From the NCBI GenBank assembly GCA_030631665.1, contig DAOVKU010000001.1:1-49841 (forward strand): a DNA stretch of 49,841 nt, in the 5' to 3' direction. A model generated the notes under the pieces. That model was given only the letters and a program-made list of their open reading frames with translations. It had not been told where the DNA came from and did not search any database. Positions within the stretch are counted from its first letter, which is position 1. Each line of letters opens with the position of its first letter. The stretch is from Candidatus Omnitrophota bacterium (GTDB lineage: Bacteria; Omnitrophota; Gorgyraeia; DAOVKU01). This document shows positions 1-49,841 of this stretch, one piece after another. Made by a program: the position numbers and the translations under genes.

Positions 1-345
1 GCCAAAGAGGGTAAGAGAAATAGTAACTATGGCCTGAGCATTATTTTTTCGCGTAAATTGAATAACAAACAGAATGAAAATAGCCAGAACTATAAAAAAA
101 AGTTCCCAGCCCTTTGTTAGTTGGAATTCTGCGAAAATAGTAAAGGGAATAGCGGTTGCAATAAGAATACCTGGTAGTTTAAGGGCGGAAATGCCTTTTC
201 TTTCGATTAATAAAAAAAATTCATATGTGCCCAAAGCGCAAAAAATAATCAACAGAGCCGCAAATGTCCATTTGGGTAAAATAAATAAGCTCAAAATAAA
301 AATCAAAGCCAGCACTAAAGAACTAATGAAACGCCTATAAAACAT
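1..345 (-). CDS. cdsA: phosphatidate cytidylyltransferase, N-terminal part (3' end runs off the window)
   Basis: Absent from the ORF track because it is open at the window edge. ATG is the complement of 343-345. Translation MFYRRFISSLVLALIFILSLFILPKWTFAALLIIFCALGTYEFFLLIERKGISALKLPGILIATAIPF... is a multi-TM CdsA-like N-terminus. It lies directly downstream of uppS, the conserved uppS-cdsA pairing. Confidence 0.7.
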   Translation of the reverse strand, partial: MFYRRFISSLVLALIFILSLFILPKWTFAALLIIFCALGTYEFFLLIERKGISALKLPGILIATAIPFTIFAEFQLTKGWELFFIVLAIFILFVIQFTRKNNAQAIVTISLTLFG

Positions 346-425
346 TTCTATTAAACCCCACACATTTAAAACTAAATTCAATCACAGAATTTACATCCTT
401 TTCTGTTTTAAATTCTCATCTTATT

Positions 426-1145
426 TTATTTAACTTTACCAAAACGCCTCTCTCTGGTTTGATAAGATTCTAATGCCTTGCGAAAATCTTGTTTGCCAAA
501 AGAAGGCCACAATTTTTTGGTAAAATATAATTCAGTATATGAAATTTGCCATAAAAGAAAATTAGACAGTCTCATTTCTCCGCTGGTTCTAATTAAAAGA
601 TCTGGATCCGGCAAATCGGCTGTATAAAGATAAGAAGAAAAAACCCACTCATTTAAATCTTCTATCTTGATATTATTTAAAACTGCGTCCTTTGCAATTT
701 TTTTAGCTGCATCAATAATTTCCGGTCTTCCACCATAACTCAAAGCCAAATTCAAAATCAATTTTGAATTATCTTTAGTTTCATCTATAAGTTTGGTTAT
801 TTCTTTTCTAACAGCCTGAGGAAAATCAGACAATCTACCAATAACATTCAAACGCATATTGTGTTTTAAGAAGTCTTTTCTCTTTTTGATTAAATATTCC
901 CGGAGTAATTTCATCAAACCGTCGATTTCTTTTTGGGGACGATTCCAATTCTCAACACTAAAGGTATAAAGCGTTAAAATTTTAACCCCCAACTTTAAAG
1001 CCTCATCAACTACTCGGTTTATTGCCTCTACGCCTGCGCGGTGACCCATAAAACGAGGCAAGCCTTTTTTTCTTGCCCAGCGTCCATTGCCATCCATAAT
1101 AATAGCTACATGGGTTGGAATATTTTTTCTTTCCATTTCTGTCAT
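426..1145 (-). CDS. uppS: undecaprenyl (di-trans,poly-cis-decaprenylcistransferase) pyrophosphate synthase
   Basis: 239 aa. Has the HVAIIMDGNGRWA motif, ENWNRP, and RTSGEMRLSNFLLWQ with a YTELYF tail, all typical of cis-prenyltransferases. Confidence 0.93.
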   Translation of the reverse strand: MTEMERKNIPTHVAIIMDGNGRWARKKGLPRFMGHRAGVEAINRVVDEALKLGVKILTLYTFSVENWNRPQKEIDGLMKLLREYLIKKRKDFLKHNMRLNVIGRLSDFPQAVRKEITKLIDETKDNSKLILNLALSYGGRPEIIDAAKKIAKDAVLNNIKIEDLNEWVFSSYLYTADLPDPDLLIRTSGEMRLSNFLLWQISYTELYFTKKLWPSFGKQDFRKALESYQTRERRFGKVK

Positions 1146-1270
1146 ATCTTACAACTAAACCCCCTTAGAGAATTATCTCTAAGGAAATGCCATAATGGTG
1201 GCAATAAATTGCTATCATAGTTTATATGTTTAGTTCGCCGCCGACTTAATCGGTGGTTTTCTCTAACGGG

Positions 1271-1303
1271 GTAAACTAAAGGGGGATATAAAAATATCCC
1301 CCT
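1271..1303 (-). terminator. rho-independent terminator candidate after the OmpA-like gene
   Basis: Perfect 10-bp palindrome AGGGGGATAT-AAAA-ATATCCCCCT at 1280-1303. On the minus strand it is followed by TTTAGTTTAC, about 30 nt after the stop at 1333. Confidence 0.55.
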
Positions 1304-1332
1304 TGAATCAACCACTTTTACTCATTTAAAAA

Positions 1333-1962
1333 TTACTTAACTTTCGGTTGAGCTGATCCCCCACCGCTTCCAAGCAAATGAGGTTTTATAATAATTTCTA
1401 CACGTCTGTTTTTCTGCTTTCCCTTGGCAGTCTTATTAGTGGCAATGGGCCGATACTCACCACAACCTGTAGCTGAAACTCTTTGGGGATTTAATCCTTC
1501 TTTGTTAACTAAATAATGCAACACGCTTAGAGCACGTGCAGTAGAAAGCTCCCAATTCGATTTCCAGCCAGAATATTTTATGGGAACATTGTCAGTGTGA
1601 CCCTCAATTGAAATATCATTATCTACGTTCTTTAAAACAGAAGCGACTTTATCCAGGGATTGCAAACCTCTTTCTTTAATTTTTGCCTTCCCGGAATCAA
1701 AAAGTACCTCGGCTACAAAAGTAACTACAATGCCCCTATCCTGCTGTTTAACAGTAACATCTCCCCTTGCAATCTCTTTTCTCAATTGCTGTCGAAGCAA
1801 AGCCATGGTCCGATTCATTTCCTCCAGCTCTTTATTTAATTCCTGAATTTTTTCAACATCTTGAGGAAGGCGTTTCTGGAATTTCACAGCACACCCGCAA
1901 ATAAAAGGTATAATCAAAAGCATTATTAAAATTCGTCCCAGCTGATAAAAACCCTTTCGCAT
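1333..1962 (-). CDS. OmpA/MotB-family peptidoglycan-associated protein with N-terminal TM/lipobox-like segment and coiled coil
   Basis: 209 aa. Has an N-terminal hydrophobic segment (IIPFICGCA) and the C-terminal OmpA_C signature: IEGHTDN, SNWELSTARA, NRRVEI. Strong SD AAGGAGG lies 7 nt before the ATG. Confidence 0.85.
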   Translation of the reverse strand: MRKGFYQLGRILIMLLIIPFICGCAVKFQKRLPQDVEKIQELNKELEEMNRTMALLRQQLRKEIARGDVTVKQQDRGIVVTFVAEVLFDSGKAKIKERGLQSLDKVASVLKNVDNDISIEGHTDNVPIKYSGWKSNWELSTARALSVLHYLVNKEGLNPQRVSATGCGEYRPIATNKTAKGKQKNRRVEIIIKPHLLGSGGGSAQPKVK

Positions 1963-1980
1963 AATAAACCTCCTTTTTTA

Positions 1981-2033
1981 ATGACCCCGAAGCGTCGGGG
2001 GAATTAAATCCGCCTAAGGCGAATAAATTCGGC
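1981..2033 (+). repeat. mosaic module family 5 (ATGACCCCGAAGCGTYGGGGGAATTRAATCC...), copy 1
   Basis: Sequence is atgaccccgaagcgtcgggggaattaaatccgcctaaggcgaataaattcggc. It abuts the SD of the OmpA-like gene. Confidence 0.75.
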
Positions 2034-2127
2034 TATACAATTTATGTTTCAGTCAAAGGCTCCTGTCCGCCGTGGCGGAGATCCATCCTCTGACGGGCAT
2101 TTCACTCTATAAATCGCAACTTTGTTT

Positions 2128-2156
2128 ATATTATCAAAATTAATCTAATATGTCAA
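2128..2156 (-). promoter_or_regulatory. sigma70-like promoter for the OmpA-like gene
   Basis: Minus strand reads TTGACA (complement of 2151-2156), a 17-nt spacer, then TAATAT (complement of 2128-2133). This predicts a structured 5' UTR of about 155 nt. Confidence 0.55.
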
Positions 2157-2224
2157 TTTTTAACACTGGATTTGCCTAGAGAAAAAATTGTTAGACTATT
2201 ACAGGTATTAATTGATAACATCTG

Positions 2225-4411
2225 CTATTTAAAAAAAATAGGACAAATCGGAAATAAAGAAGCAAACAATAATGATATTACCGACATTAACTTTATTAAA
2301 ATATCCAAAGACGGGCCAACTGTATCTTTTAACGGATCGCCGAATGTATCCCCAATTACGCCGGCAGCATGCGCTTGCGAACCTTTACCGCCAAAGTTAC
2401 CTTCTTCAATATATTTTTTGGCATTATCAAGCGCACCTCCGGTGTTAGCACATTGGATGGCCAGATGAATAGCTGACAATAATGCCCCTATCAAAAAACC
2501 TACCAGAACCGAACGCCCGAGCACAAAACCAATAATCAACGGAGAAAATAAAGCTATAAAAGCAGGCATAACCATCCTTTTTAAGCTTTTAGTTGAAGCA
2601 ATGGAAATACACCTGTTATAATCCGGTAATTCTTTGCCTTCTAATATACCTGGCTTTTCTTTGAACTGTTTCCTGATTTCATTTATCATAGCGTGAGCAG
2701 TATCAGCTACCGATGAAACCAACAATGAAGAAAAAACATATGGAACCATAGCTCCTAACATAAGGCCGGCAATAACATACGCTCCTACTTGCGGGCTTAT
2801 TAAATACACAACAGGCAAATTTACCTCCGCCGCTTCTCCGACTGAAGACCAGATATAGGCAGCGATTAAACCCAAGGCCGCAAAGGCCGCAGAACCAATG
2901 GCAAAACCTTTGCCGATAGCAGCCGTGGTATTTCCTATGGCATCCAAATTATCGGTAACTTTTCTGACAGAGTTATCCAAATTTGCCATTTGCGCAATAC
3001 CACCGGCATTATCAGCAATTGGCCCATAAGTATCGACCGAAACAGTCATTACTACAAATGACAACATACCTAAAGCAGTATAAGTAACAGCAGCCAGACC
3101 CCCTAAATGATGGGACACTATAGTAGCTACGGCAATGACAATAACAGGCCAGAAACAACTTTCCATTCCAAGGGCCAGGCCACGCGCAATAGAAACACCA
3201 GCTCCCTGCTGACAGGATTCAGCCAATTTCTGCACCGGTTTAAATCTGGAGGAAGTAAAATATTCGCTGATTATTCCTATCAAAACACCCGCCGCAATCC
3301 CTACTAAAACAGCCCAGAAAGGAACTAAATTAAAAGGCGAACCATATCTGACGATAAAAAAAGTGGCTATACCCGTCAATAAAGCGCTCAGCTTTGTTCC
3401 GTTCATAAGTGTTCGCTGTATATTCTCATTTTTTGATAACCTTACATATAATATGCCAATTAAAGAAGAAACAATGCCTCCGGCTACAATCATCAGCGGA
3501 AGCAGTATAATAGGCCAAAAATTAGCCGCATTAAAGTCGCTTATACCCAATTTACTCAATAAATTTCTACAGATATCCAAATTATGTCTACCAACAAAAG
3601 CATATAGCAAAATTACTATCACGGCAATTATAGCGCCCACAAATGACTCTAAAAGATCGGCGCCCAAACCACCTACATCCCCAACATTATCCCCAACGTT
3701 ATCTGCGATAACAGCGGGATTACGCGGATCGTCTTCCGGTATATTAACTTCTACCTTGCCAACTAAATCCGCAGCCATATCAGCCGCTTTGGTATAAATT
3801 CCACCACCCACGCGGTCAAAAAGTGCCACCAGGCTCGCTCCCATAGAGTAAGCGCTGACGATAACAGCAGCTTTAATAAAATTGATATTTCTACCTAAAA
3901 ATGAACTCACAAAAGGTACTTCAACATCTTCTATGCAAATACTGGCTGGTTGAAAATAACTTTTAAAAAGCCAGATAACAGCACAAAGCCCCAAAAGCGC
4001 TAATGATCCTACAGCCAATCCCATAACTGCACCGCCGGAAAAGGCTACACGCAAGGCAGGGGAAGATCCTTTTTTAGCCGCCTGTGTAGTTCTGACATTG
4101 GCATTAGTGGCCATATTCATCCCAATAAAACCAGCCAGTCCTGAGCAAAAAGCACCAATCACAAAACTAACCCCCACTTCCCAGCTCCATAATAACCAAA
4201 GAATGGCCGCCACTACAACAAGAACCACCACTATGGCCCTGGCTTCTTCTAACATAAAGGTCATAGCGCCTGAGCGGATAAAACCGGAAATTTCTTTCAT
4301 CCTTTGCGTGCCTACATCTTGCTTCATTATGTCATGAGCAAAAAATCTGGCTATCAACAGACCTACTACACACACAACAGCTGGAATACCTAAATAAATA
4401 ACTAGTTGCAT
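2225..4411 (-). CDS. hppA: membrane-bound pyrophosphate-energised cation pump, K+-dependent type
   Basis: 728 aa, polytopic. Has the DNVGDNVGD motif, GGxxxTKAADxxADLVGK and DTxGDPxKD. The GNTTAAIGKG motif has Ala rather than Lys at the position that marks K+-independent enzymes. Confidence 0.93.
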   Translation of the reverse strand: MQLVIYLGIPAVVCVVGLLIARFFAHDIMKQDVGTQRMKEISGFIRSGAMTFMLEEARAIVVVLVVVAAILWLLWSWEVGVSFVIGAFCSGLAGFIGMNMATNANVRTTQAAKKGSSPALRVAFSGGAVMGLAVGSLALLGLCAVIWLFKSYFQPASICIEDVEVPFVSSFLGRNINFIKAAVIVSAYSMGASLVALFDRVGGGIYTKAADMAADLVGKVEVNIPEDDPRNPAVIADNVGDNVGDVGGLGADLLESFVGAIIAVIVILLYAFVGRHNLDICRNLLSKLGISDFNAANFWPIILLPLMIVAGGIVSSLIGILYVRLSKNENIQRTLMNGTKLSALLTGIATFFIVRYGSPFNLVPFWAVLVGIAAGVLIGIISEYFTSSRFKPVQKLAESCQQGAGVSIARGLALGMESCFWPVIVIAVATIVSHHLGGLAAVTYTALGMLSFVVMTVSVDTYGPIADNAGGIAQMANLDNSVRKVTDNLDAIGNTTAAIGKGFAIGSAAFAALGLIAAYIWSSVGEAAEVNLPVVYLISPQVGAYVIAGLMLGAMVPYVFSSLLVSSVADTAHAMINEIRKQFKEKPGILEGKELPDYNRCISIASTKSLKRMVMPAFIALFSPLIIGFVLGRSVLVGFLIGALLSAIHLAIQCANTGGALDNAKKYIEEGNFGGKGSQAHAAGVIGDTFGDPLKDTVGPSLDILIKLMSVISLLFASLFPICPIFFK

Positions 4412-4435
4412 TTTTCTTTGTTCCTTTCAAATAAA

Positions 4436-5789
<1,354 letters not shown>

Positions 5790-5791
5790 CT

Positions 5792-5850
5792 AAAATTGGT
5801 TAATTGGTGATTCTTGCCCTCCTCGGGCGGACAGAGGTTAATTTACTCAT
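5792..5850 (+). repeat. mosaic module family 6 (AAAATTGGTTAMTTGGTSATT ... TTAATTTACYCAT), copy 1
   Basis: Sequence is aaaattggttaattggtgattcttgccctcctcgggcggacagaggttaatttactcat. It lies immediately upstream of the purA start. Confidence 0.65.
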
Positions 5851-5902
5851 CACTCACTTTTCACCAGTTACCAGTAATTCGAAGAATAGTCTTCGACTTA
5901 AG

Positions 5903-6853
5903 TTATTCATTAGTTGATTCTTCTAATTTCTGTATGGCTAGCTTAGTCCAGTAGTCCTCGGGGTTTCCAAGGCGGGCACGCTCTGCCCAGTGCTTAAGAG
6001 CAGCTTTCCTTCTACCTAATTCTTCGCAAATAAGCGCCAGATTAGTATGAGCACATAAGTAATTAGGATCAACTTCCAAAGCTTTTTGAAATTCCTCAAT
6101 AGCTTTTTCTGTCTTATTTAAATATCTGTAATAAATAACTCCTAAGTCATTATAAACTGTGGCATAATACGGGTCATGGGAGATGGCTTTCTTGTAATAT
6201 TTAATGGCCTCTTTGTATTTTTTATCTACTTGATACCGATAACCTTTCTGCCGTAATTGCACAGCTTGCTTGGAAGGCTGATAAGCCGCTAAAGAAACAG
6301 GTAATACGGAAACCGGAAGCAGTTTTTCTTCCGCAATCTCAACTATAGTAATATCTTCTTTCTGCGGTAAAGACAGAATGGCTTGCGGCTTGAGAAGAAA
6401 TTGTTTTTTACTGACTTTTTTCTTGAGCTTTTTCTTTTTTAATTTAACCGCCCCTGACTTAGCCAGTGTTAAAAGATAAATATCACCATCACGTGAAAAT
6501 TCATAACCAACAGGCTCTGTCAGCTCAATTATCCAGAAATCAACTCCGTAGTAATCTTTATCTCCGGCGGAACTTTTTACAACTTTGATTTGTTCAATGG
6601 CTCCACTATGTACAGAAATATTTTCTTCTATATCGGTGAAACTATCTCCGATAATATCTATTATTATCTGGGGTGGCTGAGGTATATCGTAGGCAATCAA
6701 TTGAGGTTCTCCTTTTGTTTTAAATATTATCTCAATCGTATCTGCCTTTTTCTCAACACTGATGTCATTTATTTTATTCTGCAGCGCTTCAGCAGCGCTT
6801 ACTACAACTGCCAAAAACAGCAGGCAACTCAAAACAATAAAAACCTTTTTCAT
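5903..6853 (-). CDS. secreted AMIN-domain / TPR-repeat protein
   Basis: 316 aa. Has a signal peptide (LFLAVVVSAAEA) and an AMIN-like N-terminal beta domain (PQIIIDIIGD). A K-rich linker follows, then C-terminal TPR repeats (YYKKAISHDPYYATVYNDLGVIYY..., ALEVDPNY). Confidence 0.65.
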   Translation of the reverse strand: MKKVFIVLSCLLFLAVVVSAAEALQNKINDISVEKKADTIEIIFKTKGEPQLIAYDIPQPPQIIIDIIGDSFTDIEENISVHSGAIEQIKVVKSSAGDKDYYGVDFWIIELTEPVGYEFSRDGDIYLLTLAKSGAVKLKKKKLKKKVSKKQFLLKPQAILSLPQKEDITIVEIAEEKLLPVSVLPVSLAAYQPSKQAVQLRQKGYRYQVDKKYKEAIKYYKKAISHDPYYATVYNDLGVIYYRYLNKTEKAIEEFQKALEVDPNYLCAHTNLALICEELGRRKAALKHWAERARLGNPEDYWTKLAIQKLEESTNE

Positions 6854-6868
6854 CGCTCACTCCCTTTT

Positions 6869-6925
6869 TATACAGAGGACAGATTTTTTTCTTTTCTGAT
6901 TTCTGTCTTCTGGCTTCTGTTTTTC
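6869..6925 (+). repeat. CAGA/TCTG-unit palindromic repeat family 2, copy 2
   Basis: Sequence is tatacagaggacagatttttttcttttctgatttctgtcttctggcttctgtttttc. It lies between the HMGL-synthase stop and the AMIN/TPR gene start. Confidence 0.8.
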
Positions 6926-8168
6926 AAGGATTCATAATGAAAATTTTCTTAGCTATATCCGGGTATTTAGCAATAAATAAAAGTTCGTCTTCAACCAAAG
7001 GTTTCTGAGTATGTACATTGGCATAGCGTACAAGTTCAAGGATTTTGGCTGCTTCTTTCTCATCCTTAAACTTAATCTTTAGTCTTTCATAAACATTTCT
7101 AAAACCCTTGATGCCGCTATATTCTCCGGCCGTTATCTTTCTTCCGGTTTCAATGGTTTCCGGCTCACCCCTACCTAATTTCTCAAAATCATATAATTCA
7201 TAATTACGCCTGTCTTTTAAAGCTCCGTCTGCATGAATTCCAGATTCATGGGCAAAAGCATTGGCCCCTACCCCGGGTTGATTTATGGGAACAGGCACTC
7301 CAAAAGCATAAGCGACATATTTTGAAATTTTCCATGCCTTGTTCAATTTTATTCTTTCATCAAGCAAATTTCTATCTTTCAAGCCGCTTGCATACTTGAG
7401 AGCCAGAATAACCGAAACTAAATCGGCATTACCTGCCCTCTCGCCCATGCCGTTAACGGTAGTATTAATAAAAGCATCCTGTCCGGCATCAATTGCCGCT
7501 ACCGCGCCAGCCACACTGGTAGCTATCACCATCCCTAAGTCGTTGTGGCAATGTATTTCTATAGATACGGGTACCTTTTTAGCCAAATTTTTAATTCTCC
7601 TGTAAATAGTAAAAGGGTCGTCAAAACCCAGCGTATCACAATAGCGAATTTTATCTGCACCGTGTTCCTTGGCTGCTTTGGCAAACTTTATCAAATAGGC
7701 ATCGTCGGTTCTGGAAGCATCTTCTGCATTAACGCCTATGGTTTTAATGCCTTTCTTTTTGGCTAAATCAACGGCGTCGGTCATCATTTTTATTATGTCT
7801 TTTCTGCCTTTTTTGCCCAAAAATTTACCCTGAATCATCTGTTTAGAAGTAGAAATGGAAAGGTTTAAATGTCTTATATGGGTACGGGAAGTTGCATTTT
7901 CAACATCTTTTGTGATAGCCCTCACCCAACCCTCGAGTATCATTGGTTTAAGTACACCTCTCCTGGCAAGCTCCAGATTGGCATTGATATAATTCATTTC
8001 ATGTTTGGTCATCGGAAAACCTATCTCGCTCTGATAAACACCCATCTCATTGAGGTATAAATTAATCAGGGTTTTCTGTAGTTTGGCCAGTCCTAACCGT
8101 GAGGTCTGCACGCCGTCACGATTGGTTACATCAAGTATATATATTTTATTTTTCTTTTTAGTTTTCAT
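6924..8168 (-). CDS. HMGL-like family synthase (2-isopropylmalate / homocitrate / citramalate / Re-citrate synthase family); substrate not assignable
   Basis: 414 aa. Has DVTNRDGVQ, HCHNDLGM, TVNGMGERAGNA and HESGIH motifs of the DRE-TIM metallolyase fold. It lacks a LeuA regulatory domain. Confidence 0.75.
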   Translation of the reverse strand: MKTKKKNKIYILDVTNRDGVQTSRLGLAKLQKTLINLYLNEMGVYQSEIGFPMTKHEMNYINANLELARRGVLKPMILEGWVRAITKDVENATSRTHIRHLNLSISTSKQMIQGKFLGKKGRKDIIKMMTDAVDLAKKKGIKTIGVNAEDASRTDDAYLIKFAKAAKEHGADKIRYCDTLGFDDPFTIYRRIKNLAKKVPVSIEIHCHNDLGMVIATSVAGAVAAIDAGQDAFINTTVNGMGERAGNADLVSVILALKYASGLKDRNLLDERIKLNKAWKISKYVAYAFGVPVPINQPGVGANAFAHESGIHADGALKDRRNYELYDFEKLGRGEPETIETGRKITAGEYSGIKGFRNVYERLKIKFKDEKEAAKILELVRYANVHTQKPLVEDELLFIAKYPDIAKKIFIMNP

Positions 8169-8391
8169 TTTTTTGCTCCTTCAATGAGTATATAATTTAC
8201 GGAAACGTAAATTGTGTGATCGAATTAACCCCGCCCTTTTGGCAAAAAATAAAATTATTTATCCTTTTTATATGCTTTGGGATAAAAGAATGCGCCTATA
8301 TTTATACGTTTTACCCCAGCCAAAAGAGCGAGGTAAGCTCAGCCATCAAACTTACAAATATTTCACTTCGTAAGTCTGGAATTCATTCATT

Positions 8392-9972
8392 CTACAACTT
8401 TATCAGTTTGGCGTCCAGAATATTCTTTGACCGTAAAATTTCATCAATAACTGCCTGAGATACCGGATTATCTATATTCAAAACACTAATAGCCTTTCCA
8501 CCTTGCTTAAGGCGTCCAAAAGTCATACCGGCTATGTTTATATTCTGCTTTCCGAGAATGGTCCCAATCTGGCCCACTATGCCCGGAACATCTATATTGT
8601 GCATGATCAACAGGAGTCCTTCAGGAACAGCTTTAACATAGTATTCATCAATTTTTACAATTCTGGGTTCTGTTTTCGTAAATAAAGTTCCACACACTTG
8701 AGTCTCTTTTTTATCTGCCTTCACCTGAATTCTTATCAAGTTAGTAAAATCCTGCGAAATCGACTCTTTGCTGTCAATTATCTTTATACCCCTCTCTTTA
8801 GCGATTACCAGAGCGTTAACTAAATTAATGCCGGATTCCAAAATAGGTTTGAGGATGCCTTTAACAATGGCGATTGTTAATATCTTGCTATCAAAATTTA
8901 AAATCTCTCCGGAATAAGAAATTTTCAACTCTTCAATTTTATTATCAATGAGCTGACCGGCCAGAGAACCTAATTTTTCGCAAAGCTGCATATAAGGTTC
9001 TAAGTCCTTTGAAAGTCCTGGTTCAATTGTTGGAATATTAAGAGCATTAACAACAGGACCTCCGGTTAAAGCATCAATAACCTGCCTGCAAATGTCCACC
9101 GCCACCTTTTCCTGAGCTTCTCCTGTTGAAGCACCAAGGTGCGGAGTAACAACTACATTATCCCTTTCTATGAGGGGGCTTTTTTCCGGCGGCTTGGCTT
9201 CATAAACATCCAGAGCCGCACCGACCACCTTACCGCTCTTCAAGGCTTCATTAAGCGCCTTATCGTCTATAATTCCACCCCGGGCACAGTTGATTATACG
9301 CACGCCGAATTTCATCAATTTAAATTCTTTTTCTCCGATAAGATGTTTTGTTTTCTCAGTCAATGGGGTGTGCACAGTAATATAATCTGAAACTTTAAAC
9401 AAACCTTTAAGGTCTGTCAATTCCACTTTTAATTGCCTGGCTCTTTCCACGGAAAGAAATGGGTCATAGGCAACTATTTTCATGCCAAAAGAAAGAGCCC
9501 TTTTTGCCACTTCGGTTCCTATTCTTCCCAACCCAATTATACCAAGCGTCTTACCATAAACTTCGATTCCCATAAATTTTTTTCTATCCCACTGCCTGTT
9601 TTTTAAAGAAGCGTGTGCCTGGGGAATATTTCTGGAAAGCGATAAGAGTAGGGCCATGGTTTGCTCTGCCGTGGATATGGTATTGCCGCCGGGAGTATTC
9701 ATAACAATTATCCCCTTGCGGCTGGCAGCATCAACATCTACATTATCTACACCGGTTCCGGCCCTGCCTATAATCTTTAAGTTGTCAGCGGCTTCAATTA
9801 TATCTTTGGTCATCTTGGTGCCGCTCCTTATAATAATGGCCTCGTAATTTTTAATCTCTTTTTTTAACTCTTCTGGCGGCATTTTTGGTTTTACTACCAC
9901 CTGAAAATCTTTTTTTTCTTTAAAAAATTTCAAACCCTCTTCCGAAAGGGGATCACTAATTAAAACTTTCAT
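8392..9972 (-). CDS. serA: D-3-phosphoglycerate dehydrogenase (long form with ASB and ACT domains)
   Basis: 526 aa. Has the GLGRIG NAD-binding motif, the 2-hydroxyacid dehydrogenase catalytic region and a C-terminal ACT domain (DVPGIVGQIGTILG). SD GGAGG lies upstream. Confidence 0.92.
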   Translation of the reverse strand: MKVLISDPLSEEGLKFFKEKKDFQVVVKPKMPPEELKKEIKNYEAIIIRSGTKMTKDIIEAADNLKIIGRAGTGVDNVDVDAASRKGIIVMNTPGGNTISTAEQTMALLLSLSRNIPQAHASLKNRQWDRKKFMGIEVYGKTLGIIGLGRIGTEVAKRALSFGMKIVAYDPFLSVERARQLKVELTDLKGLFKVSDYITVHTPLTEKTKHLIGEKEFKLMKFGVRIINCARGGIIDDKALNEALKSGKVVGAALDVYEAKPPEKSPLIERDNVVVTPHLGASTGEAQEKVAVDICRQVIDALTGGPVVNALNIPTIEPGLSKDLEPYMQLCEKLGSLAGQLIDNKIEELKISYSGEILNFDSKILTIAIVKGILKPILESGINLVNALVIAKERGIKIIDSKESISQDFTNLIRIQVKADKKETQVCGTLFTKTEPRIVKIDEYYVKAVPEGLLLIMHNIDVPGIVGQIGTILGKQNINIAGMTFGRLKQGGKAISVLNIDNPVSQAVIDEILRSKNILDAKLIKL

Positions 9973-9987
9973 ATAAATTCCTCCATT

Positions 9988-10062
9988 TATACAGAAGTCA
10001 GAAAACAGAAATCAGAAAACAGAAAAGAAAAAAAATCTGTCATCTGTCATTTGTCATCTGTT
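9988..10062 (-). repeat. CAGA/TCTG-unit palindromic repeat family 2, copy 3 (inverted)
   Basis: Sequence is tatacagaagtcagaaaacagaaatcagaaaacagaaaagaaaaaaaatctgtcatctgtcatttgtcatctg. It is the reverse complement of the copy 1/2 layout and lies between the aminotransferase stop and the serA start. Confidence 0.8.
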
Positions 10063-10065
10063 TAA

Positions 10066-11202
10066 CTATTTCAAAAGTGCATTTAAAGCGGCCCCTACTC
10101 CAGAACCAACCCCAAATTCATAACCAGCTTCCTTCAAGGCAAGCTCTAAGGCACTTATCGAAATAATAACATCAAAATCTCCCATAAATCCCAGAGTAGC
10201 TATTCTAAAAATCTTTCCTTTCAACTGTGCCTGGCCACCGGCAAACCACACGCCCCTATTCTCTTTGATGGACTTAACCAGAGCCGCGCCATCTATCCCC
10301 TCAGGTACCTCTACGGCCGTAACGCTATCTGCGGGTGAGGCAGATAATAACTCCAGACCAAGCGCCTTCATTGCCTGGCGTACAGCATTGGCCAAACGGC
10401 GGTGTCTTTTTATAACCTCTTGGATTCCCTCTTCCCTTATCATATCAAGTGCTTTAGCCAAACCTATCATTAGTGTTACCGCCGGCGTATAAGGCGTATC
10501 GTCTTTCTCGAGTGATTTTAAGGCCTTTTTTATATTAAAATAATATTTAGGTAATGATGAAGTTGCTAGCATTTGCCTGGCCTTTTCACTCACAGAACAA
10601 AAACTTAAGCCGGGCGGAATCATAAGTCCTTTTTGAGAACCTCCCACAACCACATCCACCTTCCACTCATCTGTCATAATCTCACAGGCACCCAGGCTAC
10701 TTATGGCATCAACCACCAAAATAGCCCCGCTCCCAGATACTATCTTTCCTATGGCCTGGATATCATTTAAAGCGCCGGTTGAAGTTTCGCATTGAGTGGT
10801 AAAAACCGCCTTTACATCTTTATTTTTTTCTAATGCATTTTTTATACTGGCAGGATCAACGGCTTTACCCCATTCAACATTTAAATCAATAGACTCGACT
10901 CCGTATGCCTTGCAAATTTCAGACCATCTTTCTCCAAATTTTCCGCCCATTACGCAAATAGCTTTATCTTTGGCTGACAAGAAATTGGCTACTGCTGCTT
11001 CCATGGCACCAGTTCCGCTGGAGGTAAAAATTACAACATCATTTTGTGTTCCTAAAACATATTTTAAACCTTCTTCGCAACTCTTAATAATCTCTCTAAA
11101 TTGCGCAGTCCTGTGGTGAATGATGGGCCTAGCCATCTCCAGCATTATATCTTCAGGTACCGGAGTAGGACCGGGTGTCATTAAATAACGTTTCTTTAAC
11201 AT
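10066..11202 (-). CDS. class-V aminotransferase (serine-pyruvate / phosphoserine aminotransferase type)
   Basis: 378 aa. Has the N-terminal LMTPGPTP motif, GGSQKGL (PLP lysine) and the AGT-family layout. Its position directly upstream of serA suggests a phosphoserine aminotransferase role (inference). Confidence 0.8.
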   Translation of the reverse strand: MLKKRYLMTPGPTPVPEDIMLEMARPIIHHRTAQFREIIKSCEEGLKYVLGTQNDVVIFTSSGTGAMEAAVANFLSAKDKAICVMGGKFGERWSEICKAYGVESIDLNVEWGKAVDPASIKNALEKNKDVKAVFTTQCETSTGALNDIQAIGKIVSGSGAILVVDAISSLGACEIMTDEWKVDVVVGGSQKGLMIPPGLSFCSVSEKARQMLATSSLPKYYFNIKKALKSLEKDDTPYTPAVTLMIGLAKALDMIREEGIQEVIKRHRRLANAVRQAMKALGLELLSASPADSVTAVEVPEGIDGAALVKSIKENRGVWFAGGQAQLKGKIFRIATLGFMGDFDVIISISALELALKEAGYEFGVGSGVGAALNALLK

Positions 11203-11219
11203 TTATTTTTCCTCCTTCG

Positions 11220-11268
11220 ATGACCCCGAAGCGTTGGGGGAATTGAATCCCGCTCTTTTGGCAAAAAA
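11220..11268 (+). repeat. mosaic module family 5, copy 2
   Basis: Sequence is atgaccccgaagcgttgggggaattgaatcccgctcttttggcaaaaaa. It abuts the SD of the aminotransferase gene. Its GAATTRAAYCC-plus-CCGCYCTTTTGG parts recur at 8221-8249, 11334-11362 (inverted), 16011-16032 and 43171-43195. Confidence 0.75.
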
Positions 11269-11446
11269 CGAGGTTAATTAATCTCTACAAGTGCCATAAC
11301 ATATAAAGCTGTGTATAGATCTATCATTACTCCCTACCCAAAAGGGCGGGGTCAAATTTCCCGAATGAGGTGTTTCTTCGAAGAATCTCTTCGGGATCCC
11401 GAAGTAATACTATTGCGGGCTACTACATTCGGGACAACCAATAAAC

Positions 11447-11534
11447 TTACCTTTCCCCTGAAATCTGAAAGATTTCGGGGACTTAATCCCTGAAATTCTT
11501 CGAATTTCTAGGGGCACTTCGTTCTGTAAGTCTA
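11447..11534 (+). repeat. ~88-nt multi-hairpin repeat family 3, copy X
   Basis: Sequence is cttacctttcccctgaaatctgaaagatttcggggacttaatccctgaaattcttcgaatttctaggggcacttcgttctgtaagtc. It lies just 3' of lon. Confidence 0.8.
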
Positions 11535-11546
11535 GGTTTCATTTGA

Positions 11547-13988
11547 CTATGGATTAACCGGCGCCTGCGAAATTCTCGAGGGCGGTTTGATAAATCGTCT
11601 GTTAATATTTTTCTTTTTTTCTTTGTCTCCAGGTGAAACTTTTTTCTTACTTCTTTTATTTAAAAGAGCTATATCTATTACCTCATCCATATTCTCAACT
11701 AAAATAATATCTAAATCTTTTTTTATGGCAGCCGGTATTTCTTCAAGGTCTTTGTCGTTTTCTTTTGGTATCAATATTTTCTTAATGCCAGCTCTATGAG
11801 CCGCCAGTATTTTTGACTTAAGACCACCCACCGCCAGAATGCGGCCCCTGAGAGTAATTTCACCCGTCATGGCCACATCGCGCCTGGCAGGTTTCCTGGT
11901 CAAGCTGGAAATAATGGCTGTGGCCATGGTTATACCTGCCGAAGGCCCATCTTTCGGGATAGCTCCTTCGGGTATATGCACATGAATATCTATTTTGCGA
12001 TAAAAATCTTTTTCTAATTTTAGACTCTTAGTCCTTGAACGTATATAGCTTAAGGCGGCCTGGGCCGATTCACGCATAACGTCACCCAATTTTCCTGTTA
12101 GCATCAATTTTTCTTTACCTCTAAGTATAGAGGTTTCTACGCTCATTACATCTCCGCCAACTTCCGTCCAGGCCAAACCGTTAACTACCCCAACTTCATC
12201 TTGTTTTTCAGTTCTATCATCAATAAAATGGGGGGGGCCAAGAAATTTATGGAGATTATTAGCATTAACTTTCACTTCGAGGTTTTTATTTCCTTCAACT
12301 GTCTCTCTGGCAACCTTACGACAAATAGTAGCCAGTTCCCGCTCAAGATTGCGCACCCCAGCTTCCCGCGTATAAAGCCTGACAATTTTAAGGATGGCTT
12401 CTTCGCTAATCTGCAAGCTATGTGCCTTCAACCCACAGGCTTCTATCTGTTTCGGCAATAAAAATATGGTTGCTATTTTTAACTTTTCATATTCTGTGTA
12501 GCCGGGCAGTTTAATAATTTCCATTCTATCCTGCAAAGGCCAAGGAATATTATCCTGAATATTGCTGGTAGTAATAAATATCACATCTCTCAGGTCAAAT
12601 GGAATTTCAAGATAATGATCGCTGAAGGAATGATTTTGCTCAGGATCCAGCACCTCCAGCAATGCAGAAGTCGGGTCTCCCCTGAAATCTACCGACATTT
12701 TATCCACTTCATCCAACAAGAAAACCGGGTTCTTGGTTCCGGCTTTTTTGATAGATTGAATAATCCTGCCTGGTAGAGCACCGACATATGTTCGCCTGTG
12801 CCCTCGGATTTCAGCTTCATCTCTTATTCCGCCCAGGGAAATCCGGACAAATTTCCTACCCAGCGCACGCGCAATCGATTTACCCAATGAAGTTTTGCCT
12901 ACCCCGGGAGGTCCAACAAAACAAAGAACCTGAGACCTGGGATTTCTAGAAAGTTTCCTAACTGCCAGGTATTCCAGTATCCTTTCTTTTGGCTTCTCAA
13001 GGCCATGATGGTCTTCTTCTAAAATCTTATGGGCCTTTTTAATATCAAGCATATCTTTTGTTTTTGTTTTCCAGGGCAAGCTCAAAAGCCAGTCGATATA
13101 ATTGCGGCAAACAGTTGCTTCAGGGGTGATAGGCATCATGCGGGATAATTTTTTTAACTCTCGCTGCGCAGTTTCTTTGGCTTCTTTGGTCATCTTTGCT
13201 TTTTCTATTCTATTCCCAATTTCTTCAAGCTCTTTAAAACTGCTATCTTTCTTCCCCAGTTCTTTCTCAATGGCCTTTAATTGCTCGTGTAGGTAAAAAT
13301 CTTTTTGCGCACTCTCCATTTTCTTTTTAACATCACCCATAATTCTCTTTTCAACTTGAATGATTTCATTCTCGCTATTTAAAATAGTGGTCAGAAAACG
13401 CAGTCTTTCTTCTATTCCCTCTATTTCGAGAAGGTTTTGTTTGTCGGTTATCTTTATGGTAAGATGCGAAGCCACTACATTAGCAAACTGCTCGGGGTTT
13501 TCTATGTTCATAGTAGTAACAGCTGCCTCGGAAGGTATTTTTCTGTTTAGCTTAACATAATTTTCAAATAACGACTGAACCGAACGCATAAGCGCCTGCG
13601 TGTTTACAGATTTCTTAAACTTATCTCTTAATGGCTTTAATCTAATCTCAAAATAATCTTTATGGGAAGAAAATTTTCTAATTCTTGCTCTTTGTTTACC
13701 TTCAATTAAAATTTTAATCGAACCGTCTGGCAGCTTCATTACCTGTAATACTTCAGCTACGGTACCGACCCAGTACATATCTTCTGGCTTGGGATCATTC
13801 ACCTTTAAATTTTTCTGCGTTGAGAGAAAAATAAAACGTTGAAAGGAAGCCATAGCAGCCTCTACCGCTTTTATAGACCTGCTTCTGCCTACCAAAAGCG
13901 GCACTACCATATTAGGAAAAATAACTATGTCCCTTAATGGAAGTAGGGGTAAATTATGTCTCGGGTTTAAATTTTTTAATTTTAACAT
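11547..13988 (-). CDS. lon: ATP-dependent Lon protease
   Basis: 813 aa. Has the LON N-domain, Walker [10 protein letters not shown] and the catalytic PKDGPSAG serine motif. It carries a K-rich C-terminal tail. Confidence 0.95.
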
Positions 13989-14014
13989 TCTTATTTAAGT
14001 TCCTTCTTGTGTAG

Positions 14015-14623
14015 TTATTCTATTGGGGTTTTGGTTTTTATAACTTCGTCAACTATGCCATATTCCTTGCTTTCTTTGGCTGACATAAAGAAATCTCTAT
14101 CGGTATCCTTCTGGATTTTTGCAAGCGGCTGGTTGGTATGTTTTGCCAGAATTTTATTAATCCTTTCTCTTAAGCGTAATATCTCTTTGGCCTGTATGCT
14201 AATATCAGTTGCCGCGCCCTGCACTCCTCCCCACGGCTGATGAATCATTACCCTGGCATGAGGTAAAGCAAAACGCTTTCCCTTTGTTCCGGCAGCCAGA
14301 AGAAGAGCGCCCATGCTGGTAGCCTGCCCAACACAATAAGTAGCCACGTCCGGTTTAACAAACTGCATGGTATCATAAACAGCTAGTCCGGCCGTAACGG
14401 ATCCGCCGGGTGAATTTACGTATATACTAATATCCTTTTCCGGTTCTTCCATTTGCAAAAAGAGCATTTGAGCTACAATCAGATTAGCGACATTATCATC
14501 TATAGCCGTGCCGATAAAAATTATTCTATCCTTCAGAAGTCGCGAGAATATATCATAAGCGCGTTCCCCGCGTTGACTTTGTTCAACGACCATCGGAACA
14601 AGAGTTTGAAATTTGGATTCCAT
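14015..14623 (-). CDS. clpP: ATP-dependent Clp protease proteolytic subunit
   Basis: The ClpP signature is GQATSMGA (Ser), then MIHQP (His). The ORF track starts at 14659. The ATG at 14623 (MESKF...) is preceded by GGAGG with 8-nt spacing, so I prefer it. Confidence 0.9.
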
Positions 14624-14684
14624 TTTATTAGCCTCCTCTAATGAGAACCCAACTTGCAAGTTTGTTCATACGCAAGTTGTGCCT

Positions 14685-15959
14685 TTATTTAACATCTGCC
14701 TTTTTTAAGAGAAAATCCATGGTCTTTTCGTCCTTCATCTGACTTTTTAGCTGCAATATGATATTTTTTTCTGCAAATTTCTTTTTCAAATCCGAAGGTT
14801 TTTGTTTGGCCTGGGCAGCCATAATATTTATTCTTTCATCAACTTCTTTATCACTAACAACAATATTTTGTTCTTCGGCTATTTTATCTAGGATAAAAAA
14901 TATTTTAAGCTGCCTTTCGGCTTCCCGTTTTAGCCTTTTGGTTAAAGTTTCATCATCAACCTTACTTATCTTTTGTCCTTCAGCTGCCGCTGCCTTAAAT
15001 CTATTTTTGGCATCCTGGATAAGGCTATCAGTTTGTTGTTTGAGAATATTTTCGGGCACTTGCACGCTGGCCTTTTTTAATAACTGCTCGATTATCTGCC
15101 TCTCCATATCCCCATTGGCCTGATATTCCTTTTGTCTTTTTAAGTCTTGATTAACAGCTTCTCTCATTTTATCTATAGAATCAAAACCCAGGTCTTTGGT
15201 AAATTCGTCATCAAGGAGCGGTAAGGTTCTTTTCTTAATCTCTTTTATCTTAACTGAAAAACTAGCTGGTTTGCCTGCTAATTGGTTGTTGCCGAACTTT
15301 GCCGGAAGATTAATTTTTACTTGTCTCTCTTCGCCTACATTTGCACCCAGCAACTGATCAATAAATTCCTTCGGGAAGGCAGTGTCTTTAGTTGAAAGCA
15401 AAACATTCTCTTTTTTTTCTATCAGCTTGGAATCTACATAAGAGGTGTAATCAACTACTAAAAAATCGCCTTCTTTGGCAGGCCTAATTTCCAAAATTGG
15501 TGAAAACTCTGCCTTTGTCTGCCTTAAATATTCTATGGCTTTATCAATTTCTTCTTTTTTGACTTCGATAGTTTTTTTATTTACACATAATCCTTTGTAG
15601 CTTTCAATTTTGACCTGGGGTTTAACCCCAAACTCTGCCGTAAAAATAAGTTCATCTCCATCGGCAAATTTTTTAACACTCAATTGGGGGTGTTCAACCG
15701 GATTAATCTGCTTCTCCCTTAAAGCGTTAATATAATATTCTGAGACCAGGCTCTTAAGAACTTCATCATAAATTTTATTTTCAAACTTTTGCTTAAGTAA
15801 ATCTGCAGGTGCCTTTCCTTTTCTAAAACCGGGTACTTCCGCCTCTTTCCTCACCACTTCATAATGCTGCTTAAAGGCATTGCTTACCACATCTTTAGAA
15901 ACAGTAATTTTGAGTAATATTTTAGAATCTTCTGTTTTTTCTACATTAACATTATACAT
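14685..15959 (-). CDS. tig: trigger factor
   Basis: 424 aa. Has the ribosome-binding GFRKGKAP motif, a central FKBP-like domain and a C-terminal helical domain. Confidence 0.92.
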   Translation of the reverse strand: MYNVNVEKTEDSKILLKITVSKDVVSNAFKQHYEVVRKEAEVPGFRKGKAPADLLKQKFENKIYDEVLKSLVSEYYINALREKQINPVEHPQLSVKKFADGDELIFTAEFGVKPQVKIESYKGLCVNKKTIEVKKEEIDKAIEYLRQTKAEFSPILEIRPAKEGDFLVVDYTSYVDSKLIEKKENVLLSTKDTAFPKEFIDQLLGANVGEERQVKINLPAKFGNNQLAGKPASFSVKIKEIKKRTLPLLDDEFTKDLGFDSIDKMREAVNQDLKRQKEYQANGDMERQIIEQLLKKASVQVPENILKQQTDSLIQDAKNRFKAAAAEGQKISKVDDETLTKRLKREAERQLKIFFILDKIAEEQNIVVSDKEVDERINIMAAQAKQKPSDLKKKFAEKNIILQLKSQMKDEKTMDFLLKKADVK

Positions 15960-16044
15960 TTAACGAAACTCCAATTTATGCGACCGCCAGGAAGCATATA
16001 TTATATGGTTGAATTTAATCCGCCTAAGGCAGACTTATTTAAAA

Positions 16045-16119
<75 letters not shown>

Positions 16120-16269
16120 AATAATTTTAGAATTCAGTAACCATGATTTAGAATTTAGGTAAATTTCAAAATGCTATTTTTTTACTACATTTCCAAATTT
16201 CTAAAATCTTTTACTCTTTTCTCCCTGAACTCTAATTACTTAATCATAAATTCTGTATTTCTATGCTTC

Positions 16270-16354
16270 TGGTGCGGACGGAGAGAGTCGAACTCTCAAC
16301 CCATAAGGGATACGGTCCTAAGCCGTACGCGTATGCCGGTTCCGCCACGTCCGC
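16270..16354 (-). tRNA. tRNA-Leu (UAG), class II with long variable arm, CCA encoded
   Basis: The reverse complement has acceptor GCGGACG/CGTCCGC and anticodon stem TACGG/CCGTA with loop CTTAGGA. The variable arm is TCCCTTATGGGTT and the T-arm is GAGAG-TTCGACT-CTCTC. Confidence 0.88.
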
Positions 16355-16389
16355 GAAATTTCTTCCGCCTCTGGCGGAAATTTTCCTTA

Positions 16390-16465
16390 TGGTACCCCCA
16401 CAAGGAATCGAACCTTGAACCTTGCGCTTAAGAGGCGCCTGCTCTGCCGGTTGAGCTATGGGGGC
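16390..16465 (-). tRNA. tRNA-Lys (CUU), CCA encoded
   Basis: The reverse complement has acceptor GCCCCCA/TGGGGGT and D-arm GCTC-AACCGGCA-GAGC. The anticodon loop is CTCTTAA and the T-arm is CAAGG-TTCGATT-CCTTG. Confidence 0.88.
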
Positions 16466-16499
16466 ACTTGCCACAATTTTCTGTCGCTTTTTCGTGGAC

Positions 16500-16528
16500 A
16501 TATTAGCATAAAGTTCTTGCCGTGTCAA
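16500..16528 (-). promoter_or_regulatory. sigma70-like promoter of the tRNA-Lys/Leu/Gly cluster
   Basis: Minus strand reads TTGACA (complement of 16523-16528), a 17-nt spacer, then TAATAT (complement of 16500-16505). It lies about 30 nt upstream of tRNA-Lys and has the same architecture as the promoter at 2128-2156. Confidence 0.6.
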
Positions 16529-16537
16529 TAGTTACAA

Positions 16538-16640
16538 CTTCAGACTTCAGGCAACAGAAGTCAGAAAACAGACGACAGACAATAAATAGAAAAAGATACT
16601 TATTCTGTATTCTGTATTCTGTTATCTGTCCTCTGACTTA
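16538..16640 (-). repeat. CAGA/TCTG-unit palindromic repeat family 2, copy 4 (long)
   Basis: Left arm is cagaagtcagaaaacagacgacagac, the loop is A-rich, and the right arm is tctgtattctgtattctgttatctgtcctctgac. It lies between the trxA stop and the tRNA promoter. Confidence 0.7.
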
Positions 16641-16955
16641 AATATGGGGTTCAAACTTAGAAATAATCTCAGCTTTGGAAACCGCTCCTATAATTTTATC
16701 TACTAGTTTACCCTCTTTAAAAATAGCTACAGTGGGTATGCTCATAATGCCATATTCAGATGAAGTTTGGGGGCCTTCATCTACGTTCAGCTTGCAAATC
16801 TTAAGTTTTCCCTGATATTCCTTAGCTATCTCCTGAAGTGCCGGCATAATTAGCTGACATGGCATGCACCATTCGGCCCAGAAATCTACCAAAACAGGTA
16901 TGCTGCTTTCTAATACTTCTTGCTCAAAATTTTCATCAGTTACTTTTGTTTCCAT
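16638..16955 (-). CDS. trxA: thioredoxin (variant active site WCMPC)
   Basis: 105 aa with a thioredoxin fold. The motif FWAEWCMPCQ replaces the canonical WCGPCK. SD AAGGAG lies upstream. Confidence 0.9.
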   Translation of the reverse strand: METKVTDENFEQEVLESSIPVLVDFWAEWCMPCQLIMPALQEIAKEYQGKLKICKLNVDEGPQTSSEYGIMSIPTVAIFKEGKLVDKIIGAVSKAEIISKFEPHI

Positions 16956-16985
16956 ATCAAATCTCCTTAAAATTTAAGCTTCCAT

Positions 16986-17996
16986 TTACTTATACGCTAT
17001 TCCTTTTAAATCCTCAATATACTGCGTGGCGGAAAAAGCAGCTGTTGCCCCATCTCCGCAGGCAGTTACAACCTGAAACAATAACTTTTTACGGCAGTCT
17101 CCGCAGGCAAAAATACCTTTTGCCTGCGTCCCCATATCTAGGCCGGTGACAATGTAACCTTTTTCATCTAAAGCTACAAGGCCCTCTAAAAAATCTGTAT
17201 TTGGTAACAATCCTGCGAAAATAAAAACTCCATCACAGGAAATAATTGCTTCTTTTTCTGTTTTGACATTCTTTAATTTGGCTGCCTTCACCTTATCCTC
17301 TCCTGCAATCTCAATAACTTGTGAATTAAAGACTAACTCTATTTTTTTATTGGCCGATATTCTTTCCTGTAAAATTTTTGTTGCCCGCAACCTATCCCGG
17401 CGGTGTATAAGTGTGATTTTTTTAACAAATTTGGTTAAAAACAAAGCTTCTTTTGCCGCCGTATCCCCGCCACCTACCACTATTACATCTTTGTCCCTAA
17501 AAAATGCTCCGTCACAGATAGCACAATAAGAAACTCCCCTTCCGATGAGTTTATCCTCACCAGCTATGCCTAGTTTTCTGGGCCTTGCCCCGCTGGCAAT
17601 AATCACAGAAAGGCAATTATACTTTTTTATTCCTCCCTCAAGGCCGTCTTTAATATTTAGTTGCCACATATTTTGTTGCCCTTTTTTGCCTACCCGAACG
17701 CTTTCCACGTCTCCAAATATAAATTCAGTTCCAAATATCGCACTTTGTTTTTTAAACCTTGCAACTAATTCAAAACCGTTGATTCCATCAGGAAATCCCG
17801 GATAGTTTTCTATTTTTTCTGTTATCGCAACTTGACTGGGCAAAAATTCACTTTGCACCAATAGGGTTTTTAATCTTGCCCTTGAGGTATAAATGGAAGC
17901 TGTGAGTCCTGCCGGGCCGCCGCCGATTACAATTACATCGTATAAAGCTTGAGAAGAACATTTCCTATTCATAATAAATATATTTTTAATAAGCAC
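16986..17996 (-). CDS. trxB: thioredoxin-disulfide reductase
   Basis: Has FAD motif GGGPAG, redox-active CAICDG and NADPH motif GGGDTA. The start is uncertain: GTG at 17996 or ATG at 17972 (MNRKCSS...). Confidence 0.9.
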   Translation of the reverse strand: MLIKNIFIMNRKCSSQALYDVIVIGGGPAGLTASIYTSRARLKTLLVQSEFLPSQVAITEKIENYPGFPDGINGFELVARFKKQSAIFGTEFIFGDVESVRVGKKGQQNMWQLNIKDGLEGGIKKYNCLSVIIASGARPRKLGIAGEDKLIGRGVSYCAICDGAFFRDKDVIVVGGGDTAAKEALFLTKFVKKITLIHRRDRLRATKILQERISANKKIELVFNSQVIEIAGEDKVKAAKLKNVKTEKEAIISCDGVFIFAGLLPNTDFLEGLVALDEKGYIVTGLDMGTQAKGIFACGDCRKKLLFQVVTACGDGATAAFSATQYIEDLKGIAYK

Positions 17997-18057
17997 CTAT
18001 ATCCCTTGTTTAAGTAATCGGGAATTCTTTACGATAATTTTCGATTAAACTTTGCAT

Positions 18058-18131
18058 AATCGGGGGACACAATACCTATTTTTTTCTCTTTGGGTGGCCC
18101 CCGCTTTCTTCTTTTTAAGATTTATCTTATT
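18058..18131 (+). repeat. GGGGACACAATAC repeat family 4, segment S1
   Basis: Sequence is aatcgggggacacaatacctatttttttctctttgggtggcccccgctttcttctttttaagatttatcttatt. It is about 75-80% identical to S2 by eye and overlaps the last 3 codons and stop of the 63-aa ORF. Confidence 0.75.
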
Positions 18132-18313
18132 TTCTTCAATATAAAAATAATCAGTTTTCCCAGAAGCCAAATCGCAAGCAAAACTAAAATGGCTACGAAT
18201 ATAACCCGCAGGAACCATACCATGGCAAAGAGAAGCGGAAAAAGCAAAAGGCCTATCCCTGCAAAAATAAACACCACAACCAAAAATATAAACCCAATCA
18301 AAAATGCCTTCAT
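18122..18313 (-). CDS. small two-TM membrane protein, unknown function
   Basis: 63 aa, almost entirely hydrophobic, with two predicted helices and a basic C-terminus (LKKIR). Good SD: AGGAGAAAAGG before the ATG. The antisense ORF 18090-18335 is rejected. Confidence 0.55.
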   Translation of the reverse strand: MKAFLIGFIFLVVVFIFAGIGLLLFPLLFAMVWFLRVIFVAILVLLAIWLLGKLIIFILKKIR

Positions 18314-18430
18314 CCTTTTCTCCTATTCTATATAATTATTTCAATAAATATTAACTCATAAAACAATATCATTATTAATTCACAGGGATATTATTATAAT
18401 CTTCTTTTCCATTAAAGTAAACCCCCGTTT

Positions 18431-18476
18431 ACCCAAAGGAATAGATCCTCCTAGTTCCTCTGAGGGGGGGGTCTTA
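18431..18476 (+). repeat. hairpin repeat family 1, copy A (diverged)
   Basis: Sequence is acccaaaggaatagatcctcctagttcctctgagggggggtcttag. It aligns to the consensus TWATCCAC-RGGGATAGACCTTCCTAATTCC-N-GGGTCTWA. Confidence 0.6.
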
Positions 18477-18668
18477 GAAAAAATCCTGCCTCCGCGCACT
18501 TAAGACCTGCGCACCTCTCATGCAGTGGCCGGGCATCTTTCCAGAAAAGATAAAATATTTCTATGACCTTGATTGATTTTTTATTTTTTAAGAATTATGG
18601 TATAATTTACCACCTTGCGGGTACTTTATCAAAGGAATTTTTTTGCTTTGAAACTTATCTGACTTTCC

Positions 18669-19322
18669 CTATTGATTAATAGCGTTTTTCAACTGAACCA
18701 TCTCTGTTTGCTCCATTAATTTACGGTAAACAAAAGCATAAGCCACACCTGTTGTGGGGATAGTGGCAAACAAACCGATAAATAAACAGAATATTCCAAG
18801 TAAATTTATAATTCCAAGTATTAGGCTAAAACCAAGCAATTCCCATTTTGCGCCCTGTGTAATTGAAGCACTTGCCTTCAAGGCCTCTACGGGCCCCATT
18901 CCCTTATCAATTATAAAATAAGGGTAAAACTGAAATTTTATATTCCATATTATGCCCGGAACAATAAATAAAATAAACCCTCCTAAAACAATCAGCATAT
19001 AAAGAATTGAACTAAACAGGTATTTAAAAAACAGGCGATGACAGGAAAAAAGTTCGACAAACCCGGGCTTTTTATTATCGCAAAACCCCAGAACAATCTT
19101 GATAAAGCCCATGCCTATTATTAATTGTAAAATCCCAAAAACAACATAAATAATAACGGCCGCTAGCGGCATTTTTTTCTCTACCATATCACTGATAATA
19201 TCCGGCAAAAAATTAGCTAAAATTATGGTTATCAAAATGCCGATAAAAAGACCGAGATTATCCTTCATGGTCTTCCAGCCAAAAAGTATGGCTTGTCCAT
19301 CCGAAAAAGTTTTTATTGCCAT
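18669..19322 (-). CDS. integral membrane protein, unknown function (DUF975-like topology, unverified)
   Basis: 217 aa with 4-5 predicted TM helices. SD AAGGAG lies 8 nt upstream. I recognise no catalytic motif. Confidence 0.6.
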   Translation of the reverse strand: MAIKTFSDGQAILFGWKTMKDNLGLFIGILITIILANFLPDIISDMVEKKMPLAAVIIYVVFGILQLIIGMGFIKIVLGFCDNKKPGFVELFSCHRLFFKYLFSSILYMLIVLGGFILFIVPGIIWNIKFQFYPYFIIDKGMGPVEALKASASITQGAKWELLGFSLILGIINLLGIFCLFIGLFATIPTTGVAYAFVYRKLMEQTEMVQLKNAINQ

Positions 19323-19369
19323 ATTATTACTCCTTATTTTTTTGCAATTTATTTGCTTTTAAACTTTCG

Positions 19370-19398
19370 ATAATATAAGTCTAATCACCTGATATCAA
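19370..19398 (-). promoter_or_regulatory. sigma70-like promoter for the 217-aa membrane protein gene
   Basis: Minus strand reads TTGATA (complement of 19393-19398), a 17-nt spacer, then TATTAT (complement of 19370-19375). The -35 box abuts the GGGGACACAATAC inverted repeat. Confidence 0.45.
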
Positions 19399-19575
19399 TA
19401 GGGGGACACAATACCTATTTCTTTTTCTTCCTGCGCCCGGTTCTCTTCTTCTTAAGATTTATCTTATTAAATTAGTATTGTGTCCCCTGATTTTGTCCCT
19501 GATTTAATTTGATTTAATTAGTATTGTGTCCCCTGATTTACCGATTTACTAATTAGTATTGTGTCCCCTGATTTA
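19397..19575 (+). repeat. GGGGACACAATAC repeat family 4: segment S2 plus three inverted copies (MITE-like array)
   Basis: S2 (19397-19470) is aatagggggacacaatacctatttctttttcttcctgcgcccggttctcttcttcttaagatttatcttatt. It is followed by attagtattgtgtcccctgattt at 19471-19493, 19517-19539 and 19552-19574, plus a partial copy at 19494-19506. Confidence 0.8.
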
Positions 19576-20769
19576 AAATCTTCGTTTAAAAAAGATTAAT
19601 GGTAAGGATGATAGACAAATACTAAATAATAAAAAAGTAGCTGGCTCTGGAATAACCATCAACGGGTCACCTACATTAACTTCCTGCCAGGAAAGCCAGG
19701 GAGTAGCCATATAATAAGATTCAAGCATCTCATATCCAGCGAAGTATCTCGGAAATAGTATTTGTGGGCGGGCGCAAGCTTCTAAGTAGGGTTCATAGAC
19801 ATGCCCCTGTGCACCACTTGCGCCTGAATGAATAAGATCAGCTATCAAAGATTGACCATAAGGAGTGCATGCATTAAATGAGCGGGCACTACTGCTAACA
19901 TAGGTTGTGGTCAAAGCACCATTTACCCAGCTACCCGGAGTAAAAGAATCGTAATAAGGCGGTGAAGGGCTGTTGCTATCATTGCTTCCCCAGGAACAAT
20001 AGCCTAAAATATCAGATTGGTTATTTACAAAAGTTACTGTTTCATCATGATGAGTATTGGCACCTTGATTTGTCAAGATTTCATCAGCTTCATCCATCCA
20101 ATTATTGCCTTTTTCATAGTCCCCGGTTTTGGTAAGATCTTCATCGAGAACGAAAATACCGGAAGCGGAAGGATTTTGAGCTCGGTCAATAAGCGCCTTA
20201 ACATCGTCAGGTATTCCATCACAGTTAGAATCAGTTTCATAGCCAGTCAAGCTATCAACTAAATACAGTTCTGAGCCTGTTTGGTCTCTGAAATCCCTAA
20301 AAGACTTATTCTGTTCATAGTAAGGGTTACTAATAAAACCACCAATATTATATGAATAATTTAATAAAGTTAATTCTGAATTTACTGAAGAACGGTCAAA
20401 AGTATCAGGATTTTCAATATAATCGTTGGAGGTATCTTGTTCTTCAATACGCAGGGGAACGCCTTTAGTGGTAACTATATAATAGATACTATTCGACAAA
20501 CCATGATTTTCAAGATAGGATTTAATAGGATCTTTGATATGAGTATGGTAATAATCTCTGGTGATAGTTTCAGTTGTTAGAGAATTGATGTGGCAGATAT
20601 TAAAATCTGGAATTCCTCTTACAGATTGATAATAGTTGCCGATACTAATAGAATATGGACTATTATCATTAACTACCAAAAGCACTTCATTGCTTAAGAT
20701 CGCTTGGGCGTCTTTGATAAATAAAAAAATGGACAGTACTGATAAAAAAATAAGGCTTTTTTTAGTCAT
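19573..20769 (-). CDS. secreted protein with C-terminal PEP-CTERM sorting signal
   Basis: 398 aa. Has an N-terminal signal peptide (IFLFIKDAQA). The C-terminus VIPEPATFLLFSICLSSLPLIFFKRRF is PEP plus a TM helix plus a basic cluster, the exosortase recognition architecture. Confidence 0.75.
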   Translation of the reverse strand: MTKKSLIFLSVLSIFLFIKDAQAILSNEVLLVVNDNSPYSISIGNYYQSVRGIPDFNICHINSLTTETITRDYYHTHIKDPIKSYLENHGLSNSIYYIVTTKGVPLRIEEQDTSNDYIENPDTFDRSSVNSELTLLNYSYNIGGFISNPYYEQNKSFRDFRDQTGSELYLVDSLTGYETDSNCDGIPDDVKALIDRAQNPSASGIFVLDEDLTKTGDYEKGNNWMDEADEILTNQGANTHHDETVTFVNNQSDILGYCSWGSNDSNSPSPPYYDSFTPGSWVNGALTTTYVSSSARSFNACTPYGQSLIADLIHSGASGAQGHVYEPYLEACARPQILFPRYFAGYEMLESYYMATPWLSWQEVNVGDPLMVIPEPATFLLFSICLSSLPLIFFKRRF

Positions 20770-20783
20770 AGTTCTACAATTAA

Positions 20784-21503
20784 TTACCTGCGTAGCATCG
20801 GCACAAAACGAACCGGAATAACATTCTTAATTCTTATTTGCCCATCAATCTTCTCGATTAATTTCAATTCCTGATAATATTCGCCTACCGGAATAACGAG
20901 CTTTGCCCCTTCCTTCAGTTGTTCCAATAGAGGTTGAGGAACTTCTGTCGGTGCGCAGGTAACTATAATGGCATCATAAGGAGCATATTCCTCCCATCCC
21001 AGAAAACCATCGCCGCATTTTACGCTGATATTAGTATAACCCAATTCTTTAAGCAAGTCTCGCGCATCGCTCGTCAGAGATTCCAAAATTTCAATGGTAT
21101 AAACATGGCTGCAAATTTCCGCTAAAATAGCGGCTTGATAACCGCTTCCTGTGCCAATTTCTAAAATTTTTTCATGGCCATCAAGCTCAAGCAGCTGCGT
21201 CATTAAAGCCACAATATATGGCTGGGAAATAGTTTGCCCGCAACCAATAGGAAGAGGCCTGTCGGTATAAGCTAAAACTCTTAATTGAGGAGGGAGGAAT
21301 TTATGACGTTCGACCTTGCGCATAGCCCTCAACACTCTTTTATCTTTTATGCCCCGGGCTATTAATTGGTTCTCAACCATATCTGCGCGGGCTCTGATGT
21401 ACCCTGCTTCTTTTTGGTTTTCTGCCGCTGTCTTTGAAGCAAGGAAAAGCTGAGTGGTGAGCATTAAACCTGATATCAAAACTCTTAACAAATTCTTTAT
21501 CAT
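20784..21503 (-). CDS. pcm: protein-L-isoaspartate O-methyltransferase, with N-terminal signal/anchor
   Basis: 239 aa. Has the ISQPYIVA motif and SAM motif LEIGTGSGYQAA. The N-terminal hydrophobic leader suggests periplasmic or anchored localisation. Confidence 0.88.
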   Translation of the reverse strand: MIKNLLRVLISGLMLTTQLFLASKTAAENQKEAGYIRARADMVENQLIARGIKDKRVLRAMRKVERHKFLPPQLRVLAYTDRPLPIGCGQTISQPYIVALMTQLLELDGHEKILEIGTGSGYQAAILAEICSHVYTIEILESLTSDARDLLKELGYTNISVKCGDGFLGWEEYAPYDAIIVTCAPTEVPQPLLEQLKEGAKLVIPVGEYYQELKLIEKIDGQIRIKNVIPVRFVPMLRR

Positions 21504-21508
21504 ATTTT

Positions 21509-21575
21509 AATCCAAAAGGATACCTCTGAGGGCGCAAGTAGACCTTCCTAATTCCTTTAAAGGAGGGGTCTTAAG
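21509..21575 (+). repeat. hairpin repeat family 1, copy B (long form), abutting the pcm start
   Basis: Sequence is aatccaaaaggatacctctgagggcgcaagtagaccttcctaattcctttaaaggaggggtcttaag. It has a ~20-nt insert (cctctgagggcgcaagt) between GGATA and GACC. It begins 6 nt from the pcm ATG. Confidence 0.75.
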
Positions 21576-21643
21576 GAAGGGCCTAATTGGTTTAATTCAA
21601 AGCGCACATTAAGAATTTAACTATAGTTTTTTGTAGAAACCAA

Positions 21644-22609
21644 TTAAACAGCCTCTATGGTTGAAGGTGGTTTTTTGGTTATATTATAAGTAACACTAAC
21701 CACGCCCGACACCTCGGTTGTTATTCTCTGTGCTAATTTGTCTAAAATATCATAAGAGAGTCTGGTAGGTGAACCTGTTAGCGCATCTTTGCTTTCCCAG
21801 CACCTTACTTCTATCTGCATTCCAAAATCTCTCTTTCCTTCTCTTATGCCGGTAACTCTATCTTCATGTAAAATGGCAAGATATTGAAATGCCCCTGAAT
21901 TCCATAATTCGTCCTCTACGATTTTAGTAGCTATTCTGATAATCTCTACCCTCTCCGGTGTAACTTCTCCGATAACCCTAGCTGCTAAAGCCGGTCCCGG
22001 GAAAGGCGGTCGGTTATATATCTCCTCCGGCAACCCAAGAGCTTCAGCCACTTCCCTCACCCCTGATTTTCTAAGTTCTATTATGGGCTCTAGAACTTTA
22101 TATCCAAATTGTTCCTGCGTATCAATTCCAATCTGCTCAAGGATATTATGCTGCCTTTTGATACCAGCCACTGTCTCCTCTACATCTGTATAATTTGTGC
22201 CCTGAAGAAGATATTTTGCACCGCTCTCTCTCACCAACTTGCCAAAAATATCTTTATAAAAACTCTGAGTAATGGCTTCTCGTTTCTCTTCAGGATCTGT
22301 CACGCCCTTTAGCGCACTAAAAAATTCTTTCCTGGCATCAACTATCTCTACATGCACACCCAATGCCTTAAACAAAGAAACAATTTTTTGCGCCTCCCTT
22401 TCTCTCATTAAGCCATTTTCTACGAAATATGTCTTTAGCCTGTCGCCTAAGGCCTTATAACCTATCATAGTAACAGCTGCAGAATCAACACCGCCGCTCA
22501 AGGCGTTAACAACAAGGCCGTCTCCAACCACAGAAGAAATTTTCTTAGTTTTTTCTTCTATAAATTTTTCAGCATTTAAATCCTCCAGTTTTATTTCTTT
22601 AATTTTCAT
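21644..22609 (-). CDS. guaA: GMP synthase ATP-pyrophosphatase subunit (subunit B-like, no glutamine amidotransferase domain)
   Basis: Has the PP-loop SGGVDSA and the GMP synthase C-terminal dimerisation domain ending KKPPSTIEAV. The ORF track begins at 22726. The ATG at 22609 (MKIKEIK) follows AAGGGGG and matches the family N-terminus. Confidence 0.8.
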   Translation of the reverse strand: MKIKEIKLEDLNAEKFIEEKTKKISSVVGDGLVVNALSGGVDSAAVTMIGYKALGDRLKTYFVENGLMREREAQKIVSLFKALGVHVEIVDARKEFFSALKGVTDPEEKREAITQSFYKDIFGKLVRESGAKYLLQGTNYTDVEETVAGIKRQHNILEQIGIDTQEQFGYKVLEPIIELRKSGVREVAEALGLPEEIYNRPPFPGPALAARVIGEVTPERVEIIRIATKIVEDELWNSGAFQYLAILHEDRVTGIREGKRDFGMQIEVRCWESKDALTGSPTRLSYDILDKLAQRITTEVSGVVSVTYNITKKPPSTIEAV

Positions 22610-22738
22610 CTTATTCCCCCTTTTCTTTAATTGATTAGAAACGTGTAAAATGAGTTTTTTCGCATGAGATAAACCGGCCTTAGATAAAGCAACGAATACA
22701 TCTGGCCGCCTCTGGTAAAAAATCACAAACTTTTAGGA

Positions 22739-23515
22739 TTAAATCCTCAAGTATTTTTTTGCAAGGCTTATTACAAAAATGGGCATAATAAATATGCCAC
22801 AAAAACACTCAAATGAAGCTATCAATCTGCTAAATCCTATAGGTGCAAGATCGCCGTAACCAACGGTTGTAAAGGTTACCACGCTAAAATAAAGAGCCTC
22901 GAAGAAGTTTGGTCTGAAAATCAGGTCTCCTTTCAAAAGATATGCCAGGCTATAAAAAATAGACGATAGAAAAACCACGATGACGCCGGAGCAAAATGCC
23001 CTGAAAGGCATCTCTCCATAACCCCAAATCAAAAAAGAAAAGGTTAATAAAAACCACTGAAAAAAACTCTTTATGGCTCCCATTGCTCCCTTTTTCTGTT
23101 TTGTTGCTATTATAGGATGTATTCTCCCGGGATTAAAAAAGTGATAAGTCAAAAATTTCCTATAGCACTCCTTTGAGCGATAAGTGCATTTTGAAAGATT
23201 ATGAAATTCTCCATCCCTTTCATAATTTATGGCTGCATATCTGTAAAGTAAAAAAGCATATTCTAAGTCTCCGGATGCCTCTGCCTGTCCAGCTGCTCTT
23301 TCATAAGATATAGCCGCTTTGTAAAACCTTTTTTCTCCGCATTGCATCCCCCAGCAACTAGCGGCTGAGGCAAAACATAAGGCAGCCTGTTTGTGGTTTC
23401 CCTCACGACTATAAAGATTGGCGGTTCTGTCAAAGGACTGGAAGGCCTGGGAATATTGTTTCTCGGAAAGAAATAAATTAGCCTGCCTTTCTAAAATTCT
23501 AGGATTCGTATCCAT
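22739..23515 (-). CDS. 2TM potassium-channel-like protein with N-terminal TPR/SNAP-like cytoplasmic domain
   Basis: 258 aa. Has the selectivity filter TTVGYGD between two TM helices. The N-terminal ~130 aa is helical-repeat-like (YSQAFQSFDRTANLY..., YERAAGQAE...). Confidence 0.75.
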   Translation of the reverse strand: MDTNPRILERQANLFLSEKQYSQAFQSFDRTANLYSREGNHKQAALCFASAASCWGMQCGEKRFYKAAISYERAAGQAEASGDLEYAFLLYRYAAINYERDGEFHNLSKCTYRSKECYRKFLTYHFFNPGRIHPIIATKQKKGAMGAIKSFFQWFLLTFSFLIWGYGEMPFRAFCSGVIVVFLSSIFYSLAYLLKGDLIFRPNFFEALYFSVVTFTTVGYGDLAPIGFSRLIASFECFCGIFIMPIFVISLAKKYLRI

Positions 23516-23518
23516 TTT

Positions 23519-24577
23519 TCACCACCTTTTTCCAACACCAATAAAAACAGCGGATTCTCGCTTTTTCTTAAAAAGGTTTAAGAATGCTTCGCCACTGCCT
23601 TTTAATATTTTACGCGATAATTTTAAATTCACACCAATGTCTTTGTTGTCTATATCGTTTTTAAGTTTAAATGATATGGAATCTCTTTTTGTCAATCTGG
23701 CCTCTGCGCCAAAGCTCATTGAATAAACTTTCCTACCTCTATATTTTACCTCAAATGTCAAGCCCTTGTTCCTCTTAATTTTCCAAGCGCCAAAAAGAAT
23801 AATGGTCTTTTTAATAGGTTTTACCTTTTTAGACAATCCAAGGCCTATGGTATATTTTATATATTTGTCTTTAAATATACCAAAACTGCTTCTGAAATTA
23901 AAGACAGAATTGGTATTTTTATCCACAGGGATAGACCTTCCTAATTCCCTTGAAGGAGGGGTCTTATCCAATACATATGAAATCCTGGCTTTTTCCTCTA
24001 TGTCCCAATGTCCCTTAAAAATAAGGGTGTGGATTTTTTTTAATTTTTTAATAAGCTGAGCTTTTTCATACCGGTATATAATCTGCTGCTTCTTATCTAC
24101 ATCCCATTGCCCGCTAAAAATCAAGATATCATATCTGGAACGTTCTCTTTTCGCTTTAAAAGTAAGCCGGTTAAGCTTATCAGCCTGCCAGGCGCCTGCG
24201 AGTTTAAGAATATACGTTGACTTCTCACTTGTCCCGGTCTTGGTGGTAAGAGAAAATAAAAGAGAATTTTTATTTACATCTATTATATTGCCCTTTAATG
24301 CCAACTTATCACTAGTTACCCGCTTCTTCCATTTATCGAGACTAAATATTAAATCGTGATTTTTAGAAAGAGACCATTTGCCTTTAAATTTAACCTGGCG
24401 AGGAATGTTTTTGTCTTTTTGGGCAGGAGCTTTTATGTGATAAATTAAGGAATTGTTTTTGCCGATTTTAAACTTTCCGTCATAAACTTTTCTAAAACGC
24501 CTGAGGCCTGTTTTTTTTCCTGTCCTTCCGGAAATTAGTCTGTTGTGGGGATCTACTTCGTATTTAATTTTTGCCAT
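23519..24577 (-). CDS. lysine-rich beta-hairpin repeat protein, unknown function
   Basis: 352 aa, very basic, no signal peptide. It has about 9 repeats of the pattern h-x-h-x-G-x-W-x-h-x(3)-N-x-L-x-F (for example VKFKGKWSLSKNHDLIFSL, LIFSGQWDVDKKQQIIYRY). Its stop lies 3 nt before the channel gene start. It contains an in-frame copy of the hairpin repeat at 23921-23969. Confidence 0.6.
   Translation of the reverse strand: MAKIKYEVDPHNRLISGRTGKKTGLRRFRKVYDGKFKIGKNNSLIYHIKAPAQKDKNIPRQVKFKGKWSLSKNHDLIFSLDKWKKRVTSDKLALKGNIIDVNKNSLLFSLTTKTGTSEKSTYILKLAGAWQADKLNRLTFKAKRERSRYDILIFSGQWDVDKKQQIIYRYEKAQLIKKLKKIHTLIFKGHWDIEEKARISYVLDKTPPSRELGRSIPVDKNTNSVFNFRSSFGIFKDKYIKYTIGLGLSKKVKPIKKTIILFGAWKIKRNKGLTFEVKYRGRKVYSMSFGAEARLTKRDSISFKLKNDIDNKDIGVNLKLSRKILKGSGEAFLNLFKKKRESAVFIGVGKRW
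23921..23969 (+). repeat. hairpin repeat family 1, copy C, inside the 352-aa CDS
   Basis: Sequence is atccacagggatagaccttcctaattcccttgaaggaggggtcttatcc. On the minus strand it is translated in frame as LDKTPPSRELGRSIPVD. Confidence 0.85.
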
Positions 24578-24648
24578 CGGTATTTATAAATAACTATTGC
24601 AGGGGGTTTTTTGAAAAACAAATTTTTATCTCGCCGGCCAAACTACTT

Positions 24649-24828
24649 CTACTCTGCCTCCCACGGCGCTTCTTCTTGAATAGGCATAGATGACGGGGTA
24701 AGTTGAGTCTCCTCAAACTTAGCCTTATAGCCGCTTCCCTCCTCTCGACCTTTACCATCAGTAGCACAACCCAATACAAAAAACATACCCATTACAAGGA
24801 CCGCATATAAAGCTATAAGTTTTTTCAC
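24649..24828 (-). CDS. small lipoprotein (59 aa), absent from the ORF track
   Basis: GTG start is the complement of 24826-24828, preceded by GGAGGTAGGAGG. Translation is VKKLIALYAVLVMGMFFVLGCATDGKGREEGSGYKAKFEETQLTPSSMPIQEEAPWEAE. This gives a signal peptide plus lipobox VLGC. TAG stop is the complement of 24649-24651. Confidence 0.6.
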   Translation of the reverse strand: MKKLIALYAVLVMGMFFVLGCATDGKGREEGSGYKAKFEETQLTPSSMPIQEEAPWEAE

Positions 24829-24922
24829 GCCTCCTACCTCCCGTTTTGTAATTTTTTCATATATCCATTTTCTGAAAAAATTTATTCTTGAAAAAATATC
24901 TTTTATATTATATCATAAAAAT

Positions 24923-26326
24923 ATGGGAACAATGATTAAATTTTGTGGCGGCGCTGGAACAGTAACCGGCTCTATGCATCTCTTAACTGCCGATAAAAAT
25001 AAAGTTCTTATAGATGTCGGCCTCTTTCAGGGCCGGCGTGATGAATTCTACGCCGTAAACTCTCAATTTCCTTTCAATCCATCGGCTCTCAACTGTTGTG
25101 TTATTTCTCATGCACACATTGACCATTGCGGGAATTTCCCCACCTTAGTCAAAAAGGGCTTTAAAACTAAAGCATATCTTACGCCATCCACGAAGGACTT
25201 ATGTAATTTTATGCTGCTTGACTCCGGCCACATCCAGGAAGAAGACACAAAATACATAAATAAAATAAATAAAAGAAGAGGGCTCCCGCCCCGGCAACCG
25301 CTCTATACCAAAAGCGACGCCATCAAATCCCTGAAAAAACTAAGGGCGCTGGATTATCACAAAAAATTTGCGATTACTCAAAACATAAAGCTCACCTTTT
25401 TTGATGCAGGCCATATACTTGGTTCTTCCATTCCAACATTCGATATTTACACAAACAAAGGAACTATAAGACTTGCTTATGCCGTTGATCTCGGGCGGCC
25501 CGACCTGCCCTACTTAAGAGACCCGGAAGTACCCAAAGACATAAACTATCTCATCATTGAAAGCACATACGGAGGAAGGGAACGCCCTTCCATAAAAACT
25601 GTCGAAGAAAAACTCTCAAAAGTTATAAATAAAACCGTAAAGCGTGGCGGTAAAATTATCATACCATCCTTTGCGTTAGAAAGAGCTCAGGAAATTCTGT
25701 ATTTTCTTGTGCGGTTACTGCGAGAAAAAAAAATAGAAAATATTCCAATATACGTAGATAGTCCGTTGGCTGTAAACATCACAGATGTTTTCAAAAACAA
25801 CTGGGAATATTTTAATGAGGAAGCACAGCAACTATTTAAAAAAGACTTAAGTCCCCTTGCTAATAAAAATATAACCTATATACAAAATGTCGACCAATCC
25901 AAAGAATTAAATAATAAAACAGGCCCCATGATTATTATATCGGCCTCAGGCACATGCGAAAACGGGAGAATCCTCCATCACCTCAAAAACAATATAGAAA
26001 ATCCGCGTAATACTATCACCATTGTAGGATATATGCCTCGCAATACCCTGGGGAGAAAAATCTTTGAAAAGCAACCTGCTGTAAATATCTTTGGAAGGCC
26101 TTATCAATTAAGAGCAGAGGTAGCGGTTATAGATGCCTTTAGCGCGCACGCGGATAAAAACGACCTTCTTCGCTATATTAAAGAATGTGGCAGGAGCCTG
26201 CGTCAAGTCTTTATCGTTCATGGCGATCCCGAACAATCCGAAAAATTAAGAAAAAGTATAACATCTCTTAATATCAAAACTTCCATTCCCAAAAAGAATG
26301 AAACGGCTCATCTCTCCCCAGTCTGA
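24923..26326 (+). CDS. MBL-fold beta-CASP family hydrolase (RNA-metabolising metallo-beta-lactamase type)
   Basis: 467 aa. Has the HAHIDHCG motif, ESTYG, and the C-terminal FSAHAD and VHGD motifs typical of beta-CASP nucleases. Confidence 0.85.
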   Translation: MGTMIKFCGGAGTVTGSMHLLTADKNKVLIDVGLFQGRRDEFYAVNSQFPFNPSALNCCVISHAHIDHCGNFPTLVKKGFKTKAYLTPSTKDLCNFMLLDSGHIQEEDTKYINKINKRRGLPPRQPLYTKSDAIKSLKKLRALDYHKKFAITQNIKLTFFDAGHILGSSIPTFDIYTNKGTIRLAYAVDLGRPDLPYLRDPEVPKDINYLIIESTYGGRERPSIKTVEEKLSKVINKTVKRGGKIIIPSFALERAQEILYFLVRLLREKKIENIPIYVDSPLAVNITDVFKNNWEYFNEEAQQLFKKDLSPLANKNITYIQNVDQSKELNNKTGPMIIISASGTCENGRILHHLKNNIENPRNTITIVGYMPRNTLGRKIFEKQPAVNIFGRPYQLRAEVAVIDAFSAHADKNDLLRYIKECGRSLRQVFIVHGDPEQSEKLRKSITSLNIKTSIPKKNETAHLSPV

Positions 26327-26357
26327 GATTAGTAGAAAAAGATTGTCTTGATATTTA

Positions 26358-26996
26358 TTACTCTTCTCTGCCATAAGTATAATTTACAATCTTGCTCTTA
26401 CTCAAATTTAAATTAGGTACAATAACAATCGCTTTATCTTCAGATAAAAATCTAGATCTTCTTACCCCTATATCCAAAACTTCCACCACTTCTCCGGTAG
26501 GAAGTTTAATCTTATCCCCTATCTTAAAAGGGGCATCAACCATAATCAGAAATCCTGCAATAATATTGGCGATGGTATCCTGGGCTGCCAGGGCAACAGC
26601 CAAAGAACTAATGCCTAAAGTTGCAATTAAGGCGTTTATGTTTACTCCATAGAGAGGTAAAATCACAAGAAAAGCAATTGCCCAGATAACTACTTTAAGG
26701 GTTCTGCGCAAAATAGGAATTAATCTATCGTCAAGCTGGCTCTTAGTTTTAACGGCGATACTTTCTTTATACCACTCCAGTATGGCACCAACTACTCTTT
26801 GAATAATAAAACTTACGCATATAATAAAAATAGTGGATATATATTTTTTTAACTCCTGATGAATCTCCTGTGGAATGCTTGAGGCTATTTTGACATTGTA
26901 AAATACGTAACTCACGATGAATAACAAAAGCAAAAACCCCGGCCACAAAGACTTTTTTATTATCTGGCAACCAATCTTTTTAGAAATCTCTGTCAT
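26358..26996 (-). CDS. short MscS-family mechanosensitive channel-like protein
   Basis: 212 aa. It has three TM helices, then the MscS pore and beta-domain signature (AAQDTIANIIAGFLIMVDAPFKIGDKI). The C-terminal domain is truncated relative to canonical MscS. SD is GGGAGGG. Confidence 0.7.
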   Translation of the reverse strand: MTEISKKIGCQIIKKSLWPGFLLLLFIVSYVFYNVKIASSIPQEIHQELKKYISTIFIICVSFIIQRVVGAILEWYKESIAVKTKSQLDDRLIPILRRTLKVVIWAIAFLVILPLYGVNINALIATLGISSLAVALAAQDTIANIIAGFLIMVDAPFKIGDKIKLPTGEVVEVLDIGVRRSRFLSEDKAIVIVPNLNLSKSKIVNYTYGREE

Positions 26997-27146
26997 TTTA
27001 CCCTCCCGATATAACGTTCACCATTGTGTGGTGGTTTTGCCTCGCATACTCGCATATCTACGCGAGACTTTTTAAAGCTGTGCGAGGCTTAACCTTGCAC
27101 AGCTTGTTGCATTTTTTTCCCTAAATCCTAATTCTTGAATTCATTT

Positions 27147-28445
27147 TCACAGTTCAATCTCACGCCATGGGGTCCAATCCAGAGAAACTTTACTGAGATA
27201 GGTCCGACTGCTCATTAGAATTTTTTCTGGATTTCCTAAAACTTCAAGTGGTACATGAAACACGAGGTGTTTTGCCTGCCGCTTAATTTTTATAATCTTA
27301 TTGGGCAATCTGCGATTTTGGTCATAAATTCTATGCTCAATTGCCCCGAACCGAATATGGAGTTTAGGCATTTTGGCAAAAGGACAAAGGTTGCTGTATC
27401 CAAAAGCATAAATAGAAGCGCCCACTGTTTTTCCCAATGGCCGAGATAATTCAATAGAAATCACAAGACAATTATTTTCAAGGCTGACATAATTTTTTTC
27501 AAAACCGACAAATAAGGCACGCTCCCCATTGGTTAACTGCCTGGGGACAGGAATGATGGATGTGTCACGATCCGGGAATAAAGGTACAGAAGCAATATTT
27601 TGTTCTAAATTGATAGCCGGAAAATGGCCAAATAATTCATTAGTGCGTATAAAGGAAAGTAAATATTTGGCACTGTATTCATACTGTGACTTATACATTT
27701 CAAGAGCATTCTGTTTACGTGTTATATCTTCGGAGCTTAAACTATAATCCTGCCACGAGATTACATTCTTAAACAGTGCCGGTGGCTCCAATGGTTCATC
27801 CGGATGCAATCCCTTAGGGAAAGGCCAGTGTTTGCAATGAACCGGATAAGGATAAAGCTGGGGATTCATTTCTTTTTCTAAATCCCAGAGTGCGATGCGC
27901 GTAAAAAGATAGAGTGCGCGATGGTCAGGATTATGGTCTCCCGCATGTGAAAGAAAAACTTTGGTGGGTTTAAATTGTTGCAGTATGCTTTTTAAATCCC
28001 GCAGTATCTCCTCTCCTTTATATGGCGCCCCCGGGCGAAGAGCGCTGGCATAAGGAACCGCATTTACCCTGGTAAGCATGCTCATAGCCGGCGACGTATC
28101 ATTCCAGTGAAGACACCAAATAGCCAAAGTCTTGAAATCAGGATAGCCCAAAAATACCAAATCCTCCGCTGAAACTCCTAATTCTTCAGTAGCCCTATAG
28201 GCCTCGTCGTGGCGAACCATCCCCATGCTTCTAGCCGCCGCAGGCTCCAGCACAGGATGCTTTCGATAAATCAAAAACGACCATTGGTTATTATCGCCGT
28301 AGCTAAAATAAACAATCCGCAAAGGAATTCTCATCGCAACGGCCTTTTGGATAATTCCGCCACAGCCTAAAACTTCATCATCTGGGTGAGGCGCCAAAAT
28401 TAAAATGCGGTCATTGGAATTAAGTAATACGCTGGTGCTCGTCAT
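27147..28445 (-). CDS. PIG-L/LmbE-family N-acetylglucosaminyl deacetylase with ~200-aa C-terminal beta-rich extension
   Basis: 432 aa. Has the N-terminal ILAPHPDDEVLGCGG motif and a later HxDH (GDHNPDHRA). I recognise no family for the C-terminal half. Confidence 0.75.
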   Translation of the reverse strand: MTSTSVLLNSNDRILILAPHPDDEVLGCGGIIQKAVAMRIPLRIVYFSYGDNNQWSFLIYRKHPVLEPAAARSMGMVRHDEAYRATEELGVSAEDLVFLGYPDFKTLAIWCLHWNDTSPAMSMLTRVNAVPYASALRPGAPYKGEEILRDLKSILQQFKPTKVFLSHAGDHNPDHRALYLFTRIALWDLEKEMNPQLYPYPVHCKHWPFPKGLHPDEPLEPPALFKNVISWQDYSLSSEDITRKQNALEMYKSQYEYSAKYLLSFIRTNELFGHFPAINLEQNIASVPLFPDRDTSIIPVPRQLTNGERALFVGFEKNYVSLENNCLVISIELSRPLGKTVGASIYAFGYSNLCPFAKMPKLHIRFGAIEHRIYDQNRRLPNKIIKIKRQAKHLVFHVPLEVLGNPEKILMSSRTYLSKVSLDWTPWREIEL

Positions 28446-29148
28446 AACTTCCTACCAAAAATATAACATGTAAAATCTCTGTATAAACGGAAGCGCAAAA
28501 AAGTACTTTTTATCTTAAACAACAACTTAAAACCTGCCTTCGTAAAAAATGTCTTTGCCTCTTCAGAAATTGTAACACAATGCACCCCGCACACCTTTTC
28601 TTCTTTTAAAAAATTCAAATATTTCTCTATCAATCGACTTCCAACGCTAAAACCTCTAAAATTTTTATCTATATTAATATGAAATATAGCTGGATATTCT
28701 CTGGATAAACTGGGAGTAAAAAATTCACCTTTCAAAAAACTGCATATGCCATGCAGCAAAAACATCCAGGTGTTTTTTTAAGAAAAACTCCTTTCCTAAT
28801 AGCTTTAATAAATAATAAGGGGGCGATTTTCAATTTAAAAACTCTATCCATCGCCCTTTCATTTTTTGCCCCCACAACATAACCAACTACTTTCTCAGAG
28901 CAAACAGCAACAAAACAAGAACCAAGTTCGTAATCGGTGAAATACAATGTAAGGGCATCGGCTAAAATCTCATCGTCATCAAAAAAATCAGTCCTGGGTT
29001 TTCCTAAAAAAGCCGTATCACAGCTTATTTTCCTTAACTCTTCTCTATCTCTGCTCTCAAATTTTCTTATAACAACATTGTTTTTGTCCACCGCTTTTCT
29101 TTTTATTAATTTCCCACTATCTCTTTTAACTTTAATACTTTCATCCAC
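28442..29148 (-). pseudogene. GNAT-family N-acetyltransferase split by a frameshift in an A7 run
   Basis: ORF 28732-29148 encodes the N-terminal half (IRKFESRDREEL..., VVGYVVG). ORF 28442-28765 encodes the acetyl-CoA-binding half (YPAIFHINIDKNFRGFSVGSRLIE). One extra A in the run at 28773-28779 would fuse them as ...FLKKNTWMFLLHG.... Confidence 0.65.
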
Positions 29149-29190
29149 GGGGATAGACCTTCCTAATTCCTTTAAAGGAAGGGTCTTATA
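29143..29190 (+). repeat. hairpin repeat family 1, copy D, filling the HD-GNAT intergenic gap
   Basis: Sequence is atccacggggatagaccttcctaattcctttaaaggaagggtcttata. It spans from the HD gene stop (29191) into the GNAT GTG start (29146-29148). Confidence 0.85.
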
Positions 29191-29775
29191 TTAGCGCTTA
29201 AATTCACTCAATTTTTCCCACCACTCGTTAAGATTTGTGGTCTTGGTCAGGTGCCATAATCTTTTAGCACTTTTCGTTTTAAGAAAACGCGGGGCTTTTT
29301 TCATAAACTTAAAGGCGTTTTTAAAACCGTGTTCATGATATTCCTTAGCCTGAATTAAACATTCTAAAATATCAGCGTCCCTGGCGATAAGGCTTTCTTT
29401 TGTATTTTGTTTTCTATTTTCAGCATGCATGCCGGCTAATTCATCTTTAATATTTTTGGGTAAAGAAGCTATCTGCTCGCTAAATGCCTTATCTTCTGCC
29501 TTTTTTAACTTGATATAGCGCTGTGACATTTTGTGTAAGTCATTTAAGCGGGCTTCGTGTATATCGTTAAAAAGAGTCATCAGTAACACTTTTAAGGGTG
29601 GGACTTTTTCCATACAAGCTATAACATAACCTATAACTGCGCACCTGAAACTGTGCTCTGCAACTGTCTCTGCGTCCTTTATGCCCAAAACCCACCATCC
29701 CGAACGCCTGACATATTTAAGAGTTCCTGCTTCGGCTATAAAATTTAATACCTTAATATCTTCCTTCCTGCTCAT
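29191..29775 (-). CDS. HD-domain phosphohydrolase (YfbR-like 5'-nucleotidase type)
   Basis: 194 aa. Has the AEHSF...ND(I)HE...D pattern of HD metal ligands. Its size and layout match 5'-deoxynucleotidase-like HD proteins. Confidence 0.65.
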   Translation of the reverse strand: MSRKEDIKVLNFIAEAGTLKYVRRSGWWVLGIKDAETVAEHSFRCAVIGYVIACMEKVPPLKVLLMTLFNDIHEARLNDLHKMSQRYIKLKKAEDKAFSEQIASLPKNIKDELAGMHAENRKQNTKESLIARDADILECLIQAKEYHEHGFKNAFKFMKKAPRFLKTKSAKRLWHLTKTTNLNEWWEKLSEFKR

Positions 29776-30506
29776 TTATTTCCTCTTTTATTTGTGAACT
29801 TCTGCTTGGCCATCTCATGGCAAAAAATAGCACAGGCCATGGCCACATTTAAAGAAAGTGATACGCCCTTCATGGGAAGGCTCACTTTTAAATCGAGGTG
29901 CCTCTCTATTCCACATCTAATACCTTTGTCTTCAGAACCAAGCACAAGACACATAGGAAAAGGCAAAGAAATACTGCTTATTTCTTTTCCGCCTCTAACC
30001 ACAGCTCCTACAATCCACCAATCAGCTTTCTTGGCCTTAAAAAGAGCGGTAGATATATTACTAACCATTGAAACGGGAACAAAATTTTCTCCGCCGGAGG
30101 CAACATGCATAACAGTGTCGTTGACTTCACAAGCATTATATTTTGGTATAACAATCGCAAAGCCTCCAAAACAAGCTGCAATTCTCATTATAGAACCTAA
30201 ATTATGAGGATCACTTATGCTGTCTAAAAATATAAGTGATAGTTTTTTTTCTGAGCCTTTATGTAATAACTCTTCGAAATCCGCATATATAAAATCATCC
30301 ACTTCAGCCACAATGCCCTGAAGCCGACTGGCGTGCTTAACTCTGCCAAGTTTCTTTTCGCTAACACGTTTTGTGGGAATTTTTTTAGATCCTACGAGCT
30401 TGAAGATGTCGGGGGCATTAAAATTTTCCCGCAGGAATATTTTTTTTATACTCCGGGGATTAACTCTCAGGCGCTCCAGAATGGAATTTTTACCATATAG
30501 ATACAT
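29772..30506 (-). CDS. rlmB: TrmH/SpoU-family RNA 2'-O-methyltransferase (RlmB-like)
   Basis: 244 aa. Has the N-terminal YGKNSILERL substrate-binding domain and SPOUT motifs (DPHNLGSIMR, LVLGSEDKGI, SLNVAMA). Confidence 0.75.
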   Translation of the reverse strand: MYLYGKNSILERLRVNPRSIKKIFLRENFNAPDIFKLVGSKKIPTKRVSEKKLGRVKHASRLQGIVAEVDDFIYADFEELLHKGSEKKLSLIFLDSISDPHNLGSIMRIAACFGGFAIVIPKYNACEVNDTVMHVASGGENFVPVSMVSNISTALFKAKKADWWIVGAVVRGGKEISSISLPFPMCLVLGSEDKGIRCGIERHLDLKVSLPMKGVSLSLNVAMACAIFCHEMAKQKFTNKRGNK

Positions 30507-30532
30507 TTTACTTGGGATACCTCCTGCTTACC

Positions 30533-31519
30533 TCAAAAGCCGTGGGGTGTTAACACAATTTTTAAGGATTCTTTTGCCTCGCAGACCATTTTAAAAGCCT
30601 CTTGAATTTTTTCTAACGGCAAAGTGTGCGTTATCATGCCCCCGGCATCTATCTTTCTGTTTTCAATCAACTCTAAAGATTCTTCTAAATCAGAAGGAGC
30701 TGCTCCGTAAGATGAAGTAATTGTTATTTCATTTCTCCAGAAATCCACTGTTGGAATTTCTATGTTTTTGTCTGGGATGGCGAAAAATAATATAATACCT
30801 TTTTTGTCTATGCACTTAAATGCCTGACCTACCGCTCCAAAAGCACCTGTGCACACTATTATTCTGTCTGCCTTAATATCAAGGCTTTGATTGGCATCTA
30901 TGGCCTGATCTGCGCCAAATTCTTTTGCCTTTTTTAATCTGTATTTATTTATATCAGTTGCCACAACCCTTGCTCCCTTTAATTTGGCTAGCTGAATATT
31001 CAACAGACCGGAGACGCCGCTACCCAAAACTAAAACAACCTGGCCTTTCTCTACATTAATTACTCTCTGACCCCTCACAACACACGCTAGTGGTTCAATC
31101 ATGGTGCCTTCTTCATAAGAGATATTCTGCGGCAATATATATGTGCCATTATCAACATTTATCCCGGGAACTCTGATAAACTCGCTATAGCCACCTGGGT
31201 CATAATTACCTTTATGTAGTGTTTCGCAGGCGGTATGATTACCTGCCAGACAATACTTGCATCTATTGCATGGGACATGATGACTTACAAAAACTCTCTG
31301 ACCAACTTTATATTTTTCTGATTTACTCTCAACTATCTCACCGGTTATTTCATGGCCCAAAATACGAGGGGCCTTCTTAATTCTGTACCATTCAATAACA
31401 TCCGTACCGCAGATGCCACTGGCTAATACCTTCACCAGTATTTCATTCGGACCAATTTTTGGCTTAGATATTTCTTTTAAACGTACATCCTTATTATTAT
31501 AATACACAGCTACACGCAT
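30533..31519 (-). CDS. zinc-dependent medium-chain alcohol/polyol dehydrogenase
   Basis: 328 aa. Has catalytic Zn ligands (CGTD, GHEITGE), a structural Zn cysteine cluster (CNRCKYCLAGNHTAC) and a Rossmann motif GSGVSG. Confidence 0.85.
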   Translation of the reverse strand: MRVAVYYNNKDVRLKEISKPKIGPNEILVKVLASGICGTDVIEWYRIKKAPRILGHEITGEIVESKSEKYKVGQRVFVSHHVPCNRCKYCLAGNHTACETLHKGNYDPGGYSEFIRVPGINVDNGTYILPQNISYEEGTMIEPLACVVRGQRVINVEKGQVVLVLGSGVSGLLNIQLAKLKGARVVATDINKYRLKKAKEFGADQAIDANQSLDIKADRIIVCTGAFGAVGQAFKCIDKKGIILFFAIPDKNIEIPTVDFWRNEITITSSYGAAPSDLEESLELIENRKIDAGGMITHTLPLEKIQEAFKMVCEAKESLKIVLTPHGF

Positions 31520-31614
31520 AATATTCTTACTCTTAGCAAAAACTTTTATAGTAATAATTTTGCCGCATTTATATAAAAATTAACAAAATATTTTTTTTAT
31601 TACTAAATCTTTAG

Positions 31615-32409
31615 CTACTTGTTATTTTTTGTTTCATTAAATAATTCATAAGCTTCTTTAGCAGTGGCATCTCTATGAACAATAGCATTCAAAGCCTTTG
31701 CCATAGCCACAGGATTGGGATTCTGCCAAACATTTCTCCCAAGATTTATACCAATAGCTCCTTTTTGCATACCATCATAGATAAAATCGAATACCTCGGC
31801 CTCTGTCTTGCACTTCGGACCACCTGCTATAACCACCGGAACCGGACAACCATTCACAACCTTTTCAAAGTTTTCACACCAATAAGTCTTCACTACCCGG
31901 GCGCCAAGCTCAGCACAAATACGACACGACATAGACAGGTAGCGGGCGTCGCGTTTTTTTAATTCTTTGCCCACGGCCGTAACGGCCATTACCGGGATGC
32001 CGTAATTTTCACACTCATTAACCATCTCCGCCAGGTTTAACAGCGTCTGACGCTCATAACTACTGCCTATAAAAACAGACACGCCCACCGCCGACGCATT
32101 AAGGCGGATAATATCTTCTATGGAAGTAGTGATTTCTTCATTGGACAGATCTTTGCCTGCTATACTGGTGCACCCCGATACCCTTAAGATAATAGGTTTG
32201 CTATCCAGGGGGCCTATAGCTGAACGCAATACTCCCCGGGTACAAAAAAGAGCGTCCACAAAGGGAAGAAGAGACTCAATGGTTTGGCCCGGTCTTTCTA
32301 AACAACGCGTAGGACCCAAAAAATATCCATGATCTATAGGCATAAAAAAACAATGCCCATCGTCAGGTCGAATAACCCGACTTAAGCGATTTTCCATTCC
32401 CCAATCCAT
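31615..32409 (-). CDS. class I aldolase of the DhnA/FbaB/LsrF (ADH-synthase-like) family
   Basis: 264 aa. Has the MPIDHGYFLGP motif and a TIM-barrel aldolase layout with a VKT Schiff-base lysine region. The exact reaction cannot be assigned. Confidence 0.7.
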   Translation of the reverse strand: MDWGMENRLSRVIRPDDGHCFFMPIDHGYFLGPTRCLERPGQTIESLLPFVDALFCTRGVLRSAIGPLDSKPIILRVSGCTSIAGKDLSNEEITTSIEDIIRLNASAVGVSVFIGSSYERQTLLNLAEMVNECENYGIPVMAVTAVGKELKKRDARYLSMSCRICAELGARVVKTYWCENFEKVVNGCPVPVVIAGGPKCKTEAEVFDFIYDGMQKGAIGINLGRNVWQNPNPVAMAKALNAIVHRDATAKEAYELFNETKNNK

Positions 32410-32581
32410 TTTTTACCTCCTTAAAATTAAGTTGAAATTTTTTCCCTGCATAAATCCTCAAACTGTCTCAAAAGATATAATTATGATAACATGTTAAAAA
32501 GACTAGTTCAAGAAAAAATATGATCAGAAAAGTAAGTTTCTATCCATTTCTAAAAAATGCAGCGGTTTTTATTTCACACAC

Positions 32582-32610
32582 TTGACAAGGGCATTATTTA
32601 TGGCATAATA
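32582..32610 (+). promoter_or_regulatory. sigma70-like promoter for mscS
   Basis: TTGACA at 32582-32587, a 16-17-nt spacer, then CATAAT/ATAATA at 32604-32610 with an upstream TGG (extended -10-like). It predicts a 5' UTR of about 175 nt that contains repeat copy E. Confidence 0.55.
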
Positions 32611-32704
32611 AAAAGCAGTAATTGAATTTATACTAAACTTCTAAAAAATTCCTAAAACTACACTAAAAACGCTTAAAGAAATCTTCAAATTAAGAGAGGT
32701 GCTT

Positions 32705-32785
32705 ATCCACGGGGATAGACCTAACTCGAAGAGTAGTCTTCGACTAAGGGCACAGGCAGACCTTTATAATTCCTTTGAAGGAGGG
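32705..32785 (+). repeat. hairpin repeat family 1, copy E (long form) in the mscS 5' UTR
   Basis: Sequence is atccacggggatagacct-[aactcgaagagtagtcttcgactaagggcacaggc]-agacctttataattcctttgaaggaggg. The 3' arm provides the mscS SD. The insert carries the tcgaagaNtagtcttcga hairpin also seen at 5879-5900. Confidence 0.8.
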
Positions 32786-32792
32786 ATTTAAT

Positions 32793-33626
32793 ATGATGCA
32801 ATTTTTAGACAAAGAAATTTTGGATAAACTGCATATGTACTTTGTTACCTATGGCATGAATTTCGTTGGGGCTATTATCATTTTTATTATAGGCCGCTGG
32901 CTTGCCAGTATTATTTCCAAGCTAGTTGAAAAAGTCATGCACAGAACCCGCGTAGATAAAACGCTGATATCCTTTGCTAAAAACATTATTTATGCTGCCC
33001 TTCTCATTCTTGTGCTTATAGCAACACTGAGCAAATTAGGCATACAGACTGCTTCCCTCATAGCCGTTATTGGTGCTGGCACCCTGGCTGTGGGCTTGGC
33101 GCTTCAGGGCTCACTGGCCAATTTTGCTGCCGGAGTAATATTAATTATCTTCAGGCCATTCCGAATCGGCGACCTTATTGAAGTCGAAGGCACCAAGGGA
33201 ATTGTAGAAGAACTTCAAATATTTAATACTATATTATATGCGGTGGACAAAAGGCGCCTCGTAATTCCCAATTCCAAAGTTACATCCGATAAGATTATAA
33301 ACCTAAGTTCTATCAATAAAGATAAAAGCTGGGTTGATATGGTTTTTGGTATTTCATATAATGATGATATTGAAAAGGCAAGGGAAATACTGCAAAAAGT
33401 CGCATTGAGCGACCCGCGTGTCTTAAAGGACCCGCCACCCTTTGTGGGCGTCCTGGAGTTGGCAGACAGCAGTGTTAATGTTGTGTGCAGGCCATGGGTA
33501 AAACCCAAAGATTATCAGGCTGTCCGTTTTGAGATATTAGAGAAGGGTAAAATAGAATTAGAAAAAAATGGCCTAACTATTGCCTACCCCCAGAGAGACG
33601 TCCATATATACGAAGAGAAAAAGTAA
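32793..33626 (+). CDS. mscS: small-conductance mechanosensitive channel
   Basis: Has three TM helices and the MscS signature (GSLANFAAGVILIIFRPFRIGDLIEVEG). The ORF track starts at the TTG at 32775. The ATG at 32793 lies 7 nt after GGAGGG, so I prefer it. Confidence 0.88.
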   Translation: MMQFLDKEILDKLHMYFVTYGMNFVGAIIIFIIGRWLASIISKLVEKVMHRTRVDKTLISFAKNIIYAALLILVLIATLSKLGIQTASLIAVIGAGTLAVGLALQGSLANFAAGVILIIFRPFRIGDLIEVEGTKGIVEELQIFNTILYAVDKRRLVIPNSKVTSDKIINLSSINKDKSWVDMVFGISYNDDIEKAREILQKVALSDPRVLKDPPPFVGVLELADSSVNVVCRPWVKPKDYQAVRFEILEKGKIELEKNGLTIAYPQRDVHIYEEKK

Positions 33627-33674
33627 CCGAAAACCGGCAGGCTCTTTGTATCTACATCTAAAATTGCTCTTCTT

Positions 33675-33763
33675 ATCCACAGGGATAGACCTTACTAATT
33701 CCCCTTAAGGAAGGGTCTAATCCACAGGGATAGACCTTACTAATTCCCCGAATGAAGGGTCTA
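33675..33763 (+). repeat. hairpin repeat family 1, copies F1 and F2 (head-to-tail dimer, 45-nt period)
   Basis: Sequence is atccacagggatagaccttactaattccccttaaggaagggtcta followed directly by atccacagggatagaccttactaattccccgaatgaagggtcta. It lies between convergent mscS and the SH3-like gene. The last cta is that gene's stop codon. Confidence 0.85.
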
Positions 33764-34465
33764 ATTTAGCAACGCTTCCAGTTGTTTAATTTCCCCCTCT
33801 GCTTTTTTCCACAAAAGCTGGCAATATTTTAACAAGGAAAGGACATCGTGATTAACAATATTATCGAAATATGTTGCTTGCGGGATTAAAGACTTATACT
33901 TATCTACATAGGTTTGCAGGTCGGGATAATTAGAAGTGTACAAGAGTTCAATGGTCCCATCGGTTATGCAAGGCTTGGCTTCCGGCTCGAGCTCTCTAAT
34001 ACACCAAACATTACCGGCTGTTATAAAACAAGTTGTAATACTCACTATCTTTTTCTGAATATCAGAAGTATCCATTAAGTTTGCCACAGTTAAATCGCTG
34101 CTTGTTTTTAAATTCGAAAGCATATTTTCATATTCTTCATAGCTAACTCCGGACTCAACTGTTGATATCAACGATTTTGCCAACTGGATAAAATCCGCCA
34201 ATTCCGCAGGTAACTCTTTTTGAGAAACAGCTATGTCCACAGCATTTTTACGCATCCAGCCGACTAGAGACACTTTAACCCAATCTCCCCGCTTTTCCAA
34301 AATCTCAAAACTTGTACCTTTATATGCCAGGGCAAGCACTTTCTCGCCAGCCACTGTATTCAGAATGGGCTTTTTTTTGTTCGCTATGCCAACATCAGCC
34401 AAAGCCTGATCAACAAATAGCGCTAAAAAAGCAATAGCCATAATTAAAATACTTATTCTCTTCAT
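33761..34465 (-). CDS. secreted SH3-like domain protein, unknown function
   Basis: 234 aa. Has a signal peptide (AFLALFVDQALA) and an SH3b-like stretch (GTSFEILEKRGDWVKVSLVGWM). It is the last gene of the Bat-type cluster. SD is AGAGGTGA. Confidence 0.55.
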   Translation of the reverse strand: MKRISILIMAIAFLALFVDQALADVGIANKKKPILNTVAGEKVLALAYKGTSFEILEKRGDWVKVSLVGWMRKNAVDIAVSQKELPAELADFIQLAKSLISTVESGVSYEEYENMLSNLKTSSDLTVANLMDTSDIQKKIVSITTCFITAGNVWCIRELEPEAKPCITDGTIELLYTSNYPDLQTYVDKYKSLIPQATYFDNIVNHDVLSLLKYCQLLWKKAEGEIKQLEALLN

Positions 34466-34480
34466 AACTCACCTCTCTTT

Positions 34481-35290
34481 TTATATCAGTTCCAAAGCAG
34501 ACTTTTTAATCCATCCTGCCTTTCCGTCATGGCGTTCTATTTTACACCATTCCTCCCTTGAAGAAAGCACACAAACCTTCATGCCTTCATAAAGAGTGAA
34601 GTGCGTGGTGGCTTTATCAAAAGGTTCAAATTTAGCATTTACCGCCTCCTTGACAACTATGGCTTCTTTGTCAAGAAGAGAAACCTTGCTATAAAATGAA
34701 AAAGTACCCAGAGCAAAACCTATTATTAAAACAGATAACAAAGTCAAAAAATATTTTTTGTTCATTTTAAAAATTACACCCACAACTATAATTATAACAG
34801 CCACAAAATACATACTAAATAAACAAACAGTTAAGTCATCAATGGCAAATTGCTCTGAAAATTTATAAATCAATCTCAGGGGCAATATTTTTCGAACTCT
34901 CCTCGAATTGCCTGTTATCAAAGATTTGGCATGTCTGTAGTTTGCCTTTAAGTCTCTATCTCTGGGAATTAATTTTTTAGCCCTTTCATAATTTAAAATT
35001 GCAAAACCTACTTCGCCCTTTTTAAAATAGCAATTTCCCAGATTATAATAGAGATTTCCGCTCTCAAGACCGCGCTCGAGCAATTTCGAATATTCCTTAA
35101 TAGCCTCATCATATTTAGATTCTTCATATAAATTGGCGGCATTATAAAAAATGTGTTTTGTGGTCTGTATTTTCTCCTCAGCAAAACAAAACCGGTTAAA
35201 TGCAAACATCAACATGCATGCCAAAAGCAAAAATATAAAATTATCTAAACCATAACGCAAAAGCTGCCTGCTAAAACTTTTCAATCTCAT
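34481..35290 (-). CDS. batE: BatE-like TPR plus C-terminal SH3 membrane protein
   Basis: Has TPR repeats (YNAANLYEESKYDEAIKEYSKLL, GNLYYNLGNCYFKKGE), TM helices and a C-terminal SH3b (EEWCKIERHDGKAGWIKK). The ATG at 35290 overlaps the batD stop as ATGA. The longer track ORF (to 35395) would overlap batD by 109 nt. Confidence 0.7.
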   Translation of the reverse strand: MRLKSFSRQLLRYGLDNFIFLLLACMLMFAFNRFCFAEEKIQTTKHIFYNAANLYEESKYDEAIKEYSKLLERGLESGNLYYNLGNCYFKKGEVGFAILNYERAKKLIPRDRDLKANYRHAKSLITGNSRRVRKILPLRLIYKFSEQFAIDDLTVCLFSMYFVAVIIIVVGVIFKMNKKYFLTLLSVLIIGFALGTFSFYSKVSLLDKEAIVVKEAVNAKFEPFDKATTHFTLYEGMKVCVLSSREEWCKIERHDGKAGWIKKSALELI

Positions 35291-37146
35291 AATCTGTGCC
35301 TCTCCAGAAAACGTAAAATTTCTTCCATGTTTTTGAAGGTTACTTCCATCTGGCTCCTGCCAAATTCTGAAGGCGCATATCTTGCCATATCGCAATCTTT
35401 AAAAATATCTTTTAACTTACTAAGGGTATCTTCATCTATCCCTCTGGGTTTAAGGATTTTATCAACGACATCTATGGTTATCCCTCCTGCAGGTAGATGA
35501 AGCTTATCTCCTAAATACTCCTGTAGGGTTTTAAATATGGCATCATAAAATTCCAGCCTTTTCTTTTTATTTAGAAACTGCTGCGCTTTCTTAATGCCCT
35601 CTCTTGCCTTTTTGGAAGCATAGAGGCGGCGGGCATATCGAGTATCCGTTTTGAGCCTTTCACTTCTTTTATATATAGTCAATACAGAAATAAGAAATAA
35701 AAAGGGGAGTAGTTGAAGTAATAAAAATCCTCTGTTTTTATAAAGATAAAGACCTTTTCTTTTTATTTTTCCCGGCAATTCTTTAATATAAACAATGTCC
35801 TTACCGAGTATTTCATCCGCCGGAAAACTTATGCGCTTCTCAAGACTTTCTACTATTTTGGCTTTTTCTTCCTTTTTCCGTTTTGTCACTTTTATTGGTA
35901 GTGGTCCTCGCGATATAGTCTGATATGTTCCTCTCATAGGATCGAAAAAAGTAAAATGAGTTCTGGGGATTTCTTTTACTTCTTCGGTTTTTGGTATCAA
36001 GATTTGTTCAAAGGTTTTTTTATTACCTTTAAATGTTACCTGTGGTTCGTATGTCTTAAAATTTTCATGCAAATCAGGCGCTGGGCACCTCATAACATCA
36101 AAGTTGCCTCTACCGGTTACAATCATTTTAAGTGTCATAGGATCTCCGACTTCTACGGTCTTGGGATCTATCAAAAGATTAAAATTGAAATTTCCAACCG
36201 CCCCGCTAAAATTTTCCGGCCGGCCTTCTTTTGGCAAAGGAAGTACCGTCACAAAAACTTCTTTAGATTTTAATTCCAGCGGATAAGTTTCGTATTTTCC
36301 GAAGAAATCATCAAAGGCATCTCCCCCAAAAAAATCATCAAAAATACTCGATTTTCTAGTGGCCCTTTGCTTCCTGATAATAAGATTACACCCCAGCTCC
36401 GACGGGCCCAAAGTAAGTTCGCCGGGCTTTATAGCAAAAATATGCGTTCTAAACTCCACCACATCGTATGGAATGCCGTTTAAACCTTGCGTATATTGCC
36501 TTGGTTTTTCAAATTCACCTACAGAAAATCCTTCGTGTGCAAATTTAGGATATTGAATCTCTTTCAATGAAAGCCTGTTTACATACAATTTTATAGTTAG
36601 CGGGACAACTTCATTTAAATATAATTTTTCCTTTTCAATTTCCACAACCACAAAAATTCTGTTTCCTAAATTCATCTTCATTTTGCCAGGTGCCACTTGT
36701 GGCTGCTTTTCTTCCGCAAGGGGCCCCCGCACCACTTCAACCGTTATTTTTCCTGAGGTATATGTTTTCCCTTTATAACTGACTGAAAAAGGTCCGAGAG
36801 GCAAAATTCCCGGCTTAAGCGGGGTAATCATATAATTATAAGTTATTGACCTTGTGGTTTTGCCGTTTACAATCGACATCATCGCTGAAGGACCGACATA
36901 ACGAACTCTAACATTCTTCATCTGAGGCAACTCCGGCTTGGGGGCATCCTGCGTATTATGAAAAATAAGGCTGAGCTTAATGCTTTCGCCAAAAGAGATT
37001 TTATTTTTATCGACCGCAGTCTCAAATATTATATCCGAAGCTGTACAAACCGAATTAAAAATCCAAAATTCAAATATCAAAATGATAATGAAAAAAATGA
37101 AATTTTTAAAAATTTTATTTTTTAATTTTTGCACTTTTATTACCAA
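35287..37146 (-). CDS. batD: BatD-like oxygen-tolerance protein
   Basis: 619 aa. It has a signal peptide, a large beta-rich periplasmic region, a TM helix near residue 480 and a C-terminal helical cytoplasmic domain. Its position follows BatC. The start is uncertain: TTG at 37146 or GTG at 37134. Confidence 0.7.
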   Translation of the reverse strand: MVIKVQKLKNKIFKNFIFFIIILIFEFWIFNSVCTASDIIFETAVDKNKISFGESIKLSLIFHNTQDAPKPELPQMKNVRVRYVGPSAMMSIVNGKTTRSITYNYMITPLKPGILPLGPFSVSYKGKTYTSGKITVEVVRGPLAEEKQPQVAPGKMKMNLGNRIFVVVEIEKEKLYLNEVVPLTIKLYVNRLSLKEIQYPKFAHEGFSVGEFEKPRQYTQGLNGIPYDVVEFRTHIFAIKPGELTLGPSELGCNLIIRKQRATRKSSIFDDFFGGDAFDDFFGKYETYPLELKSKEVFVTVLPLPKEGRPENFSGAVGNFNFNLLIDPKTVEVGDPMTLKMIVTGRGNFDVMRCPAPDLHENFKTYEPQVTFKGNKKTFEQILIPKTEEVKEIPRTHFTFFDPMRGTYQTISRGPLPIKVTKRKKEEKAKIVESLEKRISFPADEILGKDIVYIKELPGKIKRKGLYLYKNRGFLLLQLLPFLFLISVLTIYKRSERLKTDTRYARRLYASKKAREGIKKAQQFLNKKKRLEFYDAIFKTLQEYLGDKLHLPAGGITIDVVDKILKPRGIDEDTLSKLKDIFKDCDMARYAPSEFGRSQMEVTFKNMEEILRFLERHRL

Positions 37147-38027
37147 TCCCTTAATACCTTTGGATAATGAGCTTTCCTTTTTTTGGCTTCGATGTCCCCT
37201 GCCTCTTCTTCCTGCTGATAACTTTCTAACAACATCCTTGCTTCTTCTTCAGACATCTCTCCCAATTCTGCCGGTATCTCTTCGGCCTCTCCTTCTCTCC
37301 CAGGCTCCTCTTCTTTGCCTTGCGGAACTTGCCCGGGAGAAGGTTGTGGTTTTTCCTTTTCCTTCTGTTCCTGTTCTTTTTGTTTTTGCTCTTTTTCTTC
37401 TTGCTTCTGCTTTTCTTTTTCTTTTGGGTCCTCTTGCTGTTCTTTTTTTTGTTTTTCCTCTTCCTGTTTTTGTTTCTCTTTATCCTGTTTCTCTGATTGC
37501 TGTTGTTGTTGCTCTTTTTGTTGTTGTTGCTGCTGTTGTTGCTTTTCCATAAGTTCTTTTATTTTCTTTTCTACAAATTCATAATTAAACTTTGCATCTT
37601 CATCCTTTTCATCTAAATCTACGGCTCTTTTATAATAATTAAGCGCCTCTTTATATAAATTAATAGCCTCGGACAAATCCGTATTTTCCTTGGCTGATCC
37701 TTGCCTAACCCTGGAACTGCCTATATTGTAATTTGCCCTTGCTTCCAATTGAGAATCTTTTGTAATCAAAGACTTTGTAAGCAAATCTACGGCCTTCTGG
37801 TAATCTCCTTTTTTATATAGGGTTGTTCCTACATTAAAATTTACTATGTTGGAATCAGGTGATTCGACTTGTGCTTCATTGTACTTCCGGATAGCCTCAT
37901 CGTATTTTTCATCTTTATACAACCGGTTGCCTTCTTTTACATCTTTGGCAATTGAAGCCGCCAAACTTAAAGGTATTTCATAAAATAAAGCTGCTACAAA
38001 AATTATTATACACAAAATTCTTCTCAT
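37140..38027 (-). CDS. batC: BatC-like TPR protein with long Q/E/K low-complexity tail
   Basis: 295 aa. Has a signal peptide and TPR repeats (GNRLYKDEKYDEAIRKYNEA...). These are followed by QQQQQQQQKEQQQQQSEKQDKEKQKQEEEKQKK.... Confidence 0.7.
   Translation of the reverse strand: MRRILCIIIFVAALFYEIPLSLAASIAKDVKEGNRLYKDEKYDEAIRKYNEAQVESPDSNIVNFNVGTTLYKKGDYQKAVDLLTKSLITKDSQLEARANYNIGSSRVRQGSAKENTDLSEAINLYKEALNYYKRAVDLDEKDEDAKFNYEFVEKKIKELMEKQQQQQQQQKEQQQQQSEKQDKEKQKQEEEKQKKEQQEDPKEKEKQKQEEKEQKQKEQEQKEKEKPQPSPGQVPQGKEEEPGREGEAEEIPAELGEMSEEEARMLLESYQQEEEAGDIEAKKRKAHYPKVLRDW
37330..37550 (-). repeat. low-complexity coding repeats (CAA/CAG/GAA/AAA-rich) within batC
   Basis: The plus strand reads as runs of ttgttgttgctg and ctttttcttttg units. 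These encode poly-Q and EKQK repeats and also create spurious antisense ORFs. Confidence 0.8.
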
Positions 38028-39031
38028 CTCAATCTTAATCTTCCGCTTATAAAAGGCTCAACAATTAAGAGCAGGAGGGCCACGCCCAAAAAAATCTGAA
38101 ATCTTTCTTCATAGTGCTTTCTTATCTTGCTTTCAAATTCTCTTTTTTCCATTTTAGAAAGTCTCTCCCTGTAAATCAAATCCAAGCCAAATTCTGTGCC
38201 GGTCGCCCTTACATAACTTCCACCGGTAATCATGGCTATTTGTTCCAGGGTCTCTTCGTCCAGTCGTGTTTTTACCACTTTTCCTTCTTTATTTTTCAAG
38301 AATAAGCGACGTGAATGCCTACCGCTGCTAACAGGTATAAGCTCTCCCTCTTTAGTTCCTATACCTATGCAGAATATCTTAATGTCCTCTTTCTTGGCCG
38401 CTTCTGCTGCTTTAATTGGATCTCCCTCAAGGTTTTCGCCGTCGGTTATAAGCACCAAAGTTTTGTATTTACTGGGATTATCTTTATAAGTCTTTATAGC
38501 TTCGGCGACAGCACTCGATATACAGGTTCCGCCTCTGGGTATAATATCCACATCAAGCCTATTCAAGGAAAGCATAAAACCATTATAATCAACAGTCAAA
38601 GGGCACTGGAGAAAAGCCGTTCCCGAAAAGGCTATTAGTCCAATTCTATCTCCCTTAAGTTTTCTTACCAAATCCTTAACTGCCAGCTTTGAACGTTCCA
38701 ACCTATTAGGTTTTACATCTTCGGCAAGCATGCTCTTTGATGTATCTATAGCAATCAATATATCAATGCCCCTTTTCTTTACTTCTTCCCACTCAAAGCC
38801 CCATTGGGGCATTATTAAAGAAAAAAGGCACAAAAGAACCGCCATAAAAACCAAAACTACTTTTAATTTCTCAGCTCTTCTGTCCACAGAAGGTGTTAAT
38901 TCAGCTAAAAGTTCTTTCTTGGCAAAGGCCTCCAAATCTCTTTTTCTTCTGGCAAAAGACCAGAGATAGAAAATAAAAAGGCCTGCCAATAGCCAGAGTA
39001 AATATGCTGCCTTGATATTGCCAAATCTCAC
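38024..39031 (-). CDS. batB: BatB-like von Willebrand factor A domain membrane protein
   Basis: 335 aa. Has two N-terminal TM helices, a VWA MIDAS motif (DTSKSM) and a C-terminal TM helix. It shares a 4-nt overlap with batC. Confidence 0.8.
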   Translation of the reverse strand: MRFGNIKAAYLLWLLAGLFIFYLWSFARRKRDLEAFAKKELLAELTPSVDRRAEKLKVVLVFMAVLLCLFSLIMPQWGFEWEEVKKRGIDILIAIDTSKSMLAEDVKPNRLERSKLAVKDLVRKLKGDRIGLIAFSGTAFLQCPLTVDYNGFMLSLNRLDVDIIPRGGTCISSAVAEAIKTYKDNPSKYKTLVLITDGENLEGDPIKAAEAAKKEDIKIFCIGIGTKEGELIPVSSGRHSRRLFLKNKEGKVVKTRLDEETLEQIAMITGGSYVRATGTEFGLDLIYRERLSKMEKREFESKIRKHYEERFQIFLGVALLLLIVEPFISGRLRLR

Positions 39032-39067
39032 CCTACCAATCCCCCATTTAATTGCATCATAAGATTT

Positions 39068-40063
39068 CTATGGAATCTTTTTTAAAATAGTGCCTCTTAA
39101 AATAATTTCCAGGAACAACAAGGCCAAGCCCGGAATTAAAAATATATAAAATAATTCTTTATATTCTAAATATCCTTTTTCCTCTATAAAAGTTTTTTCC
39201 ATTTTATCTATTTCCGCATAAATTTTTCGTAAAGATTTTGTATCGGTAGCCCTAAAATACTTGGCATCAGTCATAGAAGCTATTTTTCTCAATGTTTCTT
39301 CATCAATCTCTATCTCTATGGGCTTATAAACAGTATTACCAAAAGGACCCACTGTAGGAAATGGTACTTTGCCCTTTGTGCCGGCACCTATGGTATAAAT
39401 TTTTACTCTTAAAGCCCGGGCCGCTTCCGCTGCCGTTAAAGGAGAAATTCTGCCGCAGTTATTTATGCCATCGGTAAGAAGAATTATAACTTTTTCCTTG
39501 GCCTTAACATCTTTAAGCCTGTTTAAAGCACAACTTATCCCCAAACCTATAGCTGTGCCGTCTCCAACCATTCCGATTTTAACCCTTTCTAAGTTTTTTA
39601 ATAACCATCCATAATCAAGAGTAAGTGGACATACTGTATATGCCCTGGAGGCAAAAACAATCATTCCAATTCTATCATTTTTTCTGGCTTCTATAAAATC
39701 TTCAACTACGTTCTTTACAGCCGCCAATCTGTTAACCCTCTTTAAGCCGATGGTAAAATCTTCCGCAAGCATACTACCGGATACGTCTATAGCCAGAACA
39801 ATATCTACGCCTTCGGTCTGCACTCTGGTTTCTTCCAACGGCGACTGTGGCCTGCAAAATGCCAGTATTATCAAAACCACCGCCAGCGCTCTTAGGAAAA
39901 TAATATTCCTGCTCAATCGCAACTTAAAAGAATTTCTAAATCCTTTTAAAAACTCACCCCAGGAAAATCTTATAGTTGGACCCTTACTTCTAACTTTGGC
40001 ATAAAACAAGAAGCTAAGCGCAATTGGTATCAGTATTAAAAACCAATAGTTTTGAAAAATCAT
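39068..40063 (-). CDS. batA: BatA-like von Willebrand factor A domain membrane protein
   Basis: 331 aa. Has N-terminal TM helices, a VWA MIDAS motif (DVSGSM) and a C-terminal TM helix. Confidence 0.8.
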   Translation of the reverse strand: MIFQNYWFLILIPIALSFLFYAKVRSKGPTIRFSWGEFLKGFRNSFKLRLSRNIIFLRALAVVLIILAFCRPQSPLEETRVQTEGVDIVLAIDVSGSMLAEDFTIGLKRVNRLAAVKNVVEDFIEARKNDRIGMIVFASRAYTVCPLTLDYGWLLKNLERVKIGMVGDGTAIGLGISCALNRLKDVKAKEKVIILLTDGINNCGRISPLTAAEAARALRVKIYTIGAGTKGKVPFPTVGPFGNTVYKPIEIEIDEETLRKIASMTDAKYFRATDTKSLRKIYAEIDKMEKTFIEEKGYLEYKELFYIFLIPGLALLFLEIILRGTILKKIP

Positions 40064-41076
40064 TTTACAATCTTGCCTGCCGCCATAGGCCCCCGGCCAG
40101 GTTTTAGTTTTGGCTCTCCAGCTAATTTTTCATCTTTAGCTGTTTCTTTGGTCTGGTCTATTAACTTTTTTGCCGATTCAAAACTTGAATCCATTTCTTT
40201 TTGTGGCGGTTTATATCTTGCGAATTTCACCATGTCGCAATGCAACAAAAAATCCCTCAAAAGATTTTTTTGTTCGCGGGAAAGAACATCAGAATCTTTT
40301 ATATCTGTTAAAAACTCCTCTGTGGTCATCTCAGGCGCTCTTACTTCAAACCTATCCTCTAAATAGTGCCTTGCTATATCAGAAAGCTCAATATAAAATT
40401 CTTTGACTTTGCCAAGTTTTATAAGGCCCTTTTCTTTAAGTTTCTTAAGTGCCTCGTAGGCTATCTCGGAAGGAAGTTTAAAAGGGAGCATTTCATCTAA
40501 ATCTCGCTTGTTTTTTATCAAAATTGCTCTTACTAAAATTATAAACAATAAAAAAATTAAAATTCCTAAAATTATATAATGGGTTATCCTTTGCGGGAAA
40601 CCAACCGGTCCTTTAATGCCTCGTATATCAGAGATATTGGCAGCTCCCTCTAAAACGCTCTTAACTTCTATCTCGACAGGATTGGTTTCTATCTCTTGCC
40701 ATTCTTGCTGATCTTTTTGCTTATACCTTAAAATAGCAGCTGGGATGGTATGTTGCCCCACCACATATATATCCAGCACATACCACTGCACCAATCTTTT
40801 TTTACCAAAAAACCCTCTTTCCAAAAAACCAAAATCTCTAATACTAAAATCGCCCAGCTTTTTGACAAAGAAAGGAAATTTTACTTCTGTGTTTTTCCCG
40901 GTCTTTGCCTTAATAGAATATTTTATTTTATCCCCGATAGCTATAGAAGTTTTGTCGGCTTCAGCTATGACAGTTATGGGCGGGTTTTTGCTCGTTGTAT
41001 CCTCTGCGACGGCAAAGCTGTTAGCTGCTACTAAAAAAAATAGTATAAAAATGAAAGTTCTAATTATTTTATGCAT
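40060..41076 (-). CDS. Bat-operon membrane protein: BatD-like N-terminal periplasmic domain plus DUF4381-like C-terminal domain
   Basis: 338 aa. It has a signal peptide, a beta-rich domain, a central TM helix (YIILGILIFLLFIILV) and a cytoplasmic helical segment (FYIELSDIARHYLEDRFEVRAPEMTTEEFL). It occupies the usual position between DUF58 and BatA. Confidence 0.6.
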   Translation of the reverse strand: MHKIIRTFIFILFFLVAANSFAVAEDTTSKNPPITVIAEADKTSIAIGDKIKYSIKAKTGKNTEVKFPFFVKKLGDFSIRDFGFLERGFFGKKRLVQWYVLDIYVVGQHTIPAAILRYKQKDQQEWQEIETNPVEIEVKSVLEGAANISDIRGIKGPVGFPQRITHYIILGILIFLLFIILVRAILIKNKRDLDEMLPFKLPSEIAYEALKKLKEKGLIKLGKVKEFYIELSDIARHYLEDRFEVRAPEMTTEEFLTDIKDSDVLSREQKNLLRDFLLHCDMVKFARYKPPQKEMDSSFESAKKLIDQTKETAKDEKLAGEPKLKPGRGPMAAGKIVK

Positions 41077-41091
41077 AGTTTCAATTAACTT

Positions 41092-41970
41092 CTAGCGTCT
41101 TTTTCTTTCTCTCATTTTGAAAAATCTAAGCAGGGTTTCGGCATAAGGAACATCCGTGTGAATATCTATACTGTCAACATTTATAGAGCGAAATAATCTT
41201 TTCCTTTCCTCAAGTTTCTTAAGAGACTGACTATGATAATCTTTCCTTAATCTCGAATTGGAAGTATCCAGGAAAAAATTTTCTTCTGTTTCAGGATCAC
41301 TGAGTTTAACTATTCCGATATCAGGCAGATTAATCTCTCTGGGGTCTGTTATGGTTATGGCTATAATATCGTGGCGTTTATTGGCAATGGAAAGAGATTT
41401 TTTGAAATCGGCTGCATAAAAGTCCGATATGATAAAAGTAACTGTTCTTCGAGTGGTAATTCTATTTAAATATTCTATGGCCAAGGGAATATCCGTGCCC
41501 TTTCCTTCCGGCTCAAAATAGAGCGCTTCCCTGATAACTCTCAAGACATGACTGATGCCCTTTCGAGGAGGAACAAATTTCTCTATTCTATCGGTGAAAG
41601 CTATAAATCCTACTTTATCGTTATTCTTAATGGCTGAAAACGCCAGGACCGAACACAATTCTGCGGCCAGCTGGCTTTTTAATTTATCCACGCTTCCGAA
41701 GTAGAAAGATTGAGACATGTCCAGAATAAGCATAACTGTCAGTTCTCTTTCTTCCACGAATTTTTTTATATAAGGATCTCCTGTACGGGCAGTGACGTTC
41801 CAGTCTATGGAACGGATATCATCCCCCGGCTGATACTCTCTGACTTCTTCAAATTCCATGCCCTTGCCTTTAAAAATACTCTGATATTGACCGGCAAAGA
41901 CGTCAGTAACCAGGCGAGTGGTAGTAATTTGTATCCTGCGAATTTTATTTACTATCTCTCTCGGTATCAT
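41092..41970 (-). CDS. DUF58 (VWA-like) protein, MoxR partner
   Basis: 292 aa. Has the hallmark FEEVREYQPGDDIRSIDWNVTAR motif and lies immediately downstream of moxR. Confidence 0.85.
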   Translation of the reverse strand: MIPREIVNKIRRIQITTTRLVTDVFAGQYQSIFKGKGMEFEEVREYQPGDDIRSIDWNVTARTGDPYIKKFVEERELTVMLILDMSQSFYFGSVDKLKSQLAAELCSVLAFSAIKNNDKVGFIAFTDRIEKFVPPRKGISHVLRVIREALYFEPEGKGTDIPLAIEYLNRITTRRTVTFIISDFYAADFKKSLSIANKRHDIIAITITDPREINLPDIGIVKLSDPETEENFFLDTSNSRLRKDYHSQSLKKLEERKRLFRSINVDSIDIHTDVPYAETLLRFFKMRERKRR

Positions 41971-42050
41971 TGATTATTGGTTGCTCCAACCCCACGCCTT
42001 GCGGCAGCCATAGGGCAACTGTTAATTCCTGGACATCTATGGCAGGACTG

Positions 42051-43046
42051 TTATGGTACCTCTATTTCTTCAAATATCCTTTTAATAATATCATCCGATG
42101 TCTTTTCTTCGGCCTCTGCTTCATAGCTTACAATAATCCTGTGCCTTAGAATATCCGGGCCTATTAATTTGACATCCTGCGGTGTAACATAACCCCTGCC
42201 CTGAATAAAAGCATAGGCTTTTGAGGCTACGGTTAAATATATGCTGGCACGCGGCGATGCTCCATACTGAATAAGGCCTTTTAAGTCATCTAATTTATAA
42301 CTTTCCGGTTCTCTGGTAGCAAAAATAATATCTAAAATATAGTTTTCTATTTTCTCATCCATATAAACTTCATCGATGGTACTTCTTGCTTTTATAATGG
42401 TTTGAGGCTCAACAACAGCATTTACTTTAATCTCCTTATTGGTAAAGCTCATTCTTTTAAGAATTTTGCGCTCTTCTTCCATGTTGGGATAGGTTATATT
42501 TATCTTGAGCATAAACCTGTCAATCTGGGCTTCCGGCAGGGGATAAGTTCCTTCCTGCTCTATGGGATTCTGTGTGGCCATAACCAAAAATGGATCATCC
42601 AGTTTAAAGGTATTCTCACCAATGGTAACCTGCCTTTCCTGCATGGATTCTAAGAGCGCGCTTTGAACTTTAGCCGGGGCCCGGTTTATTTCATCGGCCA
42701 GGATAATGTTGGCAAAAATGGGACCTTTTTTGGTGGTGAAATCCCCATCTTTCGGATTATAAACCAAGGTACCGATTAAATCTGCCGGCAATAAGTCCGG
42801 GGTAAATTGGATTCTTTGAAATTTAGTCTTTATGGTCTGCGCTAATACCCATATCGACATAGTCTTGGCAAGTCCGGGAACTCCCTCAACCAATAAATGT
42901 CCGTTAGCCAAAAGACCAATCAAAAGCCTGTCTATAAGATATTTCTGGCCAACTATAACTTTTTCAATTTCATTCACCAGAAGCGGCACAAATTGGCTTT
43001 CTTTTTTTACTTTTTCATTAATAGCTGTTATTCCTTTTTCAACCAT
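42051..43046 (-). CDS. moxR: MoxR-family AAA+ ATPase
   Basis: 331 aa. Has Walker A GVPGLAKT, Walker B ILADEINRA and the AAA_3 layout. SD is AGGAGG. Confidence 0.9.
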   Translation of the reverse strand: MVEKGITAINEKVKKESQFVPLLVNEIEKVIVGQKYLIDRLLIGLLANGHLLVEGVPGLAKTMSIWVLAQTIKTKFQRIQFTPDLLPADLIGTLVYNPKDGDFTTKKGPIFANIILADEINRAPAKVQSALLESMQERQVTIGENTFKLDDPFLVMATQNPIEQEGTYPLPEAQIDRFMLKINITYPNMEEERKILKRMSFTNKEIKVNAVVEPQTIIKARSTIDEVYMDEKIENYILDIIFATREPESYKLDDLKGLIQYGASPRASIYLTVASKAYAFIQGRGYVTPQDVKLIGPDILRHRIIVSYEAEAEEKTSDDIIKRIFEEIEVP

Positions 43047-43071
43047 ATTTCTGTCCTCCTTTAATGACGAT

Positions 43072-43160
43072 ATGATTTACGAAACAAAGTGCCCTGAGAA
43101 ATTCGAAGAATTTCCAGGATTAAGTCCCCGAAATCTTATAGATTTCAGGGGAAACGTAAA
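43072..43160 (-). repeat. ~88-nt multi-hairpin repeat family 3, copy Y (inverted)
   Basis: Its reverse complement tttacgtttcccctgaaatctataagatttcggggacttaatcctggaaattcttcgaatttctcagggcactttgtttcgtaaatc matches copy X with about 10 mismatches. It lies in the moxR 5' region. Confidence 0.8.
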
Positions 43161-43213
43161 TTATATGTCGGAATTAAATCCGTCTTAGGCGGATATACTT
43201 CTTTCATTTTCTT

Positions 43214-43624
43214 TCACTGTTTTTCAGTATTATCTTGTCGCGGAAATCCAAACTCAACACCCTGTAATATGGGAGGCATTTTATCTGGCGTCTCTTCTTC
43301 AACAGCGCCCGACTGTTGCTCTTCAAGTCCTTCATAAGAACTCTCGCCTTTGGTGGTTTTCCCGCCGGCCAGTTCATCTGTATATCCTATAGGCATCCCC
43401 AAGCGTCTTTTCCCTGTTATCGGACCTTCGCTCTTGACGGTGGAACACTCCATCTTGGTTATCGGACCTTCGCTCTTGACGGAAGGACCTTTTGTCTTAG
43501 TAGTTTGATCTTCGCTTTTGACGGGAGAAACTTCTGATGTAGAGGGCAACTCTTCTGCATAATTTAAACCACAAAACATAATCACTATAAAAATTACAGC
43601 CAATGCTATAAAATTCTTTATCAT
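43214..43624 (-). CDS. secreted small repeat protein, unknown function
   Basis: 136 aa. Has a signal peptide (MFCGLNYAEE) and 14-aa tandem repeats VKSEGPIT.... These are encoded by 42-nt DNA repeats at 43416-43440 and 43458-43482. Confidence 0.5.
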   Translation of the reverse strand: MIKNFIALAVIFIVIMFCGLNYAEELPSTSEVSPVKSEDQTTKTKGPSVKSEGPITKMECSTVKSEGPITGKRRLGMPIGYTDELAGGKTTKGESSYEGLEEQQSGAVEEETPDKMPPILQGVEFGFPRQDNTEKQ

Positions 43625-43911
43625 TTTCGCTTCCCCTTTTTTTTCTCGAATTCGGCATCTATAATATCTTCAAATTCAGCATCTACAATATCCTCAAACT
43701 TATCCATCTCCTGCTCAAACTCATCCATGACACCCTCAACATCAAATATATCTGCGCTCATATTTCCATGGTCCTCATTATCAATAACTTCGTCTTTATA
43801 TTTATGGCTATGCCTGCGCAAAAACTGCCCGAATGAAAAAACAGTCTTGAAGAATAAATAAAACAGCACATAAAAAACCAATAATGTAAATAAAGTATGT
43901 AATATTTTCAT
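43621..43911 (-). CDS. single-TM protein with highly acidic repetitive tail, unknown function
   Basis: 96 aa. Has an N-terminal TM helix, then a D/E-rich tail with duplicated DIVDAEFE/DIIDAEFE, and ends KKKGKRK. It shares a 4-nt overlap with the downstream ORF. Confidence 0.5.
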   Translation of the reverse strand: MKILHTLFTLLVFYVLFYLFFKTVFSFGQFLRRHSHKYKDEVIDNEDHGNMSADIFDVEGVMDEFEQEMDKFEDIVDAEFEDIIDAEFEKKKGKRK

Positions 43912-43960
43912 ATAATCTATTATATATTATAACAAAAATTTCCGTTTTGGAGAATTTTCC

Positions 43961-44776
43961 CTATTGTGCCATATCCTTTACGGAACGAATAACTAATGCA
44001 TAGCCGCCGACATTATAGCCCTTTATTTTAAGAGGAATCCTTTTTTTATCTGCGCTTAACCAGAACGTAAATTTCTCAGGAATGCTGGTAAAAACATAGG
44101 CAAGATGCTTTCCCAAACCGGTTCTAATAGTTTCTTTTCCCTTAAATATCATATCAAAATCAGCTGTAGGAAAAGTAATCTTAAACTCCTGATTTTCTGC
44201 CATAAGTGGTTTGGTGCGATAGTAATACGGCAGGAGTATGGCATTTTGAATAAGCGCATCTTTTTCTATGGTAATTCTTTTAGAAAAAGGGAGCCTTCCA
44301 CGTTTCTTTATTTTGACTTTAAATGCCTCCTGGTCATATTCCTCTGTTATTCTGGTACAAAAAGCACCCATGCGCCTGATACATCGAAGGACTTTAAAAG
44401 GAAGAAAAGTCTCTTTATCGGCATAAATATCTTCCGTATCTTCAAAACCGGGTAGTTTTGTAGAAAAAGTTATATAATAAACATCTTTGCCATCTATTTT
44501 TCTCTCGCCATGAAATATCAAAACAGATTCGCCAATTTTCACTTTTTTATAATAAATATCGTATATCAGCTCTTCGCCTTTGTGAAACGGCAAAGATATA
44601 CTATTCCTTCCTTCGCCTGTCGGACAAAAAACGCTTTGAACTTTTATTTCAGAAACCGCTTCTATCTCTTCTGCGCCCTCGCTCATCGAAGGATTAATAC
44701 AAAATAAAGATAAAATCGATAATAGAATTAAAAATTTTTTATCTTTTAAAAATATTATTCCAAGTCTTTGGTCCAT
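43961..44776 (-). CDS. secreted hypothetical protein (DUF3108-like by pattern, unverified)
   Basis: 271 aa. Has a signal peptide and a beta-rich body. The segment GEELIYDIYYKKVKIGESVLIFHG...DGKDVYYITF resembles the DUF3108 N-terminal pattern as I recall it. Confidence 0.45.
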   Translation of the reverse strand: MDQRLGIIFLKDKKFLILLSILSLFCINPSMSEGAEEIEAVSEIKVQSVFCPTGEGRNSISLPFHKGEELIYDIYYKKVKIGESVLIFHGERKIDGKDVYYITFSTKLPGFEDTEDIYADKETFLPFKVLRCIRRMGAFCTRITEEYDQEAFKVKIKKRGRLPFSKRITIEKDALIQNAILLPYYYRTKPLMAENQEFKITFPTADFDMIFKGKETIRTGLGKHLAYVFTSIPEKFTFWLSADKKRIPLKIKGYNVGGYALVIRSVKDMAQ

Positions 44777-44834
44777 ATATCTACTCTTATTATAGTTAAA
44801 TAAAAACGTTTAAGAATTTTTAAACTTTACTCTA

Positions 44835-44914
44835 ATCCATAGGGATACCCCTGAGGGCACAAGCACCCCAAGGGGGCACAGGTAGACCTTGCTATTCCTT
44901 AAAGCAAGGGTCTA
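44835..44914 (+). repeat. hairpin repeat family 1, copy G (long form), overlapping the kdsB 3' end
   Basis: Sequence is atccatagggatacccctgagggcacaagcaccccaagggggcacaggtagaccttgctattccttaaagcaagggtcta. Its 3' arm encodes the kdsB C-terminus LDPCFKE plus the stop. Confidence 0.8.
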
Positions 44915-45629
44915 ATTTTTCTTCTACTTTTTTAAAATCTTCCTCTGTATCAACGCCAATGGTATCGTAATCAATCTCAATAATTTTTATATTAATTGCA
45001 TTTTCCAGTGCCCTTAATTGCTCAAGTCCTTCTATTTTTTCAAGTGGGGTTTGGGCCATCTGAGAAAATTCAACTAGAAAATTCTTCCTATAGGCATAAA
45101 TACCGATATGTTTAAGATATCTGACTCCCGCCCTTTTTTGGTGATTATAAGGTATGAGTGCTCTTGAAAAATAAAGAGCGTTTGCGCTGTTATCAACTAC
45201 CACTTTAACTATATTTGGATCTTCGAGCTGTTCTCGCTTAGTGGTAGCAAAAGCTACGGAAACCATGCGTTGCTTGGGATTATCAATTAAAAAACGGACC
45301 ATTTTATTCAGAGTTTCCGATTTTATCAATGGTTCATCAGCTTGTATATTTAAAACAATTTCGCAATCTATCGCAGAGGCAACTTCAGCAACTCTATCAG
45401 TACCGCTTTTGTGTCTTGGGTGCGTCATTATAACCTGCGCACCAAAACTCTGAGCCTTTTCCTTTACCTCTCTATCGCAACAGGCAATTATGACTTTATT
45501 CAAGGCAGAAGCATTCTTTGCTCGCTGCCAGACATACCATAGAAGCGGCCTATTTGAAATTGGCTTTAATATTTTTTTTGCCAAACGCTTCGATTTTAAA
45601 CGCGCCGGTATAATACCAACTGCTTTCAT
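44892..45629 (-). CDS. kdsB: 3-deoxy-manno-octulosonate cytidylyltransferase (CMP-Kdo synthetase)
   Basis: 245 aa. Has IIPARLKSKRLAKK at the N-terminus, plus GTDR and QADEPL motifs. The last ~8 codons and the stop lie inside repeat copy G. Confidence 0.9.
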   Translation of the reverse strand: MKAVGIIPARLKSKRLAKKILKPISNRPLLWYVWQRAKNASALNKVIIACCDREVKEKAQSFGAQVIMTHPRHKSGTDRVAEVASAIDCEIVLNIQADEPLIKSETLNKMVRFLIDNPKQRMVSVAFATTKREQLEDPNIVKVVVDNSANALYFSRALIPYNHQKRAGVRYLKHIGIYAYRKNFLVEFSQMAQTPLEKIEGLEQLRALENAINIKIIEIDYDTIGVDTEEDFKKVEEKLDPCFKE

Positions 45630-45630
45630 T

Positions 45631-45696
45631 GAAAATTGGTTACTTGGTCATTGGTTAAATGATTAATTTACCCATGTCCGCCTGTGGCGGGCAAAG
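45631..45696 (+). repeat. mosaic module family 6, copy 2
   Basis: Sequence is gaaaattggttacttggtcattggttaaatgattaatttacccatgtccgcctgtggcgggcaaag. It lies immediately upstream of the kdsB start. The GC hairpin module is inverted and relocated relative to copy 1. Confidence 0.65.
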
Positions 45697-45704
45697 ATTA
45701 TCAA

Positions 45705-46688
45705 TCACCGGTTTTGTGATTTAATTTTCTGTTTCAATTCATCAAAATAACAAATAGCCGTACCAACTTTCCCAACCACGATACCGGCAGCATAATTAGC
45801 TAACAAAGCTGCCTCTTTCATCTTTGCTCCGGAGGAAAGTGCTAAAGTCAAAGTGGCTATAACGGTATCACCTGCACCTGAAACGTCAAAAACTTCCTGG
45901 GCAGTAGTGGGAATGTGAGTAATTTTATTTTTTTTCTCAAATAAATGCATGCCTTCTTCACCCAGTGTCATAAGCACAGCCTGACATTTTAACTTATTAA
46001 GCAAATGTAAGCCGCATTTATTTAAGCCAATCTCGGTGTCATTTTTCATATGAGTAGCAATCTGAGCCTCATATCTGTTTGGCGTAATAACGGTAAGGTT
46101 TTGATAATAAGAAAAATGATCTTCTTTTGGATCAACGGTGATAATCTTTTTATGACGCTGAGCTATGGCTTTTATCTTTTTTAAAAAAACAGGATTAATT
46201 ACACCTTTTCCATAATCCTCAATAAGAATGGCATCAACATCGTTGATTTTAGCCTTAACAAAATCCACGATTTGGTTAAGTATGTGGCCGGAAATATGAT
46301 CCCGACTCTCTTTATCTATCCTGACTACCTGCTGATGATGTGCAATAATGCGCGTCTTTAAAGTTGTAGGGCGCGTTTCATCCTTGATAACACCTTCGGT
46401 GTCAATAGAACGCTTTGTGAGTTCTTTAATTAATAACCGGCCCACGTTATCGTTGCCAATAATGCCTGCCAGTTGCACTTCCGCTCCCAGAGCAACTATA
46501 TTATTAGCCACATTAGCTGCTCCGCCCGGCAAATACGACTGTGAATTAACTTTTACAACCGGAACCGGCGCCTCAGGTGAAATACGATTTACATCGCCCC
46601 ATATAAACTCATCTAAGATTAAATCCCCGATTACAAGCACTTTCGACTTCTTAAACCCGGAGACAATTTTATTTAAAATATTTGGCAT
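45705..46688 (-). CDS. hldA: D-glycero-beta-D-manno-heptose-7-phosphate kinase (RfaE/HldE domain I only)
   Basis: 327 aa with a PfkB/ribokinase fold. Has the N-terminal VLVIGDLILDEF motif, GGAANVA and the DVSGAGDT anion hole. There is no fused adenylyltransferase domain. Confidence 0.85.
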   Translation of the reverse strand: MPNILNKIVSGFKKSKVLVIGDLILDEFIWGDVNRISPEAPVPVVKVNSQSYLPGGAANVANNIVALGAEVQLAGIIGNDNVGRLLIKELTKRSIDTEGVIKDETRPTTLKTRIIAHHQQVVRIDKESRDHISGHILNQIVDFVKAKINDVDAILIEDYGKGVINPVFLKKIKAIAQRHKKIITVDPKEDHFSYYQNLTVITPNRYEAQIATHMKNDTEIGLNKCGLHLLNKLKCQAVLMTLGEEGMHLFEKKNKITHIPTTAQEVFDVSGAGDTVIATLTLALSSGAKMKEAALLANYAAGIVVGKVGTAICYFDELKQKIKSQNR

Positions 46689-46755
46689 AATTTTGTGTAT
46701 ATTCTTTTATTTCATTAAGTTCTAACAATTCGGTTATTATAACATAACCTAATTC

Positions 46756-47844
46756 TTATGTCAAATGAGCTTTAATAGCCTCAAAGGCTTCCTTTGGTTT
46801 GATTTCCGACAAACACCTTTGCTGGTGACATTTAGTAAACTTAAAATTCCGGTAACAAGGACGACAATTCACAGAAGCGGTTAAAACTTTATCCTCACCT
46901 GAAAGCGGGTACGGCCCGTAAACCTTTTCGTCTACGGGTCCAAAAATAGAAACCGTCTTAAGGCCCTGGCTCTTAGCTATGTGAAGAGGGCCGCTGTCAT
47001 TACAAAGCACAACCTGACACCTTGCCATTAAAGCCGCTGATTGCTTTAAAGTACTTTTTAAACAGGCATTTATGCAATTGTGATTTATTAAATGCTCTAA
47101 TTGTTTGCATAATCCGGCTTCTTCCGGGCCACCAAGAATTAATGTTTTTAATCCTAATAATTGAAAAACCTGATTAGAAGCACTGGCAAAATTTTCTTTC
47201 GGCCAATGTTTATAAATAGCATCCTCACCCCAGCTTCCGCCTCCTCCGGGAAGAACGCAAAGTAATCTCTCCCCTTCGGCACATCCATGTTCTTTAAGAA
47301 AACTTTTTGAAAATTCAATATCTTCCGCGTTAAGATATAAATCTATTTTTTTATCACTATTTATTTTAATGCCCAGGAGACGAGCCAGATCCAGATAATA
47401 TTCAATAACATGCTTATCTTGATAACCGGCCAATTTAAGCCTGTGCGTTAAAAAACGCCCCCTTTTTTTATAATCAAAACCAACTCTTGTTTTTATTCTA
47501 AGAAAAACTTTTGCAAAAAATGAATATTCGGGCGCATTGGAAATATCAAACATAAGATCAAAATGTCTTTTTCTTAAAACACTTAAAAGAGAAAAAAACA
47601 TTTTAAATCTTTCTTTTAAAGAACTTTTGTCAAATTTACCTTTATTAAAAATAAAAATTTCATTGACATTCGGATTTTTTTCCAGAATCTCCCTTGTACG
47701 TGATCCCAAAAGACATGCTACGTAACAATGCGGAAAAGCCTGCCTCACCTTTTTGATTAAAGGCGTGGTAAATAATACATCTCCAATGCCATAAGGATTG
47801 ACAATTAATATTCTAGAAAATTTTTTTAACGGCATCCAAAACAT
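46756..47844 (-). CDS. glycosyltransferase family 9 (LPS heptosyltransferase-like)
   Basis: 362 aa. Has RILIVNPYGIGDVLFTTP at the N-terminus and C-terminal motifs NDSGPLHIA and IFGP. Confidence 0.8.
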   Translation of the reverse strand: MFWMPLKKFSRILIVNPYGIGDVLFTTPLIKKVRQAFPHCYVACLLGSRTREILEKNPNVNEIFIFNKGKFDKSSLKERFKMFFSLLSVLRKRHFDLMFDISNAPEYSFFAKVFLRIKTRVGFDYKKRGRFLTHRLKLAGYQDKHVIEYYLDLARLLGIKINSDKKIDLYLNAEDIEFSKSFLKEHGCAEGERLLCVLPGGGGSWGEDAIYKHWPKENFASASNQVFQLLGLKTLILGGPEEAGLCKQLEHLINHNCINACLKSTLKQSAALMARCQVVLCNDSGPLHIAKSQGLKTVSIFGPVDEKVYGPYPLSGEDKVLTASVNCRPCYRNFKFTKCHQQRCLSEIKPKEAFEAIKAHLT

Positions 47845-48850
47845 CCTCTGTCTTTATAGCTTTAAGGCACTCAAAATCTCTCTGGCAATTATGGGCAAGG
47901 CAAACCTTACAACCGACATCTTTATGAAGAACGATATCGTTTTTCCCTAAAGGCCCCCATCTTCTTGGGCTTAAGCCGGGTTGATTGCGGCCAAAAATAG
48001 CTACCACCGGCGTACCTACTGCCACGCTGATATGAACCGGACCAGAATCGTTTGAAATTAATAAGTCGCTCTCAGAAAGCAATGCGGCTATCTTGCCTAA
48101 AGATACGCCGCTTAAGATGCAAGCGGGTTTATTTTGACTCAAACGGTAAACATCATTTGCCGCTTGCTTATCTTCTTTGCCCACAAAAACAATTACTTGT
48201 GCTTTAAGTTTTTCCTGGAGGCAATCATTTAGTCTTGCAAAATTTTCAGCCGGCCATTTCTTAGAAATACAACTGGCTCCCGGATGCAGACAAAAAAGGG
48301 GCTTATTTCTGTCTATATTCTTTTCCAAAAAGAGGCCTTTAACCCACTTAAGATCATCTTCCTTAACCTTCATAAAAGGTTTTCTTTCTTTTGAATCTAT
48401 ACCTATTTCCCTTAAAAGCTCAAGATTATAATCAACTTCGTGCCTTAAACCTAAATGTTTCTCATCGGTGATGGCCGCACTTAACAAGAAACCCAATTTT
48501 CTATTAAAACCCACTCTCGTGCGTATACCGGCTAACCAGGTTATTAAATGGACACGGTTTGTGGGATGCAAAATAATAGCCAGATCAAATTTTTTCTTTC
48601 TCAAAGCAAAAGCAAATTTTAGAGAGGACAAAAAACTTCCCTGGCGCCCGTATTTATCATAAATAATGACTTCATCTAATAAGGGATTTCCATCCACAAT
48701 ATCTCTGGCATAAGGCCTGACCATCATAGCTATATAACTATGAGGATAAGCGTCTCTTATGGCTTTGATAACAGGCGTAGAAAGCAAAACATCTCCGATT
48801 CTATCTGTGCGAATTACCAAAATTTTATCTGCTTTTATCTTTTTATTCAT
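47813..48850 (-). CDS. glycosyltransferase family 9 (LPS heptosyltransferase-like)
   Basis: Has the motifs KILVIRTDRIGDVLLSTP, NDSGPVHIS and IFGR. The ATG at 48850 forms an ATGA overlap with the upstream stop. The track start (TTG at 48862) is less likely. Confidence 0.8.
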   Translation of the reverse strand: MNKKIKADKILVIRTDRIGDVLLSTPVIKAIRDAYPHSYIAMMVRPYARDIVDGNPLLDEVIIYDKYGRQGSFLSSLKFAFALRKKKFDLAIILHPTNRVHLITWLAGIRTRVGFNRKLGFLLSAAITDEKHLGLRHEVDYNLELLREIGIDSKERKPFMKVKEDDLKWVKGLFLEKNIDRNKPLFCLHPGASCISKKWPAENFARLNDCLQEKLKAQVIVFVGKEDKQAANDVYRLSQNKPACILSGVSLGKIAALLSESDLLISNDSGPVHISVAVGTPVVAIFGRNQPGLSPRRWGPLGKNDIVLHKDVGCKVCLAHNCQRDFECLKAIKTEDVLDAVKKIF

Positions 48851-49263
48851 TTGACCAGCCAAACGCCACCCACAATTAAAACTATACCAATTATACGATA
48901 GACAGTTATACTTTCTCCCAGAATAACTATACTTAGAAAAGCGGTAATTAATGGATAAGTCGCTGCCAGGGGAACAACTCTTGAAATCGCTCCTAATCTT
49001 AGAGCGTAATAGTAAGTTAACATACCAAGCAATCCTGCAAAAATAGCGCTTAAACTGAGTGCTACAGTAGTTTTCATGTCCATATTAAATAAAGCATCTG
49101 TTTTCTTGCATACAAAAGTTGCCAGCAACAAAAAAATGGTAACTACTATGCTTCTAAAAGTAAGAGCGGGTAAAACATCGGCGCCTCTTAATCCTATCTT
49201 ATCAAAAATAGGAGCCATGCCCCAGAAAAAAGCAGTTAAAATTAAAAAAATGACTATAGCCAC
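48847..49263 (-). CDS. half-size EamA/DMT-superfamily membrane protein (4 TM)
   Basis: 138 aa. It has four hydrophobic helices forming a single EamA-like domain (FFWGMAPIFDKIG). GTG start is preceded by AAAGGAG. It is embedded among GT9 genes. Confidence 0.65.
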   Translation of the reverse strand: MAIVIFLILTAFFWGMAPIFDKIGLRGADVLPALTFRSIVVTIFLLLATFVCKKTDALFNMDMKTTVALSLSAIFAGLLGMLTYYYALRLGAISRVVPLAATYPLITAFLSIVILGESITVYRIIGIVLIVGGVWLVK

Positions 49264-49283
49264 AATTAAACTCCTTTTTTTAA

Positions 49284-49841
49284 CTAAAACTTCCTCAACA
49301 CTTCCATGACCTTATTAAAAACTATATCCACACTTATTTTTTTAAGGCAGTCGGCCGGTTTCTTCCCAAAAATACATTGAGCTTTTTCGCACGGCTGACA
49401 ATCCAAATCAGCACTAATTATTTTATGCATCAAACCGCGGGGAGCATATTTTTTGGGATCGGTAGGACCGAATATGGCTATGACCGGAATATCTACTGCA
49501 GCCCCGAGATGCATGGGGGCACTATCGTTGGCAATTAAACAAGAGCATCTTTTTAGGACCTCAGCCAATATTCTTAAACTAGTCTTGCCGCATAAATTAC
49601 AAATGGAACTATCACTCTCACCCATTAGCCGGCAACAGCCTTCTTCGTCTTGCTTTGAACCAACTAAGACAATTTGTGAATCACTGTTTGCTTTAATTTG
49701 CTTCATAAGTTTAGCGAAATTCTCAAAGGGCCATGACTTTGTATCGCTTCTGGCAAAGGGATTTATGGCTACTAATTTCTTATCCTGCAAACAGCCGCAT
49801 TCTTTGAGCAAATGCCCTGCTTGTCTTTCGTCTTCTTTTGA
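49284..49841 (-). CDS. glycosyltransferase family 9, C-terminal part (5' end beyond the window)
   Basis: The reading frame stays open upstream of the track start to the window edge (SKEDERQAGHLLKECG...). Has the C-terminal GT9 motifs NDSAPMHLGAA and IFGPTDP. Confidence 0.75.
   Translation of the reverse strand, partial: SKEDERQAGHLLKECGCLQDKKLVAINPFARSDTKSWPFENFAKLMKQIKANSDSQIVLVGSKQDEEGCCRLMGESDSSICNLCGKTSLRILAEVLKRCSCLIANDSAPMHLGAAVDIPVIAIFGPTDPKKYAPRGLMHKIISADLDCQPCEKAQCIFGKKPADCLKKISVDIVFNKVMEVLRKF

What the first reader, a model, noticed from the sequence alone, without database searches (positions are those of the whole stretch)
18431..44914. Interspersed 45-48-nt hairpin element (TWATCCAC-RGGGATAGACCTTCCTAATTCC..GGAAGGGTCTWA): 9 copies, all in one chromosomal orientation
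I found copies at 18431, 21509, 23921, 29143, 32705, 33675, 33720 and 44835, plus a fragment (ttcacagggata) near 18379.

Structure:
- The core folds as AGACCTTCC / GGAAGG(G)TCT around a TAATTCCTTTAAA loop.
- In copies B and D the loop contains the perfect palindrome TTCCTTTAAAGGAA.
- GGATA can also pair with TATCC on either flank.
- Three copies are long forms with a 20-35-nt insert between GGGATA and GACC that shares GAGGGCRCAAG/GGGCACAGG.

All nine copies have the same polarity on the plus strand, although they sit in very different contexts: 5' leader, inside a CDS, a gene 3' end and a convergent intergenic gap. Both arms contain SD-like AGGAAGG/GGAGGG paired to CCTTCC, so the element could sequester or donate ribosome binding sites.

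This resembles REP/BIME or Rickettsia RPE-type elements, but I do not recognise the sequence as a described family.
Basis: seen in the sequence. Interest (0 to 1): 0.75.

Follow-up and report, generated by a model that had tools for sequence, protein, structure and literature searches.

The report
Tiny mobile hairpin repeat in Omnitrophota
The repeats are real copies of a roughly 45-base mobile hairpin element that has spread through genomes of the uncultivated phylum Omnitrophota, slipping in frame into protein genes and even re-entering the same codon junction of one gene in four separate lineages; it most resembles the REP elements of other bacteria, but it is built differently and the enzyme that moves it has not been found.

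Summary
The window holds eight copies plus one fragment, all on the + strand (core pattern: 5 hits vs 0.2 expected).

The element is not private to this genome. The same sequence (consensus TTATCCACAGGGATAGACCCTCCTAATTCCTTTAAAGGAGGGGTC|TTA) occurs in about 10 Omnitrophota-type MAGs and 15 metagenome contigs, and in no viral contig. It has no Rfam match.

It is mobile. Three kinds of filled/empty comparison show exact insertions of 45 nt (63 nt for the long form) at a TTA:
- inside the window's 352-aa ORF: 13/13 homologues lack the 15 residues;
- inside a tnpB gene: 1/120 relatives carry it;
- at one codon junction of a syntenic chromosomal gene, in four separate clades.

Copies also form head-to-tail arrays and nest in each other's loops. 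Both helices covary.

The invariant bases are an RTAG tag at the hairpin foot, a bulged G, and a CT that pairs with the tag's AG. This is the anatomy of REP/RAYT substrates.

Best reading: a REP-like, non-autonomous single-strand hairpin element moved in trans by an HUH/Y1 enzyme. That mechanism is inferred; no such gene was found.

The uniform orientation in the window is not a family rule. Any role in ribosome-binding-site control is incidental at best.

The parts
18378..18390 (+). Solo 5' module fragment ATTCACAGGGATA with no hairpin. It lies in the 670-nt gene-free stretch 17997-18668.
   Evidence: Fuzzy search, 1 mismatch to ATCCACAGGGATA; sequence read.
18429..18476 (+). Degenerate short copy: a 45-nt unit 18429-18473 plus the right-hand TTA. 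The stem AGATCCTCC/GGGGGGGGTCT is kept through two T.G wobbles.
   Evidence: nhmmer E=5e-10; sequence.
21508..21586 (+). Long form. The unit 21508-21570 is 63 nt (45 + the 18-nt module CCTCTGAGGGCGCAAGTA), with a GTAG tag and the right-hand TTA at 21571-21573. An extra partial 3' arm GGAAGGGCCTAA follows at 21575-21586. The copy starts 5 nt beyond the pcm start codon (ATG at 21503, minus strand), so it lies in that gene's leader, on the antisense strand.
   Evidence: E=4e-13.
23919..23966 (+). Short copy: unit 23919-23963 plus TTA. It is inserted in frame, antisense, in ORF 23519-24577, where it adds 15 residues (PPSRELGRSIPVDKN). It is flanked by the 7-nt direct repeat TTATCCA.
   Evidence: E=5e-19. 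All 13 aligned homologues lack exactly these 15 residues.
23519..24577 (-). Host gene of the 23919 copy. It encodes a 352-aa protein of a conserved family with no Pfam domain, whose homologues are 331-339 aa.
29141..29188 (+). Short copy lying exactly between the stop of the HD-domain gene (29191) and the GNAT gene. The GNAT start, as called (GTG at 29148), and the GGAAGG upstream of it are both element sequence on the minus strand.
   Evidence: gene call 12235-12942 in L001; E=4.5e-18.
32703..32792 (+). Composite long copy with a decayed 3' arm (GGAGGGATTTAAT). The arm's GGAGGG sits 7 nt before the ATG of the + strand MscS gene.
   Evidence: two partial hits, E=4e-4 and 4e-6.
33673..33764 (+). 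Head-to-tail pair: units 33673-33717 (45 nt) and 33718-33761 (44 nt), plus TAA. It lies between convergent genes. The TAG stop of ORF 33761-34465 (minus strand) is made of the last element base plus the TA after it.
   Evidence: D2; E=2e-17 and 1e-13.
44833..44915 (+). Long form with two extra modules (80-nt unit), a GTAG tag and the compensated stem TTGC/GCAA. It encodes the last 7 codons and the stop (LDPCFKE*) of kdsB (44892-45629, minus strand). Other assemblies break within 10 nt of this copy.
   Evidence: L019 has an N-gap there and L020's contig ends at 44925.

Best explanation

Anatomy of the basic unit (modal length 45 nt), 5' to 3':
- TWA;
- a mini-hairpin, TCC-ACAG-GGA;
- an RTAG tag at the hairpin foot (ATAG, or GTAG in subfamilies and in all long forms);
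- a 9-bp stem with one bulged G and a 13-nt loop;
- an invariant CT that pairs with the AG of the tag.

Shown:
- New copies appear at a TTA/TAA and add exactly one unit. The trinucleotide is present once before insertion and on both sides after it.
- Insertion prefers sites whose downstream bases mimic the element's own 5' end (TWAT up to TTATCCACA). It also prefers the loop TTA of resident copies, and a few hotspots.
- This produces head-to-tail arrays, nested copies, and repeated hits at one codon junction.
- The consensus unit is 15 codons long, with one open frame per orientation. Insertions in the right phase therefore survive inside genes as 15-aa (or 21-aa) inserts. Others survive at gene ends, where they may supply stops, SD-like GGAGG or starts.

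Inferred:
- Movement goes through a folded single strand that is recognised and cut at GGGGTC|TTA by a trans-acting HUH/Y1 (RAYT- or IS200-type) enzyme.
- The tag region GGGATAG acts as the guide. Its complement, CTATCCC, nearly equals the junction C|T(W)ATCC.
For: Real and widespread:
-.

Mobility (filled versus empty sites):
- The window's ORF carries 15 residues that all 13 aligned homologues lack.
- In tnpB, NIL[SRGIDPPNSFKGGVL]AAGH occurs in 1/120 relatives. The DNA pair reads AACATC-TTA-GCC (empty) against AACATC-TTA[...GGGGTC-TTA]GCC (filled).
- In the hotspot gene, the module is in 4/120 clusters. These fall in four clades whose module-free sisters are 91-97% identical. The gene lies in conserved synteny, and the inserts are different element variants.
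- L025 has one unit where L031 and L032 have two, at the same site.
- Nested copies sit in loops.

Structure under constraint:
- 92.5% of cells paired, 6/13 pairs with double changes, 0/500 shuffles reaching the observed values.

REP-like anatomy:
- Tag ATAG 30 / GTAG 7 of 38; CT in 38/38; bulged G in 35/38.
- This matches the requirements of the E. coli TnpA-REP: a GTAG guide, C|T cleavage next to the hairpin, and a bulge (PMC8266576). Stem and loop fall within the ranges of GTAG REPs, which include PVC hosts and intragenic copies (PMC3733652).

Target preference:
- Right-flank position 4 is T in 19/26 copies (p=1e-5). At least 7 nt of self-mimicry occurs in 4/26 (p=6e-6).

Other:
- No terminal inverted repeats (read directly from the sequence).
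- The element breaks assemblies.
Against: - No RAYT or other Y1 gene lies next to any copy in the 280 kb held, apart from one IS605 into which the element had inserted. Whole carrier genomes could not be searched.
- The commonest tag is ATAG, not GTAG, and E. coli TnpA-REP tolerates no GTAG change (PMC8266576).
- REPs are mostly head-to-head or tail-to-tail dimers, and head-to-tail pairs are rare (PMC3733652). Here arrays are head-to-tail.
- Wobble pairs do not favour one strand (13 vs 10), so nothing shows which strand, if any, folds.
- The hotspot TTA|AAAGG does not resemble the supposed guide complement.
- A 3-bp TTA duplication would equally fit a DDE transposase.
Confidence: 0.6

Rival explanations
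1. It is a classical MITE moved by a DDE transposase of the IS5/PIF-Harbinger type, which duplicates a 3-bp TWA target.
For: TTA is present once in empty sites and on both sides of filled sites. TTA/TAA brackets nearly every copy.
Against: - There are no terminal inverted repeats: the ends read TCCACAGG... and ...GGAGGGGTC. The element is asymmetric, with a conserved 5' module.
- The left and right trinucleotides differ in 5 of 11 copies of the TTCC/GGAA subfamily, and in L039 (CTA/TTA).
- Insertion prefers sites that mimic the element's own end, and hairpin loops.
- No DDE gene lies near any copy.
Confidence: 0.13
2. It is primarily a host cis-regulatory module: an anti-SD/SD hairpin that couples or gates translation, or stabilises mRNA between cistrons. 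On this view its dispersal is secondary.
For: - CCTCC pairs with GGAGG in either orientation.
- Several copies sit exactly at gene junctions and supply a stop, an SD or a start: 29141, 32703, 33718, 44833, and L006 with GGAAGGGTCTTATG.
- REPs are known to affect mRNA stability (PMC3733652).
Against: - Copies occur in both orientations relative to genes.
- They occur inside coding sequences, in an insertion sequence, in tandem, and nested in one another.
- Close relatives lack them at the same sites.
- Conservation is concentrated in the tag, CT and stem, not in SD-to-start spacing.
Confidence: 0.1
3. It spreads without a dedicated enzyme, by hairpin-promoted template switching or microhomology-mediated repair during replication.
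For: Junction microhomology varies from 3 to 10 nt with the element's own 5' end. Copies form head-to-tail arrays. No transposase was found.
Against: - Adjacent units in arrays belong to different subfamilies (L031, L032, L017), which is not what slippage gives.
- The boundaries are exact in independent events.
- The tag, CT and bulge are invariant, which suggests recognition by a protein.
Confidence: 0.1
4. It is a derivative or working part of IS200/IS605 elements (an end-derived PATE, or part of the TnpB guide RNA region).
For: In L010 and L011, two inverted copies bracket tnpA-tnpB. One lies in the 3' end of tnpB, where the guide RNA is encoded.
Against: - Only 1 of 120 related TnpB clusters has the module; relatives at 86% identity read NIL|AAGH without it.
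- The IS's own end hairpins (CCCCTG..ATGGGG) are unrelated to the element.
- No tnpA or tnpB lies near any other copy.
Confidence: 0.04

Closest known systems
GTAG-type REP elements with their RAYT (TnpA-REP) enzymes, i.e. REPtrons and REPINs (PMC3733652, PMC8266576, PMC3116915)
   Same: - A short imperfect palindrome, with stem and loop inside the REP range.
- A conserved tetranucleotide tag at the 5' foot: RTAG here, and GTAG in subfamilies and all long forms.
- An invariant CT beside the hairpin, complementary to the tag's AG. This is where TnpA-REP cuts.
- A conserved stem bulge and compensatory stem evolution.
- Many copies, mostly between genes and some inside genes.
- A host in the PVC group, where GTAG REPs are already known.
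   Different: - The commonest tag is ATAG.
- There is an extra conserved 13-nt 5' module forming its own mini-hairpin.
- Units are phased at 45 nt and arranged head-to-tail, not in head-to-head or tail-to-tail doublets.
- The sequence is nearly identical across many species.
- Insertion at TTA/TAA is demonstrable, with hotspots.
- No RAYT has been found so far.
Rickettsia palindromic elements, RPE (reviewed in PMC10969869; CGTC-tagged according to PMC3733652)
   Same: Palindromic repeats that insert in frame into unrelated housekeeping genes and are tolerated as extra peptide segments. The mobilising enzyme is unknown.
   Different: - RPEs are about 100-150 bp, carry a CGTC tag and are restricted to Rickettsia.
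- This element is 45 nt (15 residues), carries an RTAG tag, forms arrays and nests.
- It shows recurrent same-site insertion.
IS200/IS605 'peel and paste' single-strand transposition (IS608, ISDra2; as summarised in PMC8266576 and PMC6006769)
   Same: - A hairpin with an extrahelical base.
- A short guide 5' of the hairpin that pairs with the cleavage or target site.
- Insertion next to a short specific sequence without inverted ends.
- Targeting of single-stranded DNA would fit insertion into hairpin loops.
   Different: - Those elements have two hairpins (left and right ends) and carry tnpA. This one has a single hairpin and no gene.
- The one IS605 seen here has unrelated end hairpins and is merely a target of the element.
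Bacterial MITEs with TA or TWA target duplication (Correia elements, RUP, Tourist-like; PMC10969869)
   Same: Small, non-autonomous and AT-rich in target choice. They can donate promoters, RBSs or terminators, and can fuse in frame with genes.
   Different: MITEs have terminal inverted repeats matching a parent IS and are usually 100 bp or longer. Neither holds here.

Membership tests
GTAG REP / RAYT system | Short imperfect palindrome (stem 5-13 bp, loop 2-20 nt) in many dispersed copies | tested here: met
   9-bp stem plus one bulge and a 13-nt loop. The main helix is 95.9% paired with 5 covarying pairs. There are 8 copies in 27 kb here and copies in about 10 MAGs.
GTAG REP / RAYT system | Conserved GTAG tetranucleotide at the 5' foot of the hairpin | tested here: inconclusive
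   TAG is invariant or nearly so. The first base is A in 30/38 copies and G in 7/38, and G in all long forms. Degenerate tags are known in REP families, but changes at the first position are not among those listed in PMC3733652.
GTAG REP / RAYT system | CT dinucleotide beside the hairpin, complementary to the tag's A3G4, cut by the enzyme | tested here: met
   CT is present in 38/38 copies and pairs with AG. The C|T position coincides with one of the four unit boundaries allowed by the filled/empty comparisons. Cleavage itself cannot be tested with these tools.
GTAG REP / RAYT system | A RAYT gene, usually single-copy, flanked by the repeats (REPtron) in the same genome | tested here: inconclusive
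   No Y1-like ORF was found in the 280 kb held, apart from an IS605 tnpA that is a target of insertion.
GTAG REP / RAYT system | Predominant head-to-head or tail-to-tail doublets (REPINs, BIMEs) | tested here: not met
   Arrays are head-to-tail (window 33673-33764; L017 with four units; L005, L009, L031, L032). The only inverted pair is inside the IS605 locus.
Rickettsia palindromic elements | In-frame insertion into protein genes, adding a peptide | tested here: met
   Three independent cases were verified against homologues.
Rickettsia palindromic elements | About 100-150 bp, CGTC tag, RPE consensus sequences | tested here: not met
   The unit is 45 nt with an RTAG tag. Sizes and tags for RPEs are taken from PMC10969869 and PMC3733652.
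MITE (DDE transposase-dependent) | Terminal inverted repeats matching a parent insertion sequence | tested here: not met
   The ends TCCACAGGGA... and ...GGAGGGGTC are not inverted repeats (consensus). No IS with such ends occurs in any locus.
MITE (DDE transposase-dependent) | Target-site duplication of fixed length | tested here: inconclusive
   TTA occurs once in empty sites and twice in filled sites. However, left and right triplets differ in several copies, and the repeats range from 3 to 10 nt.
IS200/IS605 end-derived elements (PATE) or TnpB guide-RNA region | Hairpins like those of a resident IS's left and right ends, or a constant link to tnpA/tnpB | tested here: not met
   The IS end hairpins CCCCTG..ATGGGG are unrelated to the element. 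The module occurs in 1/120 TnpB relatives.
Any Rfam RNA family | Match to a curated covariance model | tested here: not met
   Only tRNAs reach gathering score. Nothing overlaps any copy at E<=10.

The most novel reading that the evidence does not exclude
The element is the substrate of a so far unrecognised guide-directed single-strand DNA insertion system in Omnitrophota. It would use a longer guide than known HUH transposases (GGGATAG, 6-7 nt, plus the mini-hairpin). That would let it home to defined sequences and explain four independent hits at one codon junction. Its 15-codon open design would be an adaptation for living inside genes, not an accident. The enzyme could be an atypical RAYT or a different protein altogether.
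Probability: 0.15. Interest if true: 0.75.

Novelty: new variant of a known kind. Interest (0 to 1): 0.5.

Why it matters
- **Scope of REP-like elements.** It extends REP-like mobile hairpins to an uncultivated, largely ultra-small phylum. Unusually for this class, it comes with direct evidence of recent movement from natural filled/empty pairs. For classical REPs the way they spread is still debated.
- **A testable target rule.** The exact boundaries, invariant tag/CT/bulge and strong target mimicry give a concrete, testable substrate and target rule for whichever enzyme moves it. HUH enzymes with guide-selected targets are of practical interest.
- **In-frame inserts.** It is a second clear example, after Rickettsia RPEs, of selfish DNA that persists in frame in housekeeping proteins.
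- **Practical consequences.** The element breaks metagenome assemblies and may cause mis-joins. It also shifts predicted gene starts and ends, so annotators of Omnitrophota MAGs should mask it.

Tried and rejected
- **Peptide search.** I searched 5.8 billion proteins with the concatenated sense and antisense translations of the element. The word index returned 3 candidates and no hit (two searches were parameter errors). One capped search was wasted.
- **Which strand folds.** An early impression from the window copies was that T.G wobbles mark the + strand as the folding strand. On 38 copies the count is 13 vs 10 (p=0.68), so I dropped it.
- **IS605 as the parent or mobiliser.** This looked attractive when L010 and L011 showed two inverted copies around tnpA-tnpB. 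It was rejected after 119/120 TnpB relatives, and the DNA of L036, lacked the module.
- **PDB alignment of the TnpB.** This was meant to show the insertion, but the alignments stop exactly at NILSR and are uninformative.
- **'Orthologous copy conserved more than its flanks', as a sign of function.** It is explained instead by independent recent insertions.
- **Orientation rule relative to transcription or GC skew.** It does not hold across loci.
- **Strict 3-bp target duplication.** The left and right triplets are not always identical.
- **Other negatives.** The viral contig scan gave 0 hits. The literature search for the sequence gave only chance primer matches. A relaxed search for Y1-like ORFs in all held DNA found nothing credible.


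Full report
**Observation**

The core motif GGGATAGACCTTCC, allowing 2 mismatches, occurs 5 times in the window against 0.2 expected. These are 18429-18476 (degenerate), 21508-21586 (long), 23919-23966, 29141-29188, 32703-32792 (long, with a decayed 3' arm), a head-to-tail pair at 33673-33764, and 44833-44915 (long, with two extra modules). A solo 5' fragment lies at 18378-18390.

Almost all genes in the window are on the minus strand, and GC skew is uniformly negative. The copies are therefore antisense to nearly all local transcription. The window encodes housekeeping genes only, with no transposase.

**Distribution**

The window comes from an Omnitrophota-like population. It is 99.8% identical to ENA ERZ23498525 scaffold_180 but runs beyond that scaffold's end.

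I scanned one genome per GTDB species with a pattern that left the inner stem positions free. This found 17 loci in about 10 MAGs and SAGs. Most are labelled Omnitrophota, two 'Planctomycetia' and one 'Ratteibacteria'. The JGI metagenome scan gave 15 more contigs. The viral collection gave none.

Across these genomes the consensus is nearly constant: TTATCCACAGGGATAGACCCTCCTAATTCCTTTAAAGGAGGGGTC|TTA. Rfam has nothing at gathering score or at E<=10. The sequence does not appear in the searchable literature.

**Structure**

I aligned 38 distinct copies (A3) and tested the proposed structure.
- 92.5% of cells form standard pairs.
- 6 of 13 pairs show changes on both sides.
- No shuffle out of 500 reaches any observed measure, and slid controls reach 62% paired at most.
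- The main helix is 95.9% paired. Its compensated variants include C-G/T-A at position 6, AGTCC/GGACT, TTAC/GTAA (with TTAC/GTAG as a T.G form), TTCG/CGAA, and TTGC/GCAA in the window's 44833 copy.
- The 5' mini-hairpin TATCC/GGATA switches to ACCC/GGGT in five copies.

The invariant columns are TA(G) at the 5' foot of the hairpin, two stem Gs, the CT that pairs with that AG, and the A of the trailing TWA. The tag reads ATAG in 30 copies, GTAG in 7 and ATAT in 1. The extra stem base is G in 35 of 38.

Long forms carry an 18-nt module (CCCYNNNGGGCACAAGTA) between GGGATA and GACC. This puts GTAG next to the hairpin. The same module occurs in other genomes. Unit length is 45 nt in 23 of 38 copies; 44 and 46 nt also occur.

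**Mobility**

Three independent kinds of filled/empty comparison show that these are insertions.

1. *The window's 352-aa ORF (23519-24577).* It carries 15 residues that are absent from all 13 aligned full-length homologues. Deleting the 45 nt between the TTATCCA repeats restores the homologous reading.

2. *A tnpB gene in MAG BS750m-G14.* An IS605 element there has NIL[SRGIDPPNSFKGGVL]AAGH in TnpB. Of 120 related TnpB clusters only its own has the module. A relative's DNA reads AACATC-TTA-GCCGCG where the filled site reads AACATC-TTA-[TCCAGAGGG…GGGGTC-TTA]-GCCGCG.

3. *A hotspot in a chromosomal gene.* This gene lies in conserved synteny, next to the TPM_phosphatase and LemA genes.
   - It carries the module at one codon junction (NLIRL^KG) in 4 of 120 homologue clusters.
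   - On a tree built with the module masked, the four lie in four clades. Each has module-free sisters at 91-97% identity.
   - The inserted variants differ: CAGAGGG with GGAGG, CACAGGG with GGAAG, and a 63-nt long form that adds PLRAQV in frame.
   - This means at least four independent insertions at one TTA, or many precise losses.

Further evidence of activity:
- One site holds one unit in L025 and two units of different subfamilies in L031 and L032.
- Inner copies sit in the loop TTA of outer copies, in two unrelated outer subfamilies.
- A scaffold gap and a contig end fall within 10 nt of the 44833 copy in other assemblies of the same population.

**Target choice**

Every insertion is at TTA or TAA. 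Beyond that trinucleotide, the right flank copies the element's own 5' end more than chance allows.
- Position 4 is T in 19 of 26 independent copies (p=1e-5).
- Position 5 is C in 8 of those 19 (p=0.04).
- Four of 26 copies share 7-10 nt with it, TTATCCA(CAG) (p=6e-6).

This preference, together with the loop hotspot, accounts for head-to-tail arrays and nesting.

The left and right trinucleotides are not always the same. They differ in 5 of 11 copies of one subfamily, and L039 has CTA on the left and TTA on the right. A strict 3-bp duplication is therefore not proven.

**Coding compatibility**

The consensus is open in one frame per orientation: LSTGIDPPNSFKGGVL in sense and KTPPLKELGGSIPVD in antisense. 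The other four frames contain stops (read from the sequence; one search lists the ORFs that use these frames). This explains the in-frame survivors.

It also explains the copies that end a gene. The kdsB tail LDPCFKE* is element sequence, and so is part of the TAG stop of ORF 33761-34465. Other copies abut a start: the GNAT gene's called GTG at 29148, and the MscS gene's SD at 32785.

**Mechanism**

What is shown is duplicative, site-selective insertion of a structured unit that has no inverted ends and no gene. The enzymology is inferred.

The anatomy matches what REP-associated tyrosine transposases need:
- a tag at the hairpin foot whose A3G4 select a C|T cleavage site beside the hairpin;
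- a required stem bulge (PMC8266576).

GTAG REPs are already known in PVC bacteria and inside genes (PMC3733652), and Omnitrophota belongs to the PVC group. The C|T of the element (GGGGTC|TTA) is one of the four boundaries the filled/empty pairs allow. The complement of GGGATAG (CTATCCC) nearly equals the preferred junction C|T(W)ATCC. A guide-target pairing like that of IS608, or of the Marinomonas REPtron, would therefore explain the target bias.

Against full membership:
- the commonest tag is ATAG;
- arrays are head-to-tail, where REPs favour inverted doublets;
- there is an extra 5' module;
- no RAYT was found in the 280 kb I could read;
- wobble pairs give no strand preference.

**Orientation and regulation**

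Seven independent sites in one orientation has a two-sided p of about 0.016 (my arithmetic). In other genomes, about 10 loci have copies co-directional with the genes and 4 are antisense. The uniformity is therefore local, and one of the seven sites lies at a doubtful join.

SD-like arms are a by-product of the CCTCC/GGAGG stem. Individual copies may have been co-opted, but the distribution argues against a primary regulatory role.

**Verdict**

This is a real and previously undescribed family of miniature mobile hairpin elements in Omnitrophota.
- In anatomy it is closest to GTAG REPs.
- In its in-frame lifestyle it is closest to RPEs.
- It is distinct in its organisation.
- The mobilising enzyme is unknown.

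Noticed in passing
window 28773-28780: A homopolymer difference from the ENA scaffold: T7 in the window, T8 in L001. It splits the GNAT acetyltransferase gene into two ORFs (28732-29148 and 28442-28765). The ENA record has one intact 235-aa gene. This is either an assembly error or strain variation. Elsewhere there are 36 mismatches in 20.8 kb, none of them in element copies.
   Followed up: yes
window 44916-44925: Scaffold_2252 of the same metagenome (L019) matches the window from 49841 down to 44925. It then has an N-gap and continues kdsA-kpsF-kdsC-lptC-lptB. A Logan contig (L020) also ends at 44925. The window's join of kdsB to the DUF3108 gene across the element may be a mis-assembly or a strain rearrangement.
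   Followed up: partly
window 1983-2021, 11222-11239, 16010-16031, 43170-43202 (also 8201-8233): A second family of intergenic repeats, made of two GC-rich hairpins (GACCCCGAAGCGTCGGGG and AATCCGCCTAAGGCG). They lie just upstream of minus-strand gene starts or next to the tRNA cluster, and are unrelated to the 45-nt element.
   Followed up: partly
window 4467-4506, 6901-6919, 9992-10010, 16555-16635: A third repeat family of short CAGAA(G/A)TCAGAAAACAGAA-type units, found on both strands in intergenic gaps of the first 17 kb. That stretch of the window has no copy of the 45-nt element.
   Followed up: no
window 19469-19574: Three direct copies of (T/A)AATTAGTATTGTGTCCCCTGATTT, spaced 46 and 35 nt apart, in the gap between the PEP-CTERM protein gene and the DUF975-like gene. 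They look like repeated operator or promoter-region sites.
   Followed up: no
window 37343-37576: A long pyrimidine-rich, low-complexity stretch on the + strand. It encodes a K/E/Q-rich segment of the TPR protein (ORF 37140-38027) in the Bat/VWA/MoxR operon.
   Followed up: no
L010 2850-2950 and L011 1400-1490: At the left end of the IS605 copies, the element copy is part of an 84-nt insertion absent from the related IS in L036. That insertion is flanked by a 7-9-nt direct repeat, (AT)AAGGCGC. Its other half, a hairpin CCCCTGG(A/C)TTTA(T/G)CCATGGGG, resembles the IS right-end hairpin and shares TTATCCATGGGGATA with the element's 5' module. I could not explain this.
   Followed up: partly
L036 707-3709: Two tnpB-only IS605-family copies (408 and 402 aa) sit in tandem inside a type II secretion / pseudopilin gene cluster of another metagenome contig.
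   Followed up: no
window 17997-18668: A 670-nt stretch between trxB and the DUF975-like gene with no convincing ORF. It holds the most decayed element copy and the solo 5' fragment. Rfam finds nothing in the part I scanned, 18300-18668.
   Followed up: partly
window 23895-23975; L011 2645-2720; L037 1990-2030: Several insertion sites lie in or beside small local hairpins: ATTGG-loop-CCAAT in the window ORF, with the TTA in its loop; CCGCG..CGCGG just after the tnpB site; and TAATC..GATTA ending at the hotspot TTA. This may hint that single-stranded or extruded DNA is the target. No statistics were done.
   Followed up: no

Follow-up and report, generated by a model that had tools for sequence, protein, structure and literature searches.

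The window analyzed in this work, i.e., the whole stretch of 49,841 nt from a Candidatus Omnitrophota contig (DAOVKU010000001.1, assembly GCA_030631665.1), encodes on its minus strand a 352-aa protein, and this gene carries one of the eight copies of a small hairpin repeat (Table 1). The protein database search returned 461 homologues, mostly of 336–337 aa, and judging from these sequences, the host family is a conserved, well-populated and uncharacterized one in Omnitrophota. The Pfam search of the host protein gave no family, and Foldseek detected no significant fold match between its model and the PDB structures. On the basis of 116 sequences, AlphaFold2 predicted an all-beta repeat structure with the mean pLDDT of 77 and pTM of 0.76.

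The segment under study is read on the minus strand from 23971 to 23918 as TTG GAT AAG ACC CCT CCT TCA AGG GAA TTA GGA AGG TCT ATC CCT GTG GAT AAA. It contains no stop codon and stays in frame of the 352-aa ORF, as had been claimed in the preliminary description. The core together with one TAA encodes residues 205–219 (KTPPSRELGRSIPVD). The three closest orthologues, each of 337 aa, with 88, 85 and 76% identity to the window protein, lack exactly 15 residues at this place, where the preliminary description had spoken of a 16-residue segment. Among the 116 aligned family members, the corresponding segment comprises 17 residues in 114, 19 in one and 32 only in the window protein; the inserted part is absent from 115 of them, which share 53–88% identity. 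At the DNA level, the core was missing, leaving a clean 45-nt gap, from L001 (a syntenic contig of GCA_974946265.1, ~90% identical in nucleotide sequence within the 352-aa gene) and from contigs L002 and L030.

Comparison of the filled and empty sites demonstrated the insertion, its exact boundaries and a 3-nt duplication. The five pairs fit the scheme TWA-[42 nt]-TWA versus a single TWA, hence the unit consists of the 42-nt core and the 3-nt duplication, 45 nt altogether. The TWA duplication was exact in four pairs and imperfect in one (the HD–GNAT spacer), and in the L001/L002 pair a TTA target gave rise to TTA on both flanks. The core of 48 nt proposed earlier turned out to be the core with both TAA copies, the net insertion being 45 nt (42 + TAA). 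The left and right flanking trinucleotides co-varied when all copies were taken into account (Fisher p = 0.011; p = 0.11 after removal of the likely orthologous copies). Other registers of the duplication, GAT, ATA and GGATAA, were rejected, as only TWA fits both the 18-kb and the L001/L002 pairs. The repeated 3 nt could also be the common core at which a site-specific recombinase makes its crossover.

Table 1. Host gene, copies of the element and pairs of filled and empty sites (window coordinates unless a contig is named)
Feature	Position	Strand	Basis or remark	Filled site	Empty site
Host gene, all-beta repeat protein, 352 aa	23519..24577	minus	ORF	window TTGGA-TAA-[42 nt]-TAA-AAAT	L030 TTAGA-TAA-AAAT
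42-nt core of the inserted element, GACCCCTCCTTCAAGGGAATTAGGAAGGTCTATCCCTGTGGA	23922..23963	minus	alignment with empty orthologues		
Left TAA copy of the duplicated target, within codons GAT AAG	23964..23966	minus	empty L030 site		
Right TAA copy of the duplicated target	23919..23921	minus	empty L030 site		
Short-form intergenic copy (HD–GNAT spacer), TAA-[42-nt core]-TGA	29141..29188	minus	L001 site without the 45 nt; right flank imperfect	window ATA-TAA-[42 nt]-TGA-AAGT	L001 ATA-TAA-GAGT (imperfect)
Short-form intergenic copy (window 18 kb), diverged, TAA-[core]-TAA	18429..18476	minus	empty in L001; gap exactly 45 nt	window TTTTTC-TAA-[42 nt]-TAA-ACGG	L001 TTTTTC-TAA-ACGG
Two head-to-tail copies at 45-nt spacing, one common TTA at the junction	33673..33764 (33673-33720, 33721-33764)	minus	model R1, repeats		
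Long-form copy, doubled 5' arm and extra CTTGCGCCCTCAGAGG module	21508..21586	minus	model R1; orthologous sites		
Long-form copy, extra hairpin module, in divergent region beside mscS-like gene	32703..32791	minus	model R1		
Long-form copy, two CYTGTGCCC...GGGG modules	44833..44915	minus	model R1; arms TTGCT/AGCAA		
Copy upstream of PCMT-like gene	L001, 12979-13023			L001 CTAA-TTA-[42 nt]-TTA-AAATATG	L002 CTAA-TTA-AACTATG
Copy in PilO-like CDS				L007, L029 CAGGA-TAA-[42 nt]-TAA-AA..	L027, L028 CAGGA-TAA-AACT

The consensus core reads GACCCTTCCTT-nAAA-GGAATT-AGGAAGGTC-TATCC-nnnn-GGA. Within the 42 nt, 30 nt are occupied by an imperfect hairpin of 10 bp, in which GACC(C)TTCCT with one bulged C is separated via an 11-nt loop from AGGAAGGTC. 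The left arm starts at nt 1, flush with the left end of the core (GACCCTTCC), and the right arm ends at nt 30 and is followed by a 12-nt tail, TATCCnnnnGGA; the last nucleotides on the right (..TGGA) show no complementarity to those at the left end. Over 26 copies, 83.5% of the stem cells were paired and four pairs showed compensatory changes, exemplified by TTGCT/AGCAA at 44880–44912, AGTCC/GGACT in L006 and AGGCC/GGCCT in L020. The copies outside the window were recruited with the use of an exact 19-mer, so the sequence conservation and the low stem variation of this set are biased. Folding energy of the short forms was ordinary in comparison with the shuffled sequences (z from -0.2 to -1.3). 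The long forms, of ~80–90 nt including both TWA, have one or two extra hairpin modules CYTGYGCCC...GGG placed between GGTCTA and TCCnnnnGGA. The Rfam search assigned the element to no family at either the gathering or the permissive thresholds. The insertions targeted TAA or TTA, often in the context of GGA-TAA, and the resemblance of this preferred target to the element's own right end explains the head-to-tail arrays.

The covariance model of the hairpin (R1), which had the eight window copies among its training sequences, recovered these eight, each on the minus strand and with E between 2e-18 and 6e-12, the next best hit in the window having E = 0.8. A pattern of the 30-nt core with at most three mismatches occurred three times in the window versus none in 100 shuffles, and repeat-finding grouped further copies into the families D2, D3 and D5. 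The segment in the 352-aa gene belongs to this repeat family, its near-identity to intergenic copies having been noticed previously; seven of the eight window copies are intergenic. The copy 29141..29188 occupies the spacer that separates the GNAT gene from the HD-domain gene, whose stop is at 29191. The copy 21508..21586, bordered by TTA on both sides, lies with its end 4 nt away from the downstream ATG of the PCMT-like gene; the orthologous site is occupied by the short form in L001 and empty in L002. Tandem copies are arranged head-to-tail with one common TWA per junction, and the copies were co-oriented in every multi-copy contig. Their orientation relative to the neighbouring genes and to the GC skew differed among the contigs and followed no consistent rule.

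Scans of the genome and metagenome collections with exact 19-mers indicated 13 and 11 loci, respectively, six of which were chance matches. Outside the window, 25 copies of the element were found in 18 further contigs of the Omnitrophota type, and the titled contigs with the element were ascribed to Omnitrophota/Omnitrophica, an 'uncultured Planctomycetia' MAG and Ratteibacteria. A 30-aa query across the insertion, compared with the representative set of 1.84 billion sequences, hit only an unrelated 62-aa tandem-repeat protein (P0130). In the database of 5.8 billion proteins, three element-encoded peptides joined into one query met no candidate with enough words in common. Neither the 49.8-kb window nor the surroundings of the copies examined, including the region between the paired copies in L020 and the vicinity of the L014 array, contained a transposase gene or a full-length parent element. 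The distribution of the element implies its current or recent activity.

With the TAA flanks, two of the six phase/orientation combinations are stop-free, the sense frame encoding KTLPLKELGRSIPVD and the antisense one LSTGIDLPNSFKGRVL, and with the TTA flanks one of six is open, encoding LDPSFKGIRKVYPCGL. The 45-nt increment is a multiple of three, hence an insertion at a coding TAA in the phase xxT AAx is read through. The resulting peptide would be K-T-(L/P)-P-(L/S)-(K/R)-E-L-G-R-S-I-P-V-D. In the 352-aa gene, the codons hit by the element were GAT AAA (Asp-Lys), within the loop between two beta-strands, and the gene was left intact.

A second in-frame case concerns a PilO-like protein of 267 aa (Pfam PF28028, Amuc_1100), whose gene bears the element in L007/L016, and a related protein encoded in L029. 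The inserted sequence, DK(A/T)LPL(K/E)ELGRSIPVDK, occupies a GGA-TAA site and is read in the same frame as in the 352-aa gene; both internal coding insertions use the sense TAA frame. Seven PilO-like homologues lack the segment. It corresponds to residues 183–197 and falls in a predicted loop, pLDDT being below 50 at positions 187–203. In the gene tree, the filled P0122 is the sister of the empty P0124 (91% identity), and the filled P0121 is more distant (75% identical), which implies either that the PilO-like site was hit twice or that the element was precisely excised at least twice.

In the AlphaFold2 model of the 352-aa protein, the inserted residues 205–219 overlap the sole long stretch with pLDDT below 50 (207–222), flanked by the predicted strands 199–203 and 225–228, so the structural check proposed in the preliminary description placed the segment in a loop. 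The linker size given there had to be corrected: the insertion-bearing loop comprises ~21 aa versus ~6 aa in the orthologues, in place of ~22 aa versus 10–15 aa for the other linkers. According to the model, the host protein should now possess a disordered surface loop of 15 residues at the predicted position. The dN/dS ratio was 0.15 for the window gene compared with its empty L001 orthologue and 0.18 for two empty orthologues compared with each other, hence the host gene shows no decay. These substitution ratios show continued purifying selection on the 352-aa gene. We infer that the extra loop, presumably translated, is neutral for the protein. The window contig comes from a metagenome assembly, and alleles with and without the insertion could coexist in the population.

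Several known groups of bacterial repeats share some properties with the element. Rickettsia palindromic elements (RPEs) are alphaproteobacterial and roughly 100–150 bp long. They are dispersed palindromic repeats, found between genes and in frame inside unrelated coding genes, to whose products they contribute a conserved peptide, with the host gene left intact (PMC10969869, PMC3733652). The element resembles them as an in-frame palindromic repeat in intact ORFs, adding the same peptide to the predicted loops encoded by two unrelated genes, but by description it is set apart by its 42 + 3 nt, the Omnitrophota host, the TWA duplication and the head-to-tail arrays, and a relationship in sequence is not expected. 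The suggestion of an RPE-like in-frame insertion into a loop was borne out by the 15 residues missing in the orthologues, the low-confidence loop and the second gene, and it holds in the sense of analogy. The comparison supports a resemblance to RPEs that would be functional, by analogy and not by homology.

REPs (repetitive extragenic palindromes, treated here together with BIMEs) are small hairpin repeats, placed mostly just downstream of genes and at times inside them; they may form clusters with other modules and occur also in the PVC superphylum (PMC3733652, PMC2817692). The 30-nt hairpin of the element fits the REP range of 20–40 bp, and the largely intergenic location of the window copies is another likeness. 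In contrast to REPs, the GTAG/CGTC tag was seen in none of the 26 copies, which have TTAG, TAAG or TCAG with the AG paired, the copies never form inverted pairs, the clusters are head-to-tail rather than alternating, and no RAYT gene was found in the window or at the loci examined. The TWA duplication is not a REP feature either. The element is not a member of the RPE or REP families, and it stands out for its very small size combined with the TWA duplication. It also differs from the IS200/IS605-derived PATEs in having the target trinucleotide on both sides and a single hairpin per basic unit.

PIF/Harbinger itself is eukaryotic. It makes 5'-TWA-3' duplications and is related to bacterial IS5 (PMC4482050, PMC2213677), although the target of bacterial IS5 is ANT and not TWA (PMC4482050). 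Tourist-like MITEs (PHIS) are non-autonomous, multi-copy, directed to AT-rich targets and flanked by a 3-bp TWA duplication (PMC4482050, PMC2213677); the usual size of MITEs is 70–300 bp (PMC3733652). The element shares with MITEs/PHIS the non-autonomous and multi-copy character, the AT-rich target, the inverted-repeat arms and the TWA duplication (exact in 4/5 pairs). Unlike MITEs, it has a 42-nt core below the size range, the right arm is subterminal by 12 nt, and no parent IS was encountered in the sequence examined. No literature linking Omnitrophota with REP or MITE elements was present among the top full-text matches. The element family appears to be undescribed so far, the in-frame phenomenon being known from Rickettsia and other bacteria.

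We consider it quite probable that the feature in the 352-aa gene represents a mobile repeat, non-autonomous and very small, composed of the 42-nt core and the duplicated TWA and inserted in frame. The transposase that mobilizes such an element would act in trans, its gene lying elsewhere in the genome. Judging from the TWA duplication, it would be a DDE enzyme making staggered cuts, of the IS5 or PIF-Harbinger type, and a DDE enzyme is favoured as the mobilizer over a Y1/HUH enzyme, its main rival. The apparent lack of a terminal inverted repeat at the right end of the core, with the right arm 12 nt inside, is atypical of a DDE MITE. The alternative, a rather unlikely one, assumes that the element moves as single-stranded DNA owing to a hairpin-recognizing HUH/Y1 transposase, either of the RAYT or of the IS200/IS605 type (a route put forward for REPs), TWA being the recognized target or cleavage sequence and not a duplication left by staggered cuts. 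It would agree with the REP-like size, the imperfect hairpin with bulged bases, the GGA-TAA targets that mimic the 3' end of the element, the head-to-tail arrays and the documented intragenic REPs, also in the PVC superphylum (PMC3733652). The single orientation per contig, seen for 8/8 copies in the window (binomial p = 0.008) and at every multi-copy locus, speaks for it as well, and the sense strand of the element is G-rich in the window and would correspond to the lagging-strand template if the usual leading-strand G-excess holds. However, the insertion of the IS200/IS605 type gives no target duplication, whereas the empty sites have here one TWA and the filled ones two, with TTA on both flanks when TTA was the target. 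The absence of the REP tag (TTAG or TAAG being found instead) and of inverted dimers or REPINs, the variable orientation relative to the GC skew and genes between the contigs, and the absence of a Y1 transposase gene from the window and the surroundings of the copies examined also argue against this route.

That the repeat is primarily a functional cis element, either a DNA site bound by a protein or an RNA hairpin serving mRNA stabilization, mRNA processing or the control of translation, with the coding copy regulating the 352-aa gene instead of being carried along neutrally, seems improbable to us. The sequence is strongly conserved across genomes with proteins only ~55–75% identical, the PilO-like copy being 93% identical between L007 and L029 versus 81% for the flanking codons, but this conservation is inflated by the exact-match ascertainment. 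Many copies directly follow stop codons or lie just upstream of starts, and the arms CCTTCCT and AGGAAGG constitute an SD/anti-SD-like pair, yet the orientation relative to genes is sense in the clade of the window and antisense in L006, L013, L014, L017 and L019. The ordinary folding energy and the lack of an Rfam match do not support such a role, and the presence or absence among close relatives at otherwise conserved sites stands against a required function.

The internal start suggested in the preliminary description, in which AGGAAGG-N9-GTG would act as a ribosome-binding site and start for a C-terminal product of ~135 aa (~137 aa as first given), is very hard to defend. The motif is present, the GTG (23924–23922) is in frame and the 9-nt spacing is compatible with initiation; the GTG is, however, not conserved among the copies, which show CTGTGGA, TTTTGGA, CCGTAGA, CTATGGA or TGCTGGA at this position, and the SD-like AGGAAGG is the hairpin arm and base-paired. 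The identical context cited as the precedent, the GNAT start at 29148, is the element copy 29141–29188 itself, taken in by the mechanical ORF extension. The GNAT protein of L001 aligns from residue 20 of the window ORF, which places the GNAT start at the GTG ~29091, 57 nt downstream. According to the model, the C-terminal fragment would also cut the continuous beta-repeat fold. Hardly any weight is given to the reading in which no insertion occurred, i.e., an ancestral sequence was deleted in the relatives or a repeat copy was mis-assembled from the metagenome. The window is a MAG contig, and the protein cluster has two member sequences on one contig, which leaves some room for such an error. 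But the segment is absent from 115 of the 116 family members and has the full length of the dispersed repeat, its TAA flanks matching each other, an exact in-frame unit bordered by a duplicated target is not what a chimeric join usually produces, and the same architecture was found independently in L007/L016 and L029, derived from different samples.

In the broader context of the mobile repeat, the best-documented cases of genes colonized in frame by selfish palindromic repeats come from Rickettsia and a few genomes rich in REPs. The example presented here, from an uncultivated phylum, Omnitrophota, is boundary-resolved, and its evidence is unusually complete, comprising the exact empty sites, the defined 3-nt duplication and one and the same peptide inserted into two host proteins independently. 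Tentatively, and with more doubt than conviction, the family may be seen as the smallest among the classes of active transposable DNA characterized in bacteria. It would be a 42-nt single hairpin, making TWA duplications, increasing the length by a multiple of three with one stop-free sense frame per target type, colonizing coding loops, re-hitting the same codon or excising precisely (as in the PilO-like gene), widespread in Omnitrophota and moved by an enzyme that has so far not been connected with substrates of this minimal kind. The minimal size raises the question of which enzyme moves the element.

The element may be also of use in the annotation of Omnitrophota MAGs, as a marker of indels, changed C-termini and ORFs extended spuriously. 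The insertions of Coxiella QMITEs and intragenic ERIC/BOX into ORFs led to in-frame fusions or altered C-termini (PMC5896051, PMC10969869). Those are separate families, much larger and with other TSDs, but a similar effect was observed here at the kdsB tail and where the copies supply stop codons. The gene 33761..34465 owes its TAG stop to TTA followed by the leftmost G of the element. The kdsB frame runs into the copy 44833..44915, where it continues as ...LDPCFKE before the stop, using the TTA frame at 44892–44915, and the KdsB homology ends near residues 236–239 of 245.

The reading frame of kdsB enters a copy of the element, and the KdsB product terminates in ...EEKLDPCFKE with the TAG stop lying within the element's loop. 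The last seven residues appear to be element-derived, since the match of KdsB to solved structures ends at approximately residue 236-239 of 245. Stop codons of other adjoining genes were also supplied or overlapped by element copies. The TAG stop of the window gene 33761..34465 (minus strand) corresponds to TTA + G of the element (33761-33764, minus), and at ~779-786 of another element-bearing contig, L020, a TAA stop is found inside the GGATAA target. On contig L017 (1945-1960), the final residues of an AcsC-like gene product (IQRDRPS, then stop) are read from the element's antisense strand.

The segment carrying the mscS-like gene was found to be bounded by two element copies (33673-33764 and 32703-32791). 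The corresponding site of the syntenic contig L001 (1128-1165) is without this segment, and only a degenerate element remnant, TAATTAGTAAGGCCTACCC, is present there. The difference between the two sites may be a gene gain or loss associated with the element.

The GNAT acetyltransferase is encoded by a single 216-aa gene in L001, whereas two overlapping ORFs are present in the window (28442-29148, minus). Homology between the window and L001 sequences deteriorates beyond approximately residue 105, and the split is a frameshift near 28765, which could be the mark of a pseudogene or a sequencing error. Approximately 250 nt of the L001 sequence is missing from the HD-GNAT spacer of the window.

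One conserved sequence that contains a hairpin, CCCCGCAGAGTATCCCGA....TCGGGATGGTTTACGTTGC, comes after the element in three contigs (L003, L010 and L022), and Rfam gave no matching family for it. L010 also has an SRP RNA in the vicinity (5909-6159).

Coordinates of the features (in the window unless a contig is named)
Feature	Coordinates	Strand or orientation	Remarks
~1.3-kb segment with mscS-like gene	32472-33760		gene ~32799..33626, opposite strand
GNAT ORF	28732..29148	minus	aligns to L001 GNAT residues 1-119
GNAT ORF	28442..28765	minus	aligns to L001 GNAT residues 111-216
kdsB	44892..45629	minus	frame enters left half of element copy at 44892-44915
Element + CCCCGCAGAGTATCCCGA....TCGGGATGGTTTACGTTGC	L003 ~278-330; L010 ~6297-6345; L022 ~1633-1680		
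CAGAAGTCAGAAAACAGAAATCAGAAAACAG-type repeat	4447-4511, 6874-6923, 9991-10063, 16536-16594	both	intergenic spacers
89-nt inverted repeat pair	11444-11532 and 43074-43162		
...GGAATTAAATCCGCCTAAGGCG... short repeat	1971-2025, 8201-8233, 11210-11250, 15990-16040, 43150-43201		intergenic; related to 89-nt pair

Other repeats were also detected in the window. The second dispersed repeat consists of CAGAAGTCAGAAAACAGAAATCAGAAAACAG-type units (families D4, D11 and D13; inverted pairs I2-I8). The third family comprises an 89-nt inverted pair, 87% complementary and with its members 31.5 kb apart, together with the ...GGAATTAAATCCGCCTAAGGCG... repeat. Upstream of the gene 18669..19322, three tandem-like copies of TTAATTAGTATTGTGTCCCCTGATTT were noted (19458-19574), with one inverted copy near 18055-18081 and a shared CCCCGCTTTCTTCTTTTTAAGATTTATCTTATT motif (regions 19458-19574 and 18055-18131). 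The TPR-protein gene 37140..38027 contains a long tract of low complexity that is rich in CT (family D1, 37343-37576) and whose minus strand encodes a Glu/Lys/Gln-rich segment.
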